DNA from: an uncultured Bacilli bacterium | GTDB lineage: Bacteria > Bacillota_I > Bacilli_A > RF39 > UBA660 | Length of the DNA stretch: 39,545 nucleotides | NCBI GenBank assembly: GCA_947628245.1 | Contig: CANQZH010000001.1 | Span: forward strand, 1-39,545 | Direction of reading: 5' to 3' | In this document: positions 1-39,545 of the stretch, one piece after another | Position numbering within the stretch: position 1 is the first letter of the stretch | How the letters are laid out: every line of letters begins with the position of its first letter | Made by a program: the position numbers and the translations under genes | The notes under the pieces: generated by a model | Database searches by the model: none | Told to the model about the DNA's origin: nothing | The model's input: the letters and a program-made list of their open reading frames with translations, nothing else

Positions 1-407
1 TCAGCAGCCATATCTTCATAAAGATCAGCTATTACATCACCTGTTACCGCAAAGTAAGTAACCGTAAATGGAACTCCTGAAGCATCAGTTGGATAAACCC
101 CTTTGCCGTGTTCAGCATATATATTTTCTAATCCCGCAGCTTTTAATTCTTCAACTGTTGCATCTTTAGTTAATTGACTAACCATTGTACAAATCATTTC
201 ACAATGTCCTAATTCCTCCGTTGCAATATCATTTAACAAAGCTTTTCCCTTTTCATCAGGCATTGAAAACTTTTGAGAAAAATAACGAAGAGATGCTGCT
301 AATTCACCATTAGAACCACCAAACTGAGTAATTAAACATTTAGCTAATCTTAAATCTTTATTTTTAATTTCTACTGGATAATTTAAATGTTTAACATATT
401 TAAACAT
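1..407 (-). CDS. cotJC: Manganese-catalase-family spore coat protein CotJC (N-terminal part; the C-terminus lies beyond the window start)
   Basis: Absent from the ORF track because it runs off the window. The reverse complement of 407..1 reads MFKYVKHLNYPVEIKNKDLRLAKCLITQFGGSNGELAASLRYFSQKFSMPDEKGKALLNDIATEELGHCEMICTMVSQL..., which is the Mn-catalase/CotJC N-terminal signature (GGxxGELAAxxRY, TEELGHxEM). Its ATG (407..405) overlaps the stop of the upstream CotJB-like ORF. Confidence 0.85.
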   Translation of the reverse strand, partial: MFKYVKHLNYPVEIKNKDLRLAKCLITQFGGSNGELAASLRYFSQKFSMPDEKGKALLNDIATEELGHCEMICTMVSQLTKDATVEELKAAGLENIYAEHGKGVYPTDASGVPFTVTYFAVTGDVIADLYEDMAA

Positions 408-861
408 ACATACTACCTCCTTTATTATCCCAAGGCCAAGGATTTTTAATCCAATTAAAGGTTGAGCCATTACTTTCATTTACTACTATAGGTCCATATT
501 TTTTAACATAATTTAATTCTAAATCATCTAATTCTCTAGCATATTTTTTAAATTGTTCAAAATTAGCCATATCTTCAGGATGTAAATCTAAATATAAATT
601 TAAATCATTAAGTGCAAAAGATAAAGCCATTAATCTTAAAAGCATTCTTTCTTGTTCATTTGAAGCTTTTAATTTATAGTAAGTATATTGTTTATAAGGA
701 ATAAATGTTCCCTTCTCTAAATTTCCTCTCATAAAACCTTCTTCAGGACTTAAGAACTTATCATCTCTTACTTCCATTTTAAAATCACTACCCGGAATTT
801 TAAATAAACTTACTTCATAATTAAAATCCGTATTATCATATAACATATTTACCCTCCTCAT
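400..861 (-). CDS. cotJB: CotJB-family spore coat protein with an extra ~65-aa N-terminal extension
   Basis: The C-terminal half, LMALSFALNDLNLYLDLHPEDMANFEQFKKYARELDDLELNYVKKYGPI, matches the CotJB hallmark (DLxLYLDxHPxD). It lies directly upstream of cotJC and is translationally overlapped with it. Confidence 0.7.
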   Translation of the reverse strand: MRRVNMLYDNTDFNYEVSLFKIPGSDFKMEVRDDKFLSPEEGFMRGNLEKGTFIPYKQYTYYKLKASNEQERMLLRLMALSFALNDLNLYLDLHPEDMANFEQFKKYARELDDLELNYVKKYGPIVVNESNGSTFNWIKNPWPWDNKGGSMYV

Positions 862-971
862 TTTTAAGTTATGTAAATCGTCTATTATTGCTAGGGCAAA
901 AACCTAAAAAGACTCTTTCTTTATAAAAAAAAATATGTTACAATTTAATCATAGTAAAGGATGGATTAAAT

Positions 972-1667
972 ATGGATAAGGAATCAAACAAAAAAAGTAC
1001 AGCTAGTAAAAAAACTAGCACAGCAAAAAGAACTACTAACGCTGCTAAAAAAACTACTAGTACAGCTAAAAAAACTAGTACAACAACCAAAAAAACAAAT
1101 GCCAAGAAAGGAACAACTACTACTAAAAAAACTACAACTCCTAAAATAGTTGAAGAAAAAGTAATTACTAAAGAAGAAGTTAAACAACAACCAACAAATG
1201 ATAATAAAATGATTTTAATCATTGTTCTAGCTTTATTAATTGCCGTTATAGCTATTGCTAAAATTGCTGGAGTTTTTGATATTAAAGATTATAGTAAAAG
1301 TTATCTTTTAAAACATAAAGTTGTAACTAATGAAATAGTTGATAACAATCTAAGTATTTTACCTGATAAAGATGCTTTTATCTTAGTAACATCTTTAAAT
1401 AACGAAGAAGAATACAATTTAGAGAAAGATTTAAAAAAAGTTATTAAAGATAATAAAATTAAAGATAATTTTTATGTATACATTTATAACGAGAATAACA
1501 AAGTTAATTTAAATAATATTTTCCAAGTAACTGGTGATATTAAACTACCTACTATTTTATATTATAAAAATGGTAAATTTGTTGATATGGTTAAAAGAGA
1601 AGATCAAAATATGATTGAAGCTGCAGATTTTGTTAAATTACTTGATATTTATGAACTATCAAAATAA
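972..1667 (+). CDS. Membrane-anchored protein: Lys/Thr-rich low-complexity N-terminus, one TM helix, and a C-terminal thioredoxin-fold-like domain without CxxC
   Basis: The N-terminus is built of TSTAKKT-like repeats. The TM segment is MILIIVLALLIAVIAIAKIAGV. The C-terminus contains LPTILYYKNGKFVDMV, resembling the cis-Pro/beta-strand region of thioredoxin-like proteins. There is no Cys in the ORF. Confidence 0.4.
   Translation: MDKESNKKSTASKKTSTAKRTTNAAKKTTSTAKKTSTTTKKTNAKKGTTTTKKTTTPKIVEEKVITKEEVKQQPTNDNKMILIIVLALLIAVIAIAKIAGVFDIKDYSKSYLLKHKVVTNEIVDNNLSILPDKDAFILVTSLNNEEEYNLEKDLKKVIKDNKIKDNFYVYIYNENNKVNLNNIFQVTGDIKLPTILYYKNGKFVDMVKREDQNMIEAADFVKLLDIYELSK
990..1150 (+). repeat. Low-complexity A-rich coding repeat (AAAAAAACTAGYACA-like units encoding K/T/S/A)
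   Basis: Repeated aaaaaaactag(c/t)aca / gctaaaaaaact units are visible. They also generate two spurious antisense ORFs. Confidence 0.6.
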
Positions 1668-1694
1668 AATCTTCTTTTTTGTAGGAGTGAAATA

Positions 1695-2216
1695 ATGTTA
1701 AATATTGTTTTATATGAACCAGAAATTCCAACAAATACTGGTAATATAATGAGAACGTGTGTCGCAACCGGTACTACTCTTCATTTAATTGAACCTTTAG
1801 GTTTTAAACTTGATGAAAAAAGTATTAAAAGAAGTGGTGTTAATTATATTAATGATTGTCAATATTTTGTTTATAAAAATTGGGATGATTTTTTAAGTAA
1901 AAATAAAGGAACCTTTTATTTTTATACAAGATATGGTCATAAACCTCATTCTGATTTTGACTATCATAATAAAGAAGAAAACATCTATTTAATCTTTGGT
2001 AAAGAAAGTACTGGTATTCCTCGTTTTATTTTAAAACCTAATCTTGCTAATTGTGCAAGAATTCCAATGACTAATAAAGTTAGAGCTTTAAATTTAGCTA
2101 ACTCAGTTGCAATTGTCTTATATGAAGCTTTAAGACAACAAAACTATCTTGATTTATTACGAGATGAACCTCATAAAAGTTCTAATTTTATTGAAGAATA
2201 TGAAGGTGATGAATAA
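1695..2216 (+). CDS. trmL: tRNA (cytidine/uridine-34 2'-O)-methyltransferase, SpoU/TrmL family
   Basis: LYEPEIPTNTGNIMRTC, LIFGKESTGIP and NLANSVAIVLYEALRQ are the three SPOUT/TrmL motifs. The ~170-aa size fits. Confidence 0.8.
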   Translation: MLNIVLYEPEIPTNTGNIMRTCVATGTTLHLIEPLGFKLDEKSIKRSGVNYINDCQYFVYKNWDDFLSKNKGTFYFYTRYGHKPHSDFDYHNKEENIYLIFGKESTGIPRFILKPNLANCARIPMTNKVRALNLANSVAIVLYEALRQQNYLDLLRDEPHKSSNFIEEYEGDE

Positions 2217-2488
2217 TGCATTGTAAAAAATGTGGTAAAGCTCTTGGAACTGATCGAGGCATTTGTCCTTTTTGTGGAGCTATGTTAAGTACTGATCAAT
2301 ATCAAGAATATAAAGAACTAAAAAAAGAAGGTTTTTATAAACCCGAATTATTAACTGAAAAATATGGGGAAAAACCTATTGTTTATGAAAAAAGAAATGA
2401 AGGAAATAGTAAAGTTTACATTGTAATTATTATTTTAGGAATTATTGTTTTAGGTTTAATTATATCTTTAATCTTATTAACAATTTAA
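2216..2488 (+). CDS. Zinc-ribbon protein with a C-terminal TM anchor
   Basis: CKKCG...CPFCG is a CxxC-x(n)-CxxC zinc ribbon, and the C-terminus has the hydrophobic helix VYIVIIILGIIVLGLIISLILL. There is a TAATG overlap with trmL. Confidence 0.55.
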   Translation: MHCKKCGKALGTDRGICPFCGAMLSTDQYQEYKELKKEGFYKPELLTEKYGEKPIVYEKRNEGNSKVYIVIIILGIIVLGLIISLILLTI

Positions 2489-2510
2489 GAACCTTTAATG
2501 GTTCTTTTTT
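2487..2510. terminator. Hairpin between convergent genes (possible bidirectional terminator)
   Basis: AAGAACC-tttaat-GGTTCTT forms a perfect 7-bp stem followed by a T-run. It sits between the stop at 2488 and the stop of the ATPase gene at 2509. Confidence 0.5.
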
Positions 2511-5094
2511 AAACCCCTAATTTAAGATGTTTTTTCTTTAAAATTATTTTACGAACAAAATCAACAGGAATAACGGTTATACTTAATAATATTACTAAAG
2601 TTAATTCAAAAGGTGTCAAACCAAAAGTTCTAAAAATTGTCCCTCCTTTATAAATTAAAAGAATTTGAACACTTGTTATAAAAAGAATAGTAATTACAAA
2701 AACAATATTCTTTCTTAAATGAGCAAAAAGATTTAAACGATAAGTCCGAGAATTAAAAGCATTACCAATACCAATAAAAATAAATAAAGCAAAATAAGCA
2801 GTCATTAAATACTTAGCTTCCGTATCAAATCTAATTAAAGATTTAATCCACGGAGATTTTAAGAAAAAAATACACAAAGAAGCTGAATAAAGACTATTCC
2901 ATATAATTTGCGAATACATATATTTATTAATAATAGGTTCATTTTTCTTTTTAGGTGGTTCATCCATTGTCTCATCTAAAGCTGGTTCAAAAGAAAAAGC
3001 TAATCCTGCAAAAGTATCCATAATCATATTAATCCATAACATTTGAATAATCGTAATAGGTGTATTTACTCCAATAAAAGGTCCAATAATTGATAAAAAT
3101 AAAGCACAAAAATTACAAGTTAATTGATAAATTATAAACTTTCTAATACTCTTAAAAATAGTTCGACCATATAAAATAGCTTTACTAATTGACATAATAT
3201 TATCATCTAATATCACAACATCAGCTGAAGCTTTAGCAACTTCTGTTCCACTACCCATTGCAAAACCAACATTAGCTTTTTTTAAAGCAGGAGCATCATT
3301 TACCCCATCACCCGTCATTCCCACAATTAAATCTTTATTCTCAGCAATTTTAACTAACTTACTCTTATCTTTAGGTAATGCCCTTGCAATAACTTTAATA
3401 TTAGGAAGCATCTTTTCTAATTCATATTCATCATAAGCATTTAATTCATCACTTGTTAAAACTAAATCTTTAGAAGATGAAATAATTCCAACTTCTTTAG
3501 CAATAGATGTTGCCGTTTCTTTAGCATCACCAGTTATCATCACAACTTGAATACCAGCCTTTTTAATTTGTAAAACTCCTTCTTTAGCTTCTTTCCTTAA
3601 ATCATCTTTAATTGTAACAAAACCTATAAAAACTAAATCATTTAAATCATTATTTTTACTATAAGCTAAAGATATTATTCGACACCCTTTATTAGTTAAA
3701 TTACTAATTTGATTAATAACATTTTTCTTATTTAAAAAAATTCTTTCTTCTCCATTTTTCATTAACATTTTACTACATTTTGGTATAATTTTTTCGCTAG
3801 CCCCTTTTATATATAATACTTTATTATTATCTTCACTAATACTAGCAGTTGAATATTTTAAATTACTATTAAAAGCTGTTTTAGTTAATACTTTAACATT
3901 AGTTTTTAAATCATTTTTTAAAAATTTTAATAAAGATTGATCAGTTGTATTTCCCCCAATAATTTTATCTAAAGAAAAAATACTACTATTATTAAAGTAT
4001 AAATTATAAGTTAAATGCTTCTTTAATATTGGATATTTATCTAAATCTTTAATTTCTTTAAAAGTAGATAATTCACTATTAGTAAAATTAATTACTTCTA
4101 ATTTTCCTTTAGTTAAAGTTCCTGTTTTATCAGTAAATAAAATATTTAATGAACCAGTAGTTTCAATTCCAACTAATCTTCTAACTAAAACATTATCTTT
4201 AAGCATTTTCTTCATATTACTAGATAAAACTAAAGTTATCATCATTGGTAATCCCTCTGGTACTGCGACTACTATAATAGTAACTGCTAAAGTTAAAGCA
4301 TATATTAAATAATCAGCCATTTGATGGATATCAGTAATAGTCTTTAATATTAAAGACCAACTAAAATTATTATTAATTACAATGACTGAAAATAAATAAG
4401 AAAGTGTAACCAACACAGCCCCTATATAACCTATTTTACTAATCGTTTTAGCTAAACCTCGAAGACGTAATTTTAAAGGACTTACTGGAACATTATCTTG
4501 AACTTCTTTAGCTAAAGATCCATAAATTGTTTTATCACCTACTAAAGTTACTTGCATTTTAGCATTTCCCTCATAAACAACTGAACCTCTTAAAACTTGA
4601 TCTTTAACTCTTTTTTTAACTTCTCTAGATTCCCCATTTAAACGAGATTCATCAACCGCTAATTCACCTTCAATTAAAAAACCATCAGCCCCAATAGCAT
4701 CACCTGAAGCTAAAATTATAATATCCCCTACTACAATATCTTCTAATAATATTTCTTCTATTTTATTATTTCTAATTACTTTAACTAATATTTTTTCACT
4801 TTCATCTTGTAATCTTTTAAACGCTTCTTCACTACCATATTCACTTATAGTTGAAATGAAAGAAGATAAAAATATTGCTATTAAAATTCCTAAAGTTTCA
4901 AACCAATCAAAATCTTGAAATAAAAAAACAATTTTAATAGCCAACGCTATTAACAAAATTTTAATAATTGGATCACCTAAAGATTCAATCAGTAAACTAA
5001 TAAAACCTTTAGACTTAATTTTAGTCAAAGCATTATTACCATTTTCTTTACGACTTTGTATAACTTCCTTATCAGTTAATCCCATCCATTTCAT
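2509..5094 (-). CDS. Cation-transporting P-type ATPase (P2-type, Ca2+-ATPase-like)
   Basis: It has the DKTGTLT phosphorylation motif, the TGD/MTGDGVNDAPALKKA hinge motif, the PEGLP TM4 motif and multiple TM helices. Length is 861 aa. Confidence 0.85.
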   Translation of the reverse strand: MKWMGLTDKEVIQSRKENGNNALTKIKSKGFISLLIESLGDPIIKILLIALAIKIVFLFQDFDWFETLGILIAIFLSSFISTISEYGSEEAFKRLQDESEKILVKVIRNNKIEEILLEDIVVGDIIILASGDAIGADGFLIEGELAVDESRLNGESREVKKRVKDQVLRGSVVYEGNAKMQVTLVGDKTIYGSLAKEVQDNVPVSPLKLRLRGLAKTISKIGYIGAVLVTLSYLFSVIVINNNFSWSLILKTITDIHQMADYLIYALTLAVTIIVVAVPEGLPMMITLVLSSNMKKMLKDNVLVRRLVGIETTGSLNILFTDKTGTLTKGKLEVINFTNSELSTFKEIKDLDKYPILKKHLTYNLYFNNSSIFSLDKIIGGNTTDQSLLKFLKNDLKTNVKVLTKTAFNSNLKYSTASISEDNNKVLYIKGASEKIIPKCSKMLMKNGEERIFLNKKNVINQISNLTNKGCRIISLAYSKNNDLNDLVFIGFVTIKDDLRKEAKEGVLQIKKAGIQVVMITGDAKETATSIAKEVGIISSSKDLVLTSDELNAYDEYELEKMLPNIKVIARALPKDKSKLVKIAENKDLIVGMTGDGVNDAPALKKANVGFAMGSGTEVAKASADVVILDDNIMSISKAILYGRTIFKSIRKFIIYQLTCNFCALFLSIIGPFIGVNTPITIIQMLWINMIMDTFAGLAFSFEPALDETMDEPPKKKNEPIINKYMYSQIIWNSLYSASLCIFFLKSPWIKSLIRFDTEAKYLMTAYFALFIFIGIGNAFNSRTYRLNLFAHLRKNIVFVITILFITSVQILLIYKGGTIFRTFGLTPFELTLVILLSITVIPVDFVRKIILKKKHLKLGV

Positions 5095-5237
5095 TATCCG
5101 TAAGTCCTCCTAGAAAATGATATGCTAAAATATTTTTTTTATGATTTACATAAAGAAAAAAAAGGAAATGACATTTTTTTCGGGAATATATTAGTAGAAA
5201 GGGCAAATAGGCTCTATTCTTAGAAAGGAGGAAAAAA

Positions 5238-6077
5238 ATGGCTAATAATTTTGTACCATTAACAAATGATATAGTATTTAATCATATCTTTAGCCAAAAG
5301 AAAATTGTAGTTGATTTTATTAAAACCTTTTTTATGGATTTTAATGATGGTAATGTAGAAGTATTAAATGAATGGGTTCTTCCTAAAGTAAAATATGATG
5401 ATAAATCAATGCGTAGTGATATTGTTGTTGTAGGAAATGACACTATTTATAATATTGAAGCTTATACTACTTTTGGAAAAGAAGAAATGGAAAAAAGTAA
5501 AAGCTATGTTACGAGAATATTTGGAACTCAAATAAAACGAGGAAAAAAATATATTCCTAAAAGAGTAATTCAGTTAAATATTTGTGAAAAATGTGAAATA
5601 AAAGAAGATGAAATAAACAAATATGGAATAATGAATTACAAGAATAGTTCTACAAAAAGATTTGGTGAAGATTTATTAATCTATGTTATAGACCTTGACA
5701 AGTTAAAGAAGAATAACTATAATGTAGGTGTAAATGATAAAACTATTAAATACTTTAAAATGTTTAATGGAAAAAGCATTGAAGAATTACGAATGATAGC
5801 GAAGGGAGATGAGAATTTGAAAGATGTAGTTAAATGTGCCGAAGCTTTTCTTAATGACGAGGAAAATCAATGGTTATTTGATAGAGAATTTTGGATAAAA
5901 AGAAAAGAAAGAAACATTGGTGAGAAAATTGGCAAAAAAGCTGGAATAAAATCAAACCAAATAAGAACAGCTGAAAAAATGTTGGCTGAAAATTTTGAAC
6001 CAGAAATTGTATGTAAAATAACTGAATTGCCATTAAAAGAAATTCTAAAATTACAACACTCTTTAAAGAAAGCTTAA
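5238..6077 (+). CDS. Rpn-family / PD-(D/E)XK-type recombination-promoting nuclease (putative transposase-like)
   Basis: The N-terminus PLTNDIVFNHIFS, followed by RSDIVV...IYNIEAYT (a D...ExK-like core), is typical of the PDDEXK/Rpn family as I recall it. No flanking inverted repeats were seen. Confidence 0.45.
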   Translation: MANNFVPLTNDIVFNHIFSQKKIVVDFIKTFFMDFNDGNVEVLNEWVLPKVKYDDKSMRSDIVVVGNDTIYNIEAYTTFGKEEMEKSKSYVTRIFGTQIKRGKKYIPKRVIQLNICEKCEIKEDEINKYGIMNYKNSSTKRFGEDLLIYVIDLDKLKKNNYNVGVNDKTIKYFKMFNGKSIEELRMIAKGDENLKDVVKCAEAFLNDEENQWLFDREFWIKRKERNIGEKIGKKAGIKSNQIRTAEKMLAENFEPEIVCKITELPLKEILKLQHSLKKA

Positions 6078-6129
6078 ACGTTTTCTTTTTTTTGATTAAA
6101 TTTGAAGGGAGTGTAAAAAAATAGAAATT

Positions 6130-7617
6130 TTACTTTCTATCTTTCATAGTTGGAAATAAGATAACATCACGAATTGATTCACTTTCCGTAAATAACATAC
6201 ATAAACGATCAATACCATATCCTATTCCACCAGCAGGAGGCATACCATATTCTAAAGCTTCAATGAAATCCATATCAATATCATTAGCTTCATCATTACC
6301 TAAATCTTTTTCTTTTAATTGTTCTTCAAATCTTTCTAACTGATCATCAGGATCATTTAATTCCGTATAAGCATTAGCAAATTCTTTACCTCCAATAAAT
6401 AATTCAAAACGATCAACAAATCTTGGATCATCTTTATTTTTCTTTGTTAAAGGTGAAATCTCAATTGGATGACCATATAAGAATGTTGGTTGAATTAAAG
6501 TTTCTTCAACATATTTTTCAAAGAAAAGATTAATAATATGTCCAATACTTTCTTGGTGTTTTAAAACTTCAATTTGATGTTCATTAGCTAACTTTAAAGC
6601 TTCATCTAAACTAGTAATTTGTTTAAAATCAATTCCGGTTTCTTTCTTTATAGCTTCAACCATACTAATTCTTTGCCATTTACCACTTAAATCAATATCA
6701 TTTTCTCCCCAATGAAAAATCGTTTTACCATAAACTTCTTTAGCAATCGTTTGGAATAAACTTTCCGTTAAATCCATCATTCCTTCTAAATCGGAATAAG
6801 CTAAATATGCTTCCATTAAAGTAAACTCAGGATTATGTTTAGGATCCATTCCTTCATTTCGAAAAACTCTTCCTATTTCATAAACAGCTTCCATTCCACC
6901 AACTAATAACTTCTTTAAAGGAACTTCCAAAGCAATTCTTAAATACATATCCATATCTTGTGTATTATGATGTGTAACAAATGGTCTTGCAGCTGCCCCA
7001 CTAAGTAAATTAGTTAAAACTGGTGTCTCAACTTCTGTAAAACCATTATTATCCATAAAATTTCTAATACAACTAATTATTTTAGGTCTTTCAAAAGCAA
7101 TTCTCTTAGCATCTTCATTCATTATTAAATCTACATAACGTCTACGATAACGTTCCTCAATATCCGTTAAACCGTGAAATTTTTCAGGTAATGGTCTTAA
7201 AGCTTTTACTAAATGAGTATATTCTAAACATTTTAAAGTTACCTCCCCAGTACCTGTTTTCATAACCCGACCTTTAACTCCAACAATATCACCTATATCA
7301 GCCGTTTTAAATAATCCATAAGTTTCTTCTCCAACATCATTAATTGAAATATAAATTTGAATCTTACCTAACTTATCTTGAATTGAGAAGAATGATGCTT
7401 TTCCCATTTTTCTTATAAACATAATCCGTCCAGCAACCGTATAAACATCATTAATATTTTCAAATTCATCGTGAGATACATCTTGATACTTTTCTTTAAT
7501 TTCTAAACTATAAGCATCTTTATCAAAACGATGACCAAAAGGATCTATACCCTTACTTACTAATTCATCCTTCTTTCCTCTTCTAACTAATTCTTGTTCA
7601 CTTTTCATTAAAATCAC
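6130..7617 (-). CDS. lysS: Lysine--tRNA ligase, class II
   Basis: An OB-fold N-domain is followed by class II motifs (FRNEG motif 2; GGIGYGIDRLCMLF motif 3). The LysRS-typical ELFIGGKEFANAYTELNDP is present. Confidence 0.95.
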   Translation of the reverse strand: MILMKSEQELVRRGKKDELVSKGIDPFGHRFDKDAYSLEIKEKYQDVSHDEFENINDVYTVAGRIMFIRKMGKASFFSIQDKLGKIQIYISINDVGEETYGLFKTADIGDIVGVKGRVMKTGTGEVTLKCLEYTHLVKALRPLPEKFHGLTDIEERYRRRYVDLIMNEDAKRIAFERPKIISCIRNFMDNNGFTEVETPVLTNLLSGAAARPFVTHHNTQDMDMYLRIALEVPLKKLLVGGMEAVYEIGRVFRNEGMDPKHNPEFTLMEAYLAYSDLEGMMDLTESLFQTIAKEVYGKTIFHWGENDIDLSGKWQRISMVEAIKKETGIDFKQITSLDEALKLANEHQIEVLKHQESIGHIINLFFEKYVEETLIQPTFLYGHPIEISPLTKKNKDDPRFVDRFELFIGGKEFANAYTELNDPDDQLERFEEQLKEKDLGNDEANDIDMDFIEALEYGMPPAGGIGYGIDRLCMLFTESESIRDVILFPTMKDRK

Positions 7618-7631
7618 CTTTCCTTAAATTA

Positions 7632-7845
7632 AAAAGAGGTTATCATCCTTAAAGGACGAACAACCTCTTTAAAAGTCCGCGGTACCACCTTAATTCATAA
7701 ATAATTATGCTCTTTTTTTGTTATAAGGTAACTACCCATCCACTCCAATATCTTTTTTCATTATAATTTTTTTAATAAGTTCCACCAACCCTTACCTCTC
7801 TTTAAAAAAAATTTATAACTACTCATATCTTCAACGTGTTTCATT
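7632..7845 (-). promoter_or_regulatory. T-box riboswitch leader with intrinsic terminator, upstream of lysS
   Basis: The minus strand reads AAUUAAGGUGGUACCGCG (plus-strand 7678..7695), a near-consensus T-box sequence. It is followed by the hairpin AAAGAGGUUGUUCGUCC-UUUAA-GGAUGAUAACCUCUUU and a U-run (7632..7670), then the RBS GGAAAGG and the ATG at 7617. Confidence 0.8.
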
Positions 7846-7851
7846 GCCATT

Positions 7852-7880
7852 AATATACAAGTTTTTTAACATTTTGTCAA
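7852..7880 (-). promoter_or_regulatory. SigA-type promoter for the lysS T-box leader
   Basis: On the minus strand, TTGACA (7880..7875), a 17-nt spacer and TATATT (7857..7852). It lies immediately after the ligA stop. Confidence 0.55.
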
Positions 7881-7881
7881 A

Positions 7882-9891
<2,010 letters not shown>

Positions 9892-9903
9892 TTAAATCAT
9901 CTC

Positions 9904-10812
9904 CTATTTCCATAAATGATTAGGATAACTACCTTCCTTTTTTAATTTTAAAATCTTTTCTTTAACTAATGGTAAATCTTCTTGATAAGTCATCCCAATC
10001 CATTCATTTTTAGAAGGTCTACTATATATCTTTATTAACCCTTTCTCTAAATTTTTTTGTAAACAATCAGGAAGTAAAGCTTCACTAGCTAGAATAGTTT
10101 TAACATCTTGTTTAAAAAATTCTTCTAAATGATTAGCTAACAATTCATAAAAATCTTTCGTAAAACCAAACATATTCATACTTACTAAAGAATCAGGTAA
10201 AATATTAAATGGTTTAGTTCCATCTAATGGTGAAGCAATTATTTGATTATCCTTTTTTTCAATACTACACTCAGTAATCTTAACAACTTGTTCATTCTTA
10301 ATTTCACATACTCCTCTTTTAACTGCTCCACATAAACTAGCCGTTTTTTGATATTCATAAGGTATAGCTACATACTCATAAGATCCACGATTTTCTAAAA
10401 AGAAGTTAACAACTTGTTGATAAGCATCAAAACCATAAAAATCATCAGCATTAATAACAGCGAAATTAGCTGGAACTTCATCTTTAGTACAATAAATAGC
10501 TTGAGATGTTCCCCAAGGTTTAGTTCTTTCTTTTAAAATACTTAAATCATTATAAGGAATATCTTCTAACTTTTGAAAAGCATACTCTACCTTAATATGT
10601 CCTTCTAATCTCTTACCAACCGTTTTTTCAAAATCATCTAATAATTCTTCTTTAATAACAAACACAACCTTATTAAAACCAGCTCTTAAAGCATCATAAA
10701 CCGAATAATCAAGTAAAAAATTACCATCATCATCAACTGGTTGTAATTGTTTTAAACCACCAAATCGACTACCCATTCCTGCAGCCATAACTACTAACGT
10801 TAAATCTTTCAT
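9904..10812 (-). CDS. Sugar-phosphate nucleotidyltransferase-fold protein (NTP_transferase family, specificity unknown)
   Basis: The N-terminal VVMAAGMGSRFGGLKQL matches the GxGxR nucleotide-binding loop of the GlmU/RmlA-like fold. Confidence 0.6.
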   Translation of the reverse strand: MKDLTLVVMAAGMGSRFGGLKQLQPVDDDGNFLLDYSVYDALRAGFNKVVFVIKEELLDDFEKTVGKRLEGHIKVEYAFQKLEDIPYNDLSILKERTKPWGTSQAIYCTKDEVPANFAVINADDFYGFDAYQQVVNFFLENRGSYEYVAIPYEYQKTASLCGAVKRGVCEIKNEQVVKITECSIEKKDNQIIASPLDGTKPFNILPDSLVSMNMFGFTKDFYELLANHLEEFFKQDVKTILASEALLPDCLQKNLEKGLIKIYSRPSKNEWIGMTYQEDLPLVKEKILKLKKEGSYPNHLWK

Positions 10813-11162
10813 CTTCCTCTTACCTCTTTCAAATTATGATTTAAATTATATAATGAACATCTTAAATCATCCCCACGAGCCCGAAAACAAAGAACTCCAT
10901 TATAAACTATAAGTGATTCATAAAATTTATATAAGGGATTTAAATAAATATATAAATAAGCTCCATCTTCTAACCAATTTATAATATTATCTTCCTCTTT
11001 AAACCAAAAAGAAACATCTTCATTTTGATTTATACACTCTATATTATTATCTTGCTTTTTTTCAAATAACATACTCTTTAATTTATTTTTTTCTTTATAT
11101 ACTATTAATTCTAAATTATACCTACTCATCATAGAATTTAATAATGAAATATTTTTCATCAT
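10809..11162 (-). CDS. Hypothetical protein (117 aa)
   Basis: The ORF is packed between pcrA and the nucleotidyltransferase gene and overlaps the latter by 4 nt. I recognise no motif. Confidence 0.4.
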   Translation of the reverse strand: MMKNISLLNSMMSRYNLELIVYKEKNKLKSMLFEKKQDNNIECINQNEDVSFWFKEEDNIINWLEDGAYLYIYLNPLYKFYESLIVYNGVLCFRARGDDLRCSLYNLNHNLKEVRGR

Positions 11163-11166
11163 AACC

Positions 11167-13242
11167 TCATATTTTCCTTAAACTTTTATGGTTTTTCATT
11201 AATTTTCTAATTCCATAATTTTTGCTAAAAGCAATTGTAACAATAGTTTTTTCAACACCTACTACAACACCTTTACCATAAACCGTGTGCATAACTACAT
11301 CCCCAACATTGTAATCAACATCTTCCTTAGAATAAACATCATCCTTAACAAAATTATTAGGTTGAGCTTTTTCTTTAGTTTCTAACAACTCTGAATCAAT
11401 TTCAGCAATAAACCGACTAGGTGGATAACTATTCTCATGACCATATAGCATTCTTTGCCGAGCATTTAATAAATATAATCTTTTTTTAGCTCTTGTAATA
11501 CCAACATAACATAATCTTCTTTCTTCTTCAAGACCATCAGGTTCTAAAAAAGAATTTTGATGAGGAAAAATACCATCTTCCATTCCAACTAAGAAAACAA
11601 CATCAAACTCTAAACCTTTAGCACTATGAATAGTCATTAAAGTTACAACATCATCATCTTCTTTATGTTCTGAAATATCCGCAACTAAACTAATTTCCTC
11701 TAAAAAATCTTGTAAATTAGCTGAACCAGTTTGTTCTTCAAAACTAGCCGTTATACTTCTAAATTCCATTAAATTATCAAGCCTTAATTCATCTTCTAAA
11801 CTATCACTACTAAATTCAGCCTTTAATCCCGACTTATTTAAAATATCATCAACTAATTCCGTTAAACTTAAAGAATCACTATCAATAATTAATTCTTGAA
11901 TTAAATTTTTAAAGACAAGTTCTTTACCACCATTAATAGTTTCAAATAAACTAGTATTATTAATAGTAGCCATTTCTTCTAATTTATTAATCGTTGAAGC
12001 TCCAATCCCTCTTTTAGGAGAATTAATTACTCTTCTTAAAGAAATATCATCATTAGGATTTAAAATTAATCTCATATAACAAATTAAATCTTTAATTTCT
12101 TTACGACTATAAAAATAAAAACTTCCCACCACTTTATAAGGCATATTAGCTTTTAAAAACTGTTCTTCAGCAACTCTTGCTTGAGCATTAGTCCGATAAA
12201 AAACCGCAATATCCTTTTTCTTAAAACCTTCTAGTAATAAAGAATTAATTTCATCTAAAACTAAATTAATCTCGTGACGTTCATTATTAGCTTTTAAATA
12301 CTTAATTTTAATTCCTTCACCATTATGAGAAACTAAATCCTTTTCTTTACGATCTTTATTATTTTTAATAACAGAATTTGCTGCATCCAAAATAATTTTA
12401 GTACTTCGATAATTATCAATCAAAGAAATAACTTTAACATTTAAAAAATCTTTTTCAAAATTTAAAATATTTTTATAATTAGCACCTCTAAACATATAAA
12501 TAGATTGATCAGGATCTCCAACAACAAATATATTTTTATATTTCTTAGATAATAATTTAACCATTTTATATTGAACTTCATTAGTATCTTGATATTCATC
12601 TATTAAAATATATTTAAAACGATCTTGATAATGTTCTAAAACATTTTTATCAGTTTGAAATAACTTAACTGGTAACACCAATAAATCATCAAAATCAACT
12701 GAATTATTTTTACGAAGCTTTAATTGATATTCTAGGTAAACATCATAAGCAATTTTCTCTACATCCGTATTAAAAAATTGCTCTATTTCAGCATCACTTA
12801 ACATTTCATTTTTAATAAAACTAATTCGATTTCTAATATATGATGATGATATTTCTTTACTATCAAAACCTTTATCTTTCAAAATTTTCTTAATTAAACT
12901 AAGAACATCATCACTATCTAAAATCGTAAAATTCCGATCCATCCCTAATTTTAAAGCATTTTCTCTAATTATTCTTAAACCAAAAGAATGAAATGTTCCT
13001 AAAAAAGCTTCATTATTAGGAACTAATAACTCTAAACGATCTTTCATTTCTTTAGCAGCTTTATTCGTAAAAGTAATCGCTAATATCTGATAATCAGGTA
13101 TGCCTTGTAATATTAAAGAAGCTATTCTTGTTGTTAAAACTTTAGTTTTACCAGAACCAGCACCCGCAATTACTAAACAAGGTCCATCACGATGCAAAAC
13201 AGCTTCTTTTTGTCTTTCATTAAAATCTTGTAAATCTATCAT
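11167..13242 (-). CDS. pcrA: ATP-dependent DNA helicase PcrA (UvrD/Rep superfamily 1)
   Basis: AGAGSGKT (Walker A), DEYQDTN (motif II), TIHSAKGLEF and VGITRAKK are present. The pcrA...ligA neighbourhood is typical of Firmicutes. Confidence 0.92.
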   Translation of the reverse strand: MIDLQDFNERQKEAVLHRDGPCLVIAGAGSGKTKVLTTRIASLILQGIPDYQILAITFTNKAAKEMKDRLELLVPNNEAFLGTFHSFGLRIIRENALKLGMDRNFTILDSDDVLSLIKKILKDKGFDSKEISSSYIRNRISFIKNEMLSDAEIEQFFNTDVEKIAYDVYLEYQLKLRKNNSVDFDDLLVLPVKLFQTDKNVLEHYQDRFKYILIDEYQDTNEVQYKMVKLLSKKYKNIFVVGDPDQSIYMFRGANYKNILNFEKDFLNVKVISLIDNYRSTKIILDAANSVIKNNKDRKEKDLVSHNGEGIKIKYLKANNERHEINLVLDEINSLLLEGFKKKDIAVFYRTNAQARVAEEQFLKANMPYKVVGSFYFYSRKEIKDLICYMRLILNPNDDISLRRVINSPKRGIGASTINKLEEMATINNTSLFETINGGKELVFKNLIQELIIDSDSLSLTELVDDILNKSGLKAEFSSDSLEDELRLDNLMEFRSITASFEEQTGSANLQDFLEEISLVADISEHKEDDDVVTLMTIHSAKGLEFDVVFLVGMEDGIFPHQNSFLEPDGLEEERRLCYVGITRAKKRLYLLNARQRMLYGHENSYPPSRFIAEIDSELLETKEKAQPNNFVKDDVYSKEDVDYNVGDVVMHTVYGKGVVVGVEKTIVTIAFSKNYGIRKLMKNHKSLRKI

Positions 13243-13268
13243 GCTAACACAACCTTCTTTATGAAATA

Positions 13269-13277
13269 ATTATAACA
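13269..13277 (-). promoter_or_regulatory. Extended -10 element (TGtTATAAT) upstream of pcrA
   Basis: The minus strand reads TGTTATAAT about 27 nt upstream of the pcrA ATG. No good -35 was found. Confidence 0.35.
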
Positions 13278-13289
13278 AAATAAGAGTTT

Positions 13290-13311
13290 TAAAAAAAGCA
13301 ATTTCTTGCTT
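13290..13311 (-). terminator. Rho-independent terminator closing the Tad-like locus
   Basis: On the minus strand, AAGCAA-gaaa-TTGCTT is followed by T7. The stem overlaps the stop codon of the tadZ-like gene. Confidence 0.55.
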
Positions 13312-14348
13312 TATTTAAAAATATTAAATAATTTTCCACCTTTATCATTACTACTAATATTACTACTAAAACCTAATTTTTGTAACAATGCTTCTAATTC
13401 ATAATGATTATCTAATTTATCATCTAAATAAGGAATATTAAAATATACTTTACTATTAGATTCACTTTCAAAATCACCAACATCATTATTATCTAATACA
13501 CTACGATTTAAAATAATTTTTTCTCCCTTAAGTTTATCAAATATTTGAGGATCTTTTCTAATTAATTTATTTAATTTAATTAAACCTGGTTCAATTAAAT
13601 ATAAAACATCTGTACAATAATCAGTAGCCCCTTCTTCATTTAAATCAATTAAAATAACATCACGATTATAATTAGTAGAAATAAATTTTTGTAATTCAAA
13701 ATGATTAGTATTAGTTAAAGATCGATCATTTAAATAAACAAAATCATTTTTATCAACTTCTACGGCAACAACATTATAATTTTTTTCTAATTGTTTTTTC
13801 AATAAATAAGTTAAAGTAGTACTTCCCGCGTGTTCTGTAATATTTTTTAATCCGATAATTCTAATTGACCTTTTAGATTCAGTAATAACTTCTTCTCTTT
13901 TATTATTTTTATCTTTTTTAGAAGAATGATGTGAATCACTTTCCACATTAGAATCATCAATCATTAAATTTAATTGATGATACTGAGCTACATCTTTATA
14001 ACTATTAGGATTATCAATTAAAAACTTAATAGCATCTATATTTCGGGTGAAATTATAAATTCCCATCGAAACTAAAGAAGATAAATATCTTGGACTATTA
14101 ACAACTTCACTATCATCTAATAAAATAACTACTTTACTCATATCCATATTAACTGATAACTCTTGAATAACTGCTATATTTTGATAGTCTTTTATTGATG
14201 TTATATCTAATACCATTTTATTATAAAAGAAATTACTAAATTGTGAAATTAATTCTTCAGGAGTAAATTCACCATTAATACTCTTAATAATATCAATATC
14301 TAAATTATTCAATAACGCTTCATATTTATTAACAACTTTTACATTCAT
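13311..14348 (-). CDS. TadZ/CpaE-like protein: receiver-like N-domain plus a ParA/MinD-like domain with a degenerate Walker A
   Basis: The N-terminal ~125 aa has a receiver-like alternation (VLDITS...VVILLDD...GIYNF). The C-terminal IRIIGLKNITEHAGSTTLTYLL...VVAVEVD...VILIDLN resembles the deviant P-loop, switch and Walker B layout of TadZ/CpaE, but lacks the GK[TS] lysine. It is the last gene of the Tad cluster. Confidence 0.45.
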   Translation of the reverse strand: MNVKVVNKYEALLNNLDIDIIKSINGEFTPEELISQFSNFFYNKMVLDITSIKDYQNIAVIQELSVNMDMSKVVILLDDSEVVNSPRYLSSLVSMGIYNFTRNIDAIKFLIDNPNSYKDVAQYHQLNLMIDDSNVESDSHHSSKKDKNNKREEVITESKRSIRIIGLKNITEHAGSTTLTYLLKKQLEKNYNVVAVEVDKNDFVYLNDRSLTNTNHFELQKFISTNYNRDVILIDLNEEGATDYCTDVLYLIEPGLIKLNKLIRKDPQIFDKLKGEKIILNRSVLDNNDVGDFESESNSKVYFNIPYLDDKLDNHYELEALLQKLGFSSNISSNDKGGKLFNIFK

Positions 14349-14359
14349 AATCTACACTC

Positions 14360-14848
14360 CTATCCTATTTTATAATTTAAATTATCAGCTGGATAATTAA
14401 CATCAATACTTTCACCAAAAACATTAAAAGTTAACAAATCACCTATAACTGGTAAATTAAACTTGAAAAAAAATCTTACTTGATATTTAGAACGTTTAGG
14501 CAAATTTGTTGTCTTTGTACTTATTTTACTTACACAATAATAATACTTTACCTTACTATTACTTACTAACTCTAAAGATGTTGAAGATAAATTTCTTGAA
14601 CCATAATCTCCTTCATTACAATAATGCATAGTTGTATAATTATTATATAATAAATAATTGTTTATTAATTTAATAGCCCCTTTATCACCATCTCTTAAAC
14701 CTTCATATTTTTCAATAAAAGATAATGCCTCATTCTTAATTTTAAATACTTTATTATAATTTAATGATAAAGATAAAAATGAAACAAAGATTAACATAAA
14801 TGCTACTACTAAACCAACTAACCATATACTACCCGTTGACTGTCTCAT
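14360..14848 (-). CDS. TadE/TadF-like pseudopilin (162 aa)
   Basis: The N-terminus is MRQSTG-SIWLVGLVVAFMLIFVSFLSL, a short charged leader ending in Gly followed by a long hydrophobic helix. It lies directly downstream of the pilin genes. Confidence 0.55.
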   Translation of the reverse strand: MRQSTGSIWLVGLVVAFMLIFVSFLSLSLNYNKVFKIKNEALSFIEKYEGLRDGDKGAIKLINNYLLYNNYTTMHYCNEGDYGSRNLSSTSLELVSNSKVKYYYCVSKISTKTTNLPKRSKYQVRFFFKFNLPVIGDLLTFNVFGESIDVNYPADNLNYKIG

Positions 14849-14856
14849 AAATTCAC

Positions 14857-15330
14857 CTACCCTACATATATCGTCTTAGTATCGCCTTGAACTTTAAAAT
14901 TAAATAAATCATGAAAAATTGGCAAATCTAATTGATAAAATACTTCTACACGATAGTAAGATACTGATGGCAATTCATTAGCATAAGTAGAAGATGTATT
15001 ACTAATAACTTTAGCAATACAAAATGCCGCATTATTACTACTTGCTATTTTTCCTTCCCTTGTATAACCTTGATAACCAGCATCACAAGTTCCAGTAGTA
15101 CGATATGCACTATCAGTTAAATATTGAGCAATTTCGCATAAAGCACCATCATCTCCACTACATTCACCACTAATATCTAAACCATTATGAGTTTGTATAG
15201 TTTGAATTATTCGGTCTTTAACATTAAATGCTTTGGACTGATTAATAGTTAGACACATAAAACCAGAAAAAAGCAAGACAAAAACGATTACTATTTGAAA
15301 TAGCCAAGTTCCACCAATCGCTTCTCTCAT
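14857..15330 (-). CDS. TadE/TadF-like pseudopilin (157 aa)
   Basis: The N-terminus is MREAIG-GTWLFQIVIVFVLLFSGFMCL. It has the same architecture as its neighbour and 4 Cys in the predicted extracellular part. Confidence 0.55.
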   Translation of the reverse strand: MREAIGGTWLFQIVIVFVLLFSGFMCLTINQSKAFNVKDRIIQTIQTHNGLDISGECSGDDGALCEIAQYLTDSAYRTTGTCDAGYQGYTREGKIASSNNAAFCIAKVISNTSSTYANELPSVSYYRVEVFYQLDLPIFHDLFNFKVQGDTKTIYVG

Positions 15331-15348
15331 TATAATACCCCTTTTCTA

Positions 15349-15582
15349 TTAACCTTTCCAAACGCATTTAAAATCTTCGCCTTTTTTTCCCTTTAAATGA
15401 CAATTTACCTCAACACAATTATTATCAGGACATTTTTCACAAATTGCTTGGGAACACTTAGTATTGGAATTCATATTATTTCTAATTACTGGCCATAAAG
15501 CAAAATAGAAAAAAGCAGCTAGACCAGCTATTGCCATTATAATAACAACTGACATATTCAATTCTCCAGATGCTTCTTTCAC
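15349..15582 (-). CDS. Flp-like small pilin, paralog 3 (77 aa, 6 Cys)
   Basis: MKEASG-ELNMSVVIIMAIAGLAAFFYFALWPVI is followed by the Cys-rich tail KCSQAICEKCPDNNCVEVNCHLKGKKGEDFKCVWKG. Confidence 0.6.
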   Translation of the reverse strand: MKEASGELNMSVVIIMAIAGLAAFFYFALWPVIRNNMNSNTKCSQAICEKCPDNNCVEVNCHLKGKKGEDFKCVWKG

Positions 15583-15595
15583 TTTTTTACCTCCT

Positions 15596-15832
15596 TTATT
15601 TTGGACTTACATCGGTTCCACTACAATCAAGATAAGTAGGATTTCCATCTTTATCTAAAGCTTCACATACATTACGTTTATCATTACAAGAATAAGCAGA
15701 TGCACATAATGTTTGACGATTTAAATTATTTTTTATTGCAGGCCATATAAACGCATAGAAAAATGCTGCTATTGCGGCTATTGCTACTACAGTTATAACT
15801 GTAATATTCAATTCACCCGTCGCTTCTTTCAT
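15596..15832 (-). CDS. Flp-like small pilin, paralog 2 (78 aa, 4 Cys)
   Basis: The first 43 aa are identical to paralog 1 (MKEATGELNITVITVVAIAAIAAFFYAFIWPAIKNNLNRQTLC). The C-terminal ~35 aa are divergent. Confidence 0.6.
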   Translation of the reverse strand: MKEATGELNITVITVVAIAAIAAFFYAFIWPAIKNNLNRQTLCASAYSCNDKRNVCEALDKDGNPTYLDCSGTDVSPK

Positions 15833-15848
15833 TTACTTATCACCTCTA

Positions 15849-16079
15849 TCATTTAACTGATGTATCTTGTGGTGTACAATTTACAGTAACTACATTTCCA
15901 TCTTTATCTAAGGCACTACAAGAAGTACCCTCACAATGATAAGCAGATGAGCATAATGTTTGACGATTTAAATTATTTTTTATTGCAGGCCATATAAATG
16001 CATAGAAAAATGCTGCTATTGCTGCTATTGCTACTACAGTAATAACTGTTATATTTAATTCACCTGTCGCTTCTTTCAT
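15849..16079 (-). CDS. Flp-like small pilin, paralog 1 (76 aa, 4 Cys)
   Basis: It has a short leader ending in Gly, a ~25-aa hydrophobic helix and a small Cys-containing tail. A strong RBS (GGAGGGA) and a consensus-like promoter lie upstream. Confidence 0.6.
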   Translation of the reverse strand: MKEATGELNITVITVVAIAAIAAFFYAFIWPAIKNNLNRQTLCSSAYHCEGTSCSALDKDGNVVTVNCTPQDTSVK

Positions 16080-16106
16080 TTCATTCCCTCCTTCAATTCT
16101 ATTAGT

Positions 16107-16135
16107 ATTATAACTTTTTTAATTAAAATTATCAA
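16107..16135 (-). promoter_or_regulatory. SigA-type promoter for the pilin/pseudopilin/tadZ-like operon
   Basis: On the minus strand, TTGATA (16135..16130), a 17-nt spacer and TATAAT (16112..16107). The RBS and the ATG at 16079 follow. Confidence 0.5.
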
Positions 16136-16139
16136 CCAT

Positions 16140-18605
16140 TTAAACTTTAAATATACATTTTTTTAAACTTTTTAAGTAAAATATAAATCCTATTATTCCT
16201 ATTAAAGAAAATATAACTCCAATTGTAAATCCTTTTATATGATAAACCATTTCTATTTTATGTTCTCCTTTAATTAGTTTTAACCCAATAATACTATCCT
16301 TAAACTTAAAATAATCAACCTTTTCACCATCTATTTTTATTTCAATTCCCTCATCATAAGGAATAGTTAAAACTAATAAATTTTTATCATCAGTTGCCGA
16401 TACATTACCACTAAATCCTCTAAAATTTATTTTAACTTCATTAATAATATTTGAATTTAAATCGTCAATTAGTAATTTAAATTTTTCTTCATTAATATAT
16501 TCTAATTTATTATCAAATTTAGGAGTTGAATTTTGACCCTCATTTAAAAATATTTCCAACTTAACTATATCACCTTTTTTTAAAGAATAAATATCTGAAA
16601 TTTCTTCATCATTTAAATATAATTTATATGTATCTTCATATTTAATTATTTTTTGAACATTTTTTTGATCATCTGTCGAGTATATTAAATAATTATTTAA
16701 CAAATTAATTTTACCAATAATATTTTCATTAATGTTATACATAAAAATTACTTTACCCTCCGTATTGCTATCATTTAATTCATAACAATTTTCTTTTTCA
16801 ATAACATTTTCTAATGTTATCACAGGCTCTAAACTTTTTAATTCTTTATTATTTATTAAATTATCTATAACATCAACATTTTGTTCAGATATTAAAAAGC
16901 CTAAACTATTTATAATATATTTATTAGTTAAATATTTATTTGTTGATTCATTTATAACATACTTAACTCCTAATAAAGCATCCATTAAAAAATGACTATT
17001 ATAATTTATTGAATGATTATATTCATTATTATCCCGAAAGTTATATAAAAAATTATTTAAATTATTATTGTATATTGATGAATATCTACCTACTCCATTA
17101 AAATTATATAATAATCCACCATTTTTATTTAAAGTAGTATGAATTCTTAGAAAATTATTATTATCTTGTAAATTATTTATTAAATTACTTATATCAATAA
17201 TTTTTTGACGATCTTCATTAACATAAGTATACCGATAATAAATATTTTGATAATTTACATTTATATTCATAATTATATTAATAGTTAATTCCAATATAAT
17301 TATAAAATAAGTAATAAAACGTAAATTAGAGTTATTATAATTAAAAAAATAGTAGATTATCATAAATAAATTTATAATAAAAAGCCAAATATAAATTTTA
17401 TCATTATCAAAATTATAATAAAAAGATTTATATAAAAATGAACATACCAGAAAAATAACTATTATTATCAATACTTTTTTAGAAATAACTTGATAATGTT
17501 TATCTTTTTTTATAAAAAAATTATAAGCTATTAAAACCCAAAAAGCATTAAAACAAAAAATAAATCTACTAGGTATACCAACTGGCTGTTGAAATAAATG
17601 CCATATATAATATAAAGGATATAAGAATAATGATAAAATATAAATAATAATAACAAATAATGTTGATTTTTTATATTGACGATTCATTTTAGAATAAAAA
17701 ATACTTATCATAACTAAAACAAACACGAACATCGATATATATAAATTTGCTGAATTTAATAAATTAACATTTTCTTTAACAGTTGTGCTCCCCATAAAAA
17801 AATTATATATTGATGGTAAAAATACATCATTAACTTGCCAAAAATTCACATCACTTAGATAAGAATTCCTTCCTTGAAACAAACTAAATATCGTAGGAAT
17901 TATGATATATGATGCTGTTAAACCACAAAATAAACTTGTTACAAAAAATTTAACTATTCTTTGTTTTTTTATTTTCTTTTCATAATTTGAATTATATAGC
18001 AAATAGAAAAAATAAATAACTGCAAAAATACAACACATATAAGCTGTATAATAATGAATTATAATCATATATGTTAAACATCCATAATACATTAAATTTT
18101 TATCATCATTTACTATTTTATCTATTCCAATCATTATTAATGGTAGTAAATACATAGCATCTAAAAACTGATAATTCCAGTAATAAAATGTTGCAAAACC
18201 TGACAAAGCATATATAGTTGAAAAAATTAATGTACTTTTACTTAATTTTTTCCTATAATTAAGTAAAATATTCATCGTTAACCCCATTAAACCAAATTTA
18301 ATTAAAGTTAAAATGACGAAAAATAAATCAAAATTTTCTTTTCTAAATAAAAAATATAATAAATTTAAAGGATTATTTAAATAAGTTGTAAAAATTGGAT
18401 AAAAACTTTCCCCTAATCCTATGTTAAAAGTAAAGATTTTAAAATTTCTTAATCCTTCAAAAAAAGCAGGATATTGCATTAAAGAATCAGAAAATCTTAA
18501 AGAAATATTTCCAAATGGATATATATTTAAACTAAATAAAGCAAAACTAAAAATTAAGATTGGTAATAAAAAAGCTATAGCATAATGAATAAAATTTTTC
18601 CTCAA
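16140..18605 (-). CDS. YfhO-family polytopic membrane glycosyltransferase (GT-C-like), 821 aa
   Basis: A large N-terminal block of more than 10 TM helices is followed by a ~300-aa extracytoplasmic region and a final TM helix, the layout of the B. subtilis YfhO / Listeria GtlB family. The TTG start overlaps the GT2 stop (TTGA). Confidence 0.65.
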   Translation of the reverse strand: MRKNFIHYAIAFLLPILIFSFALFSLNIYPFGNISLRFSDSLMQYPAFFEGLRNFKIFTFNIGLGESFYPIFTTYLNNPLNLLYFLFRKENFDLFFVILTLIKFGLMGLTMNILLNYRKKLSKSTLIFSTIYALSGFATFYYWNYQFLDAMYLLPLIMIGIDKIVNDDKNLMYYGCLTYMIIIHYYTAYMCCIFAVIYFFYLLYNSNYEKKIKKQRIVKFFVTSLFCGLTASYIIIPTIFSLFQGRNSYLSDVNFWQVNDVFLPSIYNFFMGSTTVKENVNLLNSANLYISMFVFVLVMISIFYSKMNRQYKKSTLFVIIIYILSLFLYPLYYIWHLFQQPVGIPSRFIFCFNAFWVLIAYNFFIKKDKHYQVISKKVLIIIVIFLVCSFLYKSFYYNFDNDKIYIWLFIINLFMIIYYFFNYNNSNLRFITYFIIILELTINIIMNINVNYQNIYYRYTYVNEDRQKIIDISNLINNLQDNNNFLRIHTTLNKNGGLLYNFNGVGRYSSIYNNNLNNFLYNFRDNNEYNHSINYNSHFLMDALLGVKYVINESTNKYLTNKYIINSLGFLISEQNVDVIDNLINNKELKSLEPVITLENVIEKENCYELNDSNTEGKVIFMYNINENIIGKINLLNNYLIYSTDDQKNVQKIIKYEDTYKLYLNDEEISDIYSLKKGDIVKLEIFLNEGQNSTPKFDNKLEYINEEKFKLLIDDLNSNIINEVKINFRGFSGNVSATDDKNLLVLTIPYDEGIEIKIDGEKVDYFKFKDSIIGLKLIKGEHKIEMVYHIKGFTIGVIFSLIGIIGFIFYLKSLKKCIFKV

Positions 18606-19555
18606 GTAACATCATCTTCTTTCTTGTCACTTTCTTTAATTATATATAATGGTCTTTTTTTAGTTTCTAAATAAATTTTAGAAATATATGCCGAACAAAT
18701 TCCTAAACAAAATAATTGAATACCTGAAACAAAGAAAATTATACATACTAATGATGGCCACCCACTAACTGGATCACCAAAAACTAATGTTTTAAAAATA
18801 ATAATTAAAATCATAATAAATGAAATAAGACAAAAAATAATTCCTAAAAAAGTTGAAATCATTAAAGGAACTGTCGAAAAGCCAATAATAGCATCAAAAG
18901 CATATAACATTAATTGCCAAAAACTCCATTTAGTTTTTCCGGCAACTCTTTTAACATTGTCATACGTAATCCATTTTGTATTAAATCCTAAATAACTAAA
19001 TAATCCTTTCGAATAACGATTATATTCTGGTATTGTTAATATTGCATCAGCAACTTCTCTTGTCATCAAGCGATAATCTCTTTCTCCAGATACCATTCTA
19101 ACTTTACTTATTTTAGCAATAAATTTATAAAAAGCTTCTGCTAAAAAACTCCTAATTATTGGTTCACCTTTACGATTTTTTCTTTTAGCTATAACTATAT
19201 CATATTTTTCTTTTACAATGCTTTTATACATTTCAATTAAAAGTTTTGGGGGATCTTGTAAATCTACATCCATAAAAGCTACATAATCACCATTTGCATA
19301 TCTTAATCCCGCTAATAAAGCAGCTTCTTTTCCAAAATTTTTAGAAAAAGACAAATAATGAATCCAGCTATTATCACTTTTCAATTTTTTTATGAAATTT
19401 AAAGTGTTATCCCGACTACCATCATCAACAAAAATTATTTCTAAATTTATCTTTTTTTCCTTAAATTTTTCATTAATTTTCATTATTTCTTTATAAAATA
19501 ATAATATACTATCTTCTTCATTAAAACATGGTACAATCACTGATATTTTTTGCAT
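18602..19555 (-). CDS. GT2-family polyprenyl-phosphate glycosyltransferase (CsbB/GtrB/DPM1-like)
   Basis: ISVIVPCFNEE, VDDGSRDNT and DVDLQDPP (DxD) are followed by two C-terminal TM helices, which is the GtrB/CsbB architecture. It is coupled to the yfhO-like gene. Confidence 0.8.
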   Translation of the reverse strand: MQKISVIVPCFNEEDSILLFYKEIMKINEKFKEKKINLEIIFVDDGSRDNTLNFIKKLKSDNSWIHYLSFSKNFGKEAALLAGLRYANGDYVAFMDVDLQDPPKLLIEMYKSIVKEKYDIVIAKRKNRKGEPIIRSFLAEAFYKFIAKISKVRMVSGERDYRLMTREVADAILTIPEYNRYSKGLFSYLGFNTKWITYDNVKRVAGKTKWSFWQLMLYAFDAIIGFSTVPLMISTFLGIIFCLISFIMILIIIFKTLVFGDPVSGWPSLVCIIFFVSGIQLFCLGICSAYISKIYLETKKRPLYIIKESDKKEDDVT

Positions 19556-19580
19556 ATACTTCCTCCATATTTCTAATTTA

Positions 19581-19609
19581 ATTTTAATTTATTTTAATCT
19601 TTTATTCAA
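19581..19609 (-). promoter_or_regulatory. Possible SigA-type promoter for the GT2-yfhO pair
   Basis: On the minus strand, TTGAAT (19609..19604), a 17-nt spacer and TAAAAT (19586..19581). Such matches arise easily by chance in DNA this AT-rich. Confidence 0.3.
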
Positions 19610-19637
19610 GAAAAAAAGATAACCAAATTGATTATCT
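19610..19637 (-). terminator. Weak hairpin plus T-run after tadC (possible attenuating terminator)
   Basis: On the minus strand, AGATAA-tcaatttgg-TTATCT is followed by T7. The stem is only 6 bp and AT-rich, and it overlaps the tadC stop. Confidence 0.3.
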
Positions 19638-20424
19638 ACATACTCATCATCATTAATAAAGCAAATATTAACAAAATCATTACTCCAACTCCAGTTGCAA
19701 CTAACATTTGCATAGTTTTCTTTTCCATTTTCTCTAAACGTTCTTTATACTTTAATTCACGAGCCTTTTGTTGTAAATTAGAAATAGTTCTAGAAAATGC
19801 CAATAATTGTTCTTGTTTATGTTCTTGCCTTCCTAATGATAAACGATATAATAAACGCATCATTCTCATTGAATCTCTTACTGGATAAGTTTTAGCAAAA
19901 GTCATATAAGGATTTATTGAACTATCACCAGCATTAACTTCGTTTATTAATTGTTGCAAACCTTCTTTAAATATTCCTGGAGCATCATTAATAGATTTTC
20001 CTAGAGCAACTGGAACTGTATAATGTTGAATTAAGATTTCTAAACTTTTTAAATAATGAGGTAGCATCGCATCAATATCATGTAAATGCCTTTTATAATA
20101 ATTTTTCATATTACTATAGTCTAATTTAAAAACTAAATAACCAGCTAATAAAGAAAATAATACAGTTATATAAGTTAAATTAGAAATAAAGAAACATAAC
20201 ATAACAACAATAACAATTAATCCATTTTTAATTCTTTTGTTAAATAAGAAATCAGCATTAACGGTATCACCGTACCTTGCTTTTACATAAAAATCCCAAT
20301 CATTTTCTTTAAGTCTTTGAAAATATACTTCATTATCCGATACAAATCGATTAATACTTATTTTTCCTGTAAAATCAAGAGCAAAGAAAATTAGAATTGC
20401 TAAGCCAACAATCTCAAAATACAT
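19636..20424 (-). CDS. tadC: Tad platform protein, TadC-like (T2SS-F domain)
   Basis: It is a polytopic membrane protein with one N-terminal TM helix, a TM pair, a cytoplasmic helical domain and a C-terminal TM helix. There is a TAATG overlap with the tadB-like gene downstream of tadA. Confidence 0.6.
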   Translation of the reverse strand: MYFEIVGLAILIFFALDFTGKISINRFVSDNEVYFQRLKENDWDFYVKARYGDTVNADFLFNKRIKNGLIVIVVMLCFFISNLTYITVLFSLLAGYLVFKLDYSNMKNYYKRHLHDIDAMLPHYLKSLEILIQHYTVPVALGKSINDAPGIFKEGLQQLINEVNAGDSSINPYMTFAKTYPVRDSMRMMRLLYRLSLGRQEHKQEQLLAFSRTISNLQQKARELKYKERLEKMEKKTMQMLVATGVGVMILLIFALLMMMSM

Positions 20425-21320
20425 TACTCCACCCCCACATCTTCATAATAGAACCGTTCTCCTTTATATAGAAAGAAACAGTTAATCCATATAATACAAT
20501 GTAATATTAATTGAACATACCACATATCTAATAATTTAATGTAAGAGTCAGTACCAAGCAAAAATTGCATAGCCATAACTAATAAGAATAATGCTAGACC
20601 AAAAGTAACAAATCTTTTATGAAAATCAGCTCGATCAATTTGATCTCGATATACACCTTCAACTAAGGCATCAATATCCATTGATAAATTTTCCAAAGCT
20701 TCACCAGAATCCTTAGCACCTTCTTTAGTAATTTGTAAAAATAACTGATTCATATTTTTAACCATATAATATGGATATTTTTGATTAAAAAATTCAATAG
20801 ATTCATCAATAGTACCATTTTGATATGACATATCAATCATAGTTCTAACATCAGTTAATACGGGATCTTCTAATATACCAGAATCTCTAACACCTTCCAA
20901 AGATTTAACAAAACTTTGAGTAGTTGTAAATTCCATTATAACATTTGTAGTATATATTTGAATTTGTTCAAAAATAAATTCAGAATAAGCTTTTTGACAT
21001 CTTAAATAAGCAAGAAAAGGAATAAACAAAACTGCAACTCCAGCATAGATTAAAGCAATAATAATATTATAAAAATATAAATAAGAAATACCACCCGCAA
21101 CAACAGCAAAAACAACAACTTGAGTTAAATATTGCCTTGGAGTATATTCTTGTCCCAATTCTTTAACCTTTTCTCTTACTTGTTTAAAGCTATAAGGAGC
21201 ATATTTATCATAAGCATTAGCAACGCTTTTAGCAAAGAATTTATAAACATTTTCACCATTATTCATATAATATGAAACTGCAAAAACTGCAATGGCTATA
21301 ATAATTATTAATTCAATCAT
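20424..21320 (-). CDS. tadB: Tad platform protein, TadB-like (T2SS-F domain)
   Basis: It has the same topology class as tadC and lies immediately downstream of the TadA ATPase gene. Confidence 0.6.
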   Translation of the reverse strand: MIELIIIIAIAVFAVSYYMNNGENVYKFFAKSVANAYDKYAPYSFKQVREKVKELGQEYTPRQYLTQVVVFAVVAGGISYLYFYNIIIALIYAGVAVLFIPFLAYLRCQKAYSEFIFEQIQIYTTNVIMEFTTTQSFVKSLEGVRDSGILEDPVLTDVRTMIDMSYQNGTIDESIEFFNQKYPYYMVKNMNQLFLQITKEGAKDSGEALENLSMDIDALVEGVYRDQIDRADFHKRFVTFGLALFLLVMAMQFLLGTDSYIKLLDMWYVQLILHCIIWINCFFLYKGERFYYEDVGVE

Positions 21321-21334
21321 ATTCTCCCTTCTTT

Positions 21335-22432
21335 CTATAAAGTTTCTATAGTTGCAACATTAGTTGGCTTATTTTTTTCTTCAACAAATATATCATCTGG
21401 TAAAGTTACTCCCGATATTGATAAATACTCTCTTAAATGATTAGTTGGATTATTCATTGTAATTTCACCAGTTAAAGTCTTTTGAAAAATTGTATTTACT
21501 TGAGGTTTATTTTCTTCATCAACATAAAATTCACAAATTTCCATTATTTCTCTTTGATATCTACCTAATTCCTTACTCATATATCCTTTTACATAAATAC
21601 CAATTTGAACATATCGATGAATTGTTGATAAAAACTGTTCAACATCAACATTACTTTCAATTAAGGCAAACATACGCATTGGTATTAAACTTGCTTTATC
21701 AGAGTGAATTGTTGATAAAATATGGTGTCCTGAAGAAATACTATTACGAACAGCCATAACCGCTTCTGCACTACGAACCTCAGATAATAATATCCATATT
21801 GGATTTTGTCTCATACAAGTTACTAACACATCAGTATAACTAGCAATATTATTAGTTTTCATAGCAATAATATCACGATGAGGAAAAATTCGATCTAAAT
21901 GTAATTCCAAAGTATCCTCAATTGTAATAATTTTTTCATTTTCCTTAGTATGAGAAGCTAAATACTTTACCAATTCAGTTTTACCTGAACCAGTCTCTCC
22001 ACTTACTATTATATTAGCATGACCTTCAACACATTTTAATAAAAAATCAAGAAGACTAGCTGAAATATACTGTTCATTTAATAATTTTTCTCTATTCAAT
22101 CTAATTTTAGAAGGTGTTTTTCTTATTTGACAAGCAATACCATTAGTAGCAATAGAATCGTGAATAAAATTTAAACGCAATTCAGCACTTTCAGCATCTA
22201 AAAAAGGATGAGCCATATTGAAAGTTTTACCCATAACATTTGCACATTGGAAAGCTAATTTTTCTAATAAAGCATTATTAATCTCCGGTCTTTCAACTTG
22301 ATATGAACCTTTATCTAAAGATTTTAGCCATACTTGTCCATTATTACAAATAGATATATCGGTAATATTTTCTTCTCTCAAAAACTCATCTATTGGACCA
22401 AAATCCAGTTGTGAAAATATCGCGTCGTTCAC
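21335..22432 (-). CDS. tadA: TadA/CpaF-family secretion ATPase (T2SS-E / VirB11-like)
   Basis: It has Walker A SGETGSGKTELVKYL, an Asp box (IITIEDTLEL), Walker B WILLSEVRSAEA and a His box GHHILSTIHS. Confidence 0.85.
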   Translation of the reverse strand: MNDAIFSQLDFGPIDEFLREENITDISICNNGQVWLKSLDKGSYQVERPEINNALLEKLAFQCANVMGKTFNMAHPFLDAESAELRLNFIHDSIATNGIACQIRKTPSKIRLNREKLLNEQYISASLLDFLLKCVEGHANIIVSGETGSGKTELVKYLASHTKENEKIITIEDTLELHLDRIFPHRDIIAMKTNNIASYTDVLVTCMRQNPIWILLSEVRSAEAVMAVRNSISSGHHILSTIHSDKASLIPMRMFALIESNVDVEQFLSTIHRYVQIGIYVKGYMSKELGRYQREIMEICEFYVDEENKPQVNTIFQKTLTGEITMNNPTNHLREYLSISGVTLPDDIFVEEKNKPTNVATIETL

Positions 22433-22461
22433 GATTACACCCCAATTCTTTTTATTCTTTT

Positions 22462-23304
22462 TTAATCATTATTATTATCATTGTTATTATTATTGTTGCT
22501 ACTTGTACTAGTTGAAATATTTTCATCTGGTATAACTTCAGTTTTAGATAAAATAAATTCTTTAACATAATCACTAGCAACTTCAGTTTCTCCAGGATTT
22601 GCTGTATAGTTCTTATTTCTTGGAACTGGTACTATTTCAACATTATACCCAGATAAATATTGAGCTTTTTTTAGTAATGAATACATATCATCAGGTACTG
22701 CAAATAATAAATCTGATGGTGTTCTTGCTTCACCAGATGTTTCAAATACTGATTTACCCTGTGAATCACGAACATCTAATACTTTAATACTACTAATTAA
22801 ATTAGTATACATTAATCGATTATAATCATTAGTTCCTTTAAACCATAAATCAATATAGTTTCCAGGGAATATTGAGTTACCATATGTAGTATGTAAATCT
22901 ACTGGTAAAGAAAATAATGTATAACCATTAGGAATATCAGCTGTAACACTATCAGGTTGTGTTTCAGGTGAAACAACTGTTTCCGTATAGAAGAAACTAT
23001 TTTGAGGAATAGTCGTTCCATACATAACTTCCTTACCAATTAATTGATTAGCATTTCTAATCATATTACTACTTTTACTCAATACTGTGCTAGAAACTTC
23101 CATAAAGCCAATATCATCATCAGTTATAACATGTCTAGAAGCTAAAGTCGTTTTAGCATATGGAATAGTTGTTGGATTAATAGCATTATTAACCCTCCAA
23201 GTATATCCTAAATACAAAACCAAAATACCAATAACAACACATATAATTGTTACCGTATTCTTATTACTTAAAAATTTCTTTAAATTAGCTCCAATATTTC
23301 CCAT
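22462..23304 (-). CDS. CpaB/RcpC-like pilus assembly protein (N-terminal TM, SAF-like domain) with a poly-Asn C-terminal tail
   Basis: The TM helix is VTIICVVIGILVLYLGY. AKTTLASRHVITDDDIGFMEVSS...LIGKEVMYGTTIPQNSFF matches the SAF/CpaB pattern. The tail is STSTSSNNNNNNDNNND. Confidence 0.55.
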   Translation of the reverse strand: MGNIGANLKKFLSNKNTVTIICVVIGILVLYLGYTWRVNNAINPTTIPYAKTTLASRHVITDDDIGFMEVSSTVLSKSSNMIRNANQLIGKEVMYGTTIPQNSFFYTETVVSPETQPDSVTADIPNGYTLFSLPVDLHTTYGNSIFPGNYIDLWFKGTNDYNRLMYTNLISSIKVLDVRDSQGKSVFETSGEARTPSDLLFAVPDDMYSLLKKAQYLSGYNVEIVPVPRNKNYTANPGETEVASDYVKEFILSKTEVIPDENISTSTSSNNNNNNDNNND

Positions 23305-23321
23305 TTTTATTCCTCCTCTTT

Positions 23322-23729
23322 CTAATCATTAGAATTCATTTCTAATAATGCATCTACTCTATTTACAATATCAAAAGTTTCTGTACTAGAATTAATTTGA
23401 TAAGTATTACTTTTAGATGTAACTTCCACACTTACTTTTGGTGGAGCTTCATAAAGATTATAAAAGTTAACTGTACTAGTTCCCGTAGGAATACTTTCAG
23501 ATAATCTTCTTAAAAAATTTTCCACAAATTTTTCTTTATTAATTCTTAATTCTCCACTTTCACGGTAGTAGCCATAATCGACAGCGTCGATCATAGCTGC
23601 TTCCGAAATTTCTTTTAATACATAATAATCTTGAGTATTCGTCGTAGAAACATTAGAAATTAACATCATTATAACAATTACTCCAACACCTAACGCAATT
23701 ATCCAATATCCCCAAAAAGATTCTTTCAT
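23322..23729 (-). CDS. 135-aa protein with a pilin-like N-terminus (cassette B, third gene)
   Basis: The N-terminus is MKESFWG-YWIIALGVGVIVIMMLISNV, followed by a ~105-aa domain. It is a paralog of 27925..28332. Confidence 0.6.
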   Translation of the reverse strand: MKESFWGYWIIALGVGVIVIMMLISNVSTTNTQDYYVLKEISEAAMIDAVDYGYYRESGELRINKEKFVENFLRRLSESIPTGTSTVNFYNLYEAPPKVSVEVTSKSNTYQINSSTETFDIVNRVDALLEMNSND

Positions 23730-23739
23730 TTTTTACCTC

Positions 23740-26700
23740 CTATTTCCAAGATGGTCCAATTCCATCTTTTCTACTTAATACACAATTACCATTAGTTACA
23801 CAATATTTAGAATCTAACCATAAAGTAAAATCAGGTCTTTCAACATTCGAAGTAAAATATTTATTAGAATTACTATTTAAGAAAGTACTACGACATTTAA
23901 CACTATATTCAATACCAGTATTTGGATCAACATATCTTTCACATTTCAAAGCATTTTCTCCAGCATTTTCTTCACCTTCAGGAATAGTAGTATTAGCATA
24001 TGTCTGAGCTTTTTCATTATATGACCTTATATTTGCTTTTTGTTGTTGAGTTATTGTATACGAATATTCTGGATTTTCATAGGCATCTTCACCTAACTCT
24101 TCAATATCATTCTTAGTAGTTTGAGCTTTTAAAGTTTGCCAATTGTATCCAGCATTTCGACAATCACTTTGATTTTCAATAGTACAAGAATTAGGGAATA
24201 AATCATTTAATGTTACAGTTCTAAACTTATAAGTTGTATTATTACCATCAAAGATACAAGTCTTACAATTAACTTCACATTCACCATCACATTCTTCGTG
24301 AATAGTACAATTATCGCCCTCACAACCAACTTCACATTCATCACAGTTATTAACATAAGCACATACATATCCAGCTTCCTGAGTTAATGTACTATTATTA
24401 CCAGTATTTCCACATTTTTTCTCTTGTGGTAACTTATTATATTCAGTTAATACACTAATATTATCACCAGAACTTACTAATCTACCTAATGCATCACTAC
24501 TATTTGATTGACCAATATTACTAAATTTCAAGACAAATGGGAATGCTCCCTTACCAGTTCTAAGTTCAACTGGTAATGCATCAGCAGGTAATCTAGTCCA
24601 TAAGCACTCAGTAAAACTTGTACCTTCGCAAATAGTTCCGCTCTTTACTGTACCATATTGATGGTATGTACTAAAGCTTTGATTTGGAATATAAGTACCA
24701 GCCATTGTCTTAGTCTTTTGAATCCATTTAGCTTGGCTAACAATAGTTTCAGCATTTCGACAACCATTACTATCACAAACAGTATAAGTTAAATTTTTAT
24801 ATAAACCACTAGGAGCAGCACTATTATTTGAAACTAAAGCACCACTTAAACATCTATATTGATTATCAGTATCACCTAAACAATAAGTATCTGAAGTTAC
24901 TGTTGAAACACTGCCACTTAGAGCAAATTTACCATTAGATATTTTAGCATATTCTTCTTCATGATAAGTAAAATTAACCTCTGGACTAAACTTCATACTA
25001 TTTTGCCATCCAGTTGAACAAGCATTGTATTCAGCAATAGTTTCTTGCATTTCATTATTTAAAGCAACTAATTTATTATAATTATCCTCACTCTTATCAG
25101 CATTCCATCTATTATAAGCATTAGTAACTTTTTCATTTATCTTTTTAATATCATCCTCAAATAGCTCAGTATCAATTGGTTTATCAGGATTTTCAGCAGA
25201 ACTTACATAACAATTTCTTGTTCCACTTATTTTAGTAGATAAAGTAAAGTAACCACCACTTGTTGAATATCTAGCTGTTGGTACTGAAAATTGATAATCT
25301 TCATCACACCAAACTTTACAATAACGATTATTTTTCAACTCATTAACAGCTTCATATGAAGTACCAGTCTGATCATTAGCATCTATTACACATTGTTTTA
25401 CAGGATTAACCGTTTCATTACAATCAGACTTAACTTTATTAATATCACTTATTGTACCTGTAATCTCACTTTCAGTATTAAAATTATTACACGTTCCAGG
25501 TACTGAAACAGTTGCATTACAATTTGGACATTTTTCAGCATATTCATCACAAGCTGGATCTTTCGGATTTTGTTCACACTTATCCTTTAATGGTGGACAA
25601 TAACAATCATCTAAGTATTCTCTTTCACTACATTGTTGGCCACCTTGATCTTCAACTTTCTCATTGCAATAATAAACATTATCATCATTTTGATCAGGAG
25701 TTTCACAAATATGTAAACATTGTTTACGATATTTAGCTCTAGTAGTAGCTTTACCATCATTACCATAATATGTTTTATTACCAGCAGCATCATACTCAAT
25801 ACTACAAGAATTAGTACATTTATCAGGACAACCTAATGAACCAACTCTTGGATCATCTTTAAGAACTTTTTCAGTAGAAACATTACCATCAGGAGAAGTT
25901 GTAGATAAAATATAATTTCCTGTATATTTACCATTTACCTCTTCACATACACATTCATTTGTAGGAGGAAGTTTTAACTCAGTTTGAATTAAGAAAGAAG
26001 GACTATAATTCTTAATTACTAACATTCTTTGTTCTGTTTTAAGATTAGGTGGATCGACAACAAACATATTTGCTGTTGGATTTCTATTATCCCTAAATGC
26101 TGTCTTAATTCTAATACCATATTTTTGATCAGCACTTGGTTTACCATTTTTTGTATTAATTCTAACAGTATATCTACCTTTATATCCCCCATTAGGATCA
26201 GCTATTTTTTTCTCAGTAATATCATCTTTGCCATTACAAGTATAACCATTCTCGCAAGTTATTTGAAATTGTTTCCATTTAATTTCTTCAGGCGCATGCC
26301 CATTTTTAGCACTTATATCAAATTTAATAGTAACATAATCGCCTTCTAATTTAGTATTAACAATACTAATATCCCAAGCATCTTCCCAAATAGTTCCATT
26401 TTTTACTAATTGTTCATATGTGGTTTTTTTATTCTTAATTTTATCTCCAACTTTAACAGCATCTTCAGCAATTTTTAAAGCAGCTTTAACAGCAGAATTA
26501 CTTAAATTCCAAAAGCTTCTATTTCTTCTATTTTCCCATAAATACTTACGGTTTTCAACACTACTACCATTACGATTAACATCAAGTTTTCCATAATAAG
26601 CTTCAATCCATCTAAAAACTAAAGTTCCTATCATTCTAACTTGGGCAGATTGTTTACCTCCATCATAATATTTACTTTTTATCATTTGTTGATAAGCATA

Positions 26701-27051
26701 AGTTGCAGCAACATCAGATGCTTGATATGAGCCTTTCTTTTGAGGTGAAATAACTCTTTCACACACGTGACTTTTTTCAATCATATCCTTAGCAGGAGCT
26801 AAACAATATGATTGACCATATAATTCACCATTTTTAGTAATGTTATAAAAATTAATATGTGATCCTGTCGCGTCACTAGAACCAACATGATCTAATCTAA
26901 CATACTTTTCAGGACATTTAGGTTCTTCAGAAGTAACAGCAGCAGTTACATTAAAAAATGTATACTCTTTTTCTTCTGCTTTAACAACATTAACATTAAT
27001 TAATAAAATAAATACATATAAAGTAAATAATACTTTCAAAACTTTTTTCAT
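23740..27051 (-). CDS. 1103-aa secreted Cys-rich protein (cassette B, second gene); no family recognised
   Basis: The Sec signal is MKKVLKVLFTLYVFILLINVNVVKA-EE. I hand-counted about 49 Cys. There is no LPXTG or C-terminal TM helix. It is a paralog of 28344..31766 with conserved Cys positions. Confidence 0.8.
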   Translation of the reverse strand: MKKVLKVLFTLYVFILLINVNVVKAEEKEYTFFNVTAAVTSEEPKCPEKYVRLDHVGSSDATGSHINFYNITKNGELYGQSYCLAPAKDMIEKSHVCERVISPQKKGSYQASDVAATYAYQQMIKSKYYDGGKQSAQVRMIGTLVFRWIEAYYGKLDVNRNGSSVENRKYLWENRRNRSFWNLSNSAVKAALKIAEDAVKVGDKIKNKKTTYEQLVKNGTIWEDAWDISIVNTKLEGDYVTIKFDISAKNGHAPEEIKWKQFQITCENGYTCNGKDDITEKKIADPNGGYKGRYTVRINTKNGKPSADQKYGIRIKTAFRDNRNPTANMFVVDPPNLKTEQRMLVIKNYSPSFLIQTELKLPPTNECVCEEVNGKYTGNYILSTTSPDGNVSTEKVLKDDPRVGSLGCPDKCTNSCSIEYDAAGNKTYYGNDGKATTRAKYRKQCLHICETPDQNDDNVYYCNEKVEDQGGQQCSEREYLDDCYCPPLKDKCEQNPKDPACDEYAEKCPNCNATVSVPGTCNNFNTESEITGTISDINKVKSDCNETVNPVKQCVIDANDQTGTSYEAVNELKNNRYCKVWCDEDYQFSVPTARYSTSGGYFTLSTKISGTRNCYVSSAENPDKPIDTELFEDDIKKINEKVTNAYNRWNADKSEDNYNKLVALNNEMQETIAEYNACSTGWQNSMKFSPEVNFTYHEEEYAKISNGKFALSGSVSTVTSDTYCLGDTDNQYRCLSGALVSNNSAAPSGLYKNLTYTVCDSNGCRNAETIVSQAKWIQKTKTMAGTYIPNQSFSTYHQYGTVKSGTICEGTSFTECLWTRLPADALPVELRTGKGAFPFVLKFSNIGQSNSSDALGRLVSSGDNISVLTEYNKLPQEKKCGNTGNNSTLTQEAGYVCAYVNNCDECEVGCEGDNCTIHEECDGECEVNCKTCIFDGNNTTYKFRTVTLNDLFPNSCTIENQSDCRNAGYNWQTLKAQTTKNDIEELGEDAYENPEYSYTITQQQKANIRSYNEKAQTYANTTIPEGEENAGENALKCERYVDPNTGIEYSVKCRSTFLNSNSNKYFTSNVERPDFTLWLDSKYCVTNGNCVLSRKDGIGPSWK

Positions 27052-27053
27052 TT

Positions 27054-27815
27054 TTATCTTCCCTCTATATTTTGCTTAAAACCAATTTGTTTTTTTCGAT
27101 ATCTAATTATAGCAACAATAACAATTGCAATTACCAATACCCCTACAATAATAATTTCAATATTTAAAATATTTTTTTTATTACTTTCTTCTTCATTTTC
27201 TTTTTTTGTTTCACTATCATTTTTTTTACTTTCTTGTGATTCTAAATATTCACCATAAGCTGTCTCACCATCTATTTCACTAGTTACATATTCTTGGCAA
27301 TAATAACTATCATTATTTTCACAATACAAATATGAAGAATTTTGATTATACATTGGTGTTTTTAATTCAACTGTTCTTAATTCTTGATTAATACAATCTG
27401 AAACAGCTGAATATATTATTAATTTATAAGTTCTAATTTTAATAGTATCAGGTACTTCATAAGTTATTGTTCCATTTTTAGTATCATTATAATGATACTC
27501 TTTATTTAAACCATCATCAAGATTTTGTAAAACAACATATATCTTATCAGTAACGTTTTCTATTTTAATTGTAACTTTATCCTCCATAAGATATTCACTT
27601 AATTCACCTTCTTCAACACTTGAAGGTGAAACTTCAGGATGAAGAACTCCATTTCTATCATACACAACTGTATCAATGTTGTAATTAAATGTAACATTCG
27701 ATGAAACTGTATTAATTTCAAGTTGAGTTTTATTATCACATTCTGCTTTTACCTTTCCTATCGAAAACATTGTCATTATACATAATAGTAACAAATAAGC
27801 TTTTTCTTTTTTCAT
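27054..27815 (-). CDS. ~253-aa type I membrane protein (cassette B, first gene): signal peptide, beta-rich ectodomain with 4 Cys, acidic/Lys linker, C-terminal TM helix
   Basis: The ORF track starts at 27842, but a near-consensus -10 abuts that ATG. I therefore prefer the ATG at 27815 (MKKEKAYLLLLCIMTMFSIGKVKA-ECDNK), which has GGTGA 7 nt upstream. The C-terminal TM helix is IIIVGVLVIAIVIVAII, followed by RYRKK. Confidence 0.65.
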   Translation of the reverse strand: MKKEKAYLLLLCIMTMFSIGKVKAECDNKTQLEINTVSSNVTFNYNIDTVVYDRNGVLHPEVSPSSVEEGELSEYLMEDKVTIKIENVTDKIYVVLQNLDDGLNKEYHYNDTKNGTITYEVPDTIKIRTYKLIIYSAVSDCINQELRTVELKTPMYNQNSSYLYCENNDSYYCQEYVTSEIDGETAYGEYLESQESKKNDSETKKENEEESNKKNILNIEIIIVGVLVIAIVIVAIIRYRKKQIGFKQNIEGR

Positions 27816-27842
27816 TAATTTCACCAACCCATTTATACTCAT

Positions 27843-27871
27843 ATTCTACCAAATTATCATATCATTTTCAA
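27843..27871 (-). promoter_or_regulatory. SigA-type promoter of cassette B (TG-extended -10)
   Basis: On the minus strand, TTGAAA (27871..27866), a 17-nt spacer and TGgTAGAAT (-10 at 27848..27843). Confidence 0.55.
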
Positions 27872-27900
27872 TCATTTTATTTAAAATTTTTAGATATAAA

Positions 27901-27927
27901 AAAAAGAGTGAAAAATAACTCACTCTA
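27901..27927 (-). terminator. Rho-independent terminator after cassette A
   Basis: On the minus strand, AGAGTG-agttattttt-CACTCT is followed by a T-run. It overlaps the stop of the 135-aa gene at 27925. Confidence 0.45.
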
Positions 27928-28332
27928 ACTATTTGAATCTAACTCTAATATAGCATCTACTCTATTAACTATATCAAAACTTTCAACATTAGAATTTAAC
28001 TGATAAGTATTACTTTTTGTTATAACTTGAACACTAGCTTTTGGAGGAGATTCATAAATACTATAAAAATCAATTTGATAAGTACTTAAAGATACATTTT
28101 CTGCAAATCTTCTTAAAAAATTTTCTACAAATTTTTCTTTATTTATTCTTAACTCTCCACTTTCACGATAATAACCATAATCTACAGCATCTACCATTGC
28201 CGCTTCAGATATTTCTTTTAAAACATAATAATCTTGAGTATTAGTTGCTGAAACATTAGATATTAGCATCATAACTATTATAACTCCAACACCTAAAACT
28301 ATTAACCAATAGCCCCAATAAGATTCTTTCAT
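27925..28332 (-). CDS. 135-aa protein with a pilin-like N-terminus (cassette A, third gene)
   Basis: The N-terminus is MKESYWG-YWLIVLGVGVIIVMMLISNV. The first ~75 aa are almost identical to 23322..23729. Confidence 0.6.
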   Translation of the reverse strand: MKESYWGYWLIVLGVGVIIVMMLISNVSATNTQDYYVLKEISEAAMVDAVDYGYYRESGELRINKEKFVENFLRRFAENVSLSTYQIDFYSIYESPPKASVQVITKSNTYQLNSNVESFDIVNRVDAILELDSNS

Positions 28333-28343
28333 CTTTTAACCTC

Positions 28344-31300
28344 CTATTTCCAAGATGGTCCAATTCCATCAGTCCTACTTAAACAATTACCTAATGGACA
28401 ATAATCAGTTTCAGTCCATAATTTAAATCCACTAGCATTTCTTGCAAGTTGAGTAAAATATTTACCAGTATTTTCATTTAAGAAAGTACTTACACATTTA
28501 ACACTGTAATCTAAACCATTATAATTTTTCTTTTTACACTGATAAGCATCAGTCCCATCTTCCATTGTCGTATTTTCATATGTACCTACGTCTTTATTAT
28601 ATTGTCTTATAGCCATTAATTGACTAGCAGTTACTAAATAAGAATACTCAGGAGTTTCATAAACACCATTACCATTACCTTCAATATCATTTTTAGTAAC
28701 CTGTGCTTTTAAAGTTTGCCAATTATAACCTTCTTTTCGACAATTTACACTATTAGTTTCACAAGAATTAGGGAATAAATTATTTAATGAAACAGTTCTA
28801 AATTTATATGTCGTATTTTCTCCATCAAATATACAAGTCTTACAAGACACTGGACAATCACCTTCACAAGTTTCATGAATAGAACAACTATCTCCCTCAC
28901 ATCCAACACTACAAGAATCACAATTATTAACATAAGCACAAACATAACCAGCTTCTTGTTCAAATATTCCTCTTGGATTTTCACACTGAGCAACATCAGA
29001 AGTAACATAAGCATTTAATACACTATTGCTTCTTCCAATTAATCTTCCTAATGAATTATCAATATTTGATTGACCAATATTTGCAAATGAAAGAACAAAC
29101 TTAAAGGCACCTTTACCAGTTTTAAGTTCAACCGGTAAAGCATCATCTGGAAGTCTAGTCCATAAACAACTATCATAACCAGTTACCGAACATACAGAAC
29201 CAGTTTTAACTGTTCCATATTGATGATAAGTATTAAAATTTTGACCTGGAGTAAAATTACCCGATTTAGTTACTGTTTTTTGAATCCAATTTGCAAGATT
29301 AATTCCAAAACTATTCCACGTACAAGTACTTTCATTACAACTAATATATTGATAAATAGAACCAGTCATCGGTGGTGTAGAATAAGATGTTCCAATACAA
29401 TTATATTGACTATTTATATTACCAACACAATAATTTACCGAACTACTAACACTTGGGTCTCCAACCATTTTAAATGTACCAGCTCTTGTATCATAACCAT
29501 AATCATCATAATTAAAGTTAATTGCCGGATTAAAATTCAAATCAGAATCAGGCATATTAACCCAATTAGAACAAGCTTGATAATTACTAACATATAATTG
29601 AATATTAGTATTAGTTCTTTCATACAAACTTCTACTCTTACTTTCTTGATCAATAATTTCATTTTTAGACATCTCAACTTGTTCACCACTTACAACATTA
29701 CTATGACTAGCATCAGTTATTTGAAGATAATTTGCACAAGTATATTTCTTATCTTCATCACTAGCTGGATCACTTCCTGTACCAGCAAGACAAGCTCTCC
29801 ATTTACTCCATTCATTCCAATATCTTAATAAATCAACATTTAAAGCAGAAATTTCATTAATAAATTCCGTACTATTAATACCTTCAGTTGGATCATCAGC
29901 AGAAGCCGTATAACAATTTCTTGTTCCGGTAATCGCAGCATTTAAAGTGAAATATCCACCACTAGTAGAATATCTTGCAGTTGGAACTGTAAATTGATAA
30001 TTTTCATCACAATATACTTTACAATATCTATTTCCATTCATAAGTTTCTTAGCTTCAAAACTTTCACCAGACATATCATTTTTACCTAGAACACACATCT
30101 TAACATTATTAGCACTATTATTACAAGCTGTCTTAGCTGGATTTATATCATAGAAATAACCACCAACAGATGAATTAACATCAAAATCATTACAACTATT
30201 TGGAATTGATGAACTAGCTCGACAATTAGGACATTTTTCTTCGTACTCAGCACAATCAGGATCACTAGGATTAGCAGTACATTTTTCTTTTCTAGGTGTA
30301 CAATAACATTCTTCAATATATTCTTGACCATTACATACCCTACCGCTATTATCAGTTCCTGGATCAGCACAATAATAAAGACCTTCTTCATTATCACTAG
30401 GAGTTTCACAAATATGTAAACATTGGCTCTTATATGTAGCTTGATCAACAATATTACTACTTCCATCATCAGTATCTTTACCATAATAAGTTACAGTACC
30501 ATCAGGATTTACAATTCTCTCACATTCATAATCTTCGGTATCACCGCAAGGAGGGCAATTATAAGTAGCAAAATTTGGATCAGTATTGTCAACAATTGCA
30601 CTTGTTGTTACTCCATTTGTAGTAGTATATAAAATATATCTACCAGTATAATTATTAGAATCATCTGCTTCACAAACACAAGAAGTAGTTGGTTCAAATG
30701 GAATTTCCCTTTGTATTTGAAACGTTTTACTATAATTTTTAACTAAAATAAATTTTTGATAACTTGCATGGTTTGTTGGTTTATATATCATTATATGAGC
30801 ATTTGGATTTTTTATATCACCATAGCTTACTGTAACTTTAGCAAGATTATATTTTTCGTTCCATTTACCCTTCGTCTTTTGAATAGTTATATTAAAAGTT
30901 CCACTTCTATTTTTATTACTACTAACTAAACTACTACTAACTAATTTATTATTATCATTTTTAGTTTCGAATTTAAAACTTCCCCAATTGACTACACTAG
31001 GAGCTTTTACAGGATTTTTAGGAGCTATCGTAACATTTAAAACTACATTATTTTTATCATCAGGACCAGTAACACTATTAATTGTTGAAATCCACTCATC
31101 AGTCCATATTACTCCAGCATCAACTAATTGTTGATAAGTTTTCTTACCCTTTAAAATATAATCACCATATTTTACAGCATCCTTAACTAAAGATAAAGCA
31201 GCTTTAACCTCGGATGTATCTTGATACCAATATGTTGTACTATTTCGGCTTTTATAAGAGAAAATATTAAATTTATAATCATTATCTCCAATTGACTCTA

Positions 31301-31766
31301 AATAACCATATCGTGACGCAATCCATCTAAATGCCATCGTTCCAATTAAACTACTTCTTCTTCTACCACTACTCTCCGTATTTGAAATATATTTATTAGC
31401 AATCATTAATTGATAAGCTCTCGTAATTGCTACATCAAAAGCTTGCCTATTAAGGCTAGATGAATTTTCAGGATTAATTTCTCTAACACAAGTATGTTGT
31501 CCGTTATTAAAATCAGATGTAGCCCCAGGTTTAAAACAAAAAGCTTGACCATAAGCCCCTGTATTACTTGAAGCCTTTTTTTTAGTAGTAAACATATTAT
31601 AAAAATTAATAACATCTTTTTTACAATGTGATCTATCTACCCCAACATGATGCAAATATAAATAAGTGTATTGGCAACCTCCATCAGAAATATTTTTTCC
31701 CTCTGCTTTTACTACACTTAAAAAACAAAATAATAAGATAAAACTATATATTATTTTTTTAAACAT
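28344..31766 (-). CDS. 1140-aa secreted Cys-rich protein (cassette A, second gene); no family recognised
   Basis: The Sec signal is MFKKIIYSFILLFCFLSVVKA-EG. I hand-counted about 50 Cys. It ends ...DGIGPSWK like its paralog, and has no wall-sorting signal. Confidence 0.8.
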   Translation of the reverse strand: MFKKIIYSFILLFCFLSVVKAEGKNISDGGCQYTYLYLHHVGVDRSHCKKDVINFYNMFTTKKKASSNTGAYGQAFCFKPGATSDFNNGQHTCVREINPENSSSLNRQAFDVAITRAYQLMIANKYISNTESSGRRRSSLIGTMAFRWIASRYGYLESIGDNDYKFNIFSYKSRNSTTYWYQDTSEVKAALSLVKDAVKYGDYILKGKKTYQQLVDAGVIWTDEWISTINSVTGPDDKNNVVLNVTIAPKNPVKAPSVVNWGSFKFETKNDNNKLVSSSLVSSNKNRSGTFNITIQKTKGKWNEKYNLAKVTVSYGDIKNPNAHIMIYKPTNHASYQKFILVKNYSKTFQIQREIPFEPTTSCVCEADDSNNYTGRYILYTTTNGVTTSAIVDNTDPNFATYNCPPCGDTEDYECERIVNPDGTVTYYGKDTDDGSSNIVDQATYKSQCLHICETPSDNEEGLYYCADPGTDNSGRVCNGQEYIEECYCTPRKEKCTANPSDPDCAEYEEKCPNCRASSSIPNSCNDFDVNSSVGGYFYDINPAKTACNNSANNVKMCVLGKNDMSGESFEAKKLMNGNRYCKVYCDENYQFTVPTARYSTSGGYFTLNAAITGTRNCYTASADDPTEGINSTEFINEISALNVDLLRYWNEWSKWRACLAGTGSDPASDEDKKYTCANYLQITDASHSNVVSGEQVEMSKNEIIDQESKSRSLYERTNTNIQLYVSNYQACSNWVNMPDSDLNFNPAINFNYDDYGYDTRAGTFKMVGDPSVSSSVNYCVGNINSQYNCIGTSYSTPPMTGSIYQYISCNESTCTWNSFGINLANWIQKTVTKSGNFTPGQNFNTYHQYGTVKTGSVCSVTGYDSCLWTRLPDDALPVELKTGKGAFKFVLSFANIGQSNIDNSLGRLIGRSNSVLNAYVTSDVAQCENPRGIFEQEAGYVCAYVNNCDSCSVGCEGDSCSIHETCEGDCPVSCKTCIFDGENTTYKFRTVSLNNLFPNSCETNSVNCRKEGYNWQTLKAQVTKNDIEGNGNGVYETPEYSYLVTASQLMAIRQYNKDVGTYENTTMEDGTDAYQCKKKNYNGLDYSVKCVSTFLNENTGKYFTQLARNASGFKLWTETDYCPLGNCLSRTDGIGPSWK

Positions 31767-32536
31767 TATACTCCCCTCATACTTTCCATCTCTTTAGTTC
31801 TTTTTCTTCTCTTAAAAATACTAACAATAATTATAACTAACAATATAAAAATAATCACAATCCCAACAGAATATAATATTATATTTTTAGAATTATCTTC
31901 TTTATTATTTTGAGTAGGATTTTCTTCTTCATCAGGCGTTTCCATATTTTTCATATACTCGTCTAATAAACGTCTATATTCACTTTCACTTATACTAACA
32001 TCAGTTGTAACATATTTATTACAATAACTAGCATTATTATTTTGACAAACACCTTCTTCAAAATAATCATTATACTTAGGTGTTGCAACTTCTATTTTCC
32101 TTAATTCTTCCGTTTCACAATCCAAAGACTCTGAAAAAATTGTCAAAGTATAATGTCTAATATTTAAAGTATCAGGAACATCATAAATAAGAGAGCCATC
32201 TTCTAAATCTTTATAATGATATTCTTTATTAATGTTATCCTCGGCACTATATAAAGCAACATACACTTTATCAGTAACATTACTAATTTTAAGCACAACC
32301 CTTTCATCTAATTGATAAGATGAAGTTTCAGAAATTTCAATATCACTAGGATTCAATTCCCGATGAATATTACCATCAATATCAAAAACAAACGTTTCAA
32401 TTTCATAATCCATAGTAACATTAGAAGCAGCCGTACTAAGTTCTAATCGAGCTTTACTATCACATACAGCATTAACTTTATTAATAAAACCAAACAAAAC
32501 AAGTAAAAATAACAAATATCTGCCTGTGTTTTTCAT
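31766..32536 (-). CDS. ~256-aa type I membrane protein (cassette A, first gene)
   Basis: The ORF-track start (TTG at 32569) lies inside the predicted -10 element. I prefer the ATG at 32536 (MKNTGRYLLFLLVLFGFINKVNA-VCDSK). The C-terminal TM helix is ILYSVGIVIIFILLVIIIVSIF, followed by KRRKR. There is a TAATG overlap with the 1140-aa gene. Confidence 0.65.
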   Translation of the reverse strand: MKNTGRYLLFLLVLFGFINKVNAVCDSKARLELSTAASNVTMDYEIETFVFDIDGNIHRELNPSDIEISETSSYQLDERVVLKISNVTDKVYVALYSAEDNINKEYHYKDLEDGSLIYDVPDTLNIRHYTLTIFSESLDCETEELRKIEVATPKYNDYFEEGVCQNNNASYCNKYVTTDVSISESEYRRLLDEYMKNMETPDEEENPTQNNKEDNSKNIILYSVGIVIIFILLVIIIVSIFKRRKRTKEMESMRGV

Positions 32537-32559
32537 ATTACCATTCCTATCTTTAGTTA

Positions 32560-32588
32560 AATATACCAAAAATAAATAATTAATTCAA
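32560..32588 (-). promoter_or_regulatory. SigA-type promoter of cassette A (TG-extended -10)
   Basis: On the minus strand, TTGAAT (32588..32583), a 17-nt spacer and TGgTATATT (-10 at 32565..32560). The layout matches the cassette B promoter. Confidence 0.5.
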
Positions 32589-32681
32589 TTAATTTTTGAA
32601 ATTTCACTTAAAATTCATATTTTTAAACTATCATTTATTTTTACTTTATGTTATATTTTAATTAAGGATAGAGGTAATATT

Positions 32682-33386
32682 ATGAATTTAAAAAAATTAG
32701 GAAAAGCATTTTTAATTATTATTTTATATTTGGTAATTGTTCCCCAAATAATTGGTTTAATTTGTTTACCATTTTTTGATTTAGAAAATCCCACTGTTTT
32801 AACAATCTTAAATTTATTAATCTATATTATCGATATAATTATTATTTTTATTATATATCGTAAAAGCATTAAAGAAGAATGGCACAAATTCACCAAAAAT
32901 TTTAAAAATTATTTTAGTATAGCCTTAAAAAATTGGGGAAAAGGTTTTTTATTAATGTTTATTTTTAATATAATAATTATTAATGTAGTTGGTAAAATAG
33001 CTAGTAATGAATCACAAAATAGAGAAATATTAAATCAATTACCAGTCTTTTCTTCCATAGCAATGGTTTTCTTAGGACCTATATTAGAAGAATTTGCTTT
33101 TCGAAAAGGTTTTAAAGATGTTTTTAAATCAGAAAAAATCTTCTTAATCTTTACTGCTCTTTTATTTGGTTCTTTCCACGTAATTAGTAATTTAGATTAT
33201 AGTTCTATCCAAGCCTTTCTAAGTAGTTCAAAAGAATTACTATACATTTTACCTTATGCTAGTTTAGGTTATTATTTTGGTAAAGCCTATTATGAAACTG
33301 ATTGTATTTTTACTAGTATAACAGCTCATATGCTACATAATGGTATATCTATTTTCTTTATTTTATTAGGAACAATGTTAGGATGA
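32682..33386 (+). CDS. CPBP-family intramembrane glutamic protease (CAAX protease / Abi-like)
   Basis: It is polytopic and carries the CPBP motifs EEFAFRKG, FGSFH and HMLHN. Confidence 0.75.
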   Translation: MNLKKLGKAFLIIILYLVIVPQIIGLICLPFFDLENPTVLTILNLLIYIIDIIIIFIIYRKSIKEEWHKFTKNFKNYFSIALKNWGKGFLLMFIFNIIIINVVGKIASNESQNREILNQLPVFSSIAMVFLGPILEEFAFRKGFKDVFKSEKIFLIFTALLFGSFHVISNLDYSSIQAFLSSSKELLYILPYASLGYYFGKAYYETDCIFTSITAHMLHNGISIFFILLGTMLG

Positions 33387-33390
33387 TCAT

Positions 33391-34233
33391 ATGGAAGATA
33401 CTTCAAAAAAAATTAATCCCTTAATTAAAATATTAATAATTTTACTTTTAATAATTATAATTATCTATAGTTGGATGCATTTTATTGAGCCAAAAATTAT
33501 AACTGTTAAAGACTATATTTTAACCAATGAAAAAATACCTAAATCTTTTAATGGTTTTACAATAGTTCATTTTTCTGATATTCATTTTGGTCGAACAACA
33601 AATGAAAAAGAAGTTAATAAAGTAATTGCCAAAATAAATGAAATGAAACCTGATATAGTCCTATTTTCAGGTGATTTATTTGATCCATATATTACTTTAT
33701 CAGATAATAATATAACATTTTTAAAAGAAGCTTTTAGTAATATCAATGCTAAAATCAAAAAATATGCCGTCTATGGAGATCAAGACATAACTAATAAAGA
33801 TAAATATACCGAAATATTAAATACGGCTAATTTTGAAATCTTAAATGGCACAAATAATAAAATTTATTATAATGGAAATATTCCTATTTATATAAGTGGT
33901 ATTTCATCAATTAGTAAAGAACAACCAGATTATAGTAAAGCATTTAAAAAAGACCAAGATAGTCTTCAATTATTTTTAAGCCACGAACCAGGTGTTATAA
34001 TGGATATCAAAAATCAAGCTGATTTTATTTTCAGTGGTCATACTCTAGGAGGTTTAATTAAAATTCCTTTTATAGGGGGTATCATAAAACAAGAAAATTC
34101 TCTAAATTATGAATCAGGTAAATATATTGAAGATAAAACGACAATCTTTGTTAACAACGGTATTGGTACCGAAGACTTTTCTTTAAGATTATTTAATTTT
34201 CCTACAATATATTGCTATCGCTTTAAAGCATAG
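33391..34233 (+). CDS. Membrane-anchored calcineurin-like metallophosphoesterase (YkuE-like) with partly degenerate motifs
   Basis: An N-terminal TM helix is followed by FSDIHFG (motif I), SGDLFD (II), YGDQD in place of GNH[DE] (III), LSHEP, and GHTLGG in place of GHTHGG (V). Confidence 0.65.
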   Translation: MEDTSKKINPLIKILIILLLIIIIIYSWMHFIEPKIITVKDYILTNEKIPKSFNGFTIVHFSDIHFGRTTNEKEVNKVIAKINEMKPDIVLFSGDLFDPYITLSDNNITFLKEAFSNINAKIKKYAVYGDQDITNKDKYTEILNTANFEILNGTNNKIYYNGNIPIYISGISSISKEQPDYSKAFKKDQDSLQLFLSHEPGVIMDIKNQADFIFSGHTLGGLIKIPFIGGIIKQENSLNYESGKYIEDKTTIFVNNGIGTEDFSLRLFNFPTIYCYRFKA

Positions 34234-35569
34234 TTAAATATGTTACAATCTTTTTAAAATTCATCCCATGACTAGCTTTAATTAAAATAGTATCATTTTC
34301 TTTTAAATTACTTAAAAGATTATTTATTAAATCATCAATATTTTCATAATAAATACTATTAAGATTATTTTTAACTAAATAACTATCAATATACTTAGCA
34401 TTAGGTCCACAACTAATTACTAAATCAACTGGATTATTTAAAATTATTCTTGCAATATTCTCGTGAATTTCTTGAGCAAATTCTCCTACTTCTAAAATAT
34501 CTCCTAAAATAACAACTTTTCTTTCATTATTATAATTTTTAAGAAAATCAATAGCACTAGAAATAGCTTCGACACTAGCATTATAAGTATCATCAATAAT
34601 AGTATAATCTTTAGTTTTAACAATACTCATTCGATTATCAGCACCTAAATATTTCTTTAAACCTGAAGTTATTTGTTCATAACTTAAATCTAATTTTTTA
34701 GCAACCGCTAAAGCTAAAACACAATTCATTAACATAGGATAAGAACTATTATTTAAAGTATATTCTTCATTTAATAACTTAAAACTAATATTATTTTTCA
34801 CCCTTTTAATATCTTCAATATAAAAACCTTTTTTTTCATTAAGATAACACTTAATTATCTTAGATGTATCCTTTACTTTACCTAATAAATCATTCTCCCC
34901 ATTAATTATTAATAAACCATCATCATTCATTCCATCAGTAATTTCTAATTTAGCTTTTAAAATATTTTCTCTAGAGCCTAAATTACCAATATGAGCAGTT
35001 CCAACATTAGTAATAACTCCAATAGTAGGTTTAGCAAGTAAAGAAAGTTTATGAATTTCACCTAAATGATTCATTCCCATTTCTAAAACCATTACTTCTT
35101 CATTAGCATGTTCTAAAATTGTTAAAGGTAATCCAATATCATTATTAAAATTACCTTCCGTACTTAAAACACTATATTTTTCTGATAATAAAGTAGCAAT
35201 TAAAGAACGAGTACTAGTCTTACCTACACTACCAGTAACCGCAACAACAGGACCACTAAATAAATCTCTTTCATATGAAGCTAACTTATGCAAAGCATCC
35301 AAACTATTTTCAACAAACAAAAAATTACCTAAAGATAAATCAACATCTTCTTCCTTACAATCAAGAATAACTAAAGAACACTTTTTCTTAAAAGCTTCTT
35401 GATAGAATAAATTACCATCAAACTTTTCACCTTTCAAACCAAGATAAACATCATTTTCCCTTAAAGTTCTAGTATCTTTAGAAATATGACTTACCATAAT
35501 ATTCTTTTCTTTAGCATAAAGTCTACCATTAACAATCTCTTCTATTTTTTCTAATGATATTGGTTGCAT
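34223..35569 (-). CDS. murF: UDP-N-acetylmuramoyl-tripeptide--D-alanyl-D-alanine ligase
   Basis: VAVTGSVGKTSTRSL is the Mur ligase P-loop. NFNNDIGLPLT, IIDDTYNAS and VILGDILE are also present. Length is 448 aa. Confidence 0.85.
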   Translation of the reverse strand: MQPISLEKIEEIVNGRLYAKEKNIMVSHISKDTRTLRENDVYLGLKGEKFDGNLFYQEAFKKKCSLVILDCKEEDVDLSLGNFLFVENSLDALHKLASYERDLFSGPVVAVTGSVGKTSTRSLIATLLSEKYSVLSTEGNFNNDIGLPLTILEHANEEVMVLEMGMNHLGEIHKLSLLAKPTIGVITNVGTAHIGNLGSRENILKAKLEITDGMNDDGLLIINGENDLLGKVKDTSKIIKCYLNEKKGFYIEDIKRVKNNISFKLLNEEYTLNNSSYPMLMNCVLALAVAKKLDLSYEQITSGLKKYLGADNRMSIVKTKDYTIIDDTYNASVEAISSAIDFLKNYNNERKVVILGDILEVGEFAQEIHENIARIILNNPVDLVISCGPNAKYIDSYLVKNNLNSIYYENIDDLINNLLSNLKENDTILIKASHGMNFKKIVTYLTML

Positions 35570-35652
35570 CTAAAAAACCTCATTTCTATTTAAAGTTTAA
35601 CACTTTTTATTAACATTTTATAGTATAATATATTCATATGGAGGTTAAAATA

Positions 35653-36078
35653 ATGAATGAAATAAGTGTTGATCGAATTTTACTAGTAATTGATATGTTA
35701 CTTACTTACTATGCTAGAAATTATATGTATCTAGAAAATGGCTATGAAGCAATTAGTCATTTCACTTTAGGAGAATGTGGAACTTTTGCTTTAGTCTTAC
35801 AAAAAATATTTCCTAATACAACTTTATATGTTACCGATAATCAACATATTATAAGTAAAATAGGCGAAAATTATTATGATGCAACGGGAATAAGTCACGA
35901 ATCAAATATCCACTTAATGAATGAACAAGACTTTATTAATTATATTCCTTATTATGGAAGTAAAAGTTGGGATGCTAAAAAAAACGAAATTGAAGAATTA
36001 GCTGAAGTTGGTAAATATGTTTTAAATCATTCTTATAGTGAAGCTTATGAACATCTTTTTGGTAGTTTAACAAGATAA
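35653..36078 (+). CDS. Hypothetical cytoplasmic protein (~141 aa)
   Basis: The ORF track starts at 35638, but ATGGAGGttaaaataATG places a GGAGG RBS 8 nt upstream of the second ATG (35653). I recognise no motif. Confidence 0.4.
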   Translation: MNEISVDRILLVIDMLLTYYARNYMYLENGYEAISHFTLGECGTFALVLQKIFPNTTLYVTDNQHIISKIGENYYDATGISHESNIHLMNEQDFINYIPYYGSKSWDAKKNEIEELAEVGKYVLNHSYSEAYEHLFGSLTR

Positions 36079-36079
36079 A

Positions 36080-37702
36080 CTACCCTCTTTTTTCTAATGT
36101 TTCCATTAATTTTGGTAACATTTGTTTTTTTCTTGATATTAAATTAGGAATAAATGTTCCTTCACTAATATCTTCTAAATCATAACTATCTAATATAATA
36201 TCTTTAGCTTGTGAATTATATAAAATATAAGAACCATTCTTAATAATATCCGTGATAAAAATTGTAACAACTTCATATTGTCCTTTAGCAATTTCATCTA
36301 ATTTTTTAACATAATCATCAATATTCTTTTTAATATGTTCAAAATCCATTGTAATAATTTGACTAATACCTAATGTCGTATTACTAATTTTATATGATTT
36401 AAAATCTTGAAAAATAATATCATCAATACTCATATTTTCAATACTACTTCCAGCCTTTAACATTTGATAACCATAATCACTAATATCTAACTGACATATC
36501 TTAGCTAGATTTTGAGCAGCTTCTCTATCTTTATCAGTAGTTGTTGGACTTTGAAAAATTAAAGTATCAGATAAAATAGCCGATAACATAATACCCGCAA
36601 TATCAAAAGGTATATCAATTTTATTTTCTAAATATAAATAGTAAAGAATTGTACAAGTACAACCAACTGGCATACTCCTAAAATTAATTGGCACATTAGT
36701 TCCAATAGCTCCTAAATTATGATGATCAATTATTTCCATAATATTAGCTTCTTCTATTCCAGGTATGCTTTGATCTAATTGATTATGATCAACTAAAATA
36801 ATAGGCATCCTATCATATTCCCCAGCTTCAGTTACCTTAATCATACCAAGACAATCACCTTTTTTATTTAACACTGGATAATTAGAAAAACCTTGTTTAT
36901 GAGCCATTTCAATAAAATCAGTTAAATAATCACGATCATAAACTACACTAGGATTATGATTTAAAATAATTGTTCTAACATAATTACTTAATGATATCGC
37001 ATTACAAGTATTATAAGTATCCATTGGACTAGAAATAACACTTACTTTATTTTTTTTAGCAAGCTCTATTAAATCATCAGGCAAACTAAAATTATTAGTT
37101 AAAACAATTAAACTAATCTTATTTAAAATTCCATACTCTAAAACCTTATGACGATCTCCCATAATTAAAATATCACTTGGTTTTAAATTAACTTGTTCCA
37201 TAAAAGTTTGACTTTGATAACTAGCAACCATCATAGTTCCATCAAATTCTTCTCTAAAACGAATTATTTCTTTACCATTTAAAGACTTTAATAACTTATC
37301 ATAACTAGTATTTAAAGTATTTTTAACAGTATTAATAAATAATAAAGCAATTTCTTTTAAAGTAATCAAACTAATTAACTTTTTATTTTCATCAACAACA
37401 GGTACAGCTGTTAACTTTTTTTCTAACATATAATCAATAACTTCTTTAATTGACATTTTATCATAAACATAAGTCCCTTTATTATAATGAACATTTCTAA
37501 TTTGAATTTTAGCATTATTTAAATATTCCGGTTCCTTAACATTAAAATAATCTAATACAAATTTAGTTTCTTTATTAATATGACCTAAAACTCTAGGTAC
37601 AGTATTATCACCTAAAGTATTTTTTAAATAAGATAAACTAATAGCTGAACAAACACTATCAGTATCAGGATTACGATGACCAAATATATAAGTTACAGAC
37701 AT
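36080..37702 (-). CDS. CBS-domain-containing family II inorganic pyrophosphatase (DHH - CBS pair - DHHA2)
   Basis: GHRNPDTDSVCS (DHH motif I), LVDHNQ and IIDHHNLG are present. There is a ~250-aa CBS-type insertion and a DHHA2 C-terminus. The ORF track begins at a GTG (37711). The ATG at 37702 (MSVTYIFGH) has AGGTAGGTG upstream. Confidence 0.8.
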   Translation of the reverse strand: MSVTYIFGHRNPDTDSVCSAISLSYLKNTLGDNTVPRVLGHINKETKFVLDYFNVKEPEYLNNAKIQIRNVHYNKGTYVYDKMSIKEVIDYMLEKKLTAVPVVDENKKLISLITLKEIALLFINTVKNTLNTSYDKLLKSLNGKEIIRFREEFDGTMMVASYQSQTFMEQVNLKPSDILIMGDRHKVLEYGILNKISLIVLTNNFSLPDDLIELAKKNKVSVISSPMDTYNTCNAISLSNYVRTIILNHNPSVVYDRDYLTDFIEMAHKQGFSNYPVLNKKGDCLGMIKVTEAGEYDRMPIILVDHNQLDQSIPGIEEANIMEIIDHHNLGAIGTNVPINFRSMPVGCTCTILYYLYLENKIDIPFDIAGIMLSAILSDTLIFQSPTTTDKDREAAQNLAKICQLDISDYGYQMLKAGSSIENMSIDDIIFQDFKSYKISNTTLGISQIITMDFEHIKKNIDDYVKKLDEIAKGQYEVVTIFITDIIKNGSYILYNSQAKDIILDSYDLEDISEGTFIPNLISRKKQMLPKLMETLEKRG

Positions 37703-37760
37703 CAAAAACACCTACCTTTGCACTAAAAATATAACATAAAAAAACTAAAAAACAAAGAGT

Positions 37761-39545
37761 TTAACGTTTAAAACTCTCTGCTTCACATTCATTTTCATAT
37801 TTTTGTAAACTAACTAAATAATTTACCATTACTTCATAAAACATACTAAGATTATTTTCTTCTAATAATTTTTTAGCTTCTAAATATTCTCTTTTCTTAA
37901 TTAATTTTTTTAAATTAGCTAATAAATCAAGATATTTTGTATTATTAAATAAACTACTATTATCTTCATTATTATTACTTTGATTTTTATTAGTAGCTTT
38001 AATTTTTAAATTAACTAATATTTTTCTAACAGCTGAATAATATTTAGGATTAGCATTTTTTTGACTAAACCATTCATCACAATTCATTAAATCTAAAGCA
38101 GTTTTATAATCACCAAATTTTAAAGCTTTATTAAAACTATCAATTATCGAACCATTTTTCTTAATTGGACTAAAATAATTTTCAAAATCAAAATTAGTAC
38201 CATTTAAATTAAGATATGTTTCAATTAAATGTAATAAACTATCTTCAGCTTCACTTAATTTAACAACTTTTTCTTTATTATTTAAAGCAAACTGTAAATC
38301 TAATAAATAATTAAGAGAAAAACGATTATTAATAATATCATCTAATAAACAATCAATCTTTAAATCAGCTTCTTTTACTTTTAATTGTTGATCATTTTGA
38401 TCTTGATATTTATTCATTATATTAACAACATCTTTTAAAATAGCTTTATAAATAATAAATTTAGAATCTCCATCTTTAGCACAAATATCAACAATCTTTA
38501 AAGCCCATCTATAATCTCCTATATTAAGAGCTTCATAAAAATTATTAATAATATTTTCATCTTGATAATTGTAACTAATATTATTGTAAGTAACCATTCC
38601 TTTAGAAACATTATCAATGAAATTAATTAATTTCAATAAATCTAAATAAAACGATTCTTTAGCTCCATTTAAATTCTTAGACAAAATTACTTTTAAATCA
38701 CTATATTTTTTCTCTCTTATTAATTTTAAAAGATATTCATCAGTTAAAACAGTTGAAACCTTTTTAGAATATTTTTTATTTAAATTATTAACAGTACTTA
38801 ATAAAGAACGATAAATCTTTAAAATATTACTTGTCGGATTAAAATAAAGACATTTACCAATATTTTTATAGGCAGTTTGATAATCTTTATTTTTTAAAGC
38901 TAAATCTAAAAGAAAATTATAATCTTTAATATCAGGATAAATCATTGATTCAGGTTTTAAACCACAATGATTTTTATCCATTTCTATAATAGTTTTTAAA
39001 AGATTAGCAATATGATAATAATATTTTTTAGTAGATTCACTAGTATACTTTTCAGCATTTAAACAACTACTTAAAGCTTGTTCATAATCTTCATTAAAAA
39101 CATTTTCTTGTAATTGTTTAAAATAAAATTTAAAACTCATAGCTTTATTTTTTAACTTAGCTTCTTCTCTTTTCTTTATTGCAATTTGTTGTTCTTTTTC
39201 TTTAATTTTAAATTCAATAGAAGTTACCTCTTCTAATAAAATTTCAACTATAACAGTGGATAACTCATTATTTTTATGTAACTTTTTTTCAGCAAGATAA
39301 TATTTATTAAATGACTCTAACGCTAACTCATATTTATGAGTTAATATTTGTTCATAAGCTAAATTATAATTAACATCATCATTATCTTTTGCATAATAAA
39401 GATTATTAATAAAACTAAAATCACAATTCTCAAATTTTAAAATTTCTTCTAACAAAATAGCATATAATAAAGAATTCTTATCTTCAATTTCATCTAAAGA
39501 AAGATACTCTCTCAAATATTTATAAGCTTCTTTCCAATCTTTTTT
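37761..39545 (-). CDS. Helical-repeat (TPR-like) protein, probably truncated at its N-terminus by the window edge
   Basis: Repeated xDYxxAL/xxA motifs occur (GDYKTALDL, GDYRWALKI, KDYQTAYKN, EDYEQALSS). The reading frame stays open from 39515 to the window end (KKDWKEAYKYL...), and the track start is only a TTG. Confidence 0.5.
   Translation of the reverse strand, partial: KKDWKEAYKYLREYLSLDEIEDKNSLLYAILLEEILKFENCDFSFINNLYYAKDNDDVNYNLAYEQILTHKYELALESFNKYYLAEKKLHKNNELSTVIVEILLEEVTSIEFKIKEKEQQIAIKKREEAKLKNKAMSFKFYFKQLQENVFNEDYEQALSSCLNAEKYTSESTKKYYYHIANLLKTIIEMDKNHCGLKPESMIYPDIKDYNFLLDLALKNKDYQTAYKNIGKCLYFNPTSNILKIYRSLLSTVNNLNKKYSKKVSTVLTDEYLLKLIREKKYSDLKVILSKNLNGAKESFYLDLLKLINFIDNVSKGMVTYNNISYNYQDENIINNFYEALNIGDYRWALKIVDICAKDGDSKFIIYKAILKDVVNIMNKYQDQNDQQLKVKEADLKIDCLLDDIINNRFSLNYLLDLQFALNNKEKVVKLSEAEDSLLHLIETYLNLNGTNFDFENYFSPIKKNGSIIDSFNKALKFGDYKTALDLMNCDEWFSQKNANPKYYSAVRKILVNLKIKATNKNQSNNNEDNSSLFNNTKYLDLLANLKKLIKKREYLEAKKLLEENNLSMFYEVMVNYLVSLQKYENECEAESFKR

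Follow-up and report, generated by a model that had tools for sequence, protein, structure and literature searches.

The window analysed here, a stretch of 39,545 nucleotides taken at its full length from contig CANQZH010000001.1 of an uncultured gut Bacilli bacterium, carries a block of minus-strand genes which, as judged from their content and order, is a divergent, vertically inherited Tad-like type IV filament locus of a monoderm bacterium in a conserved chromosomal setting. With moderate confidence, we interpret this chromosomal block as a filament machine dedicated to the surface display of a covalent-bond adhesin; the mode of assembly is deduced from the genes. The locus may explain how covalent-bond adhesins are delivered to the surface without the usual cell-wall anchor.

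Organization and conservation of the locus

All open reading frames of the block were placed on the minus strand (to which coordinates refer unless stated otherwise) in the order originally predicted. Two cassettes (A and B), each encoding an anchor, a giant secreted protein and a DUF5411 protein, are followed by the CpaB-like, ATPase, TadB-like, TadC-like, GT2 and YfhO genes and by a module of pilin-like, pseudopilin-like and TadZ-like genes. The predicted flanks were found as well, with pcrA on one side and, on the other, genes for a CPBP/Rce1-like intramembrane protease (32682–33386, plus strand, divergently transcribed), a metallophosphoesterase and a 448-aa protein (putative murF). The related loci compared below are the best 80 of at least 575 matching stretches in a collection with one genome per species. 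Dozens of related genomes show this gene order between these flanks, in line with the prediction that the block is not a recent island; pcrA itself adjoins the locus only in the closest relatives. Conserved chromosomal neighbours and an ATPase identity of 75–95% across the best 80 stretches indicate vertical inheritance of the locus. Median identity of the related loci to the window is 83% for the ATPase, 77% for the TadB-like, 72% for the TadC-like, 63% for the DUF5411, 53% for the CpaB-like and about 50% for the pilin-like proteins, 30% for the anchor and 28% for the giant protein. Divergence from the window increases from the motor to the surface, and the anchor and the giant protein diverge together.

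The cassettes had been regarded as non-canonical additions to a Tad locus, and their co-occurrence with the ATPase clade had been set beforehand as a test. Nearly all related species-level loci (best 80 of at least 575) have the cassette, usually in single copy, immediately before the ATPase block, and nearly all keep the sequence anchor, giant protein, DUF5411, CpaB, ATPase, TadB-like, TadC-like. The cassette is a normal single-copy component of this clade and not an add-on; only its duplication, seen in the window and in two other loci (L001 and L049), is unusual. The two copies are paralogous, as had been claimed, with protein identities of 41% (anchor), 47% (giant protein) and 76% (DUF5411), and the corresponding DNA is a diverged tandem repeat whose period is about 4.6 kb. 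The pilin, pseudopilin and TadZ-like module adjoins the core in about half of the best 80 loci, and one subclade has the core and the cassette without this module alongside.

The promoters and one terminator of the original prediction have counterparts in consensus promoter-like sites in intergenic gaps (32588–32560, 27871–27843 and 16135–16107) and in a terminator-like hairpin, a consensus match only, between cassettes A and B (27926–27905). However, such sites were no commoner than expected by chance: 154 promoter-like sites were found in the window against 154.2 expected in shuffled sequence of 26% GC, and 3 terminator-like sites against 3.2. Since the promoter-like sites do not exceed this background, the operon boundaries are regarded as putative only.

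Components of the proposed filament machine

The 365-aa assembly ATPase (21335–22432) belongs to the CpaF/VirB11/FlaI group (T2SSE, E 4e-25) and is the only machine protein of the locus above a curated family threshold. Its sequence shows a Walker A motif (GETGSGKT) together with an Asp box, Walker B and a His box. The block stands as a Tad-like type IV filament locus, whereas the labels Flp, TadE/F, T2SS-F and TadZ given to other proteins lack family-model support; pilin-like, pseudopilin-like and platform proteins gave no pilus-relevant match in Pfam or NCBIfam. Both platform proteins are polytopic membrane proteins. The TadB-like one (20424–21320, 298 aa), for which these searches returned no direct family match, was aligned by hhalign with a Priestia plasmid protein at 94.6% probability, and the T2SSF score of this counterpart was 24.2 bits (cutoff 25.2). 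The TadC-like platform protein (19636–20424, 262 aa), likewise without a pilus-relevant Pfam match, was aligned with the gene at the same position in Priestia at 97.1% probability. This suggests a weak or indirect link of the platform proteins to T2SSF, running only via one plasmid homologue. The CpaB/RcpC-like protein (22462–23304) has an N-terminal transmembrane helix and a periplasm-side domain. It remained just below the cutoff of RcpC (27.9 against 28.8 bits) and below that of TIGR03177 (E 2.4e-8), and its Priestia counterpart matches SAF and RcpC. Finally, the 345-aa protein (13311–14348) is possibly TadZ-like; its N-terminal region is receiver-like and its P-loop degenerate (G-x-K-N-x-T-E-H-A-G-S-T-T). 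Weak CbiA/MinD/ParA matches were obtained for 10 of 35 homologues (best E 0.0085); the sole Pfam/NCBIfam match of the protein itself was sub-threshold and irrelevant to pili, and further searches for its family identity were negative.

The three pilin-like genes (15349–16079; 76, 78 and 77 aa) encode proteins with the leader MKEA[TS]G/ELN (slash, putative cleavage point), a hydrophobic helix and a small tail with 4–6 cysteines. The two pseudopilin-like proteins (14360–15330; 157 and 162 aa) have the leaders MREAIG/GTW and MRQSTG/SIW. Both DUF5411 proteins are 135 aa long and match PF17424 (cassette A, 27925–28332, 186 bits; cassette B, 23322–23729, 181 bits), and the N-terminus of the cassette A protein is also pilin-like (MKESYWG/YW, then a hydrophobic helix). 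A leader of 6–7 residues with a near-invariant terminal glycine, followed by a hydrophobic helix, is common to all four small-protein families (pilin-like, two pseudopilin-like and DUF5411). Because DUF5411 shares this glycine-ending short leader with the pilin-like proteins, it is probably a minor pilin. Leader cleavage is considered putative because no A24 prepilin peptidase motif was found in the window or within 10 kb of the related loci; the CPBP/Rce1-like protease, which recurs as a neighbour, is a possible leader peptidase or maturation factor. In relatives, Peptidase_M15, Big_2 or SH3 modules are attached C-terminally to DUF5411 and pseudopilin-1, and in one of these loci (L074) a pseudopilin orthologue is fused to Peptidase_M15.

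One of the nearest named systems is the monoderm Tad/Flp system (type IVc), for example the Tad of Bifidobacterium breve and the tad locus of Eubacterium rectale, the source of the TadZ structure. Both have a CpaF/VirB11/FlaI-group ATPase with two single-domain platform-like proteins after it, and both include a CpaB/SAF-like protein, several genes for small pilin-like proteins, two pseudopilin-like genes and a possible ParA/MinD-like protein; neither has a secretin. However, the pilin-like proteins of the window do not match the Flp model or any known pilin family and lack the Flp motif G/XXXXEY, the pseudopilin-like proteins do not match the TadE model, and the leader has only 6–7 residues. 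Moreover, the platform proteins have no direct T2SSF match, TadV was not found near the window locus, and the adhesin, anchor and DUF5411 cassette is built into the locus in the window clade.

The anchor and the probable thioester adhesin

The cassette proteins look like a surface-adhesion module, as had been proposed. Anchor A (31766–32536) has the sequence features of a type I membrane protein: a signal peptide, about 165 aa of ectodomain with four invariant cysteines, a charged linker, one transmembrane helix and a basic tail. Its reading frame extends to a TTG at 32569, but the alignment favours the ATG that gives 256 aa; its stop codon overlaps the start of the adhesin gene. An anchor is present upstream of the giant protein in 69 loci; that of cassette B lies at 27054–27842.

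The 1140-aa giant protein of cassette A (28344–31766) had been described as Cys-rich, and it contains 51 cysteines. In addition, its N-terminal 330 residues probably form a class II thioester adhesin domain, as predicted from structure and motifs, which changes the functional reading of this protein. A signal peptide is followed by the thioester-like domain (residues ~30–360, with C77 and Q337), a variable middle part and a C-terminal part of about 600 aa that is conserved and ends in GIGPSWK. The only significant PDB matches of the AlphaFold model (pLDDT 81.3) were two chains of 6fwy, the thioester domain of EfmTIE86 from Enterococcus (best match: E 5.6e-5, probability 1.00, TM-score 0.46). 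The motifs [YF]-C-Φ-[DSN] and Q-ζ-Φ-Φ, both of which match thioester-domain motif definitions (PMC6194298), are present in 82 and 83 of 84 homologues, respectively, and are kept inside the otherwise variable half of the protein. By hhalign, the YCLD of the giant protein was aligned to the FCVD of a Pfam-confirmed thioester protein; the Pfam TED models themselves gave no match, and A-Φ-R stands in place of the third TED motif, TQxxΦW. On the strength of the model and the two motifs, the giant protein probably bonds covalently to its target.

The cassette B protein (23740–27051, 1103 aa) retains the thioester-type Cys and Gln and is 34% identical to its paralogue in the thioester-like region and 63% identical in the last 200 residues. 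In the family as a whole, the N-terminal half evolves fast and the C-terminal half is conserved; the C-terminal region is retained even where the N-terminal half has been replaced (99.6% probability). The fold match and the Cys and Gln motifs are shared with the TIE (thioester, isopeptide, ester) adhesins EfmTIE86, BaTIE and SfbI. In contrast to these, the window protein has neither an LPXTG motif nor a C-terminal transmembrane helix and no sortase signal, no CnaB stalk was detected, the third motif has diverged, and the C-terminal ~600-aa region is family-specific, with a 9-Cys cluster and no structural match.

Proposed mode of adhesin display

In the reading that we favour, the adhesin would be exported by Sec and retained at the membrane by the co-evolving anchor. 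Its conserved C-terminal region would dock on DUF5411 and the pseudopilins, which would constitute a priming or tip complex comparable to the minor pilins with PilY1 in type IV pili. Beneath this complex the small pilins would be polymerised by the ATPase and the platform, and the growing polymer would push the adhesin through the peptidoglycan, assisted in some relatives by fused M15 or NlpC/P60 hydrolase modules. The exposed thioester would then attach the adhesin covalently by reacting with a surface nucleophile of host or bacterial origin, and the duplicated cassette would provide the window strain with two adhesin specificities. Tip systems of type IV pili comprise PilY1/PilC with minor pilins, the modular pilins of Streptococcus sanguinis and PilV of IncI R64/TP114. 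As in the window, one half of a large adhesin faces the machine and is conserved, the other faces the target and is variable, and functional domains are fused to pilin-like modules, but no sequence or fold relation to the window proteins is known. The type IV pilus of TP114 reportedly displays adhesins for mating.

Alternatively, though in our view this is unlikely, the locus could encode a wall-crossing, type II secretion-like device, in which the small proteins form a short pseudopilus piston that drives the giant protein, once exported by Sec, from its anchor and across the peptidoglycan, to be released or left on the wall without any long pilus. Such a piston would suit a giant protein that has a Sec signal peptide and is tethered by a separate membrane protein, the peptidoglycan hydrolase modules found on DUF5411, pseudopilin-1 or the giant protein in relatives, the subclade that retains core and cassette without adjacent pilin genes, and the secretion-related class to which Miller et al. 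assigned DUF5411 operons (PMC9523054). However, a covalent adhesin would be of little use once released, and a real filament fits better because two to three pilin-like genes with the appearance of major subunits and disulfide-rich tails are conserved in about half of the best 80 loci. Furthermore, monoderms are not known to have a type II-like piston.

Comparison with plasmid-borne and clostridial systems

Contrary to what had been thought, a link of DUF5411 to such ATPases had already been described: Miller et al. (2022, Nat Commun) associated it with clostridial ATPases of the CpaF type in a system that was predicted but uncharacterised (PMC9523054). Like the window, their operons (Roseburia, Ruminococcus, Eubacterium) combine DUF5411 with an ATPase of this type, a PilC/GspF-like protein and a large protein that bears an adhesion or invasion-like domain. 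They differ in that they are clostridial and were classed by language-model prediction with no mechanism given, in that the large protein is termed internalin-like and not a thioester adhesin, and in that neither an anchor protein nor the shared leader is mentioned there (PMC9523054). As an independent parallel, the Priestia plasmid has genes in the order of the window: SLH protein, Ig-like giant protein, DUF5411, SAF, ATPase, T2SSF and others.

Among plasmid proteins, the closest to the ATPase are CpaF/VirB11 proteins encoded on conjugative plasmids of Firmicutes (29–35% identity, E down to 1e-48), and on pLS20-family plasmids a thioester or isopeptide adhesin is encoded two to four genes upstream of them. 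The ATPase of pLS20 itself is 31% identical to that of the window (E 8e-32). There, a class II thioester adhesin without sorting signal lies directly upstream of genes 36–41. These encode a small protein with an N-terminal transmembrane helix, the ATPase, which is VirB11-like, a pair of membrane proteins and additional small N-terminal-helix proteins. TIEpLS20 is sortase-independent, and its mode of attachment is unknown in the literature (PMC8092201). In contrast to the window protein with its Cys-rich C-terminal region, it contains CnaB domains, and the plasmid module forms part of a type IV secretion operon that also encodes VirD4 and VirB4. For pLS20 genes 38, 39 and 40 and for the Paraclostridium and pZB18 counterparts of gene 36, profile comparison with window proteins gave no significant match.

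These conjugative relatives would suit a DNA-transfer or mating apparatus of the pLS20 kind, in which filament and adhesin provide cell contact for conjugation-like transfer or DNA uptake, as would the second-best NCBIfam match of the ATPase (a helicase/secretion-neighbourhood TadA family), the T4SS_pilin-like genes after tadC in one subclade and in L090, and the pcrA or AddAB-like genes downstream. We nevertheless regard such an apparatus as improbable: neither the window nor the flanking regions of related loci yielded a relaxase, VirD4, VirB4, VirB6 or integrase gene, the adjacency of pcrA is confined to the closest relatives, and the conserved neighbours and ATPase identities given above point to vertical inheritance. 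It is just as doubtful that a self-sufficient tethered adhesin and an unrelated pilus are mere neighbours through clade synteny, for although the anchor alone could hold the adhesin and a terminator-like hairpin and promoter-like sites lie between the two cassettes, DUF5411 with its pilin-type leader always lies between giant protein and CpaB in the best 80 loci, the giant protein is conserved in its C-terminal and variable in its adhesive half, and large surface proteins recur with DUF5411 or small N-terminal-helix proteins and this ATPase class in distant lineages and plasmids, where the adhesins are non-homologous to that of the window.

The GT2-YfhO pair

The GT2 and YfhO genes had been expected to be co-conserved with the ATPase clade, but they occur in only 2 of 81 loci (the window plus the best 80 of at least 575), namely the window and L025, and are missing in L002 and L003, which likewise have ATPases 95% identical to that of the window. 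Contrary to the earlier impression, composition is not uniform: this stretch has 17.7–21.7% GC against 26–31% elsewhere in the locus. The GT2 protein (18602–19555) is a polyprenyl-phosphate glycosyltransferase of the PgfS/CsbB type (PgfS, 300 bits; cutoff 500), and its partner (16140–18605) is a PgfM-like GT-C glycosyltransferase of the YfhO family (Pfam YfhO, 385 bits). By these matches they resemble CsbB/GtrB-YfhO pairs such as PgfS/PgfM of S. mutans and CsbB-YfhO of Bacillus, although both remain below the NCBIfam equivalog cutoffs, and the placement within a pilus operon is unusual and limited to the two loci named. The pair is a recent lineage-specific insertion outside the system proper, and in the lineage of the window it may glycosylate the pilins or the adhesin.

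Gene Order and Cassette Structure of the Locus

In the ORF listing the locus forms an unbroken minus-strand block (13311-32569) with the gene order of the original prediction. Two cassettes, each encoding an anchor, a giant protein (1140 aa in cassette A and 1103 aa in cassette B) and a 135-aa DUF5411 protein, are followed by genes for a CpaB-like protein, an ATPase, the TadB-like and TadC-like platform proteins, the glycosyltransferase pair GT2-YfhO, three pilin-like proteins, two pseudopilin-like proteins and a TadZ-like protein. The predicted paralogy of the cassettes was borne out as well, the two anchors being 41%, the two giant proteins 47% and the two 135-aa proteins 76% identical. At the DNA level the cassettes constitute a tandem repeat of approximately 4.6 kb period that has diverged to 71-82% identity, and neither inverted repeats nor a shufflon were found between them. 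The window has a GC content of about 26%. Promoter-like sites were present in the three gaps in which promoters had been proposed, and a terminator-like hairpin was present 3' of cassette A, but the scans did not exceed the shuffled controls (154 promoter-like sites vs 154.2 expected in shuffled sequence of this AT-rich DNA), so that the operon structure remains putative. The anchor, a type I membrane protein, has four invariant cysteines; the stop codon of its gene overlaps the start of the giant-protein gene, which suggests coupled synthesis.

The Giant Protein Contains a Predicted Class II Thioester Domain

Neither giant protein gave a Pfam match, TED and TED_2 included, and other sequence models were also blank. 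An exhaustive HMMER search revealed a family of 438 representative clusters whose conserved part is the C-terminal 450-600 residues; a word-indexed search gave just one or two homologues, probably since low-complexity words filled the candidate list. The AlphaFold model of protein A, the giant protein of cassette A (28344-31766, minus strand), reached a mean pLDDT of 81.3 with an alignment of 84 sequences (36 when the alignment held three sequences only). The sole significant matches of this model in the PDB by Foldseek were two chains of 6fwy (best E 5.6e-5, probability 1.00, target TM-score 0.46), the class II thioester domain (TED) of Enterococcus faecium TIE86, and the search against viral structures gave no match. 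In the model a beta-barrel (residues 35-96) and three long helices (105-205) precede a sandwich of seven strands (225-330) and a returning hairpin (339-356), with pLDDT mostly 80-97 over the thioester-like region. This predicted topology matches the description of class II TEDs (PMC6194298).

Universal conservation among TEDs is limited to two residues, the cysteine of the motif [YFL]CΦζ and the glutamine of ΦQζΦΦ, which form the bond (PMC6194298). In protein A these correspond to F-C77-F-K and Y-Q337-K-F-I, respectively. Within the 84-sequence family the cysteine (82/84) is preceded by Y or F (77/84) and followed by L, I, M or V and then D, S or N, and the glutamine (83/84) is followed by R, K, N or D, then M, F or L, then L, I or V. 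The N-terminal half around C77 and Q337 is otherwise poorly conserved. The third TED motif, TQxxΦW in helix 2, has diverged; the equivalent stretch reads T-M-A-F-R-W, of which only A145 (51/84) and R147 (81/84) are conserved, as A-Φ-R. This motif is not required for bond formation (PMC6194298). In an hhalign comparison with a TED_2-positive plasmid protein (55% probability, E 1.2e-4), the YCLD consensus paired with FCVD. On the predicted structure and these motifs, the giant protein qualifies as a protein with a predicted class II thioester domain.

Both giant proteins lack an LPXTG motif and a C-terminal transmembrane helix. Modelled as beta-rich domains plus a long helical hairpin, the C-terminal half also contains a cluster of nine cysteines; it is without structural match. 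The nine cysteines lie within 36 residues (943-978 of protein A; window 28833-28940) and are 95-100% conserved in the family, with pLDDT below 50; they may form a metal site or a disulfide knot. In four related loci (L070 5234-8560, L071 5124-8525, L076 5439-8717, and L080 4484-7846) the giant protein has another N-terminal half and another C-terminal end, and the region matching residues 575-1099 is still homologous (hhalign 99.6%, E 9e-25); this would be expected of a part that faces the machine.

Motor, Platform and Pilin-Like Components

Among the families that had been named for the components, T2SSE, YfhO and Glycos_transf_2 were matched, the CpaB-like protein fell just under the RcpC cutoff, Flp_Fap and TadE gave no match and T2SSF gave no direct match, which weakens several of the original component labels. 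The 365-aa ATPase matched T2SSE (PF00437) above cutoff (E 4e-25). Its NCBIfam scores were 112 bits for VirB11, 98 for conjugal TadA, 92 for TrbB, 84 for FlaI, 73 for ComGA and 43 for PilB, with the VirB11, conjugal TadA and FlaI scores all under cutoff. The structures of VirB11, CpaF and FlaI tied at approximately 63 bits against the ATPase, which leaves the subfamily unassigned, and by HMM and BLAST scores the protein is about equally far from CpaF and VirB11 and stands closest to the CpaF/VirB11 proteins of Firmicutes plasmids. By sequence scores the ATPase is assigned to the VirB11/CpaF/FlaI group and not to the PilB/GspE/ComGA group; homologues at 83-86% identity are named CpaF or TadA at NCBI.

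The CpaB-like protein scored 27.9 bits against RcpC (cutoff 28.8) and 33.6 bits against TIGR03177 (cutoff 71). Its gene is single in the window and tandemly duplicated just upstream of the ATPase gene in about 20 related loci (L005-L022, L029, L074, and L078). No T2SSF match was found for the TadB-like and TadC-like proteins of the window, nor in the Pfam run on 39 TadB-like homologues, and the TadZ-like, TadB-like, TadC-like and giant-protein profiles likewise found no match when searched against PDB sequences. By hhalign the two platform proteins were related to genes of a Priestia koreensis plasmid, with probabilities of 94.6% (TadB-like) and 97.1% (TadC-like). The labels TadB and TadC are reasonable as sequence-based assignments but indirect, because the link runs via these plasmid genes, one of which scored 24.2 bits against T2SSF (cutoff 25.2). 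An hhalign comparison of the TadB-like with the TadC-like profile, both shallow (Neff 1.7), revealed no relation. Among 35 homologues of the TadZ-like protein (345 aa), 10 gave weak CbiA/MinD/ParA matches (best E 0.0085), and hhalign of the TadZ-like profile against E. coli MinD and against the AAA_31 protein of the Priestia plasmid was negative.

The three pilin-like proteins (76-78 aa) gave no Flp_Fap match at E<=0.01 and the two pseudopilin-like proteins (about 160 aa) no TadE match in Pfam and NCBIfam. A short leader ending in glycine is the hallmark of type IV prepilins. In the pilin-like and both pseudopilin-like proteins an N-terminal M-[KR]-E-A-x-G precedes a hydrophobic helix of about 22 residues (77, 38 and 38 homologues, respectively). 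The junction in the 77 pilin-like homologues is G|ELN[MIAT]T, the Flp motif G/XXXXEY being absent, and the pseudopilin-like proteins resemble TadE/TadF in architecture only (short leader, glycine, hydrophobic helix). The DUF5411 proteins matched PF17424 with 186.3 and 180.9 bits (cutoff 30), and nearly all of 80 sequences begin with M-[KRQ]-[ES]-S-[YF]-W-G followed by a helix of the same type. In many relatives DUF5411 is extended by a Peptidase_M15 domain, sometimes plus Big_2 and SH3 (SH3_3) domains; in L074 the M15 domain is carried by the first pseudopilin instead, and one member of the giant-protein family has an NlpC/P60 insert. Such hydrolase fusions, the NlpC/P60 case included, were found in the related loci L037 (2564-4246), L054 (7523-9121), L072 (7051-8574) and L074 (13445-14959), and in P0128. 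Modular minor pilins combine a pilin-type N-terminal module with functional domains, and by analogy DUF5411 with its fused modules looks like a modular minor pilin. For a filament that must cross a monoderm wall, peptidoglycan hydrolases are a sensible addition.

The A24 prepilin peptidase motif GxGD[VILMFA][KPR] was absent from the six-frame translation of the window, and in the flanks of 80 loci (ORFs of at least 45 aa, up to 10 kb on each side) its sole match lay inside one protein at the giant-protein position. An A24 prepilin peptidase (TadV) could be encoded elsewhere in the genome, and the CPBP/Rce1-like intramembrane protease (window 32682-33386, plus strand; L085 2641-3087; L090 2800-3477) may be a candidate leader peptidase. 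In a subclade resembling Mycoplasma sp. CAG:776, the pilin, pseudopilin and TadZ-like module is replaced by a T4SS_pilin (PF18895)-like gene after tadC (L041 12877-13296, L048 12872-13255, and L058 12880-13224); a clear T4SS_pilin gene (29.4 bits) lies downstream of the locus in L090 (20259-20636), which derives from a more distant MAG.

Predicted from its genes, the locus probably encodes a Tad-like filament machine dedicated to the display of a covalent thioester adhesin, a reading in which we place modest confidence. DUF5411 together with the pseudopilins would act as the adaptor, and the adhesin would stay on the anchor until assembly. The same motor, platform and hydrolase-bearing pilin-like proteins might instead make up a piston-like device for secretion across the wall; we regard this as rather unlikely.

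Parallels on Conjugative Plasmids and in Other Lineages

A plasmid of Priestia koreensis carries a colinear arrangement of genes for an SLH protein, an Ig-like 993-aa protein, DUF5411, a SAF protein, a weak AAA_31 match, the ATPase, a T2SSF-like protein, a TadC-like protein and DUF4320. L090, in which genes for a PedC-like thioredoxin and a CPBP protease flank the system, has the same order with a giant protein of 2506 aa. The plasmid proteins nearest to the ATPase, at 29-35% identity, were the CpaF/VirB11 proteins of pLS20, of Enterococcus pZB18 and of Paraclostridium and Peribacillus plasmids. Each of these plasmid ATPase genes has a thioester or isopeptide adhesin gene two to four genes upstream, and genes for two membrane proteins and several small proteins with an N-terminal transmembrane segment downstream.

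This kinship of the ATPase would suit a role of the locus in DNA transfer or mating. Only the ATPase of the pLS20-type conjugative T4SS is similar to that of the window (31% identity), and neither the window nor the related chromosomal loci contain VirD4, VirB4, VirB6 or a relaxase. We consider such a role very improbable, and a conjugative element was rejected, relaxase, VirD4 and VirB4 being absent there. The hhalign comparisons of the window profiles with pLS20 genes 38 and 39, and of the DUF5411 profile with gene 40, and with the Paraclostridium and pZB18 counterparts of pLS20 gene 36, were not significant.

The adhesin of pLS20, TIEpLS20, is needed for conjugation in liquid, has no sorting signal and is sortase-independent, and its attachment was called an “intriguing” open question by its authors (PMC8092201). 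Operons with DUF5411 and CpaF in Clostridia were flagged earlier as a predicted uncharacterised system (Miller et al., 2022; PMC9523054). A search of the available literature library found no paper joining thioester adhesins to such filament/ATPase machines; with adhesin display as the function of the locus, covalent thioester adhesins and type IV filament machines, hitherto studied separately, would now be linked. Our hypothesis is that TIEpLS20 is held on the cell by the products of the adjacent genes for the ATPase, platform and small proteins, which makes the pLS20 question testable. DUF5411 gains a proposed role, and a giant-protein family without Pfam match is defined.

A more far-reaching version of adhesin display, concerning gut Bacilli known from metagenomes alone, is that the filament acts as a covalent harpoon with the thioester adhesin at its tip, in some lineages together with peptidoglycan hydrolases, that latches irreversibly onto another bacterium or the surface of a host. 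If so, the same principle of an adhesin on a filament would underlie mating-pair formation by plasmids of the pLS20 family, the manner in which sortase-independent TIE adhesins are attached would be answered, and a Firmicutes-wide class of type IV filaments would emerge, with DUF5411 as adaptor and possibly a CPBP protease replacing the A24 peptidase. Taken jointly with all of these extensions the harpoon is a tentative idea, and on the unlikely side.

Distribution, Synteny and Divergence

The ATPase has thousands of database relatives, of which the best 120 were 78-100% identical and came from bins of gut metagenomes under the labels Bacilli, Tenericutes, Mycoplasma sp. CAG:776 and Candidatus Ventrenecus. 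In a one-genome-per-species collection at least 575 stretches encode a close relative, and in the 80 loci whose gene order was compared by BLASTP the ATPases are 75-95% identical, which suggests that the machine matters to a group of gut bacteria that are known almost entirely through metagenomes. Wherever the flank was long enough, essentially all loci show the series anchor, giant protein, DUF5411, CpaB (one or two copies), ATPase, TadB-like, TadC-like, and in about half of the 80 loci the pilin-like, both pseudopilin-like and the TadZ-like genes come next. The expectation that the cassette co-occurs with this ATPase clade was thus upheld. Coincidental neighbours are in our view a highly improbable account. 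Many loci share the flanking genes for the CPBP protease and the metallophosphoesterase. The conserved order and flanks point to a vertically inherited core locus, in agreement with the original view that the block is not a recent island; given these flanks and with no integrase present, a recent mobile island was rejected. Beyond the window and at least 21 related loci, a CPBP protease gene also lies next to the system in L090 and beside an analogous module on the Enterococcus plasmid pZB18.

The median identity to the window drops steadily from the motor to the surface: 83% for the ATPase, 77% for the TadB-like, 72% for the TadC-like, 66% for the TadZ-like, 63% for DUF5411, 53% for the CpaB-like and about 50% for the pilin-like proteins, 30% for the anchor and 28% for the giant protein. 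In the three closest genomes, with 95% identity in the ATPase, the giant protein (50-67%) and the anchor (50-68%) diverge together. Most loci have a single cassette; a duplicate is present in the window, L001 and L049 only. Both this duplication and the rapid evolution of the adhesin half suggest strain-to-strain variation in attachment specificity.

The GT2-YfhO Pair Is a Lineage-Specific Insertion

The original prediction of an undescribed Tad-dependent surface-display or adhesion system largely held for the cassettes and failed for the GT2-YfhO pair, which among the loci compared is confined to the window and L025. The two genes overlap by 4 nt and matched Glycos_transf_2 (E 2e-32) and YfhO (E 1e-114), respectively; the best NCBIfam matches were PgfS, PgfM1 and PgfM2, under the equivalog cutoffs. 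The insertion after tadC is larger in L025 (8815-14256), where it comprises genes for a polytopic membrane protein of 512 aa, an acyltransferase fragment of 61 aa, GT2 and YfhO. A scan of metagenome contigs with YfhO found nothing. The pair is a lineage-specific insertion at the junction of tadC and the pilin genes. GC content is 17.7-21.7% over the GT2-YfhO genes (window 16000-19000) and 26-31% in the remaining locus, which agrees with a separate origin; membrane-protein composition could contribute.

Neighbouring Genes

The pcrA gene (window 11167-13242, minus strand) starts 69 nt past the TadZ-like gene on the same strand, as it does in L002 and L003, and a different subclade has an AddAB-like nuclease and helicase pair downstream (L083 14662-20047). 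The second-best NCBIfam match of the ATPase is the helicase/secretion-neighbourhood TadA family. The adjacency of pcrA is probably a coincidence, because the gene is not adjacent in most loci. Two further ORFs of the window, at 10809-11162 (minus strand, 117 aa) and 5238-6077 (plus strand, 279 aa), gave no Pfam match. Spore-coat genes (CotJB in the window and CotZ in L090) and a YunG-like gene were found (window 400-861, minus strand, and 35638-36078, plus strand; L090 1340-1768) in a lineage whose bins often carry the label Tenericutes or Mycoplasma. A PedC-like/DUF6568 thioredoxin-type protein is encoded 30 kb from the locus in the window (972-1667, plus strand), and a protein of the same Pfam family directly adjoins the system in L090 (3494-3961). 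This PedC-like protein could serve as a disulfide-forming helper for the adhesin with its 51 cysteines, the anchors and the pilin tails.

Follow-up and report, generated by a model that had tools for sequence, protein, structure and literature searches.

Tandem cysteine-rich pilin-like genes of two classes in a divergent Tad-like locus of uncultured gut Bacilli

What do three very small tandem genes encode when two of them share their N-terminal half to the last residue and differ in their C-terminal half? In order to answer this question, we analysed the window, a stretch of 39,545 nucleotides from an uncultured Bacilli bacterium, in which the three genes (p1, p2 and p3) were found as intact open reading frames separated by gaps of 13-16 nt. 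Each gene was preceded by a strong Shine-Dalgarno sequence, read directly from the DNA (GGAGG for p1, GAGGTGA for p2 and AGGAGG for p3). The features of this region are as follows.

15849..16079, (-) strand: p1, putative class A (main) pilin; 76 aa; four Cys (C43, C49, C54, C68); head ending in ...VNCTPQDTSVK
15596..15832, (-) strand: p2, putative second class A pilin; 78 aa; four Cys; head ending in ...DCSGTDVSPK
15349..15582, (-) strand: p3, putative class B pilin; 77 aa; GTG start; six Cys; conserved C-terminus ...FKCVWKG
16107..16135, (-) strand: putative pilin promoter, TTGATA-17 nt-TATAAT; 11 of 12 consensus matches; about 27 nt upstream of the p1 start codon

Selection and probable gene conversion in the duplicated gene

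The translations of p1 and p2 were identical over residues 1-43 and diverged from residue 44, as an earlier, sequence-only reading of this DNA had described, and the head sequences it quoted were correct. The same reading had counted about seven synonymous DNA differences in the shared half; there were exactly seven in 129 nt, all of them synonymous (codons 5, 8, 10, 13, 19, 27 and 43). These 129 nt comprise 28.7 synonymous and 100.3 non-synonymous sites, and the probability that seven random changes would all be synonymous is roughly 3e-5, that is, (28.7/129)^7. When dN/dS was computed for each half, a check proposed at that time, the N-terminal half gave dN = 0 and dS = 0.30 and the head gave dN = 0.62 and dS = 0.38 (Fisher test of synonymous versus non-synonymous differences in the two halves, p = 3.8e-5). 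Orthologue pairs from five species yielded omega values of 0.00-0.10 for the helix at dS of 0.3-1.0, which bears out the strong purifying selection that had been claimed for it. The head evolved much faster (omega 0.13-0.75) while keeping its cysteines. The proposed diversification of the head was thereby upheld as fast evolution, and positive selection was not established: omega exceeded 1 only in the p1/p2 pair, which offers about 22 synonymous sites, and we rejected this candidate in view of the orthologue values.

The N-terminal identity of p1 and p2 is due to strong purifying selection, to which gene conversion in the 5′ half has probably been added, because the N-terminal 129 nt of p1 are nearer to p2 (7 differences) than to their own orthologues (12-16 differences) and the heads, unlike the N-terminal half, group by type across genomes. 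No type-concordant site was present in the 129 nt. The p1 heads were 67-79% identical to their orthologues in genomes G204, G152 and G160, and the p2 heads were 54-60% identical to theirs in the same three genomes and G202, compared with 48% to p1. In the tandem copies, the helix-coding half would thus be constrained by selection and additionally homogenised through conversion.

Signs of conversion, together with the direct repeat of 167 nt (89% identity) formed by p1 and p2, are also what antigenic or phase variation of the pilE/pilS kind would leave, with one class A copy expressed and the other serving mainly as a recombination donor. We consider this very unlikely. In five out of five species both copies were open throughout and equipped with a start codon and a strong ribosome-binding site, and conversion appears to homogenise the conserved half while the heads stay orthologous by type. 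Moreover, a search for switch elements returned only the repeats due to paralogy and two trivial inverted repeats, and the p1-p3 region contained neither an internal promoter nor a terminator-like site between or after the genes. The joint transcription of p1, p2 and p3 would instead start from the single strong promoter upstream of p1, which is conserved: TTGATA-N17-TATAAT preceded the first pilin gene by 25-34 nt in 21 out of 21 other loci of the genus examined, a version with 9-11 of 12 matches was found in seven loci of other genera, and the promoter was kept whichever gene preceded it (TM262 or YfhO). Since one promoter serves p1-p3, both class A versions are probably made together and could co-polymerise. 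The earlier suggestion of a mixed or switchable filament surface is therefore divided, a mixed filament being possible and a switchable one unsupported, as inverted repeats, an internal promoter and a terminator were missing.

Two classes and their cysteine framework

The three proteins are members of a large, unnamed family without annotation, with 1151 database matches that form 724 clusters at 50% identity. It was present in 120 out of 149 sampled genomes of the same bacterial family and in 39 out of 47 genomes of the genus, and its N-terminus, MKEATGELNMTVITVVAIAA..FFYAFxWP, was nearly invariant. Class A, the duplicated main pilin of this locus, combines an almost invariant N-terminus with a hypervariable head, in which C43, C54 and C68 were invariant and C49 nearly so (62 sequences). 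Class B, to which p3 belongs, was present in most loci; its 37 homologues shared C43, A46, C48, C61, G65, C73, K76 and G77 without variation, the class is marked by a C-terminus C-x-W-K-G, and its head was more conserved than that of class A. The order A then B was found without exception (AB 39, AAB 4, BA 0). p3 had been described as more distant from the other two and as carrying six Cys, both of which were borne out, but there is more to it than remoter paralogy: by position, p3 is orthologous to a second class of pilins that is distinct and conserved.

With class B conserved and the A-before-B order constant, p3 is not a decaying copy. More generally, the view that one gene alone works while its duplicates decay, a doubt raised by the sequence-only reading against itself, can appeal only to the bare fact of duplication, and we regard it as extremely unlikely. 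All three genes were intact under one promoter and retained in several species; each had orthologues in at least four, with omega below 1 in every orthologue pair, and class B occurred in most loci, with a head more conserved than that of class A. The second doubt, that the cysteines might vary among orthologues, was not realised either, as the 62 class A and 37 class B sequences keep them.

Among 131 distinct pilins from 80 species-level loci, the first Cys was residue 43 in every sequence and the number of Cys was 4, 6 or 8, the 6-Cys forms being very common. In these forms the additional Cys lie symmetrically (CxC-x4-CxC), an arrangement that a cross-strand ladder would produce. AlphaFold modelled p1 as a helix (residues 10-44) plus three strands (pLDDT 78.8) and p3 as a helix (residues 5-45) plus three strands (pLDDT 73.4), so both classes are predicted to consist of one long helix and a small three-stranded sheet. 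In such a head, C43 at the helix end would pair with the last Cys and the middle Cys would pair across the hairpin. The disulfide-stapled knob of the earlier reading is thereby supported as regards conserved Cys and a predicted small sheet head; the disulfides themselves are only inferred, and no Dsb-type oxidase was found: searches for DsbA, DsbB, VKOR, BdbD, Thioredoxin_4 and Redoxin gave no match in five genomes of the genus, two of them more than 90% complete. This absence, in an anaerobic lineage without a known thiol oxidase, would fit cysteines that bind metal or form another cross-link. Counts of 4, 6 or 8, with 6 very common, suit pairing better than four-ligand metal sites, though, the symmetric extra Cys would pair across the predicted hairpin and class A lacks CxxC knuckles, all of which makes metal binding or another cross-link unlikely. 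If disulfides are formed, the locus raises the question of how an anaerobe oxidises its secreted Cys-rich proteins without any known Dsb enzyme.

Homology searches did not place the family. Pfam returned no match to p1-p3 at E <= 0.01, and thus neither PF04964 nor PF07963, and the three pilins and both pseudopilin-like proteins described below gave nothing useful in Pfam and NCBIfam apart from weak matches to F-ATPase subunit b. A PDB profile search likewise proposed only ATP synthase subunit b (E = 0.02), a candidate that shares a membrane helix and a common VWP motif and that we treated as compositional. Foldseek found nothing significant in the PDB for the p1 model (best E 0.13). A six-frame search of genome G000 with PF04964 recovered no Flp, while the same search did so in related genomes and in a Caulobacter control, and in a profile-profile comparison (hhalign, A3) with 11 Flp pilins of related genomes the probability was 25%, over 13 columns of hydrophobic helix only. 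Homology to canonical Flp pilins was thus not detectable, and the label of Flp-like pilins given earlier has to be withdrawn: the proteins do not belong to the Flp family, as PF04964 is unmatched and the G/XXXXEY motif is lacking as well. The identity of the proteins as pilins is itself less certain because no Pfam, NCBIfam or PDB match names them as such.

Leader, assembly machine and glycosyltransferases

The leader reads MKEATG and is followed by ELNITVITVVAIAAIAAFFYAFIW, which corresponds to the short polar leader ending in Gly and the roughly 20 hydrophobic residues of the type IV pilin superfamily. The long N-terminal helix and C-terminal beta-sheet of that superfamily were likewise seen in the AlphaFold models. 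At the junction MKEATG|ELNITV, Glu occupies position +1 and EY is absent, so that the G/XXXXEY motif (Glu at +5, Tyr at +6) does not occur. The same type of leader was found in both pseudopilin-like proteins and in both DUF5411 proteins. The six-residue leader M-K-E-A-T/S-G would be removed after Gly6, probably by an A24 peptidase. An enzyme of this family with the GGGD motif is encoded outside the pilus locus, elsewhere in the genome (G000:C83:2710-3357), and the family was found in 18 out of 18 sampled genomes of the genus. The same genome also has a canonical Tad-like set and a classical pilin with a leader of equal length (MKNNKG|FSVVES), and either could be the real substrate of the peptidase.

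The pilin genes are embedded in an operon whose order, namely genes for a CpaB-like protein, the ATPase and two membrane proteins, then pilin(s), pseudopilin(s) and a TadZ-like gene, was the same in 30 out of 30 relatives examined. In the window it comprises the following genes.

22462..23304, (-) strand: CpaB/RcpC-like protein, 280 aa; PF16976 at E = 2e-6 (27.9 bits, cut-off 28.8) and TIGR03177 at E = 2e-8 (33.6 bits, cut-off 71)
21335..22432, (-) strand: assembly ATPase of the CpaF/VirB11/FlaI clade, 365 aa; PF00437, E = 4e-25
19636..21320, (-) strand: two polytopic membrane proteins (298 and 262 aa), the presumed platform; they immediately precede the pilins in all relatives
18602..19555, (-) strand: GT2 (CsbB/GtrB-like) glycosyltransferase, 317 aa; PF00535, E = 2e-32; overlaps the start of YfhO
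16140..18605, (-) strand: YfhO-family GT-C membrane glycosyltransferase, 821 aa; PF09586, E = 1e-114; inserted after the platform genes and before the pilin promoter
14857..15330, (-) strand: pseudopilin-like protein, 157 aa; leader MREAIG and hydrophobic helix; after the pilins in every locus examined; no Pfam match
14360..14848, (-) strand: pseudopilin-like protein, 162 aa; leader MRQSTG and hydrophobic helix; no Pfam match
13311..14348, (-) strand: terminal operon gene, 345 aa; always after the pseudopilins; the TadZ-like label is that of the sequence-only reading

The ATPase was equally close to VirB11-like proteins, CpaF and FlaI in a PDB search (about 2e-16 each) and scored 98 bits against the TadA model, under its cut-off. 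Neither membrane protein matched Pfam, NCBIfam or the PDB, and the T2SSF domain of TadB/TadC was thus not found in them; the product of the terminal gene had no significant family match in Pfam or NCBIfam.

So divergent a machine, with platform proteins that match no family, leaves room for the view that the small proteins are not filament subunits at all, but peptides of the Cys-knot kind, secreted or crossing the membrane once, with a signal, toxin-like or receptor function, which the ATPase machine would export or display unpolymerised, as a pseudopilus like that of type II secretion would. Their heads do resemble Cys-framework peptides with hypervariable loops, and pilin family models are unmatched. 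Nevertheless, a simple membrane anchor would need nothing like the conservation seen in the N-terminal helix (omega of about 0), the genes always lie between the machine and pseudopilin-like genes with the same type of leader, a dedicated strong promoter suits an abundant structural protein, and the Cys-free members of 49-57 aa resemble plain Flp-sized pilins. We therefore judge the Cys-knot peptides unlikely and retain the reading of p1-p3 as filament subunits.

The two glycosyltransferases point to a possible modification of these subunits. GT2 and YfhO domains in overlapping genes characterise pairs such as CsbB/YfhO and GtrB/PgtC2. YfhO was found at the same position in genomes G160, G204, G152, G151 and G164, and divergent YfhO genes (26-38% identity) occupied it in at least five other genera. 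The idea that YfhO is exclusive to the pilus locus in the genus was dropped, as a Pfam-based search showed divergent YfhO elsewhere (e.g. G096:C16), and a head motif common to the pilins of YfhO-adjacent loci was looked for and not found. Because YfhO recurrently adjoins pilin genes, a pilin is a possible acceptor; teichoic acid stays another, because an ORF of LtaS size with a sulfatase domain is present in G000, G152 and G160. To our knowledge, no YfhO-family enzyme has a known pilin substrate. We tentatively propose, from gene context, that the GT2/YfhO pair and the divergent YfhO enzymes of other genera might O-glycosylate the Ser/Thr-containing C-terminal tails of class A pilins, giving a glycosylated Tad-like pilus. 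In that case the family would gain its first pilin substrate, and glycosylation would add to the hypervariable Cys-braced head a further, swappable layer of surface variation; whether YfhO enzymes glycosylate pilins is a question that the locus raises. In streptococci, GtrB/PgtC2 and PgfS/PgfM1, which likewise combine a GT2 and a YfhO-family GT-C enzyme, O-glycosylate membrane-associated proteins in C-terminal regions that are rich in Ser/Thr and lie outside the cytoplasm (bioRxiv 10.1101/2024.05.05.592596), and the gene of the GT-C enzyme TfpW of P. aeruginosa lies beside that of the PilA pilin it modifies (bioRxiv 10.1101/2020.04.19.049825). The target of B. subtilis CsbB/YfhO is lipoteichoic acid (PMC5836110).

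The proposed filament and known systems

Taken together, p1-p3 are probably structural subunits of a divergent Tad-like pilus, a type IV filament, in uncultured gut Bacilli with small genomes. p1 and p2 would be a duplicated main subunit (class A) and p3 a second subunit (class B), probably a minor or priming pilin working with the two downstream pseudopilins. The helix of about 37 residues would act first as a membrane anchor and then be packed in the filament core, and its near-invariance would follow from the need to match the peptidase, the platform and about six adjacent helices. The three-stranded sheet predicted for the 30-35 residues of the head would form the exposed surface and be free to vary between the fixed Cys. 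Filament assembly and the co-polymerisation of p1 and p2 are, in this proposal, deductions from sequence. In RFN20 and ML615J-28, related orders of uncultured Bacilli, sortases are reportedly absent (PMC10868615), and since the family occurs in most of the genomes sampled here, the pilus is likely to be a main adhesion organelle of these gut Bacilli. Phages or host antibodies are likely to target the variable heads, which could also serve as strain markers.

Among known systems, a 'secretion-related' operon of gut Firmicutes, predicted in Clostridia, encodes a DUF5411 protein together with a CpaF-like ATPase, a membrane protein resembling PilC/GspF and a large surface protein (Miller et al. 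2022, PMC9523054). Small pilins were not described there, and the lineage studied here belongs to the Bacilli. Type IVa/IVb and ComGC pilins share with the present family a conserved N-terminal helix and a variable C-terminal beta-sheet domain that is disulfide-stapled (here putatively), minor pilin genes beside the major one and the variable exposed surface typical of pilins. They differ in that their heads have 100-150 residues instead of about 30, that they carry the N_methyl motif (PF07963), Phe1 and Glu5, none of which is present here, and that their ATPase is of the PilB type and not of the CpaF/VirB11/FlaI type.

The Flp or type IVc (Tad) pilins, such as Caulobacter PilA and Aggregatibacter Flp1 (PF04964), resemble the family in being very small prepilins, and the Cys-free relatives of 49-57 aa are of Flp size. 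The genes likewise stand beside two pseudopilin-like genes and those of a putative CpaF-type ATPase and a putative CpaB/RcpC-like protein, tandem copies are frequent (related genomes have 4-5 canonical flp genes in a row) and the polymerisation module is a hydrophobic N-terminal helix. In contrast to Flp, the proteins have no PF04964 match and no G/XXXXEY motif, their leader has only six residues with Glu at +1, and pilins of the p1 and p3 type carry a predicted beta-sheet head with 4-8 Cys. Tad pilins have been described as lacking a globular domain (PMC11067988, PMC10710030); the p1 and p3 models depart from such a single helix, to which the short Cys-free members would conform. A Tad-like lineage whose subunits range from bare helices of 50 residues to Cys-braced heads of 30 residues would challenge the textbook view of headless Tad pilins, and the members of the family form a natural series in which the gain of a pilin head and the packing of that head can be studied.

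Pilin-like genes of two classes

The three pilin-like genes p1, p2 and p3 lie in tandem on the minus strand, 16 and 13 nt apart, each behind a strong Shine-Dalgarno sequence:

16135-16107, minus: near-consensus pilin promoter TTGATA-17-TATAAT, about 27 nt 5' of the p1 start
15849-16079, minus: p1, intact ORF, 76 aa
15596-15832, minus: p2, intact ORF, 78 aa
15349-15582, minus: p3, intact ORF, 77 aa, GTG start

The sequence-only reading had described them correctly: residues 1-43 of p1 and p2 are identical in protein, the underlying DNA carries 7 nt differences, all synonymous, and p3 is more distant (51% identity to p1) with 6 Cys. For 7 differences placed at random, the chance that none is non-synonymous is about 3e-5 (28.7 synonymous vs 100.3 non-synonymous sites). 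The pattern is genuine and exceeds what chance would give. Nei-Gojobori estimates for p1 vs p2 were dS 0.30 and dN 0 in the first 43 codons, and dS 0.38 and dN 0.62 in the 33 alignable codons of the head (residue 44 onwards).

A search of a 5.8-billion-sequence collection with p1 returned 1151 proteins, none of them named or carrying a Pfam domain, while a profile built from 150 members returned 724 clusters at 50% identity (289 at E <= 1e-10). Of 149 genomes sampled from the same bacterial family, 120 carry the pilin gene; for the genus the figure is 39 of 47. Members of the pilin family differ hardly at all in the N-terminus (MKEATGELNMTVITVVAIAA.AAFFYAF.WP) but strongly in the C-terminal part. 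In some genera the protein is short (49-57 aa) and Cys-free but keeps this N-terminus, which marks the head as an addition to a Flp-sized scaffold.

Two classes were distinguished. Class A (p1 and p2) combines an ultraconserved N-terminus with a variable head. In class B the helix is less conserved than in class A, the head has invariant C43, A46, C48, C61, G65, C73, K76 and G77, and the exact end is [VP]-W-K-G; p3, ending in ...FKCVWKG, belongs here. Among 80 species-level loci the arrangements were AB (39), A (28), AA (6), AAB (4), B only (2) and AAA (1), and the order BA was absent from all 80. In the genus, all mapped loci with two or three pilin genes end in a class B gene; p3 thus represents a second, conserved subunit rather than a drifting copy. 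p1 and p2 are one class A gene duplicated. Their two head types co-occur in three related genomes (G204, G152 and G160), with head identities of 64-83% within a type vs 39-55% between types. In a locus of another genus (L102, 2616-2843), an extra 75-aa pilin-like ORF with an aberrant N-terminus (MKFYKINNELNMTV…), two Cys only and an N/T/S-rich tail lies between a GT2 gene and the class A pilin gene.

Selection on the helix and the cysteine-containing head

Orthologues from five species gave omega values of 0.00-0.10 for the first 43 codons (dS 0.30-1.02), and thus the strong purifying selection proposed earlier for the helix is firmly shown. The heads had omega values of 0.13-0.75 and are relaxed or diversifying, but positive selection was not demonstrated. 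In its N-terminal 129 nt, p1 of the window's genome (G000) had 7 differences to its own p2 vs 12-16 to p1 orthologues, and among four genomes no site in this stretch separated p1-type from p2-type genes. Several states were common to both paralogues of one genome (for example Pro31 CCT in G000 only; Val12 GTT in G000 and G160). The heads gave the opposite signal, grouping by type. On these small numbers, the simplest reading is probable gene conversion of the p1 and p2 5' halves, which would act after speciation to homogenise the tandem copies, atop purifying selection.

The first Cys was residue 43 in 157 out of 157 tabulated sequences. The 131 distinct pilins of the 80 loci had 4 (71), 6 (58) or 8 (2) Cys and never an odd number; the exceptions with odd counts, a few cluster representatives, were frameshifted or truncated entries or had one Cys in the membrane helix. 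Framework spacings are conserved and loops variable (p1, C-5-C-4-C-13-C; p2, C-5-C-6-C-13-C; p3, C-4-C-2-C-4-C-4-C-11-C), and in the most frequent 6-Cys class A form, C-5-CxC-4-CxC-13-C, the extra pair is symmetric about the turn. AlphaFold models from family alignments comprised a helix (10-44) and strands 47-50, 53-57 and 63-67 for p1 (pLDDT 78.8), and a helix (5-45) and three strands for p3 (pLDDT 73.4). In the p1 model, C49 lies opposite C54 across the first hairpin and C43, at the helix end, is close to C68, after the last strand; from this proximity we infer that disulfides would pair C49-C54 and C43-C68. Searches of G000, G152, G204, G160 and G096, two of which are > 90% complete, found no member of the DsbA, DsbB, VKOR, Thioredoxin_4 or Redoxin families. 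Canonical Flp-like genes (…RGQ/ALVEY…) of the same bacterial family also have a C-terminal tail with exactly two Cys (L065, G003:C16, 1417-1647; L066, G006:C2, 1426-1635), so that Cys-looped tails occur outside the MKEATG family too.

A conserved Tad-like locus and its glycosyltransferase neighbours

G000 is a metagenome-assembled genome (1.09 Mb, 26% G+C, about 66% complete) whose closest relatives are rabbit-gut 'uncultured Bacilli' MAGs, the remoter ones being labelled Tenericutes, Coprobacillus sp. CAG:605 and Candidatus Caccenecus. The pilin genes are surrounded as follows:

5' of the pilins, same strand, nearest first: YfhO-family GT-C protein, then GT2
Beyond GT2, same strand: two polytopic membrane proteins without family match
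Beyond these, same strand: ATPase of the CpaF/VirB11/FlaI clade
Beyond the ATPase, same strand: CpaB/RcpC-like protein
3' of the pilins: two pilin-like proteins, about 160 aa each, leaders MREAIG and MRQSTG
3' of this pair: conserved 345-aa protein

The order CpaB, ATPase, two membrane proteins, pilin(s), pseudopilin(s) and 345-aa gene was invariable in 30 mapped loci of relatives, and the pilin genes therefore belong to a conserved filament-type operon. p1-p3 are best described as the genes for the subunits (A, A, B) of a Tad-like pilus that lacks annotation. Several members of the genus carry a duplicated CpaB, and in some relatives the DUF5411 domain lies within much longer proteins (376 aa, L030 7158-8288; 577 aa, L036 4435-6168).

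The same TTGATA-N17-TATAAT promoter was found 25-34 nt 5' of the first pilin gene in 21 out of 21 other same-genus loci, and a version matching at 9-11 of 12 positions in seven loci of other genera, whichever gene adjoins upstream (membrane protein or YfhO). Together with its A-rich spacer and GTTATAAT, it is conserved almost letter for letter genus-wide (L030-L060), which is unusual for an intergenic element, and it is also retained in other genera. Between p1, p2 and p3 there is no promoter-like gap, terminator or inverted-repeat switch. The three genes are therefore most likely co-transcribed at a high level, which argues against only one gene being expressed, and a 'switchable' surface, as once envisaged, is left unsupported.

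In G000 and its closest relatives (G160, G204, G152 and L040, GCA_947623995.1), the GT2 and YfhO genes separate the platform genes from the pilin promoter. YfhO occupies the same slot in G151 and G164, and in G153 the pair follows the 345-aa gene; most genus members have no insertion in the slot. In other genera the slot holds a divergent YfhO (26-38% identical to the window's, confirmed with PF09586), alone (L125/L132, G085, G050, G113, G141 and G125) or followed by GT2 (L102). A 150-genome sample contained about 100 YfhO genes in 73 genomes, most elsewhere than in the pilin slot; YfhO was directly 5' of a pilin gene in six genomes from five genera, with a chance expectation estimated near 0.1 (about 1000 genes per genome). 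In streptococci, membrane-associated proteins are O-glycosylated in extracytoplasmic, Ser/Thr-rich C-terminal regions by a YfhO-family protein paired with a GtrB-like GT2 (bioRxiv 10.1101/2024.05.05.592596), and Pseudomonas pilin is glycosylated by a GT-C enzyme encoded beside pilA (bioRxiv 10.1101/2020.04.19.049825). Class A tails contain Ser/Thr after the last Cys (TPQDTSVK, SGTDVSPK); in relatives these tails are long and rich in Ser, Thr and Gly. The recurrent slot, these precedents and the tails make pilin O-glycosylation a reasonable hypothesis, though one that is less likely than not. The pair may instead act on lipoteichoic acid, the classical YfhO-type target (PMC5836110); G000 encodes an LtaS-sized sulfatase-domain ORF of 666 aa (G000:C70:2343-3185) with counterparts in G152 and G160.

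Leader processing and relation to known pilins

The earlier 'Flp-like' label did not survive sequence-defined tests of Flp membership. No Pfam or NCBIfam model matched the p1-p3 proteins, and PF04964 (Flp_Fap), which recovered the Caulobacter positive control, had no match in a six-frame search of G000. PF04964 does find canonical flp genes (…ESGQ/GMVEYGLI…) in other genomes of the class; in other families they stand 4-5 in tandem (L061, G413:C17; L063, G456:C27), so that pilin genes in several copies are a common feature of these Bacilli. Alignment of the pilin family to those Flp sequences with hhalign gave 25% probability over 13 helix columns. Unlike in Flp pilins, the presumed cleavage site MKEATG/ELN has Glu at +1, not at +5, and the subunit may be uncleaved ('leaderless'). 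The leader M-[KR]-[EQ]-[AS]-x(1,2)-G is common to the pilins and to two pseudopilin-like and two DUF5411 proteins of the locus, the pilin leader equals in length that of a classical pilin elsewhere in G000 (MKNNKG/FSVVES), and an A24 peptidase (215 aa, GGGD motif) is encoded on contig C83, its family being present in 18 out of 18 sampled genus genomes. Taken together, leader type, leader length and peptidase make prepilin cleavage after Gly6 plausible but unproven.

On this contig (G000:C83:415-3357 and 5224-5442) the peptidase, the only A24 member in G000, adjoins a protein of 641 aa whose N-terminus is pilin-like (…NKTYLLITLGVLGAIMLTLGLTYAYW), and a paralogous copy of that N-terminus begins at the contig end. 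A second, canonical Tad-like set (G000:C19:1492-5258) encodes a TadZ-like protein (KGGVGKT), a 436-aa CpaF (PF00437, E = 2e-43) and two TadB/C-like proteins; no pilin belonging to this set turned up in the incomplete G000 assembly. Residues 8-38 of p1/p2 (gene 15849-16079) repeatedly showed a weak likeness to the F-ATPase subunit b membrane helix (INLTLIG…FVWPPLINAI against LNITVIT…FIWPAIKNN; PDB E = 0.02, NCBIfam E = 0.06-0.12), which is probably convergent.

Our conclusion is that the system functions in the manner of a Tad/type IV filament, though its subunits fail the sequence-defined Flp pilin tests. A frozen helix with a variable, Cys-braced head follows the usual pilin pattern on a small scale; the novelty lies in its Tad-like context, combined with an atypical leader, a missing oxidase and a recurrent YfhO neighbour.

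Follow-up and report, generated by a model that had tools for sequence, protein, structure and literature searches.

Two tandem, anciently diverged copies of an anchor, giant and DUF5411 gene trio at the head of a Tad-like pilus operon in an uncultured gut bacterium

Described systems closest to the locus

PilY1/PilC of type IVa pili are large non-pilin tip adhesins, thought to be held by the minor-pilin complex. They vary in their N-terminal part and conserve their C-terminal part for docking, a division that we also propose for the giant protein discussed here; PilY1 itself is a beta-propeller protein of diderms, and no relationship between it and the giants was detected in sequence or fold. 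Cpa, from the sortase-assembled pili of Streptococcus pyogenes, is a thioester-containing tip adhesin (cited in PMC6194298). In concept it resembles our proposal, in that an adhesin at the pilus tip uses a Cys-Gln thioester to attach covalently. However, Cpa is linked to its pilus through sortase and isopeptide bonds, whereas our giants have no LPXTG and the filament is of the type IV class.

The Tad (type IVc) pili of the Myxococcus xanthus Kil system carry interchangeable minor-pilin tips (PMC12075869). Both Kil and our window (the whole 39,545-nt stretch of DNA analysed) encode a Tad-type ATPase machine, and the alternative gene sets of Kil have been proposed to put variable domains at the pilus tip (PMC12075869). 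The Kil tips are TadE/F/G-like minor-pilin complexes of a diderm predator and depend on a T3SS-like apparatus (PMC12075869). In contrast, the window is from a monoderm, and the variable element that it encodes is a separate, predicted Sec-exported protein of ~1100 aa that comes with a membrane anchor of its own and a putative DUF5411 partner.

A DUF5411 “secretion-related” operon has been predicted in Clostridia, where it is experimentally uncharacterised (Miller et al. 2022, Nat Commun, PMC9523054). Like the window, it combines a CpaF-type ATPase, a PilC/GspF-like membrane protein, DUF5411 and a large surface or “invasion”-like protein. That operon comes from Roseburia, Ruminococcus and Eubacterium and has an internalin-like protein, whereas ours comes from uncultured low-GC gut Bacilli, its large protein is one of a Cys-rich family that lacks Pfam domains, and its head trio is tandemly duplicated.

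TIEpLS20, encoded in the conjugation operon of Bacillus subtilis pLS20, is a class II thioester-domain (TED) adhesin; it has been validated as an adhesin and is not sortase-anchored (PMC8092201). The gene order of pLS20 is shared by the window. In pLS20, a large Sec-exported adhesin comes first and a small protein resembling DUF5411 second (Pfam E 1.4e-5; hhalign 55%); the TadA-like ATPase (32% identity to that of the window, E 3e-39) and two membrane proteins follow. However, pLS20 is a conjugative plasmid encoding VirD4 and a relaxase, while the window locus is chromosomal, with pcrA on one side, murE on the other and no transfer genes seen. TIEpLS20 is a protein of 767 aa with CnaB-type stalk domains, and its predicted thioester domain contains a single Cys (PMC8092201). 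Its YC(I/L)DP and YQ(R/K)(L/M) motifs resemble motifs of the giants, but homology between giants and TEDs is statistically unsupported: hhalign against a pLS20-type TED alignment covered 14 columns only, with a probability of 2.6%.

A duplicated trio at the head of a Tad-like operon

The window carries two tandem, anciently diverged copies of an anchor, giant and DUF5411 trio, which form the head of a Tad-like pilus operon. All six open reading frames lie on the minus strand, at the coordinates that an earlier note, made from the letters alone, had given for them. The distal cassette encodes an anchor-like protein (Anc1, 31766..32536), a giant Cys-rich secreted protein of 1140 aa (Gi1, 28344..31766) and a 135-aa DUF5411 protein (D1, 27925..28332). 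The proximal cassette encodes their counterparts Anc2 (27054..27815), Gi2 (1103 aa, 23740..27051) and D2 (135 aa, 23322..23729).

The three pairs of paralogs that the note had claimed were recovered by BLASTP, with identities of 44% for the anchors (E 2e-57), 41% over the full length of the giants (810 bits, E 0) and 76% for the 135-aa proteins (E 3e-82). The duplication is also seen in the DNA, as direct repeats ~4.6 kb apart that are 60-92% identical. The best conserved DNA of the repeat (92%) is the junction between giant and DUF5411, which is translationally tight. The gene junctions are as the note had described them: an overlap at TAATG, and gaps of 2 nt and 11 nt, the longer of which contains GGAGGT. 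All four peptides quoted as shared by the giants are present in the sequences, and 46 Cys positions align between Gi1 (51 Cys) and Gi2 (49 Cys). The claim that the 135-aa proteins are alike at the start and diverge afterwards also holds, with 7 differences in the first 75 residues and 25 in the last 60.

Synonymous sites are heavily diverged and near saturation (pS 0.47-0.52, dS 0.75-0.88), and dN/dS between the copies is 0.15 for DUF5411, 0.67 for the giants and 0.71 for the anchors; both sets of values agree with the old duplication, maintained by selection, that the note had proposed. In the DUF5411 genes, the first 45 codons combine synonymous sites close to saturation (pS 0.59) with a low pN (0.06) and are therefore maintained by purifying selection. 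Recent gene conversion of this conserved 5' stretch was considered and rejected on the pS found there. The two-cassette arrangement, including the duplicated DUF5411 gene, also occurs in a related locus, L015.

Judged from its gene content, the operon is a monoderm Tad-like (type IV filament) system, Tad-like in its predicted working but not a canonical Tad member. All its genes lie on the minus strand. A CpaB/RcpC-like pilus assembly protein (22462..23304) starts 17 nt past D2; its matches to Pfam RcpC (E 2.3e-6, 27.9 bits, narrowly missing the 28.8 cutoff) and TIGR03177 (E 2.4e-8, 33.6 bits, cutoff 71) are both below threshold. It is followed by a secretion ATPase of the TadA/CpaF/VirB11/FlaI type (21335..22432; Pfam T2SSE, 88.7 bits), for which CpaF, VirB11 and FlaI in the PDB score equally, at about 2e-16. 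Two polytopic membrane proteins of 298 and 262 aa (19636..21320) stand at the position of the TadB/TadC platform, as judged by position and conservation only. A GT2 glycosyltransferase and a YfhO-family membrane protein (16140..19555) form an insertion in the operon, variably present among related loci. Beyond it are three tandem small pilin paralogues of 76-78 aa (15349..16079), which begin MKEA(T/S)GELN…, have Cys in their C-terminal parts and are conserved in related loci. Two minor-pilin-like proteins of 157 and 162 aa (14360..15330), with the N-termini MREAIGGTWL… and MRQSTGSIWL…, come next, and the 3' end is a conserved 345-aa protein (13311..14348) that is TadZ-like by position only. 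No Pfam or NCBIfam match to a T2SSF platform, Flp pilin, TadE/F or TadZ was found in the window, and these assignments are by position and topology only. Neither the minor pilins nor the 345-aa protein matched anything in the PDB. An A24 prepilin peptidase gene was found neither in the window nor within the 10-kb flanks of the related loci.

The note had treated the trio as one unit. The order anchor, giant, DUF5411, ahead of CpaB, ATPase and platform genes, is found in 15 of the 16 genome loci and in five more distant contigs, which also settles in favour of linkage the note's question of whether the trio accompanies tad genes in other genomes. The full order, down to the pilins, is seen in L009-L016, L019 and L021-L029, and anchor relatives occupy the same position in those loci that reach far enough upstream. 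In one locus, L017, an anchor-giant pair has no adjoining DUF5411 or tad genes. Compared with the window, the related loci are 83-95% identical in the ATPase and 67-91% in DUF5411, but 23-67% in the giants and 27-68% in the anchors. Thus, giant and anchor diverge much faster than the machinery.

Properties of the three products

The note had found no nameable family for any of the three proteins. This does not hold for the 135-aa protein, which is Pfam DUF5411 (PF17424): D1 scores 186 bits (E 2.9e-55) and D2 181 bits (E 1.4e-53) against a gathering cutoff of 30, covering positions 1-133 of the 134 in the model. The family comprises more than 2000 clusters with a mean identity of 65% and invariant M1, E3, W6, G7 and Y8. 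Its N-terminus, MKES(F/Y)WG|YW…, is short and charged and reaches to the invariant G7, and residues 8-27 are hydrophobic. The AF2 model of D2 (pLDDT 75) has a helix at 3-48, then a helix, three strands and a helix. The long helix with a small beta head, and an N-terminal motif whose 20 residues align in register with those of the minor pilins (MREAIGGTWL…), are in keeping with the note's description of this protein as pilin-like. In hhalign, DUF5411 and the minor pilins aligned over 20 columns only, with a probability of 17%, and Foldseek against the PDB gave no significant pilin match for the model (best E 0.1; PilA4 E 0.53).

The giants are members of an undescribed protein family, with 580 cluster representatives and no Pfam domain. 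Gi1 has a signal peptide and no TM segment. Neither giant has an LPXTG sorting signal near its C-terminus; both end in a soluble …DGIGPSWK, of which …GIGPSWK is invariant. Gi2 consists of a variable N-terminal module (61-360) containing the conserved pair C83/Q341, a Cys-rich linker (361-520), a conserved core (521-625), a variable helical hairpin and beta region (626-790), and a conserved C-terminal core (791-1103). Identity between Gi1 and Gi2 is 34% in 61-360, 56% in 521-625 and 62% in 791-1103. Across the family, the C-terminal ~600 aa are conserved, with invariant Cys, and the N-terminal half is variable; most of the distant relatives match only profile positions ~500-1154. The AF2 model of the giant is poor (pLDDT 50 overall, 30-70 in the N-terminal module, where it is unreliable), and Foldseek with this model returned meaningless matches only (TM < 0.1).

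Cys83 and Gln341 of the N-terminal module may be thioester-like. Their surroundings fit the TED motifs as defined in PMC6194298, namely [YFL]C-hydrophobic-hydrophilic for the Cys and hydrophobic-Q-hydrophilic-hydrophobic-hydrophobic for the Gln. C83 is invariant, in the form FCFK (Gi1), YCLA (Gi2) or YCLD (L019, L023, L025 and P0224), and Q341 is kept in at least 90% of sequences, as in YQKFI (Gi1), EQRML (Gi2) and FQRMI (P0224). More broadly, [YF]C-hydrophobic-x-P and [YF]Q[KR][ML] motifs are conserved among the giants. C137, P140 and Q421 of the relative P0224 align with C83, P86 and Q341 of Gi2. P0224 comes near the threshold of Pfam TED (21.8 bits, cutoff 22), while Gi1 and Gi2 have no match to PF08341 or PF20610. 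The predicted order of secondary structure (strands, helices, a block of six or seven strands at 226-320, then Q341) is compatible with a class II TED. However, the Cys and Gln are 258 residues apart, compared with 171-204 in solved class II TEDs (PMC6194298), and the TQxx-hydrophobic-W motif of TED helix 2 is absent in the giants, which have GT(L/M)(V/T)FRW, without the Gln, ~60 residues past the Cys. Profile searches against the PDB found nothing.

Anc1 has a Sec-type signal peptide (…KVNA/VCD), an ectodomain of ~170 aa with four Cys and an acidic linker, and at its C-terminal end a TM segment followed by a basic tail; the signal peptide, TM segment and tail support the note's anchor-like reading. 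Pfam gave nothing significant for Anc1, with weak matches in the TM region only. Mechanically called, the two reading frames reach a TTG at 32569 (Anc1) and an ATG at 27842 (Anc2); the internal ATG starts at 32536 and 27815 suit the signal peptides and the promoter-like sites described below better.

Possible roles and expression of the two cassettes

We hypothesize, with a probability of roughly 0.5, that the two cassettes are exchangeable pilus-tip adhesin modules in which DUF5411 is a putative pilin-like adaptor. As a minor pilin does, DUF5411 would enter the filament, and the conserved C-terminal half of the giant would dock on it and/or on the two minor pilins. The variable N-terminal half would then lie at the pilus tip and bind a host, mucus or bacterial ligand, possibly covalently through the thioester-like Cys83-Gln341. 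The anchor protein would hold or chaperone the giant at the membrane before loading. If this is true, the pilus of an uncultured gut bacterium has two alternative, fast-evolving sticky tips.

It is also possible, though doubtful, that the giant is a secretion substrate. Here the machine would work as a type II secretion-like piston, with DUF5411 and the minor pilins as a short pseudopilus that drives the giant through the wall, and the giant would be a released effector or enzyme. This would suit giants that carry Sec signals but no signal for anchoring in wall or membrane, the NlpC/P60 hydrolase insertion in one relative (P0131), and the independent classing of this operon type as “secretion-related” by context embedding (PMC9523054). 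However, a real filament is suggested by the two minor pilins and by the three genes dedicated to small pilins, and Sec export alone already carries the giant over the sole membrane of a monoderm cell. Moreover, the paired membrane anchor and the docking-like conserved C-terminal half suit display better than release.

We consider it unlikely that the anchor tethers the giant to the cell body, for example by disulfides, in a pilus-independent surface complex where DUF5411 would be a pilus assembly factor and a passenger in the duplication. In its favour, the trees of anchor and giant are congruent while that of DUF5411 differs, and the L017 pair stands without DUF5411. Conserved Cys in both the anchor ectodomain and the giant, and the high, machine-part-like conservation of DUF5411, point the same way. 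Against it, DUF5411 is duplicated with each cassette, in the window and in L015, the tight giant-DUF5411 junction is the best conserved part of the repeat, and the trio heads the pilus operon over very distant lineages.

A role in contact-dependent antagonism seems improbable. Like Myxococcus Kil, the pilus would deliver or position the giant as an anti-bacterial weapon, and duplicate cassettes would extend the prey range. The interchangeable minor-pilin complexes at Kil tips (PMC12075869), the fast evolution of giants and anchors, and the NlpC/P60 insertion in P0131 would fit. However, a lytic domain was present in only 1 of the 40 giant family members scanned, no toxin domain was detected in the giants of the window, and no immunity-like gene is evident. 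Most improbable is that the giant, which is always present, always adjoining the CpaB-like gene, and has invariant Cys in its conserved C-terminal half, is a channel or collar that takes the filament through the peptidoglycan as a functional stand-in for a secretin, as a hypervariable half with dN/dS of about 0.7, two divergent copies for a single machine and accessory domains in relatives are all unexpected for a core channel.

As alternative pilus tips, the two cassettes would be expressed differently, the proximal one co-transcribed with the machinery and the distal one from an apparent promoter and terminator of its own. The distal cassette may form a separate transcription unit, as suggested by a promoter-like site ahead of it (TTGAAT-17-TATATT with TG, 32560..32588, minus strand) and a terminator-like hairpin from the D1 stop codon (8-bp stem then a U8 tract, 27905..27926, minus strand), although such calls are pattern matches at chance-level density and the total of promoter-like sites does not exceed the shuffle expectation. 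The hairpin folds at -14.3 kcal/mol (z -3.15), and 1 of 200 shuffles folds as well. The distal promoter-like site lies inside a 112-nt divergent region common with a CAAX protease gene. The proximal cassette is also preceded by a promoter-like site in the consensus scan (TTGAAA-17-TAGAAT with TG, 27843..27871, minus strand), and a similar one is found ahead of the proximal anchor gene in the two-cassette locus L015.

A duplicated module at the head of a filament-like operon

The cassette is a co-inherited three-gene module heading a type IV filament-like operon, and it is duplicated in this genome. Six minus-strand ORFs (23322-32569) form two tandem trios, each encoding an anchor-like protein, a giant Cys-rich protein and a 135-aa protein: a distal trio (31766..32536, 28344..31766 and 27925..28332) and a proximal one (27054..27815, 23740..27051 and 23322..23729). 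Identity between the copies is 44% for the anchors, 41% end to end for the giants (1140 and 1103 aa) and 76% for the 135-aa proteins. At the DNA level the copies form a repeat, 60-92% identical with a spacing of ~4.6 kb, and its most conserved stretch is the junction between the giant stop and the start of the small gene. The duplicated trio proposed in the earlier note is thus real. Its finer points also stand: the giants keep essentially all their Cys (46 positions in common, of 49 and 51), the peptides quoted there are all present, and the gene junctions are as described (a TAATG overlap, a 2-nt gap and an 11-nt gap with GGAGGT). The statement that none of the three proteins matches a nameable family was wrong, since the small protein is Pfam DUF5411 (E 1e-53 to 3e-55).

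Synonymous sites are heavily diverged, as had been claimed, and lie near saturation (pS ~0.5 in a genome of 26% GC), with a dN/dS between copies of 0.15 for the DUF5411 protein and ~0.7 for giant and anchor alike. These values bear out an old duplication under selection. An assembly artefact or a recent duplication is ruled out by the divergent DNA (60-80% nucleotide identity), the saturated synonymous sites and the orthologues of the proximal copy in other MAGs. Gene conversion is likewise ruled out as the source of the conserved 5' half of the DUF5411 genes: over the first 45 codons pS is 0.59 and pN 0.06, so the conservation there reflects purifying selection. As for an invertible promoter or phase-variation switch, the inverted repeats found were only AT-rich chance ones.

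The trios form the 5' end of a long operon, all on the minus strand. A CpaB/RcpC-like gene starts 17 nt past the second DUF5411 gene. The operon also encodes a TadA/CpaF/VirB11/FlaI-type ATPase (T2SSE 88.7 bits; CpaF, VirB11 and FlaI in the PDB, each ~2e-16), with two polytopic membrane proteins 3' of it. Between these platform genes and the pilins lie genes for a GT2 glycosyltransferase and a YfhO-family membrane protein (16140-19555). Three tandem pilin paralogues of 76-78 aa (15349-16079), two minor-pilin-like proteins of ~160 aa and, at the 3' end, a conserved 345-aa protein complete the operon, after which come pcrA and ligA. The pilin paralogues are near-identical in their N-terminal half, MKEA(T/S)GELN…, and differ in their C-terminal parts, which carry 4 to 7 Cys; they had no Pfam match to Flp or any other pilin family. 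The operon contains no recognisable T2SSF, Flp, TadE/F or TadZ, a TadZ identity for the 345-aa protein found no PDB or Pfam support, and the window encodes no prepilin peptidase. The operon is Tad-pilus-like in its working, yet lacks several features that define Tad membership. The locus is chromosomal and has no relaxase, VirB4 or VirD4, and a PHROG scan of the proteins of the cassettes and the adjacent operon matched no phage family.

At the distal DUF5411 stop begins a hairpin resembling a terminator (8-bp stem, U8, z -3.15), and TG-extended promoter-like sites precede both the proximal and the distal anchor genes; the related locus L015 has a similar promoter-like site. These calls, which are pattern matches only, suggest that the distal cassette may be an independent transcription unit, with the proximal one read together with the machinery.

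Co-inheritance and divergence in related genomes

When one genome per species was scanned, 16 related loci came up, every one from a MAG of uncultured gut Bacilli, Erysipelotrichaceae or 'Tenericutes', with rabbit and mouse among the sources. Within the reach of each contig, 15 of them keep one gene order: anchor, giant and DUF5411 first, then the CpaB-like, ATPase and platform genes, the pilins and minor pilins, and last the gene for the 345-aa protein. The same head trio stands on five more distant contigs (L025-L029), which were reached via DUF5411 or distant giants. The earlier note would have given up its idea had tad linkage been absent elsewhere; the linkage is clear, at these 15 loci and on the five contigs. 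The exception is L017 (2266-7062), whose anchor and giant genes have uvrA after them and neither DUF5411 nor tad genes alongside. L022 (9083-10540) encodes its DUF5411 domain as the N-terminal part of a 485-aa ORF, and in L020 (9026-12763) anchor and giant read as a single ORF reaching the contig end.

Identity to the window proteins across the loci is 83-95% for the ATPase, 67-91% for DUF5411, 27-68% for the anchors and 23-67% for the giants. The trees of anchor and giant agree with each other: these two proteins evolve fast, and together. No part of the operon evolves faster than the head trio, which makes it the part likeliest to contact the host or neighbouring cells.

The distal copy of the window branches outside a clade of proximal copies from six other species, so the duplication, or the lateral gain of a second cassette, predates those splits. 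L015 carries two cassettes within one contig, and L020 and L012, which belong to the same MAG, suggest a third two-cassette case split by the assembly. In the DUF5411 tree, the distal DUF5411 of the window groups with the proximal DUF5411 of L010, L011, L012 and L014, the giants adjoining these genes group with the window's proximal giant, and the two DUF5411 copies of L015 are each other's closest relatives. This pattern suggests recombination or conversion between cassettes, with putative breakpoints near the giant/DUF5411 junction.

Upstream of the operon head and divergent from it, genes for a CAAX/Rce1-like intramembrane protease and a metallophosphoesterase (32682-34233, plus strand) also adjoin the head in L016, L019-L025 and L029, distant lineages included, and L029 has an additional PedC-like thioredoxin there. 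No A24 prepilin peptidase lies near the operon head in the window or at these loci. These neighbours may act in processing the Cys-rich products or in forming their disulfides; the arrangement may instead be plain chromosomal synteny. The GT2 and YfhO pair is present in L009, L011 (in another position) and L014, and absent from L012, L013 and L016. Pairs of this type glycosylate teichoic acids in Bacillus and Listeria, and the pilins or the giants may be targets here.

The three proteins and a thioester lead

All three components are, by their predicted features, exported or membrane-inserted. The anchor-like protein has a Sec signal and a ~170-aa ectodomain opening with a conserved (A/V)CD…(L/V)E(I/L)(N/S)T motif, and behind the ectodomain come an acidic linker, a single C-terminal TM segment and a basic tail; a word-based homologue search retrieved only 11 anchors. 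DUF5411 is abundant (>2000 protein clusters at 90% identity), with a mean identity of 65% and invariant M1, E3, W6, G7 and Y8. Its AF2 model (pLDDT 75) consists of a helix at 3-48 followed by a helix, three strands and a helix, and had no significant match among PDB folds. The DUF5411 N-terminus, MKESYWGYWL…, aligns gap-free with those of the minor pilins, MREAIGGTWL… and MRQSTGSIWL…, and support in the profile comparison is limited to those 20 columns.

The giants carry a Sec signal and an invariant C-terminus, …GIGPSWK, with no TM segment or LPXTG. They matched nothing in Pfam, NCBIfam, PHROG or PDB by sequence, nor any PDB chain in sequence and profile searches; in an AF2 model built from 9 sequences (pLDDT 50), all Foldseek matches had TM < 0.1. 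A phage or plasmid origin was rejected, with no PHROG match and no tblastn match in phage or plasmid collections. An exhaustive profile search recovered 580 representatives at E ≤ 1e-3 (292 of them ≤ 1e-30), a family without annotation; a word-based search, returning 7 giants only, had understated its size. Our protein collection search returned both window DUF5411 copies but neither window giant. The sole named database relatives of the giant and the proximal DUF5411, sharing 71% and 90% identity with them, are WP_281512650.1 and WP_281512651.1, filed as Mammaliicoccus vitulinus; their 6.8-kb contig looks like contamination by a gut Bacilli lineage and not like staphylococcal DNA.

Divergence between the two giants is modular along their length. 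In proximal-giant numbering, identity is 34% at 61-360, 56% at 521-625, 25-30% at 626-790 and 62% at 791-1103, and most of the more distant giants align only to profile positions ~500-1154. In the giant, the C-terminal half is the conserved one and the N-terminal half the variable one. A close relative from the same operon type (P0131, 1514 aa; L028 2104-6648) has an NlpC/P60 peptidoglycan-hydrolase-like insertion at residues 739-825, in the region that forms a variable helical hairpin in the window giants.

In the scan of 40 family members that also turned up the P0131 insertion, one protein, P0224, reaches 21.8 bits against the Pfam thioester domain (TED; cutoff 22), in a match beginning at IAYCLDP. 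When P0224 is aligned to the window's proximal giant (N-terminal BLAST E 2e-9), its C137, P140 and Q421 fall on C83, P86 and Q341 there, and among 17 giants compared C83 and P86 are invariant and Q341 nearly so. The surrounding motifs, [YF]C(L/M/F/I)xP and, for most of the giants, [YF]Q(K/R)(M/F)(L/I), fit those published for TEDs, [YFL]C-hydrophobic-hydrophilic and hydrophobic-Q-hydrophilic-hydrophobic-hydrophobic (PMC6194298). The predicted secondary structure, a hairpin ending at C83, then helices and a six- or seven-strand block before Q341, is compatible with a class II TED. The window giants themselves have no Pfam TED match, searching PDB chains with profiles gave no match, the TQxxΦW motif is absent, and an hhalign comparison with nine aligned plasmid TEDs paired 14 columns around the Cys only (probability 2.6%). 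For these reasons we treat the thioester domain as a lead and not a finding, with a chance of roughly one in three.

The pLS20 parallel and a model for the module

The conjugation operon of Bacillus subtilis plasmid pLS20 (NC_015148, 6477-12971) has the same gene order as the window operon. In order, it has the adhesin TIEpLS20 (TED_2 28.8 bits, TED 23.6 bits) and two small ORFs, followed by a 126-aa distant DUF5411 relative (9446-9826; Pfam E 1.4e-5, below cutoff; hhalign 55% over 109 columns). Its TadA-like ATPase is 32% identical to that of the window (E 3e-39), two membrane proteins are co-linear with the window platform proteins at non-significant probabilities of 11% and 3%, and a 120-aa minor-pilin-like, DUF4320-like protein comes next. 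Conjugation in liquid medium requires TIEpLS20, which is not sortase-anchored (PMC8092201). By analogy, this order lends independent support to the idea that the giant's position in the operon encodes a candidate adhesin working with DUF5411 and the ATPase machine, and presentation of the non-sortase TIEpLS20 by a Tad-like apparatus is a possibility.

We hypothesize that DUF5411 would act as a minor-pilin-like adaptor. The giant's conserved half would dock on DUF5411 or on a minor-pilin complex, leaving its variable half displayed at the tip as an adhesin, and the anchor would stage or chaperone the giant; the two cassettes would then provide alternative tips. Among the competing explanations, we give most credence to the giant being a secreted substrate pushed out by a pseudopilus piston, and next to an anchor-giant surface complex that works independently of any pilus. 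A contact-dependent weapon comes third, and a structural conduit through the wall is the least credible.

Pilus-tip presentation can be combined with the thioester lead. In this joint reading, the giants would be thioester-type, covalent, non-sortase adhesins, and a membrane-anchored partner and DUF5411, as their dedicated adaptor pilin, would pass them on to a Tad-like filament; pLS20-type conjugation would use the same adhesin/DUF5411/TadA module, and gut Bacilli would diversify and stack cassettes as independently transcribed, exchangeable tips. We put the probability of the whole at about one in five. Were it true, Gram-positive mating-pair adhesins would be pilus-presented.

This operon type had already been flagged computationally in Clostridia as a DUF5411-containing secretion or pilus-like system (PMC9523054), and exchangeable Tad tips have been put forward for Myxococcus (PMC12075869). 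The tandem arrangement of the cassettes and their probably separate transcription suggest a strategy of switching tips, akin to the Kil tips of Myxococcus. What is new here is that the head trio is defined as a unit, that the giant family is described in its size and modular architecture, and that giant and anchor co-evolve fast. The tandem cassettes, whose transcription is probably separate, the Cys/Gln lead and the synteny with pLS20 are new as well. The operon type is widespread, with one variant on hundreds of contigs. Should the giants prove to be adhesins presented on the pilus, perhaps with covalent binding, they would offer a way into the attachment of uncultured gut Bacilli, and the pLS20 parallel would bear on how Gram-positive bacteria display a non-sortase conjugation adhesin.

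To our knowledge, the type IV filaments of gut Firmicutes have barely been studied. Regarding the host organism, a 153-aa ORF at 400-861 of the window (minus strand), ending …NPWPWDNKGGSMYV, presumably resembles the spore-coat protein CotJB, which hints that the bacterium is a spore former.

Follow-up and report, generated by a model that had tools for sequence, protein, structure and literature searches.

The locus described here raises the question of how two giant secreted proteins might be coupled to the type IV filament machine encoded beside them. It lies on contig CANQZH010000001.1 of an uncultured Bacilli bacterium, of which the whole stretch of 39,545 nucleotides was analyzed (hereafter, the window). 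Bacteria of this kind are common inhabitants of the gut, in humans as in other animals. Two paralogous gene cassettes in the window each end in a gene for a 135-amino-acid protein, and the initial annotation suggested that these two proteins could be minor pilins or adaptors docking each giant onto the filament. Both belong to the Pfam family DUF5411. We tentatively propose that DUF5411 couples each surface cassette to a Tad-like type IV filament machine, resembling in this the minor-pilin-like TadG/CpaL proteins, a reading that we hold to be quite possible rather than probable. The adaptor role is well supported by genomic context; DUF5411 may also be processed at its amino terminus, be present in the filament, and bind the giant.

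Locus Organization

All genes of interest in the window, with the features described within and between them, lie on the minus strand. Read 5' to 3', the order is cassette A, cassette B, a CpaB/RcpC-like gene, an ATPase gene, and two TadB/C-like genes, downstream of which a GT2 glycosyltransferase and a YfhO gene are followed by pilins, pseudopilins, and a gene for a 345-amino-acid protein.

Each cassette comprises three genes, encoding a membrane protein, a giant secreted protein, and, as the last, the DUF5411 protein. The first gene of cassette A (31766..32569) encodes a 267-amino-acid protein with a signal peptide and a C-terminal transmembrane anchor, which shares 44% identity with its 262-amino-acid paralog in cassette B (27054..27842); the latter has the same two features, and its position is conserved in related loci. 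Giant A (1,140 amino acids; 28344..31766) and giant B (1,103 amino acids; 23740..27051), the latter with a Sec-type signal peptide, are both secreted and Cys-rich and share 41% identity. DUF5411 protein A (27925..28332) and protein B (23322..23729) are each encoded directly after the giant gene and close their cassettes. The open reading frames and gene order read in the initial annotation stand, with the addition that the strand is minus. A GGAGG ribosome-binding site 7-8 nt upstream of the ATG in both copies backs the annotated starts. Cassette A ends in a terminator-like hairpin with a T-run (27905..27926), and cassette B is preceded by a promoter-like site (27843..27871; TTGAAA, a 17-nt spacer, and TG-n-TAGAAT) that is a consensus match only.

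The CpaB-like gene starts 17 nt after DUF5411 copy B. Its 280-amino-acid product (22462..23304) scores 27.9 bits against Pfam RcpC, just under the cutoff of 28.8, and matches TIGR03177 with E=2.4e-8. The 365-amino-acid secretion ATPase (21335..22432) belongs to the VirB11/TadA/FlaI-like group, with a Pfam T2SSE score of 88.7 bits and NCBIfam matches (VirB11, the best, and TadA-like, FlaI, and ComGA) that all fall below their cutoffs. Two polytopic TadB/TadC-like platform proteins of 298 and 262 amino acids (19636..21320) are assigned by position and by their conservation in all loci. Three small pilin-like genes (about 77 amino acids; 15349..16079) encode proteins that start MKEA(T/S)G followed by ELN, and two paralogous pseudopilin-like genes (about 160 amino acids; 14360..15330) encode proteins starting MREAIG and MRQSTG, whose profiles align to each other in hhalign with E=1.6e-51. 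For the platform proteins, the pilins, and the pseudopilins, Pfam and NCBIfam gave no curated family, and no TadV was found in the window. The label "Tad-like" describes the cluster fairly but does not imply proven membership. The TANB77 pilus cluster (PMC11680825) and the canonical tad locus of Bulleidia (PMC12786226) are both systems distinct from this one.

The DUF5411 Family

Proteins A and B match PF17424 with 186.3 and 180.9 bits, respectively (gathering cutoff, 30 bits), over residues 1-132 of 135. The family numbers about 2000 members in a collection clustered at 90% and is reduced to 581 representatives at 50% identity; the nearest relatives of the two proteins come from metagenome-assembled genomes of uncultured low-GC gut Bacilli of rabbit, ruminant, mouse, and human. 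The sole paper that we found to name DUF5411 reports that it co-occurs with CpaF and PilC/GspF in Clostridia, without giving it a function (PMC9523054).

Most representatives are longer than the proteins in the window. Of 150 examined, 118 are extended at the C-terminus by 70-570 residues, in many cases following low-complexity linkers rich in Ser, Gly, and Asn, and all 118 long relatives match PF17424. Pfam domains in these extensions include Peptidase_M15 (10), Flg_new (7), Dockerin (4), and C39-like (4), with M23, VanY, SH3, Big_2, and PT-HINT found singly or rarely. DUF5411 is therefore a module at the N-terminus from which variable extracellular domains are presented. The extensions of 199 long DUF5411 proteins, examined as a Rosetta-stone test, have no homology to the giants or to the cassette membrane proteins.

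This repertoire bears on two alternatives to a filament adaptor. One is that DUF5411 is a scaffold for cell-wall remodeling, which recruits or carries peptidoglycan hydrolases for the passage of the filament or the giant through the thick wall and is tied to the giant by operon neighborhood only. M15, M23, VanY, C39-like, and SH3 modules are indeed fused to it in some lineages, but hydrolase domains are found in a minority, others carrying adhesin-type modules (Flg_new, Dockerin, Big_2) or, as here, nothing, and the short form of DUF5411 has no catalytic motif. DUF5411 moreover duplicates together with the giants, which argues for a cassette-specific role, and we judge the scaffold reading improbable.

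The other alternative is that DUF5411 is an uncleaved type II signal anchor at the base of the machine beside the CpaB-like protein, where it would retain the giant or hand it over without ever becoming a filament subunit; the fused versions would then carry wall-spanning linkers with hydrolase or adhesin domains. We regard this as a real possibility, if a doubtful one. M15 is found in about 10 of the 118 long relatives and M23 or VanY in others, behind long linkers, and such linkers and hydrolase modules are no less to be expected of a wall-spanning membrane protein than of a tip subunit. By analogy, the modular layout of DUF5411 resembles that of TadG/CpaL and equally that of a membrane-anchored wall-spanning protein. 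The signal-anchor reading is also favored by amino acid composition, DUF5411 containing no Cys, unlike the pilins, pseudopilins, giants, and cassette membrane proteins, all of which are Cys-rich.

Divergence of the Paralogs

The two proteins, which begin MKESFWGYWIIALGVGVIVIMMLISNV... and MKESYWGYWLIVLGVGVIIVMMLISNV..., are identical at 102 of 134 positions (76%), but the differences are unevenly distributed. Residues 1-75 are identical at 68 of 75 positions, in keeping with the nearly invariant amino terminus of about 75 residues reported at the outset, and the corresponding codons comprise 47 identical ones, 21 with synonymous changes, and 7 with non-synonymous changes. Residues 76-135 are identical at 34 of 60 positions (57%), with 8 synonymous and 26 non-synonymous changes. 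Non-synonymous and synonymous changes thus stand at 7:21 in the first 75 codons and at 26:8 in the remainder. The 21 synonymous differences in codons 1-75 point to purifying selection on the N-terminal half and rule out recent gene conversion as the source of its identity. The rate of evolution in the C-terminal third is, on these codon counts, nearly neutral or diversifying.

The initial annotation held further that the C-terminal part diverges together with the partner giant. The divergence itself is evident, but it falls below that of the partners, the giants and the membrane proteins having diverged further (41% and 44% identity), and any co-divergence with the giant is not separable from simple genetic linkage. 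Stronger conservation of the N-terminal than of the C-terminal part is also a general trait across the DUF5411 family.

The Amino-Terminal Leader

Both copies start MKES(F/Y)WG and continue with about 20 hydrophobic residues, as the initial annotation described. In copy B the leader MKESFWG occupies 23709..23729 and the hydrophobic helix, read from the sequence as residues 8-27, occupies 23649..23708; the counterparts in copy A are the leader MKESYWG at 28312-28332 and the helix at 28252-28311. No segment of the family is better conserved than residues 1-7, for which the majority fraction averages 0.85, compared with 0.67 for the membrane helix, and such conservation is unexpected for a plain signal anchor; that alternative leaves it unexplained. 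G14 is also nearly invariant.

The resemblance of this leader to those of the pilins and pseudopilins could in principle be a coincidence, arising for example from a start preference in AT-rich DNA, in which case DUF5411 would have no functional tie to the filament. MK starts are frequent in low-GC genomes, and the Gly register of DUF5411 is unlike that of the pilins. However, the pilin start (MKEATG, then ELN) and the pseudopilin start (M[RK]E[AS]IG) hold across dozens of species, and a start of the form M[KR]E[AS] occurs in only 1 of 1,591 other open reading frames of at least 150 amino acids in 160 related loci. Strict synteny with filament genes in two divergent clades and an independent report that links DUF5411 to CpaF and PilC/GspF in Clostridia (PMC9523054) likewise speak against coincidence, which we consider highly improbable. 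The likeness of the DUF5411 leader to those of the pilins and pseudopilins is non-random. This rare shared start is a second feature for which a signal anchor offers no explanation.

The likeness noted by the first reading thus holds for the start motif but fails for the register of the glycine, which is at position 7 in the 135-amino-acid proteins, with Trp at position 6, and at a near-invariant position 6 in pilins and pseudopilins. Among 146 DUF5411 representatives, position 7 is G in 74%, A in 12%, S in 7%, T in 3%, and I in 3%, G, A, and S together accounting for 93%. In the MKWSF clade of DUF5411, Glu3, Trp6, and Gly7 are all replaced, position 7 being S, T, Q, A, or L, while the pilins of the same clade keep MKEATG and its pseudopilins keep MR[DE][AS]xGG. 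Loss of Gly7 in a clade whose pilins keep their leader argues against a family-wide conserved cleavage site, and the lack of a family-wide conserved Gly position before the helix counts in favor of a signal anchor.

Searches for further pilin features in DUF5411 gave negative results. In the 135-amino-acid protein, the residues that follow G7 (YWIIALGVGV...), at what would be the mature N-terminus, are all non-acidic. Some tip pseudopilins, such as GspK, are also without Glu5. The processing motifs G/XXXXEY (Flp) and G/XXXXE(F) are absent from the 135-amino-acid proteins, and these proteins match no TadE or Flp_Fap model of Pfam or NCBIfam at E<=0.1. When DUF5411 was compared with both pseudopilin profiles by hhalign, residues 1-15 alone aligned, with less than 10% probability, and the PDB, searched by sequence and by profile for relatives of DUF5411, the pseudopilins, and the pilins, returned no match.

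Predicted Structure

An AlphaFold2 model of DUF5411 protein B, built from a 66-sequence alignment (pLDDT 81), predicts one continuous helix over residues 3-48, which includes the hydrophobic segment, followed by helices at 52-58 and 65-79 and then by five β-strands, the part beyond the long helix forming a small α/β domain. The predicted topology is pilin-like and compatible with a lollipop fold. The best Foldseek match of the model in the PDB has E=0.06, with no pilin among the matches, and the lack of pilin homology or fold match is a further point for the signal anchor.

Candidate Processing Enzymes

No Pfam match to Peptidase_A24 was found in the window, and no polytopic open reading frame with a GxGD motif was found in the 160 related loci (about 2 Mb); absence of a prepilin peptidase gene from the window and from related loci again suits an uncleaved anchor. 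Two other candidates for a processing enzyme were rejected. A conserved open reading frame of about 150 amino acids upstream of the cassettes of relatives encodes a membrane-anchored CxxC thioredoxin-like protein and so is no peptidase. A neighboring CPBP protease is not adjacent in the MKWSF clade and was therefore dropped as a consistent partner.

Conservation of Gene Order

We compared 80 loci from genomes and 80 from metagenomes, representing two divergent DUF5411 clades. Gene order is essentially invariant in about 130 loci of the two clades: a membrane protein (about 210-290 amino acids, with a signal peptide and a C-terminal anchor), a secreted protein (600-1400 amino acids), DUF5411, and the CpaB-like protein are followed by the ATPase, TadB, TadC, pilins, pseudopilins, and the 345-amino-acid protein. 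The invariable adjacency of DUF5411 to the CpaB-like gene accords with a signal anchor at the base of the machine.

In the window and in loci L008, L028, and L068, every cassette has a copy of DUF5411, duplicated along with it. The gene is also kept in orphan cassettes located among housekeeping genes with no pilus genes nearby (L063 and L066), and two further loci (L064 and L065) are orphan cassettes with DUF5411 as judged by gene content. A lone component of the machine need not be copied per cassette or kept in orphan cassettes, so these observations weigh against the signal anchor. Four loci (L020, L025, L059, and L060) have a single DUF5411 for two pairs of membrane protein and giant, and because these pairs share one copy, DUF5411 is a component of the cassette that is not strictly one per giant. 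The pairing of each giant with its own 135-amino-acid protein, as first described for the window, is accordingly correct there but does not extend to a strict 1:1 rule.

The Giant Proteins and Their Tail

Giants A and B vary in their N-terminal part, whereas about 300 amino acids at the C-terminal end are conserved. Homology searches with the giants returned 7 matches and 1 match, and giant B matches no family in Pfam or NCBIfam. A structure model of the giant from 10 sequences had a pLDDT of 47, falling below 50 over residues 790-1103, and was unusable for a fold search.

The extreme carboxy terminus is also conserved. Giant B ends in the pentapeptide GPSWK (23743..23757), and giant A has the same tail (28347-28361). 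GP[SA]WK is found at the C-terminus of 37 of 71 unique giants, some of which have no detectable homology to the giants of the window, and in a right-aligned set of giants the entropy is 1.8-2.3 bits at the last five positions and 3.5-3.9 bits at the preceding 25. The giants of other clades have conserved tails of their own. In three of the four loci with a shared DUF5411 (L020, L025, and L059), both giants end in GP[AS]WK. We regard the GP(S/A)WK tail as a candidate docking peptide.

A bolder reading of these data, which we think unlikely, is that DUF5411 and the GP[SA]WK tail together form an unrecognized docking system that loads interchangeable Sec-secreted adhesins of about 1100 amino acids on a divergent, archaeal-flavored Tad-like filament of monoderm gut Bacilli. 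The pilins, the pseudopilins, and DUF5411 would then be substrates with a leader of a new class in common, M[KR]E[AS]x(x)G, and would be processed by a non-canonical enzyme, the last being invoked because no A24 peptidase is encoded nearby.

Proposed Role of DUF5411

The adaptor part of the initial proposal is strengthened by the position of the gene between those for the giant and the CpaB-like protein, by co-duplication, by the orphan cassettes, and by the leader. The minor-pilin part cannot be taken as established, given the offset of the Gly, the lack of pseudopilin homology, the lack of a pilin among the Foldseek matches, and the lack of an A24 candidate. If DUF5411 does couple the cassettes to the filament machine, its conserved N-terminal half (leader, long helix, and helix 65-79) may act like the pilin module of TadG/CpaL. 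This half would share its recognition factor with the pilins and pseudopilins that start M[KR]E[AS]xG, and it would dock either into the machine or onto a filament end. The cargo would be held non-covalently by the C-terminal β-sheet, which evolves fast. In the window the cargo would be the giant of about 1100 amino acids, possibly bound via its GPSWK carboxy terminus, and in other lineages it would be fused to DUF5411 in the form of C-terminal modules (adhesin repeats, dockerin, cell-wall hydrolases).

If this proposal is correct, a family of about 2000 members with no assigned function would be the coupling subunit that links swappable giants to a pilus machine, and the GP(S/A)WK tail would be a simple docking signal. 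The "adaptable tip" logic of Gram-negative Tad and type IVa pili would also reach uncultured, genome-reduced Gram-positive bacteria of the gut.

Comparison with Known Systems

TadG/CpaL proteins consist of a pilin module of about 120 amino acids and a functional domain (PMC12607857). DUF5411 is like them in its N-terminal hydrophobic helix, its module of about 120 amino acids, and its variable C-terminal domains, and also in its location in a Tad-type locus with two smaller pseudopilins; a tip position has been proposed for TadG/CpaL (PMC12607857, PMC13533445, PMC12075869). It differs from them in having no pilin similarity by sequence or by Foldseek and no G/A-X4-E/F motif, and its short 135-amino-acid form lacks a grafted domain, with a separate giant as its partner instead. 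The host of DUF5411 is also a monoderm, and the machine is very divergent.

The Kil system of Myxococcus has interchangeable Tad "Tip" cassettes, KilL/M/N (PMC12075869). As in the window, there are several paralogous three-gene cassettes per genome, some of them away from the core pilus genes, each with a conserved base and a variable, Cys-rich exposed part. In the Kil system all three proteins resemble pilins and have predicted peptidase sites, whereas here DUF5411 alone has pilin-like topology, and the other two cassette proteins bear Sec signal peptides and, in one case, a C-terminal membrane anchor.

PilY1/PilC proteins dock on a PilK-family minor pilin through their last 10 or so residues by β-strand addition (PMC13533445). 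The giants resemble them in size (about 1000-1100 amino acids), in being Sec-secreted and non-pilin, in the combination of a variable N-terminal and a conserved C-terminal part, in a conserved extreme C-terminal peptide, in an adjoining gene for a small pilin-like protein, and in the presence of two paralogs per genome. In contrast, homology of the giants to PilY1/PilC was not detected, their tail is GP[SA]WK instead, and its binding by DUF5411 is purely hypothetical.

The closest precedent for the family itself is the predicted system of CpaF, PilC/GspF, DUF5411, and internalin-like proteins in Roseburia, Ruminococcus, and Eubacterium (PMC9523054), in which DUF5411 has the same tie to an ATPase and a platform protein and whose InlB-type repeat corresponds to the Flg_new modules in some of the DUF5411 proteins examined here. 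Cassettes, a shared leader, and a giant tail are not described for that system, and its hosts are Clostridia rather than low-GC uncultured Bacilli. That DUF5411 is a catalogued family with a link to CpaF-type loci is thus already known; what is new here is the arrangement in cassettes, a leader that DUF5411 has in common with the pilins of its locus, the range of C-terminal modules, and the conserved tail of the giants.

Apparent Transcription Units and the C-Termini of Cassette Proteins

A terminator-like hairpin followed by a T-run (27905-27926, minus strand) lies directly 3' of the DUF5411 gene of the upstream cassette, A, and an extended -10 promoter-like site (27843-27871, minus strand) precedes the second cassette, B. 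Because of these two elements, cassette A looks like a separate transcription unit, with transcription of cassette B appearing to run on into the pilus genes.

The giant secreted proteins of both cassettes end in the pentapeptide GP[SA]WK-COOH (minus strand, 23743-23757 and 28347-28361), which is also found in giants of the related loci L001-L062 and stands at the extreme C-terminus in 37 of 71 unique giants. Entropy over this pentapeptide is far below that of the preceding 25 residues. Giants of other clades carry different conserved tails (..DWP, ..K[IV]GDF, and ..EGGN[PS]).

Many DUF5411 proteins bear C-terminal extensions, for example, the relatives P0134, P0139, P0143, P0151, P0168, P0170, P0172, P0181, P0183, and P0192, and those encoded in loci L038 (303-3614), L039 (10001-11362), and L041 (7051-8577). 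A Peptidase_M15 domain with an EWWH motif occurs in approximately 10 of 118 extended proteins; other extension domains include Flg_new repeats, dockerin, C39-like, M23, VanY, SH3, Big_2, and PT-HINT pretoxin.

Neighboring Genes

Divergent genes for a CPBP/Rce1-like intramembrane protease (32682-33386) and a metallophosphoesterase (33391-34233), both on the plus strand, adjoin cassette A; many closer-clade loci keep the pair beside the cassette, but MKWSF-clade loci do not. No A24 prepilin peptidase was found, either in the window itself or, across 160 related loci, at distances of up to 10 kb from DUF5411. A canonical type IV/Com-type prepilin (MKNNKGFLLAE..., L070 13199-13705) turns up in one genome that also has an orphan cassette, which suggests that at least some hosts probably encode a classical prepilin peptidase elsewhere in the genome.

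In relatives, a membrane-anchored thioredoxin-like CxxC protein (approximately 147-169 amino acids) is encoded divergently upstream of the cassette (minus strand of L011, 1655-2116; L083, 4623-5066; and L086, 6629-7138). Together with the Cys-rich giants, pilins, pseudopilins, and cassette membrane proteins (DUF5411 proteins have zero Cys), it suggests disulfide formation outside the cell, in an anaerobe.

Near the window start, a CotJB spore-coat domain protein (400-861, minus strand) hints that sporulation-related genes are retained in this reduced-genome Bacilli lineage.

The Filament System

An inserted glycosyltransferase pair, GT2 (CsbB-like) and YfhO, separates tadC from the pilin genes (16140-19555, minus strand), as in L001, L004, and L023; most other loci lack it, and in L052 and L053 YfhO was detected without GT2. 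Pilins of the window's clade conserve N-x-T/S at putative mature positions 3-5 (ELN[MI]T); those of the MKWSF clade have EVSMT instead.

The pilin-like (15349-16079) and pseudopilin-like (14360-15330) genes, on the minus strand, encode proteins with zero matches in Pfam, NCBIfam, or PDB sequences, and VirB11, TadA-like, FlaI, and ComGA models score the window ATPase nearly equally. The cluster is a highly divergent type IV filament system. Whereas Flp pilins carry a G/XXXXEY motif, the pilin-like and pseudopilin-like proteins have Glu at +1 of the putative mature N-terminus.

Follow-up and report, generated by a model that had tools for sequence, protein, structure and literature searches.

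The 39,545-nucleotide stretch of DNA analysed here (the window) encodes two giant, Cys-rich secreted proteins, A and B, which are members of a large unnamed family and are probable covalent-binding (thioester) adhesins braced by many disulfides. On balance, and with no great margin of confidence, we favour the reading that they are sortase-independent adhesins shown on a Tad-like filament, by a display mechanism that we infer. The host, whose DNA is 26% GC, is a low-GC spore former (a CotJB gene lies in the window) and, because its nearest genomes are rabbit-gut MAGs, probably a gut anaerobe.

Giant Cys-rich proteins without a sortase signal

Translation of the two open reading frames, both on the minus strand, gives a predicted secreted thioester adhesin A of 1140 aa with 51 Cys (4.47%; 28344..31766) and a paralogue B of 1103 aa with 49 Cys (4.44%; 23740..27051), in agreement with a first-pass annotation of this DNA that had described proteins of ~1100 aa with ~50 Cys. 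The two align from end to end with 41% identity. Mean Cys content in the 23 other ORFs of the window is 0.91%, against which the binomial P is ~8e-20 for A and ~6e-19 for B. Closely spaced Cys occur as CxC (two in A, two in B), CxxC (four and three) and CxxxC (five and seven), and the Cys strings quoted in the annotation (CVCE, QCLHICETP, CYCPP, KCPNC and YCKVWCDE) are all present.

Both N-termini combine a basic n-region with a hydrophobic core and a VKA/E site, read from the sequence as a Sec-type signal peptide, as the annotation had claimed (aa 1-21 of A, MFKKIIYSFILLFCFLSVVKA followed by E; 31704..31766, minus strand). A leader-type N-terminus like that of A is present in all full-length relatives. 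These first ~23-26 residues are the sole hydrophobic segment: neither A nor B has a second one or a C-terminal transmembrane (TM) helix, and the motif LP.T[GAS] is absent from both. The proposed independence from sortase is thus supported by motif search and hydrophobicity alike. Searches of A and B against Pfam and NCBIfam give no match, hence no LysM, SLH or choline-binding repeats, again as first described.

An exhaustive profile search identifies relatives in no fewer than 438 clusters (50% identity), none of which is named or has a Pfam or NCBIfam model, and Cys numbers across the window family range from ~30 to 67 per giant. Pfam, NCBIfam and PDB profile searches place the giants in none of the known Cys-rich families, an assignment that would have spoken against the annotation's reading.

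A predicted thioester domain at the N-terminus

The annotation recognised no functional module in these proteins, a view that has to be revised for the N-terminal ~330 residues, which most likely constitute a class II-type thioester adhesin domain (TED). In A the predicted domain covers aa ~30-350 (30717..31679, minus strand) and is suggested by Foldseek, the order of secondary structure elements and hhalign. The AF2 model of A has a mean pLDDT of 78.9, with values above 80 over most of the first ~350 residues, and its best Foldseek match, the only significant one in the PDB, is the TED of Enterococcus faecium TIE86 (6fwy; E 7e-5, prob 1.0), at a TM-score of just 0.45. Four strands are followed by a helical bundle, a seven-stranded beta-sandwich insert and then a Gln-bearing strand. 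The placement of the Cys on the third strand, of the third motif on the second helix and of the sandwich before the Gln strand agrees with the order described for class II TEDs (PMC6194298).

The predicted thioester residues of A are Cys77 (codon 31536..31538, minus strand), suggested by conservation and hhalign, and Gln337 (codon 30756..30758, minus strand), suggested by conservation; those of B are Cys83 (26803..26805) and Gln341 (26029..26031), also on the minus strand. The position of Cys77 is Cys in 123 of 126 relatives, in the motif [YF]C[LIVM][DSN][PA]G, and that of Gln337 is Gln in 119 of them, followed by x-[MF]-[LIVY] and two hydrophobic residues, which fits the weak Gln motif of TEDs (PMC6194298). 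Outside these two motifs the N-terminal region is ~25% conserved. When profiles are compared by hhalign, the giant N-terminal domain aligns with the TEDs of pLS20-type plasmids at P 8e-4 (P 0.57 for the C-terminal core as control), and the family Cys motif is paired with the YCID Cys (Cys68) of TIEpLS20, a residue that is essential in pLS20 (PMC8092201). The Pfam models TED and TED_2 miss the family, with one of 44 members scoring at E 0.005, and a profile search of PDB sequences with the giant family found nothing. In place of the third TED motif, TQxx-hydrophobic-W, the family has [GT][EQN]xA-hydrophobic-R, in which the Arg is invariant.

Predicted disulfides and the nine-Cys cluster

Covariation of Cys across the 126 relatives strongly suggests that the giants are stabilised by many disulfides. 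Nine reciprocal pairs co-occur with phi of 0.82-0.98, one of them spanning 380 residues, and the pairs predicted in this way as disulfides include 1077-1091, 810-815 and 548-928. Variable Cys are gained and lost as reciprocal pairs. Moreover, the mature Cys total is odd in 104-114 of the 126 relatives (P <= 6e-14), as predicted for disulfides plus one unpaired Cys and not for metal binding; A itself, with 50 mature Cys, runs against this parity rule. Of the two modes of stabilisation offered by the annotation, disulfides or bound metal, it is the disulfides that the nine reciprocal pairs and the odd counts support.

Between the predicted TED and the core of A lies a variable Cys-rich stalk (aa ~357-560; 30087..30698, minus strand), delimited by gap fraction and Cys covariation. 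The gap fraction is 0.57-0.63 over aa 361-480, a part of the stalk that is missing in more than half of the relatives, and covarying pairs within the stalk are 466-478, 489-505 and 496-512.

An invariant cluster of nine Cys, each at least 96% conserved, occupies aa 943-978 of A (CAYVNNCDSCSVGCEGDSCSIHETCEGDCPVSCKTC; 28833..28940, minus strand) and may be either a disulfide knot or a metal site. We consider it unlikely that the Cys, or at least those of this cluster, bind metal (Zn or Fe-S) instead of forming disulfides. Two CxxC pairs (949/952 and 975/978), spaced by 22 residues, do give the cluster the look of a zinc ribbon, and AF2 fails on this segment (pLDDT below 50 across most of aa 950-1001). 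We also count for metal that the host is a low-GC spore former, probably a gut anaerobe, and that exported proteins of Firmicutes reportedly tend to exclude Cys. Covariation gives no information on the cluster, as its Cys never vary; however, the variable Cys elsewhere all act as disulfide pairs, the parity rule covers the whole protein, the 16 other invariant Cys can all be paired, and the pilins and the type I membrane partner (see below) likewise carry conserved even sets of Cys. No gene for a thiol-disulfide oxidoreductase was found within the window.

Conserved core and C-terminal peptide

The most conserved part of A is the family core (aa 561-1133; 28368..30086, minus strand), with invariant C582, C586, E588, C618, C732, R908 and N1015. 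Fold searches of PDB and BFVD and the PDB profile search give no structural or sequence match for the core, and A has no significant PDB or BFVD fold match other than the TED. The core is followed by the family hallmark, the C-terminal peptide GIGPSWK (28347..28367 in A and 23743..23763 in B, minus strand); the DGIGPSWK ending reported in the annotation is indeed terminal in both proteins. GP[SA]W[KR] is terminal in 101 of 151 relatives and lies within the last 16 residues in 16 more, the rest being fragments or near variants. The peptide contains both Gly and Pro, and a beta strand is not obvious in it.

Genomic neighbourhood

The annotation tied the giants to two neighbours, a type I membrane protein and a 135-aa pilin-like protein. 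Both are real, and both have undergone duplication along with the giants. Nine of nine further loci besides the window, including relatives of ~25% identity, preserve the arrangement type I membrane protein, giant, DUF5411 pilin-like protein; in every locus examined, the genes downstream encode an ATPase of the CpaF/VirB11 type, membrane proteins and small pilins.

The type I partner of A (31766..32569, minus strand; probable true start Met12 at 32536) has a signal peptide and an ectodomain of ~150 aa with four invariant Cys, joined by an acidic linker to a TM helix with a basic tail, and that of B (27054..27842, minus strand) is 40% identical to it. The DUF5411 protein directly downstream of A (27925..28332, minus strand; PF17424, E 2.9e-55) has 135 aa, no Cys and an N-terminal hydrophobic helix with a TM segment at aa 4-31; the second copy, downstream of B (23322..23729, minus strand; Pfam E 1.4e-53), is 76% identical to it. 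Giant and type I partner diverge at the same rate, to 45% and then to 25-30% identity, while the DUF5411, ATPase and platform proteins stay 58-93% identical between loci.

It is rather unlikely that the cognate type I protein alone holds the giant on the cell surface, with the pilus genes separate or only an aid in crossing the wall. Such a holder would be in keeping with the translational coupling of its gene to each giant (the stop of A's partner overlaps the start of A, and the stop-start junctions are overlapping or nearly abutting), with co-duplication and co-divergence as expected for a specific binding pair, and with a stalk-like acidic linker above a TM anchor. It would nevertheless leave two things unexplained: the DUF5411-family gene found directly 3' of the giant at all loci examined (3' of the last one where giants stand in tandem), and an extreme C-terminus that stays invariant in proteins whose remainder drifts to ~25% identity. 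In addition, pLS20-type modules keep adhesin, DUF5411 and ATPase, and have no annotated gene of the size and position of the type I protein between adhesin and DUF5411.

The remaining genes, all on the minus strand, suggest a Tad-like machine. A CpaB/RcpC-like protein (22462..23304) is matched by RcpC of Pfam at E 2.3e-6 and by pilus_cpaB of NCBIfam at E 2.4e-8, in either case under the curated cut-offs, and is followed by a CpaF/TadA/VirB11-type secretion ATPase (21335..22432; Pfam T2SSE, E 4e-25), which matches CpaF, VirB11 and FlaI in the PDB at ~2e-16 and shares 32% identity with pLS20 gene 37 (E 3e-40). Two polytopic membrane proteins (298 and 262 aa; 19636..21320) are placed at TadB/TadC by position and topology only; they are 62-92% conserved between loci, have no detected T2SSF similarity and are weakly similar by hhalign to pLS20 p38 and p39 (P 0.009 and 0.0009). 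Three tandem small pilin-like genes (76-78 aa; 15349..16079) share an MKEATGELN N-terminus and a hydrophobic helix, with 4-6 Cys in a short ectodomain, and two minor-pilin-like proteins (157 and 162 aa; 14360..15330) have an M-R-[EQ]-[AS]-x-G N-terminus and a hydrophobic helix and are conserved in L004, L006 and L008. The operon closes with a 345-aa protein in the TadZ position (13311..14348), whose position and size are conserved in other loci and which has no Pfam or PDB match. No prepilin peptidase gene was found within the window.

Secretion systems are found among type IV filament machines, and a giant without its own anchor, encoded beside a CpaB-like conduit protein, would suit a type II secretion-like pseudopilus that pushes the folded, disulfide-bonded protein through the thick wall for soluble release. 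We regard this as improbable: a thioester head carried on a long, cross-linked stalk is how tethered adhesins are built, the three tandem genes for major pilins point to a real fibre, and in pLS20 mating-pair formation the adhesin works from the donor side.

On the plus strand, a divergent pair assigned by Pfam, an Rce1-like CPBP intramembrane protease and a metallophosphoesterase (32682..34233), adjoins the locus also in L005, L006 and L008/9 despite differing outer flanks and is absent in L004 and L012; it is possibly linked to the locus. Housekeeping genes (Mur ligase family, pcrA, ligA and a class II aminoacyl-tRNA synthetase) flank the locus. These flanks, together with the even base composition across the locus and the chromosomal contexts in which relatives carry it, argue against an integrated conjugative element in which the locus would serve mating-pair formation and the giants would glue donor to recipient like TIEpLS20. 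Homology of the module to pLS20 genes 34-39 (TED adhesin, DUF5411, ATPase at 32% identity, two weakly similar membrane proteins) is what speaks for such an element, and we hold it to be very improbable, since relaxase, VirD4, VirB4 and VirB6 genes are all absent from the window.

Least credible of all is that the giants are spore-surface proteins (coat, exosporium or appendage), which are typically Cys-rich in Firmicutes. Apart from their Cys content this would appeal to the sporulation gene CotJB, yet that gene (400..861) is ~23 kb from the giants and unrelated to their operon, and the giants have Sec signal peptides and an N-terminal TED, an adhesin module, and are co-operonic with pilins and a membrane ATPase-driven filament machine.

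Proposed mechanism

In the reading that we prefer, each giant would be exported via Sec. There is a fairly strong case that an internal thioester links Cys77 to Gln337 in the head of A (Cys83 to Gln341 in B) and could react with a nucleophile on the target surface, which would result in covalent adhesion, and a strong one, from Cys covariation, that stalk and conserved core are held by some two dozen disulfides, which would stand in for the isopeptide or ester cross-links of sortase-anchored TIE adhesins. In place of sortase anchoring, the giant would work with the Tad-like type IV filament machinery to which its gene is linked. By analogy, the DUF5411 pilin-like protein may capture the invariant C-terminal [IV]GP[SA]W[KR], after which the 157- and 162-aa minor pilins would build a tip complex, much as the C-terminal strand of PilC/PilY1 is added to PilK. 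As a monoderm has no periplasm to retain the giant, the fast-evolving, translationally coupled type I protein encoded upstream might, again by analogy, keep the cognate giant membrane-bound until it is captured. The two cassettes of the window would then represent alternative adhesive heads for the filament. If true, this would be a route by which Gram-positive bacteria display thioester adhesins without sortase.

Comparison with known systems

The closest parallel is TIEpLS20 (pLS20 gene 34), from conjugative plasmids of the pLS20 family in Bacillus, Listeria and Terribacillus, which shares with the giants a Sec leader, an N-terminal class II TED, a YC[IL]D-type Cys motif, the lack of LPXTG and a C-terminal Trp-(aliphatic)-Lys. 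Its neighbours in this plasmid family, genes 36-39, begin after one or two small ORFs and, as in the window, encode a DUF5411-like protein of ~126 aa, a CpaF/VirB11 ATPase and two membrane proteins (~245-270 aa); small hydrophobic proteins come next. In the pLS20 literature gene 37 goes under the name VirB11, and Gram-positive elements are said to make no pili; the TED adhesin of these plasmids has no known anchor. The pLS20 adhesins differ in being of 767-869 aa with one Cys and a Cna/Ig-like stalk, whereas members of the window family contain ~30-67 Cys and combine a unique core of 580 aa with a GP[SA]WK end. The window locus, unlike the plasmids, is chromosomal and without conjugation genes, and it additionally has the type I partner, the CpaB-like protein, three major pilins and the TadZ-position protein.

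Sortase-anchored TIE adhesins with class II TEDs (BaTIE, SaTIE and EfmTIE86; PDB 6fwv/6fwy) likewise have an N-terminal TED and a long, covalently cross-braced stalk, and have the fold match and the Cys and Gln motifs in common with the giants. The giants, however, are without an LPXTG/sortase signal, have predicted disulfides instead of isopeptide or ester stalk cross-links, carry Arg for Trp in the third motif and escape Pfam TED and TED_2.

PilC/PilY1 and MshQ are, like the giants, Sec-exported non-pilins of ~1000-1200 aa that adjoin minor pilins and have a conserved extreme C-terminus. The last ~10 residues of these ~1000-aa adhesins add a strand to the adjacently encoded minor pilin, and in PilC/PilY1 the strand added to PilK licenses and anchors the tip complex (PMC13533445). 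The giants differ in having no sequence or fold similarity to them (Foldseek of the A model finds no PilY1-like fold or beta-propeller), in their monoderm host and in their Tad-like machine, and contact of the C-terminal peptide with DUF5411 is proposed by analogy only.

A system reported in 2022 (PMC9523054) also combines a CpaF-type ATPase, a PilC/GspF-like protein, DUF5411 and a large putative adhesion/invasion protein, the latter described as internalin-like and not as a Cys-rich TED, and no mechanism is proposed there. Finally, Cpa of the Streptococcus pyogenes sortase pilus sets the example of a thioester adhesin at a Gram-positive pilus tip; it has class I TEDs and is joined covalently by sortase, whereas here the fibre would be of type IV (Tad-like) and the attachment non-covalent.

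Two cysteine-rich giants and their family

The giant protein A (28344..31766, minus strand; 1140 aa, 51 Cys) and its paralogue B (23740..27051, minus strand; 1103 aa, 49 Cys) are 41% identical in an alignment that spans their full length. Cysteine makes up ~4.45% of each, against a mean of 0.91% in the 23 other ORFs of the window (binomial P ~1e-19 for each giant), and G+C is ~26% along the entire window. Each begins with a leader that is basic, then hydrophobic, followed by VKA↓E, this being the sole hydrophobic segment of the protein, and each ends in DGIGPSWK. Neither contains an LP.T[GAS] sorting motif or a C-terminal hydrophobic segment of the sortase type (transmembrane helix plus charged tail). 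The Sec-type leader, Cys content, C-terminal motif and gene order are read straight from the sequence, and checks of ORFs, Cys counts and motifs bear out the first-pass annotation, which had described the size, leader, Cys richness, lack of an anchor and shared C-terminus of both proteins. In Firmicutes, the group of the host, exported proteins are expected to avoid Cys, and the giants run against this expectation.

Searches of Pfam, NCBIfam and PDB sequences with A and B gave no match, and a PDB profile search built from 70 relatives returned noise only (designed helical repeats). A word-index homologue search found a single relative; 438 representative clusters emerged at E <= 1e-3 from an exhaustive profile search, 190 of them at E <= 1e-30. 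Most members are 900-1400 aa long; the full-length ones start with Sec-type leaders, and their median Cys content is 3.7%. Within the GTDB representative set, the closest genomes, at 43% identity, are four MAGs from rabbit gut that bear the label “uncultured Bacilli”. Ten clusters were looked up and none is named, and the analysis defines a large unnamed protein family of at least 438 clusters, with neither name nor model in the databases searched.

A predicted class II thioester domain

Structure prediction followed by a Foldseek search, one of the checks proposed in the first-pass annotation, was run on A and suggests a known fold for the N-terminus, the core beyond it staying unmatched. With an alignment of 70 sequences the AF2 model has a mean pLDDT of 78.9, mostly >80 in the first ~350 residues (with only 3 sequences, pLDDT was 36). 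One PDB target is significant, the thioester domain (TED) of the E. faecium class II protein TIE86 (6fwy chains C and A; E 7e-5 and 1e-4, prob 1.0, TM 0.45 normalised to the target). Weak fold matches such as RmlT and Brr2 were dismissed at TM <= 0.15, and a search of viral structures (BFVD) gave no match.

TEDs are defined by three motifs: the bond-forming Cys in [YFL]C-hydrophobic-hydrophilic, the bond-forming Gln in a weak motif (hydrophobic-Q-hydrophilic-hydrophobic-hydrophobic), and TQxx-hydrophobic-W in helix alpha2, of which only the Cys and the first-named Gln are universal, the Gln and Trp of the third being dispensable for bond formation (PMC6194298). The N-terminal third of the family is poorly conserved (~25% per column in a 126-sequence alignment), and within it Cys77 is kept in 123 of 126 relatives, in the motif [YF]C[LIVM][DSN][PA]G (FCFK in A, YCLA in B). 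Gln337 is kept in 119 of 126, followed by one residue (often [RNKD]) and then [MF]-[LIVY]-hydrophobic-hydrophobic. The third motif is absent; at equal spacing in the second helix there is instead [GT][EQN]xA[FLVI]R, where Arg147 replaces the Trp in 113 of 116 ungapped sequences. A class II TED consists of a barrel together with a bundle of three helices, a sandwich of seven strands being inserted ahead of the Gln strand (PMC6194298). The model of A has this order: the third strand closes with Cys77, helices come next (105-123, 135-152 and 185-205), and after them seven strands (225-330) and the Gln strand.

Sequence profiles place the family at some distance from described TEDs. Neither A nor B matches Pfam TED (PF08341) or TED_2 (PF20610) at E <= 0.1, and one of 44 relatives matches TED (E 0.005); TIEpLS20, the TED adhesin encoded by pLS20 gene 34, was used as positive control and matches both. 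An hhalign comparison of the family N-terminus with nine pLS20-type TEDs gave P 8e-4 over 53 columns (P 0.57 for the C-terminal core as control) and puts the family Cys onto the YCID Cys of TIEpLS20, which is essential in that protein (PMC8092201). The columns compared were cut from the 126-sequence alignment, a MAFFT re-alignment of N-terminal stretches of 12 loci having proved too poor. Fold, residues and profile together make it likely that the N-terminus of the giants is a divergent TED of class II type, with a thioester bond that is so far a prediction.

Predicted disulfides, core and C-terminal peptide

Besides Cys77, 16 Cys vary little or not at all (515, 525, 558, 582, 586, 618, 732 and nine in 943-978). 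The variable ones are gained and lost as reciprocal best-partner pairs across 126 relatives. Nine pairs stand out: 1077-1091 (phi 0.98; both present in 91 relatives, neither in 34, 1 mismatch), 859-867 (0.97), 1002-1009 (0.95), 810-815 (0.91), 780-790 (0.91), 466-478 (0.88), 548-928 (0.87), 496-512 (0.85) and 489-505 (0.82); the remaining pairings among the 30 top-scoring listed have phi <= 0.79. Counted past the leader, the Cys are odd in number in 104-114 of the 126 proteins (P <= 6e-14), the range reflecting a leader cut varied over residues 15-25, and several apparent exceptions stem from this crude cut. Only the total is informative, as a split into TED and remainder gave no clean result, and A itself, with 50 mature Cys, runs counter to the rule. 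Such coupled gain and loss, combined with odd parity, is the mark of disulfides and a single Cys outside them, and agrees with a Cys77 that would be free or held in a thioester.

Bound metal is the rival explanation for part of this Cys content. The nine-Cys cluster at 943-978 contains two CxxC pairs 22 residues apart and could, judged by this spacing, be a metal site; its pLDDT is <50, and the pairwise covariation described above concerns the variable Cys. Disulfides, the preferred reading for the body as a whole, may not be confined to the giants: conserved Cys also occur in the pilins, the minor pilins and the membrane partner (the type I membrane protein encoded upstream of each giant, in which four are invariant), so that oxidative folding seems general to the exported components. 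No thiol-disulfide oxidoreductase gene is found within the window.

Residues ~357-560 of A form a variable Cys-rich stalk, of which ~361-480 is partly missing in over half of the relatives, and residues 561-1140 form a conserved core. In the AF2 model the core is beta-rich in places; it has a long helical hairpin at 632-733, contains the Cys cluster and finishes in an alpha/beta part at the C-terminus, with no significant fold match in PDB or BFVD. No CnaA/CnaB isopeptide or ester stalk domain is matched by Pfam in the giants or their relatives, and Foldseek finds no significant Ig or Cna fold beyond residue ~350 of A. As both a sorting signal and a Cna stalk were looked for and not found, the giants are not filed with ordinary TIE adhesins.

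The C-terminal peptide is strongly conserved. GP[SA]W[KR] is the exact C-terminus in 101 of 151 sequences, and in 16 more it sits among the last 16 residues, ahead of a short polar tail; what remains are fragments or close variants (GPSYR, GLSWK and GPAYK, for instance). A literature search on the motif returned nothing relevant. In head-to-tail polymerisation, which was also considered, the TED would attack the C-terminal Lys of a neighbouring molecule, an arrangement that we regard as very improbable.

The predicted filament locus of the window

From 32569 to 13311 all genes run on the minus strand, with little space between them. The order is membrane partner of A (31766..32569), A, DUF5411 (a 135-aa pilin-like protein), membrane partner of B (27054..27842), B and a second 135-aa DUF5411. 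The partners are 267 and 262 aa from their listed starts (a TTG and an upstream ATG), which are probably too far upstream, since an alignment with 8 relatives places a conserved MKK at Met12 (32536) and Met10 (27815), respectively. There follow a CpaB/RcpC-like protein, an ATPase, two polytopic proteins (298 and 262 aa), a GT2 glycosyltransferase, YfhO, three small pilin-like proteins, two minor-pilin-like proteins (157 and 162 aa) and a 345-aa protein in the TadZ position.

The CpaB/RcpC-like protein (22462..23304, minus strand) falls just under the curated cut-offs of both Pfam RcpC (E 2.3e-6, 27.9 bits against 28.8) and NCBIfam pilus_cpaB (E 2.4e-8); it ends in a poly-Asn/Asp tail (SSNNNNNNDNNND). 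The ATPase is of the CpaF/TadA/VirB11/FlaI type (T2SSE E 4e-25), and its matches to CpaF, VirB11 and FlaI of the PDB, all at ~2e-16, do not single out a subfamily. The 298- and 262-aa platform proteins (19636..21320, minus strand) are given the TadB/TadC role by position and topology only; they show no T2SSF similarity in Pfam (E <= 0.1) or PDB profile searches and may be a distinct platform family. PDB profile searches with the 345-aa protein and DUF5411 likewise gave no match. The three tandem pilin-like genes (15349..16079, minus strand) encode proteins of 76-78 aa with a MKEATGELN start, an unusually short N-terminus, a hydrophobic helix and 4-6 Cys in an ectodomain of ~40 aa; they have neither the Flp G/xxxxEY motif nor a Pfam match. 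A start of the form M-[KR]-[EQ]-[AST]-x-G is common to the 157- and 162-aa proteins and DUF5411. No A24 prepilin peptidase (TadV-type) gene lies within the window, and one may lie elsewhere in the genome. As no T2SSF match, Flp motif or prepilin peptidase was found, the machine is not filed as a canonical Tad system. A secretion pseudopilus that would release the giant is an improbable rival to display at a filament tip.

The GT2 gene (bactoprenol-sugar type) and YfhO (16140..19555, minus strand) sit mid-operon between the platform-like genes and the pilins, and might glycosylate filament parts or teichoic acid outside the cytoplasm. In L003, one of the relatives' loci compared, ORFs of 321 and 838 aa, matching GT2/YfhO by size alone, lie at the equivalent position, and in L004 a GT2 gene is located past the operon end.

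On one side the locus is bordered by the housekeeping genes pcrA and ligA and one for a class II aminoacyl-tRNA synthetase, on the other by one of the Mur ligase family; these speak against a conjugative-element role for the locus, a rival that the pLS20-like gene content described below would favour and that we regard as very unlikely. A CotJB spore-coat family gene (400..861, minus strand; Pfam E 2e-23) marks the organism as a spore former, which fits low-GC Bacillota. A spore-surface role for the giants is the corresponding, very unlikely rival, and their own closely packed neighbours are the filament genes. Elsewhere in the window, the DUF6568 protein (972..1667, plus strand) has a long Lys/Thr/Ala-rich low-complexity N-terminus, a repeat that makes the 94-aa antisense ORF (938..1222, minus strand) almost certainly an artefact. 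A 584-aa ORF (37761..39515, minus strand) and a 279-aa ORF (5238..6077, plus strand) have no significant Pfam match.

Linkage and divergence across loci

The order of a ~240-267-aa type I membrane protein, giant and DUF5411 is found in the window and nine further loci (L003, L004, L005, L006, L008, L009, L010, L011 and L012, L009 being a near-duplicate of L008), and extends to relatives merely ~25% identical to A. CpaB-like and ATPase genes come next in all four with enough downstream sequence (L004, L006, L008/L009 and L012). L005 and L006 have two membrane-protein/giant pairs and a single DUF5411, and the window has two full triplets.

The components diverge at very different rates. Relative to the window copies, giants and membrane partners are each 45-46% identical in L003/L004, falling in L005/L006/L008 to 26-30% for the giants and 24-32% for the partners, whereas DUF5411 is 87-90% and 58-72% identical in the same two sets. 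The ATPase (93-94%) and platform proteins (87-92%) are similarly conserved in L003/L004, and in L006/L008, the only more distant loci compared for these two, they stand at 73-76% and 62-77%. By this contrast, adhesin and membrane partner form a fast-evolving cassette on a conserved machine. For the contact between cassette and machine, the obvious candidate is the C-terminal peptide, which is invariant, paired with DUF5411, itself conserved. A cassette that evolves fast and is sometimes duplicated, on a stable machine, resembles exchangeable adhesive heads and bears on the host or partner specificity of gut bacteria.

Several neighbours were noted in passing. Divergent from the adhesin operon are genes for an Rce1-like CPBP intramembrane protease and a metallophosphoesterase (32682..34233, plus strand), a pair found at the equivalent place in L005, L006 and L008/L009 despite differing outer flanks and missing in L004 (FtsE/FtsX/M23 genes instead) and L012. 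With no A24 peptidase in the window, it is conceivable that the Rce1-like protease processes the pilins or the C-terminus of the giant; this predicted role is kept as an observation because the pair is absent from 2 of 6 loci. Past the pilus operon of L008 (20101..21074; 17794..18767 in L009) are two small proteins, the 119-aa one having a weak T4SS_pilin (VirB2/TrbC-like) match, and an 856-aa ORF. In L004, from a rabbit-gut MAG, a reverse-transcriptase (RVT_1) gene (4299..5327) lies ~4 kb upstream of the adhesin operon.

Proposed display of the giants

The evidence points strongly to a TED head on a disulfide-braced body, functionally coupled to the filament genes. In the arrangement that we put forward, DUF5411 would capture the C-terminal peptide of the giant and so place the adhesin at the filament tip, the membrane partner may hold or chaperone the giant, and a duplicated cassette would supply alternative heads. 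The whole would be a “covalent harpoon” pilus, i.e. a Tad-like type IV filament with a sortase-independent thioester adhesin at its tip, docked in DUF5411 by its C-terminal peptide. We offer this full scheme tentatively, as a possibility that falls short of probable. In one rival the giant is displayed through the membrane partner alone; the two genes are adjacent and diverge in step, and DUF5411 and, where sequence extends far enough, the CpaB-like and ATPase genes accompany them. The earlier reading had proposed many disulfides or bound metal and retention through partners rather than sortase. Disulfides and partner-dependent, sortase-independent retention hold up, and that reading had overlooked the probable thioester domain, how large the family is and the homologue on plasmids. 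Were tip display correct, this would be a previously unrecognised kind of pilus in Gram-positive bacteria.

Comparison with known systems

No bacterial adhesins apart from thioester adhesins are known to attach to their targets by a covalent bond. Thioester adhesins known to date are sortase-anchored wall proteins or tips of sortase pili. The system described here is a variant of two known things, TED adhesins and the tip adhesins of type IV filaments. If the proposal holds, it adds a second display route for thioester adhesins, on a type IV (Tad-like) filament, and a second design of force-resistant stalk, with disulfides replacing isopeptide or ester bonds.

Among type IV tip adhesins, the last ~10 residues of PilC/PilY1 (and, by modelling, MshQ) complete the sheet of the minor pilin PilK as its final strand, and the PilI-PilJ pair then recognises the PilC/PilY1-PilK complex, a docking that licenses assembly and keeps the adhesin at the tip under load (2026 PNAS, PMC13533445). 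The window likewise has, side by side, two conserved minor pilins, a small pilin-like protein and a Sec-exported adhesin of ~1100 aa, the latter with an invariant extreme C-terminus. As for the PilY1-type C-terminal beta-propeller, there is no PilY1 among the listed Foldseek matches and no PilY1 family among the Pfam matches.

The closest parallel in gene content is found on pLS20 (NC_015148). There TIEpLS20, an adhesin with a class II TED, is indispensable to mating in liquid, lacks LPXTG and is sortase-independent, its mode of attachment being an open question in the pLS20 literature. Downstream of the adhesin gene, two small ORFs precede the gene for a 126-aa protein matching DUF5411 (E 1.4e-5). 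The gene 37 ATPase is 32% identical to that of the window (E 3e-40), a far stronger match than CpaF, VirB11 or FlaI in the PDB (~2e-16). Two membrane proteins (p38 and p39) give weak, collinear hhalign matches to the 298- and 262-aa platform proteins (P 0.009 and 0.0009), and small hydrophobic proteins come after them. Listeria and Terribacillus plasmids have the same gene order and adhesins without LPXTG, and the adhesins end in ...NWIKSH and ...EWIKNQ on these plasmids and ...NWLKK on pLS20. In the pLS20 family paper, genes 36 and 38-41 are entered as unknown and gene 37 as a putative VirB11, and Gram-positive conjugative elements are said to form no pili. The paper also reports a VirB2 homologue as absent; p45 of pLS20 (76 aa) matches T4SS_pilin (E 1.3e-7). 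If the proposed display is correct, genes 34-41 of the pLS20 family would encode a conjugative adhesion pilus, contradicting the view that such elements lack pili and giving a testable answer to how the donor cell holds on to TIEpLS20.
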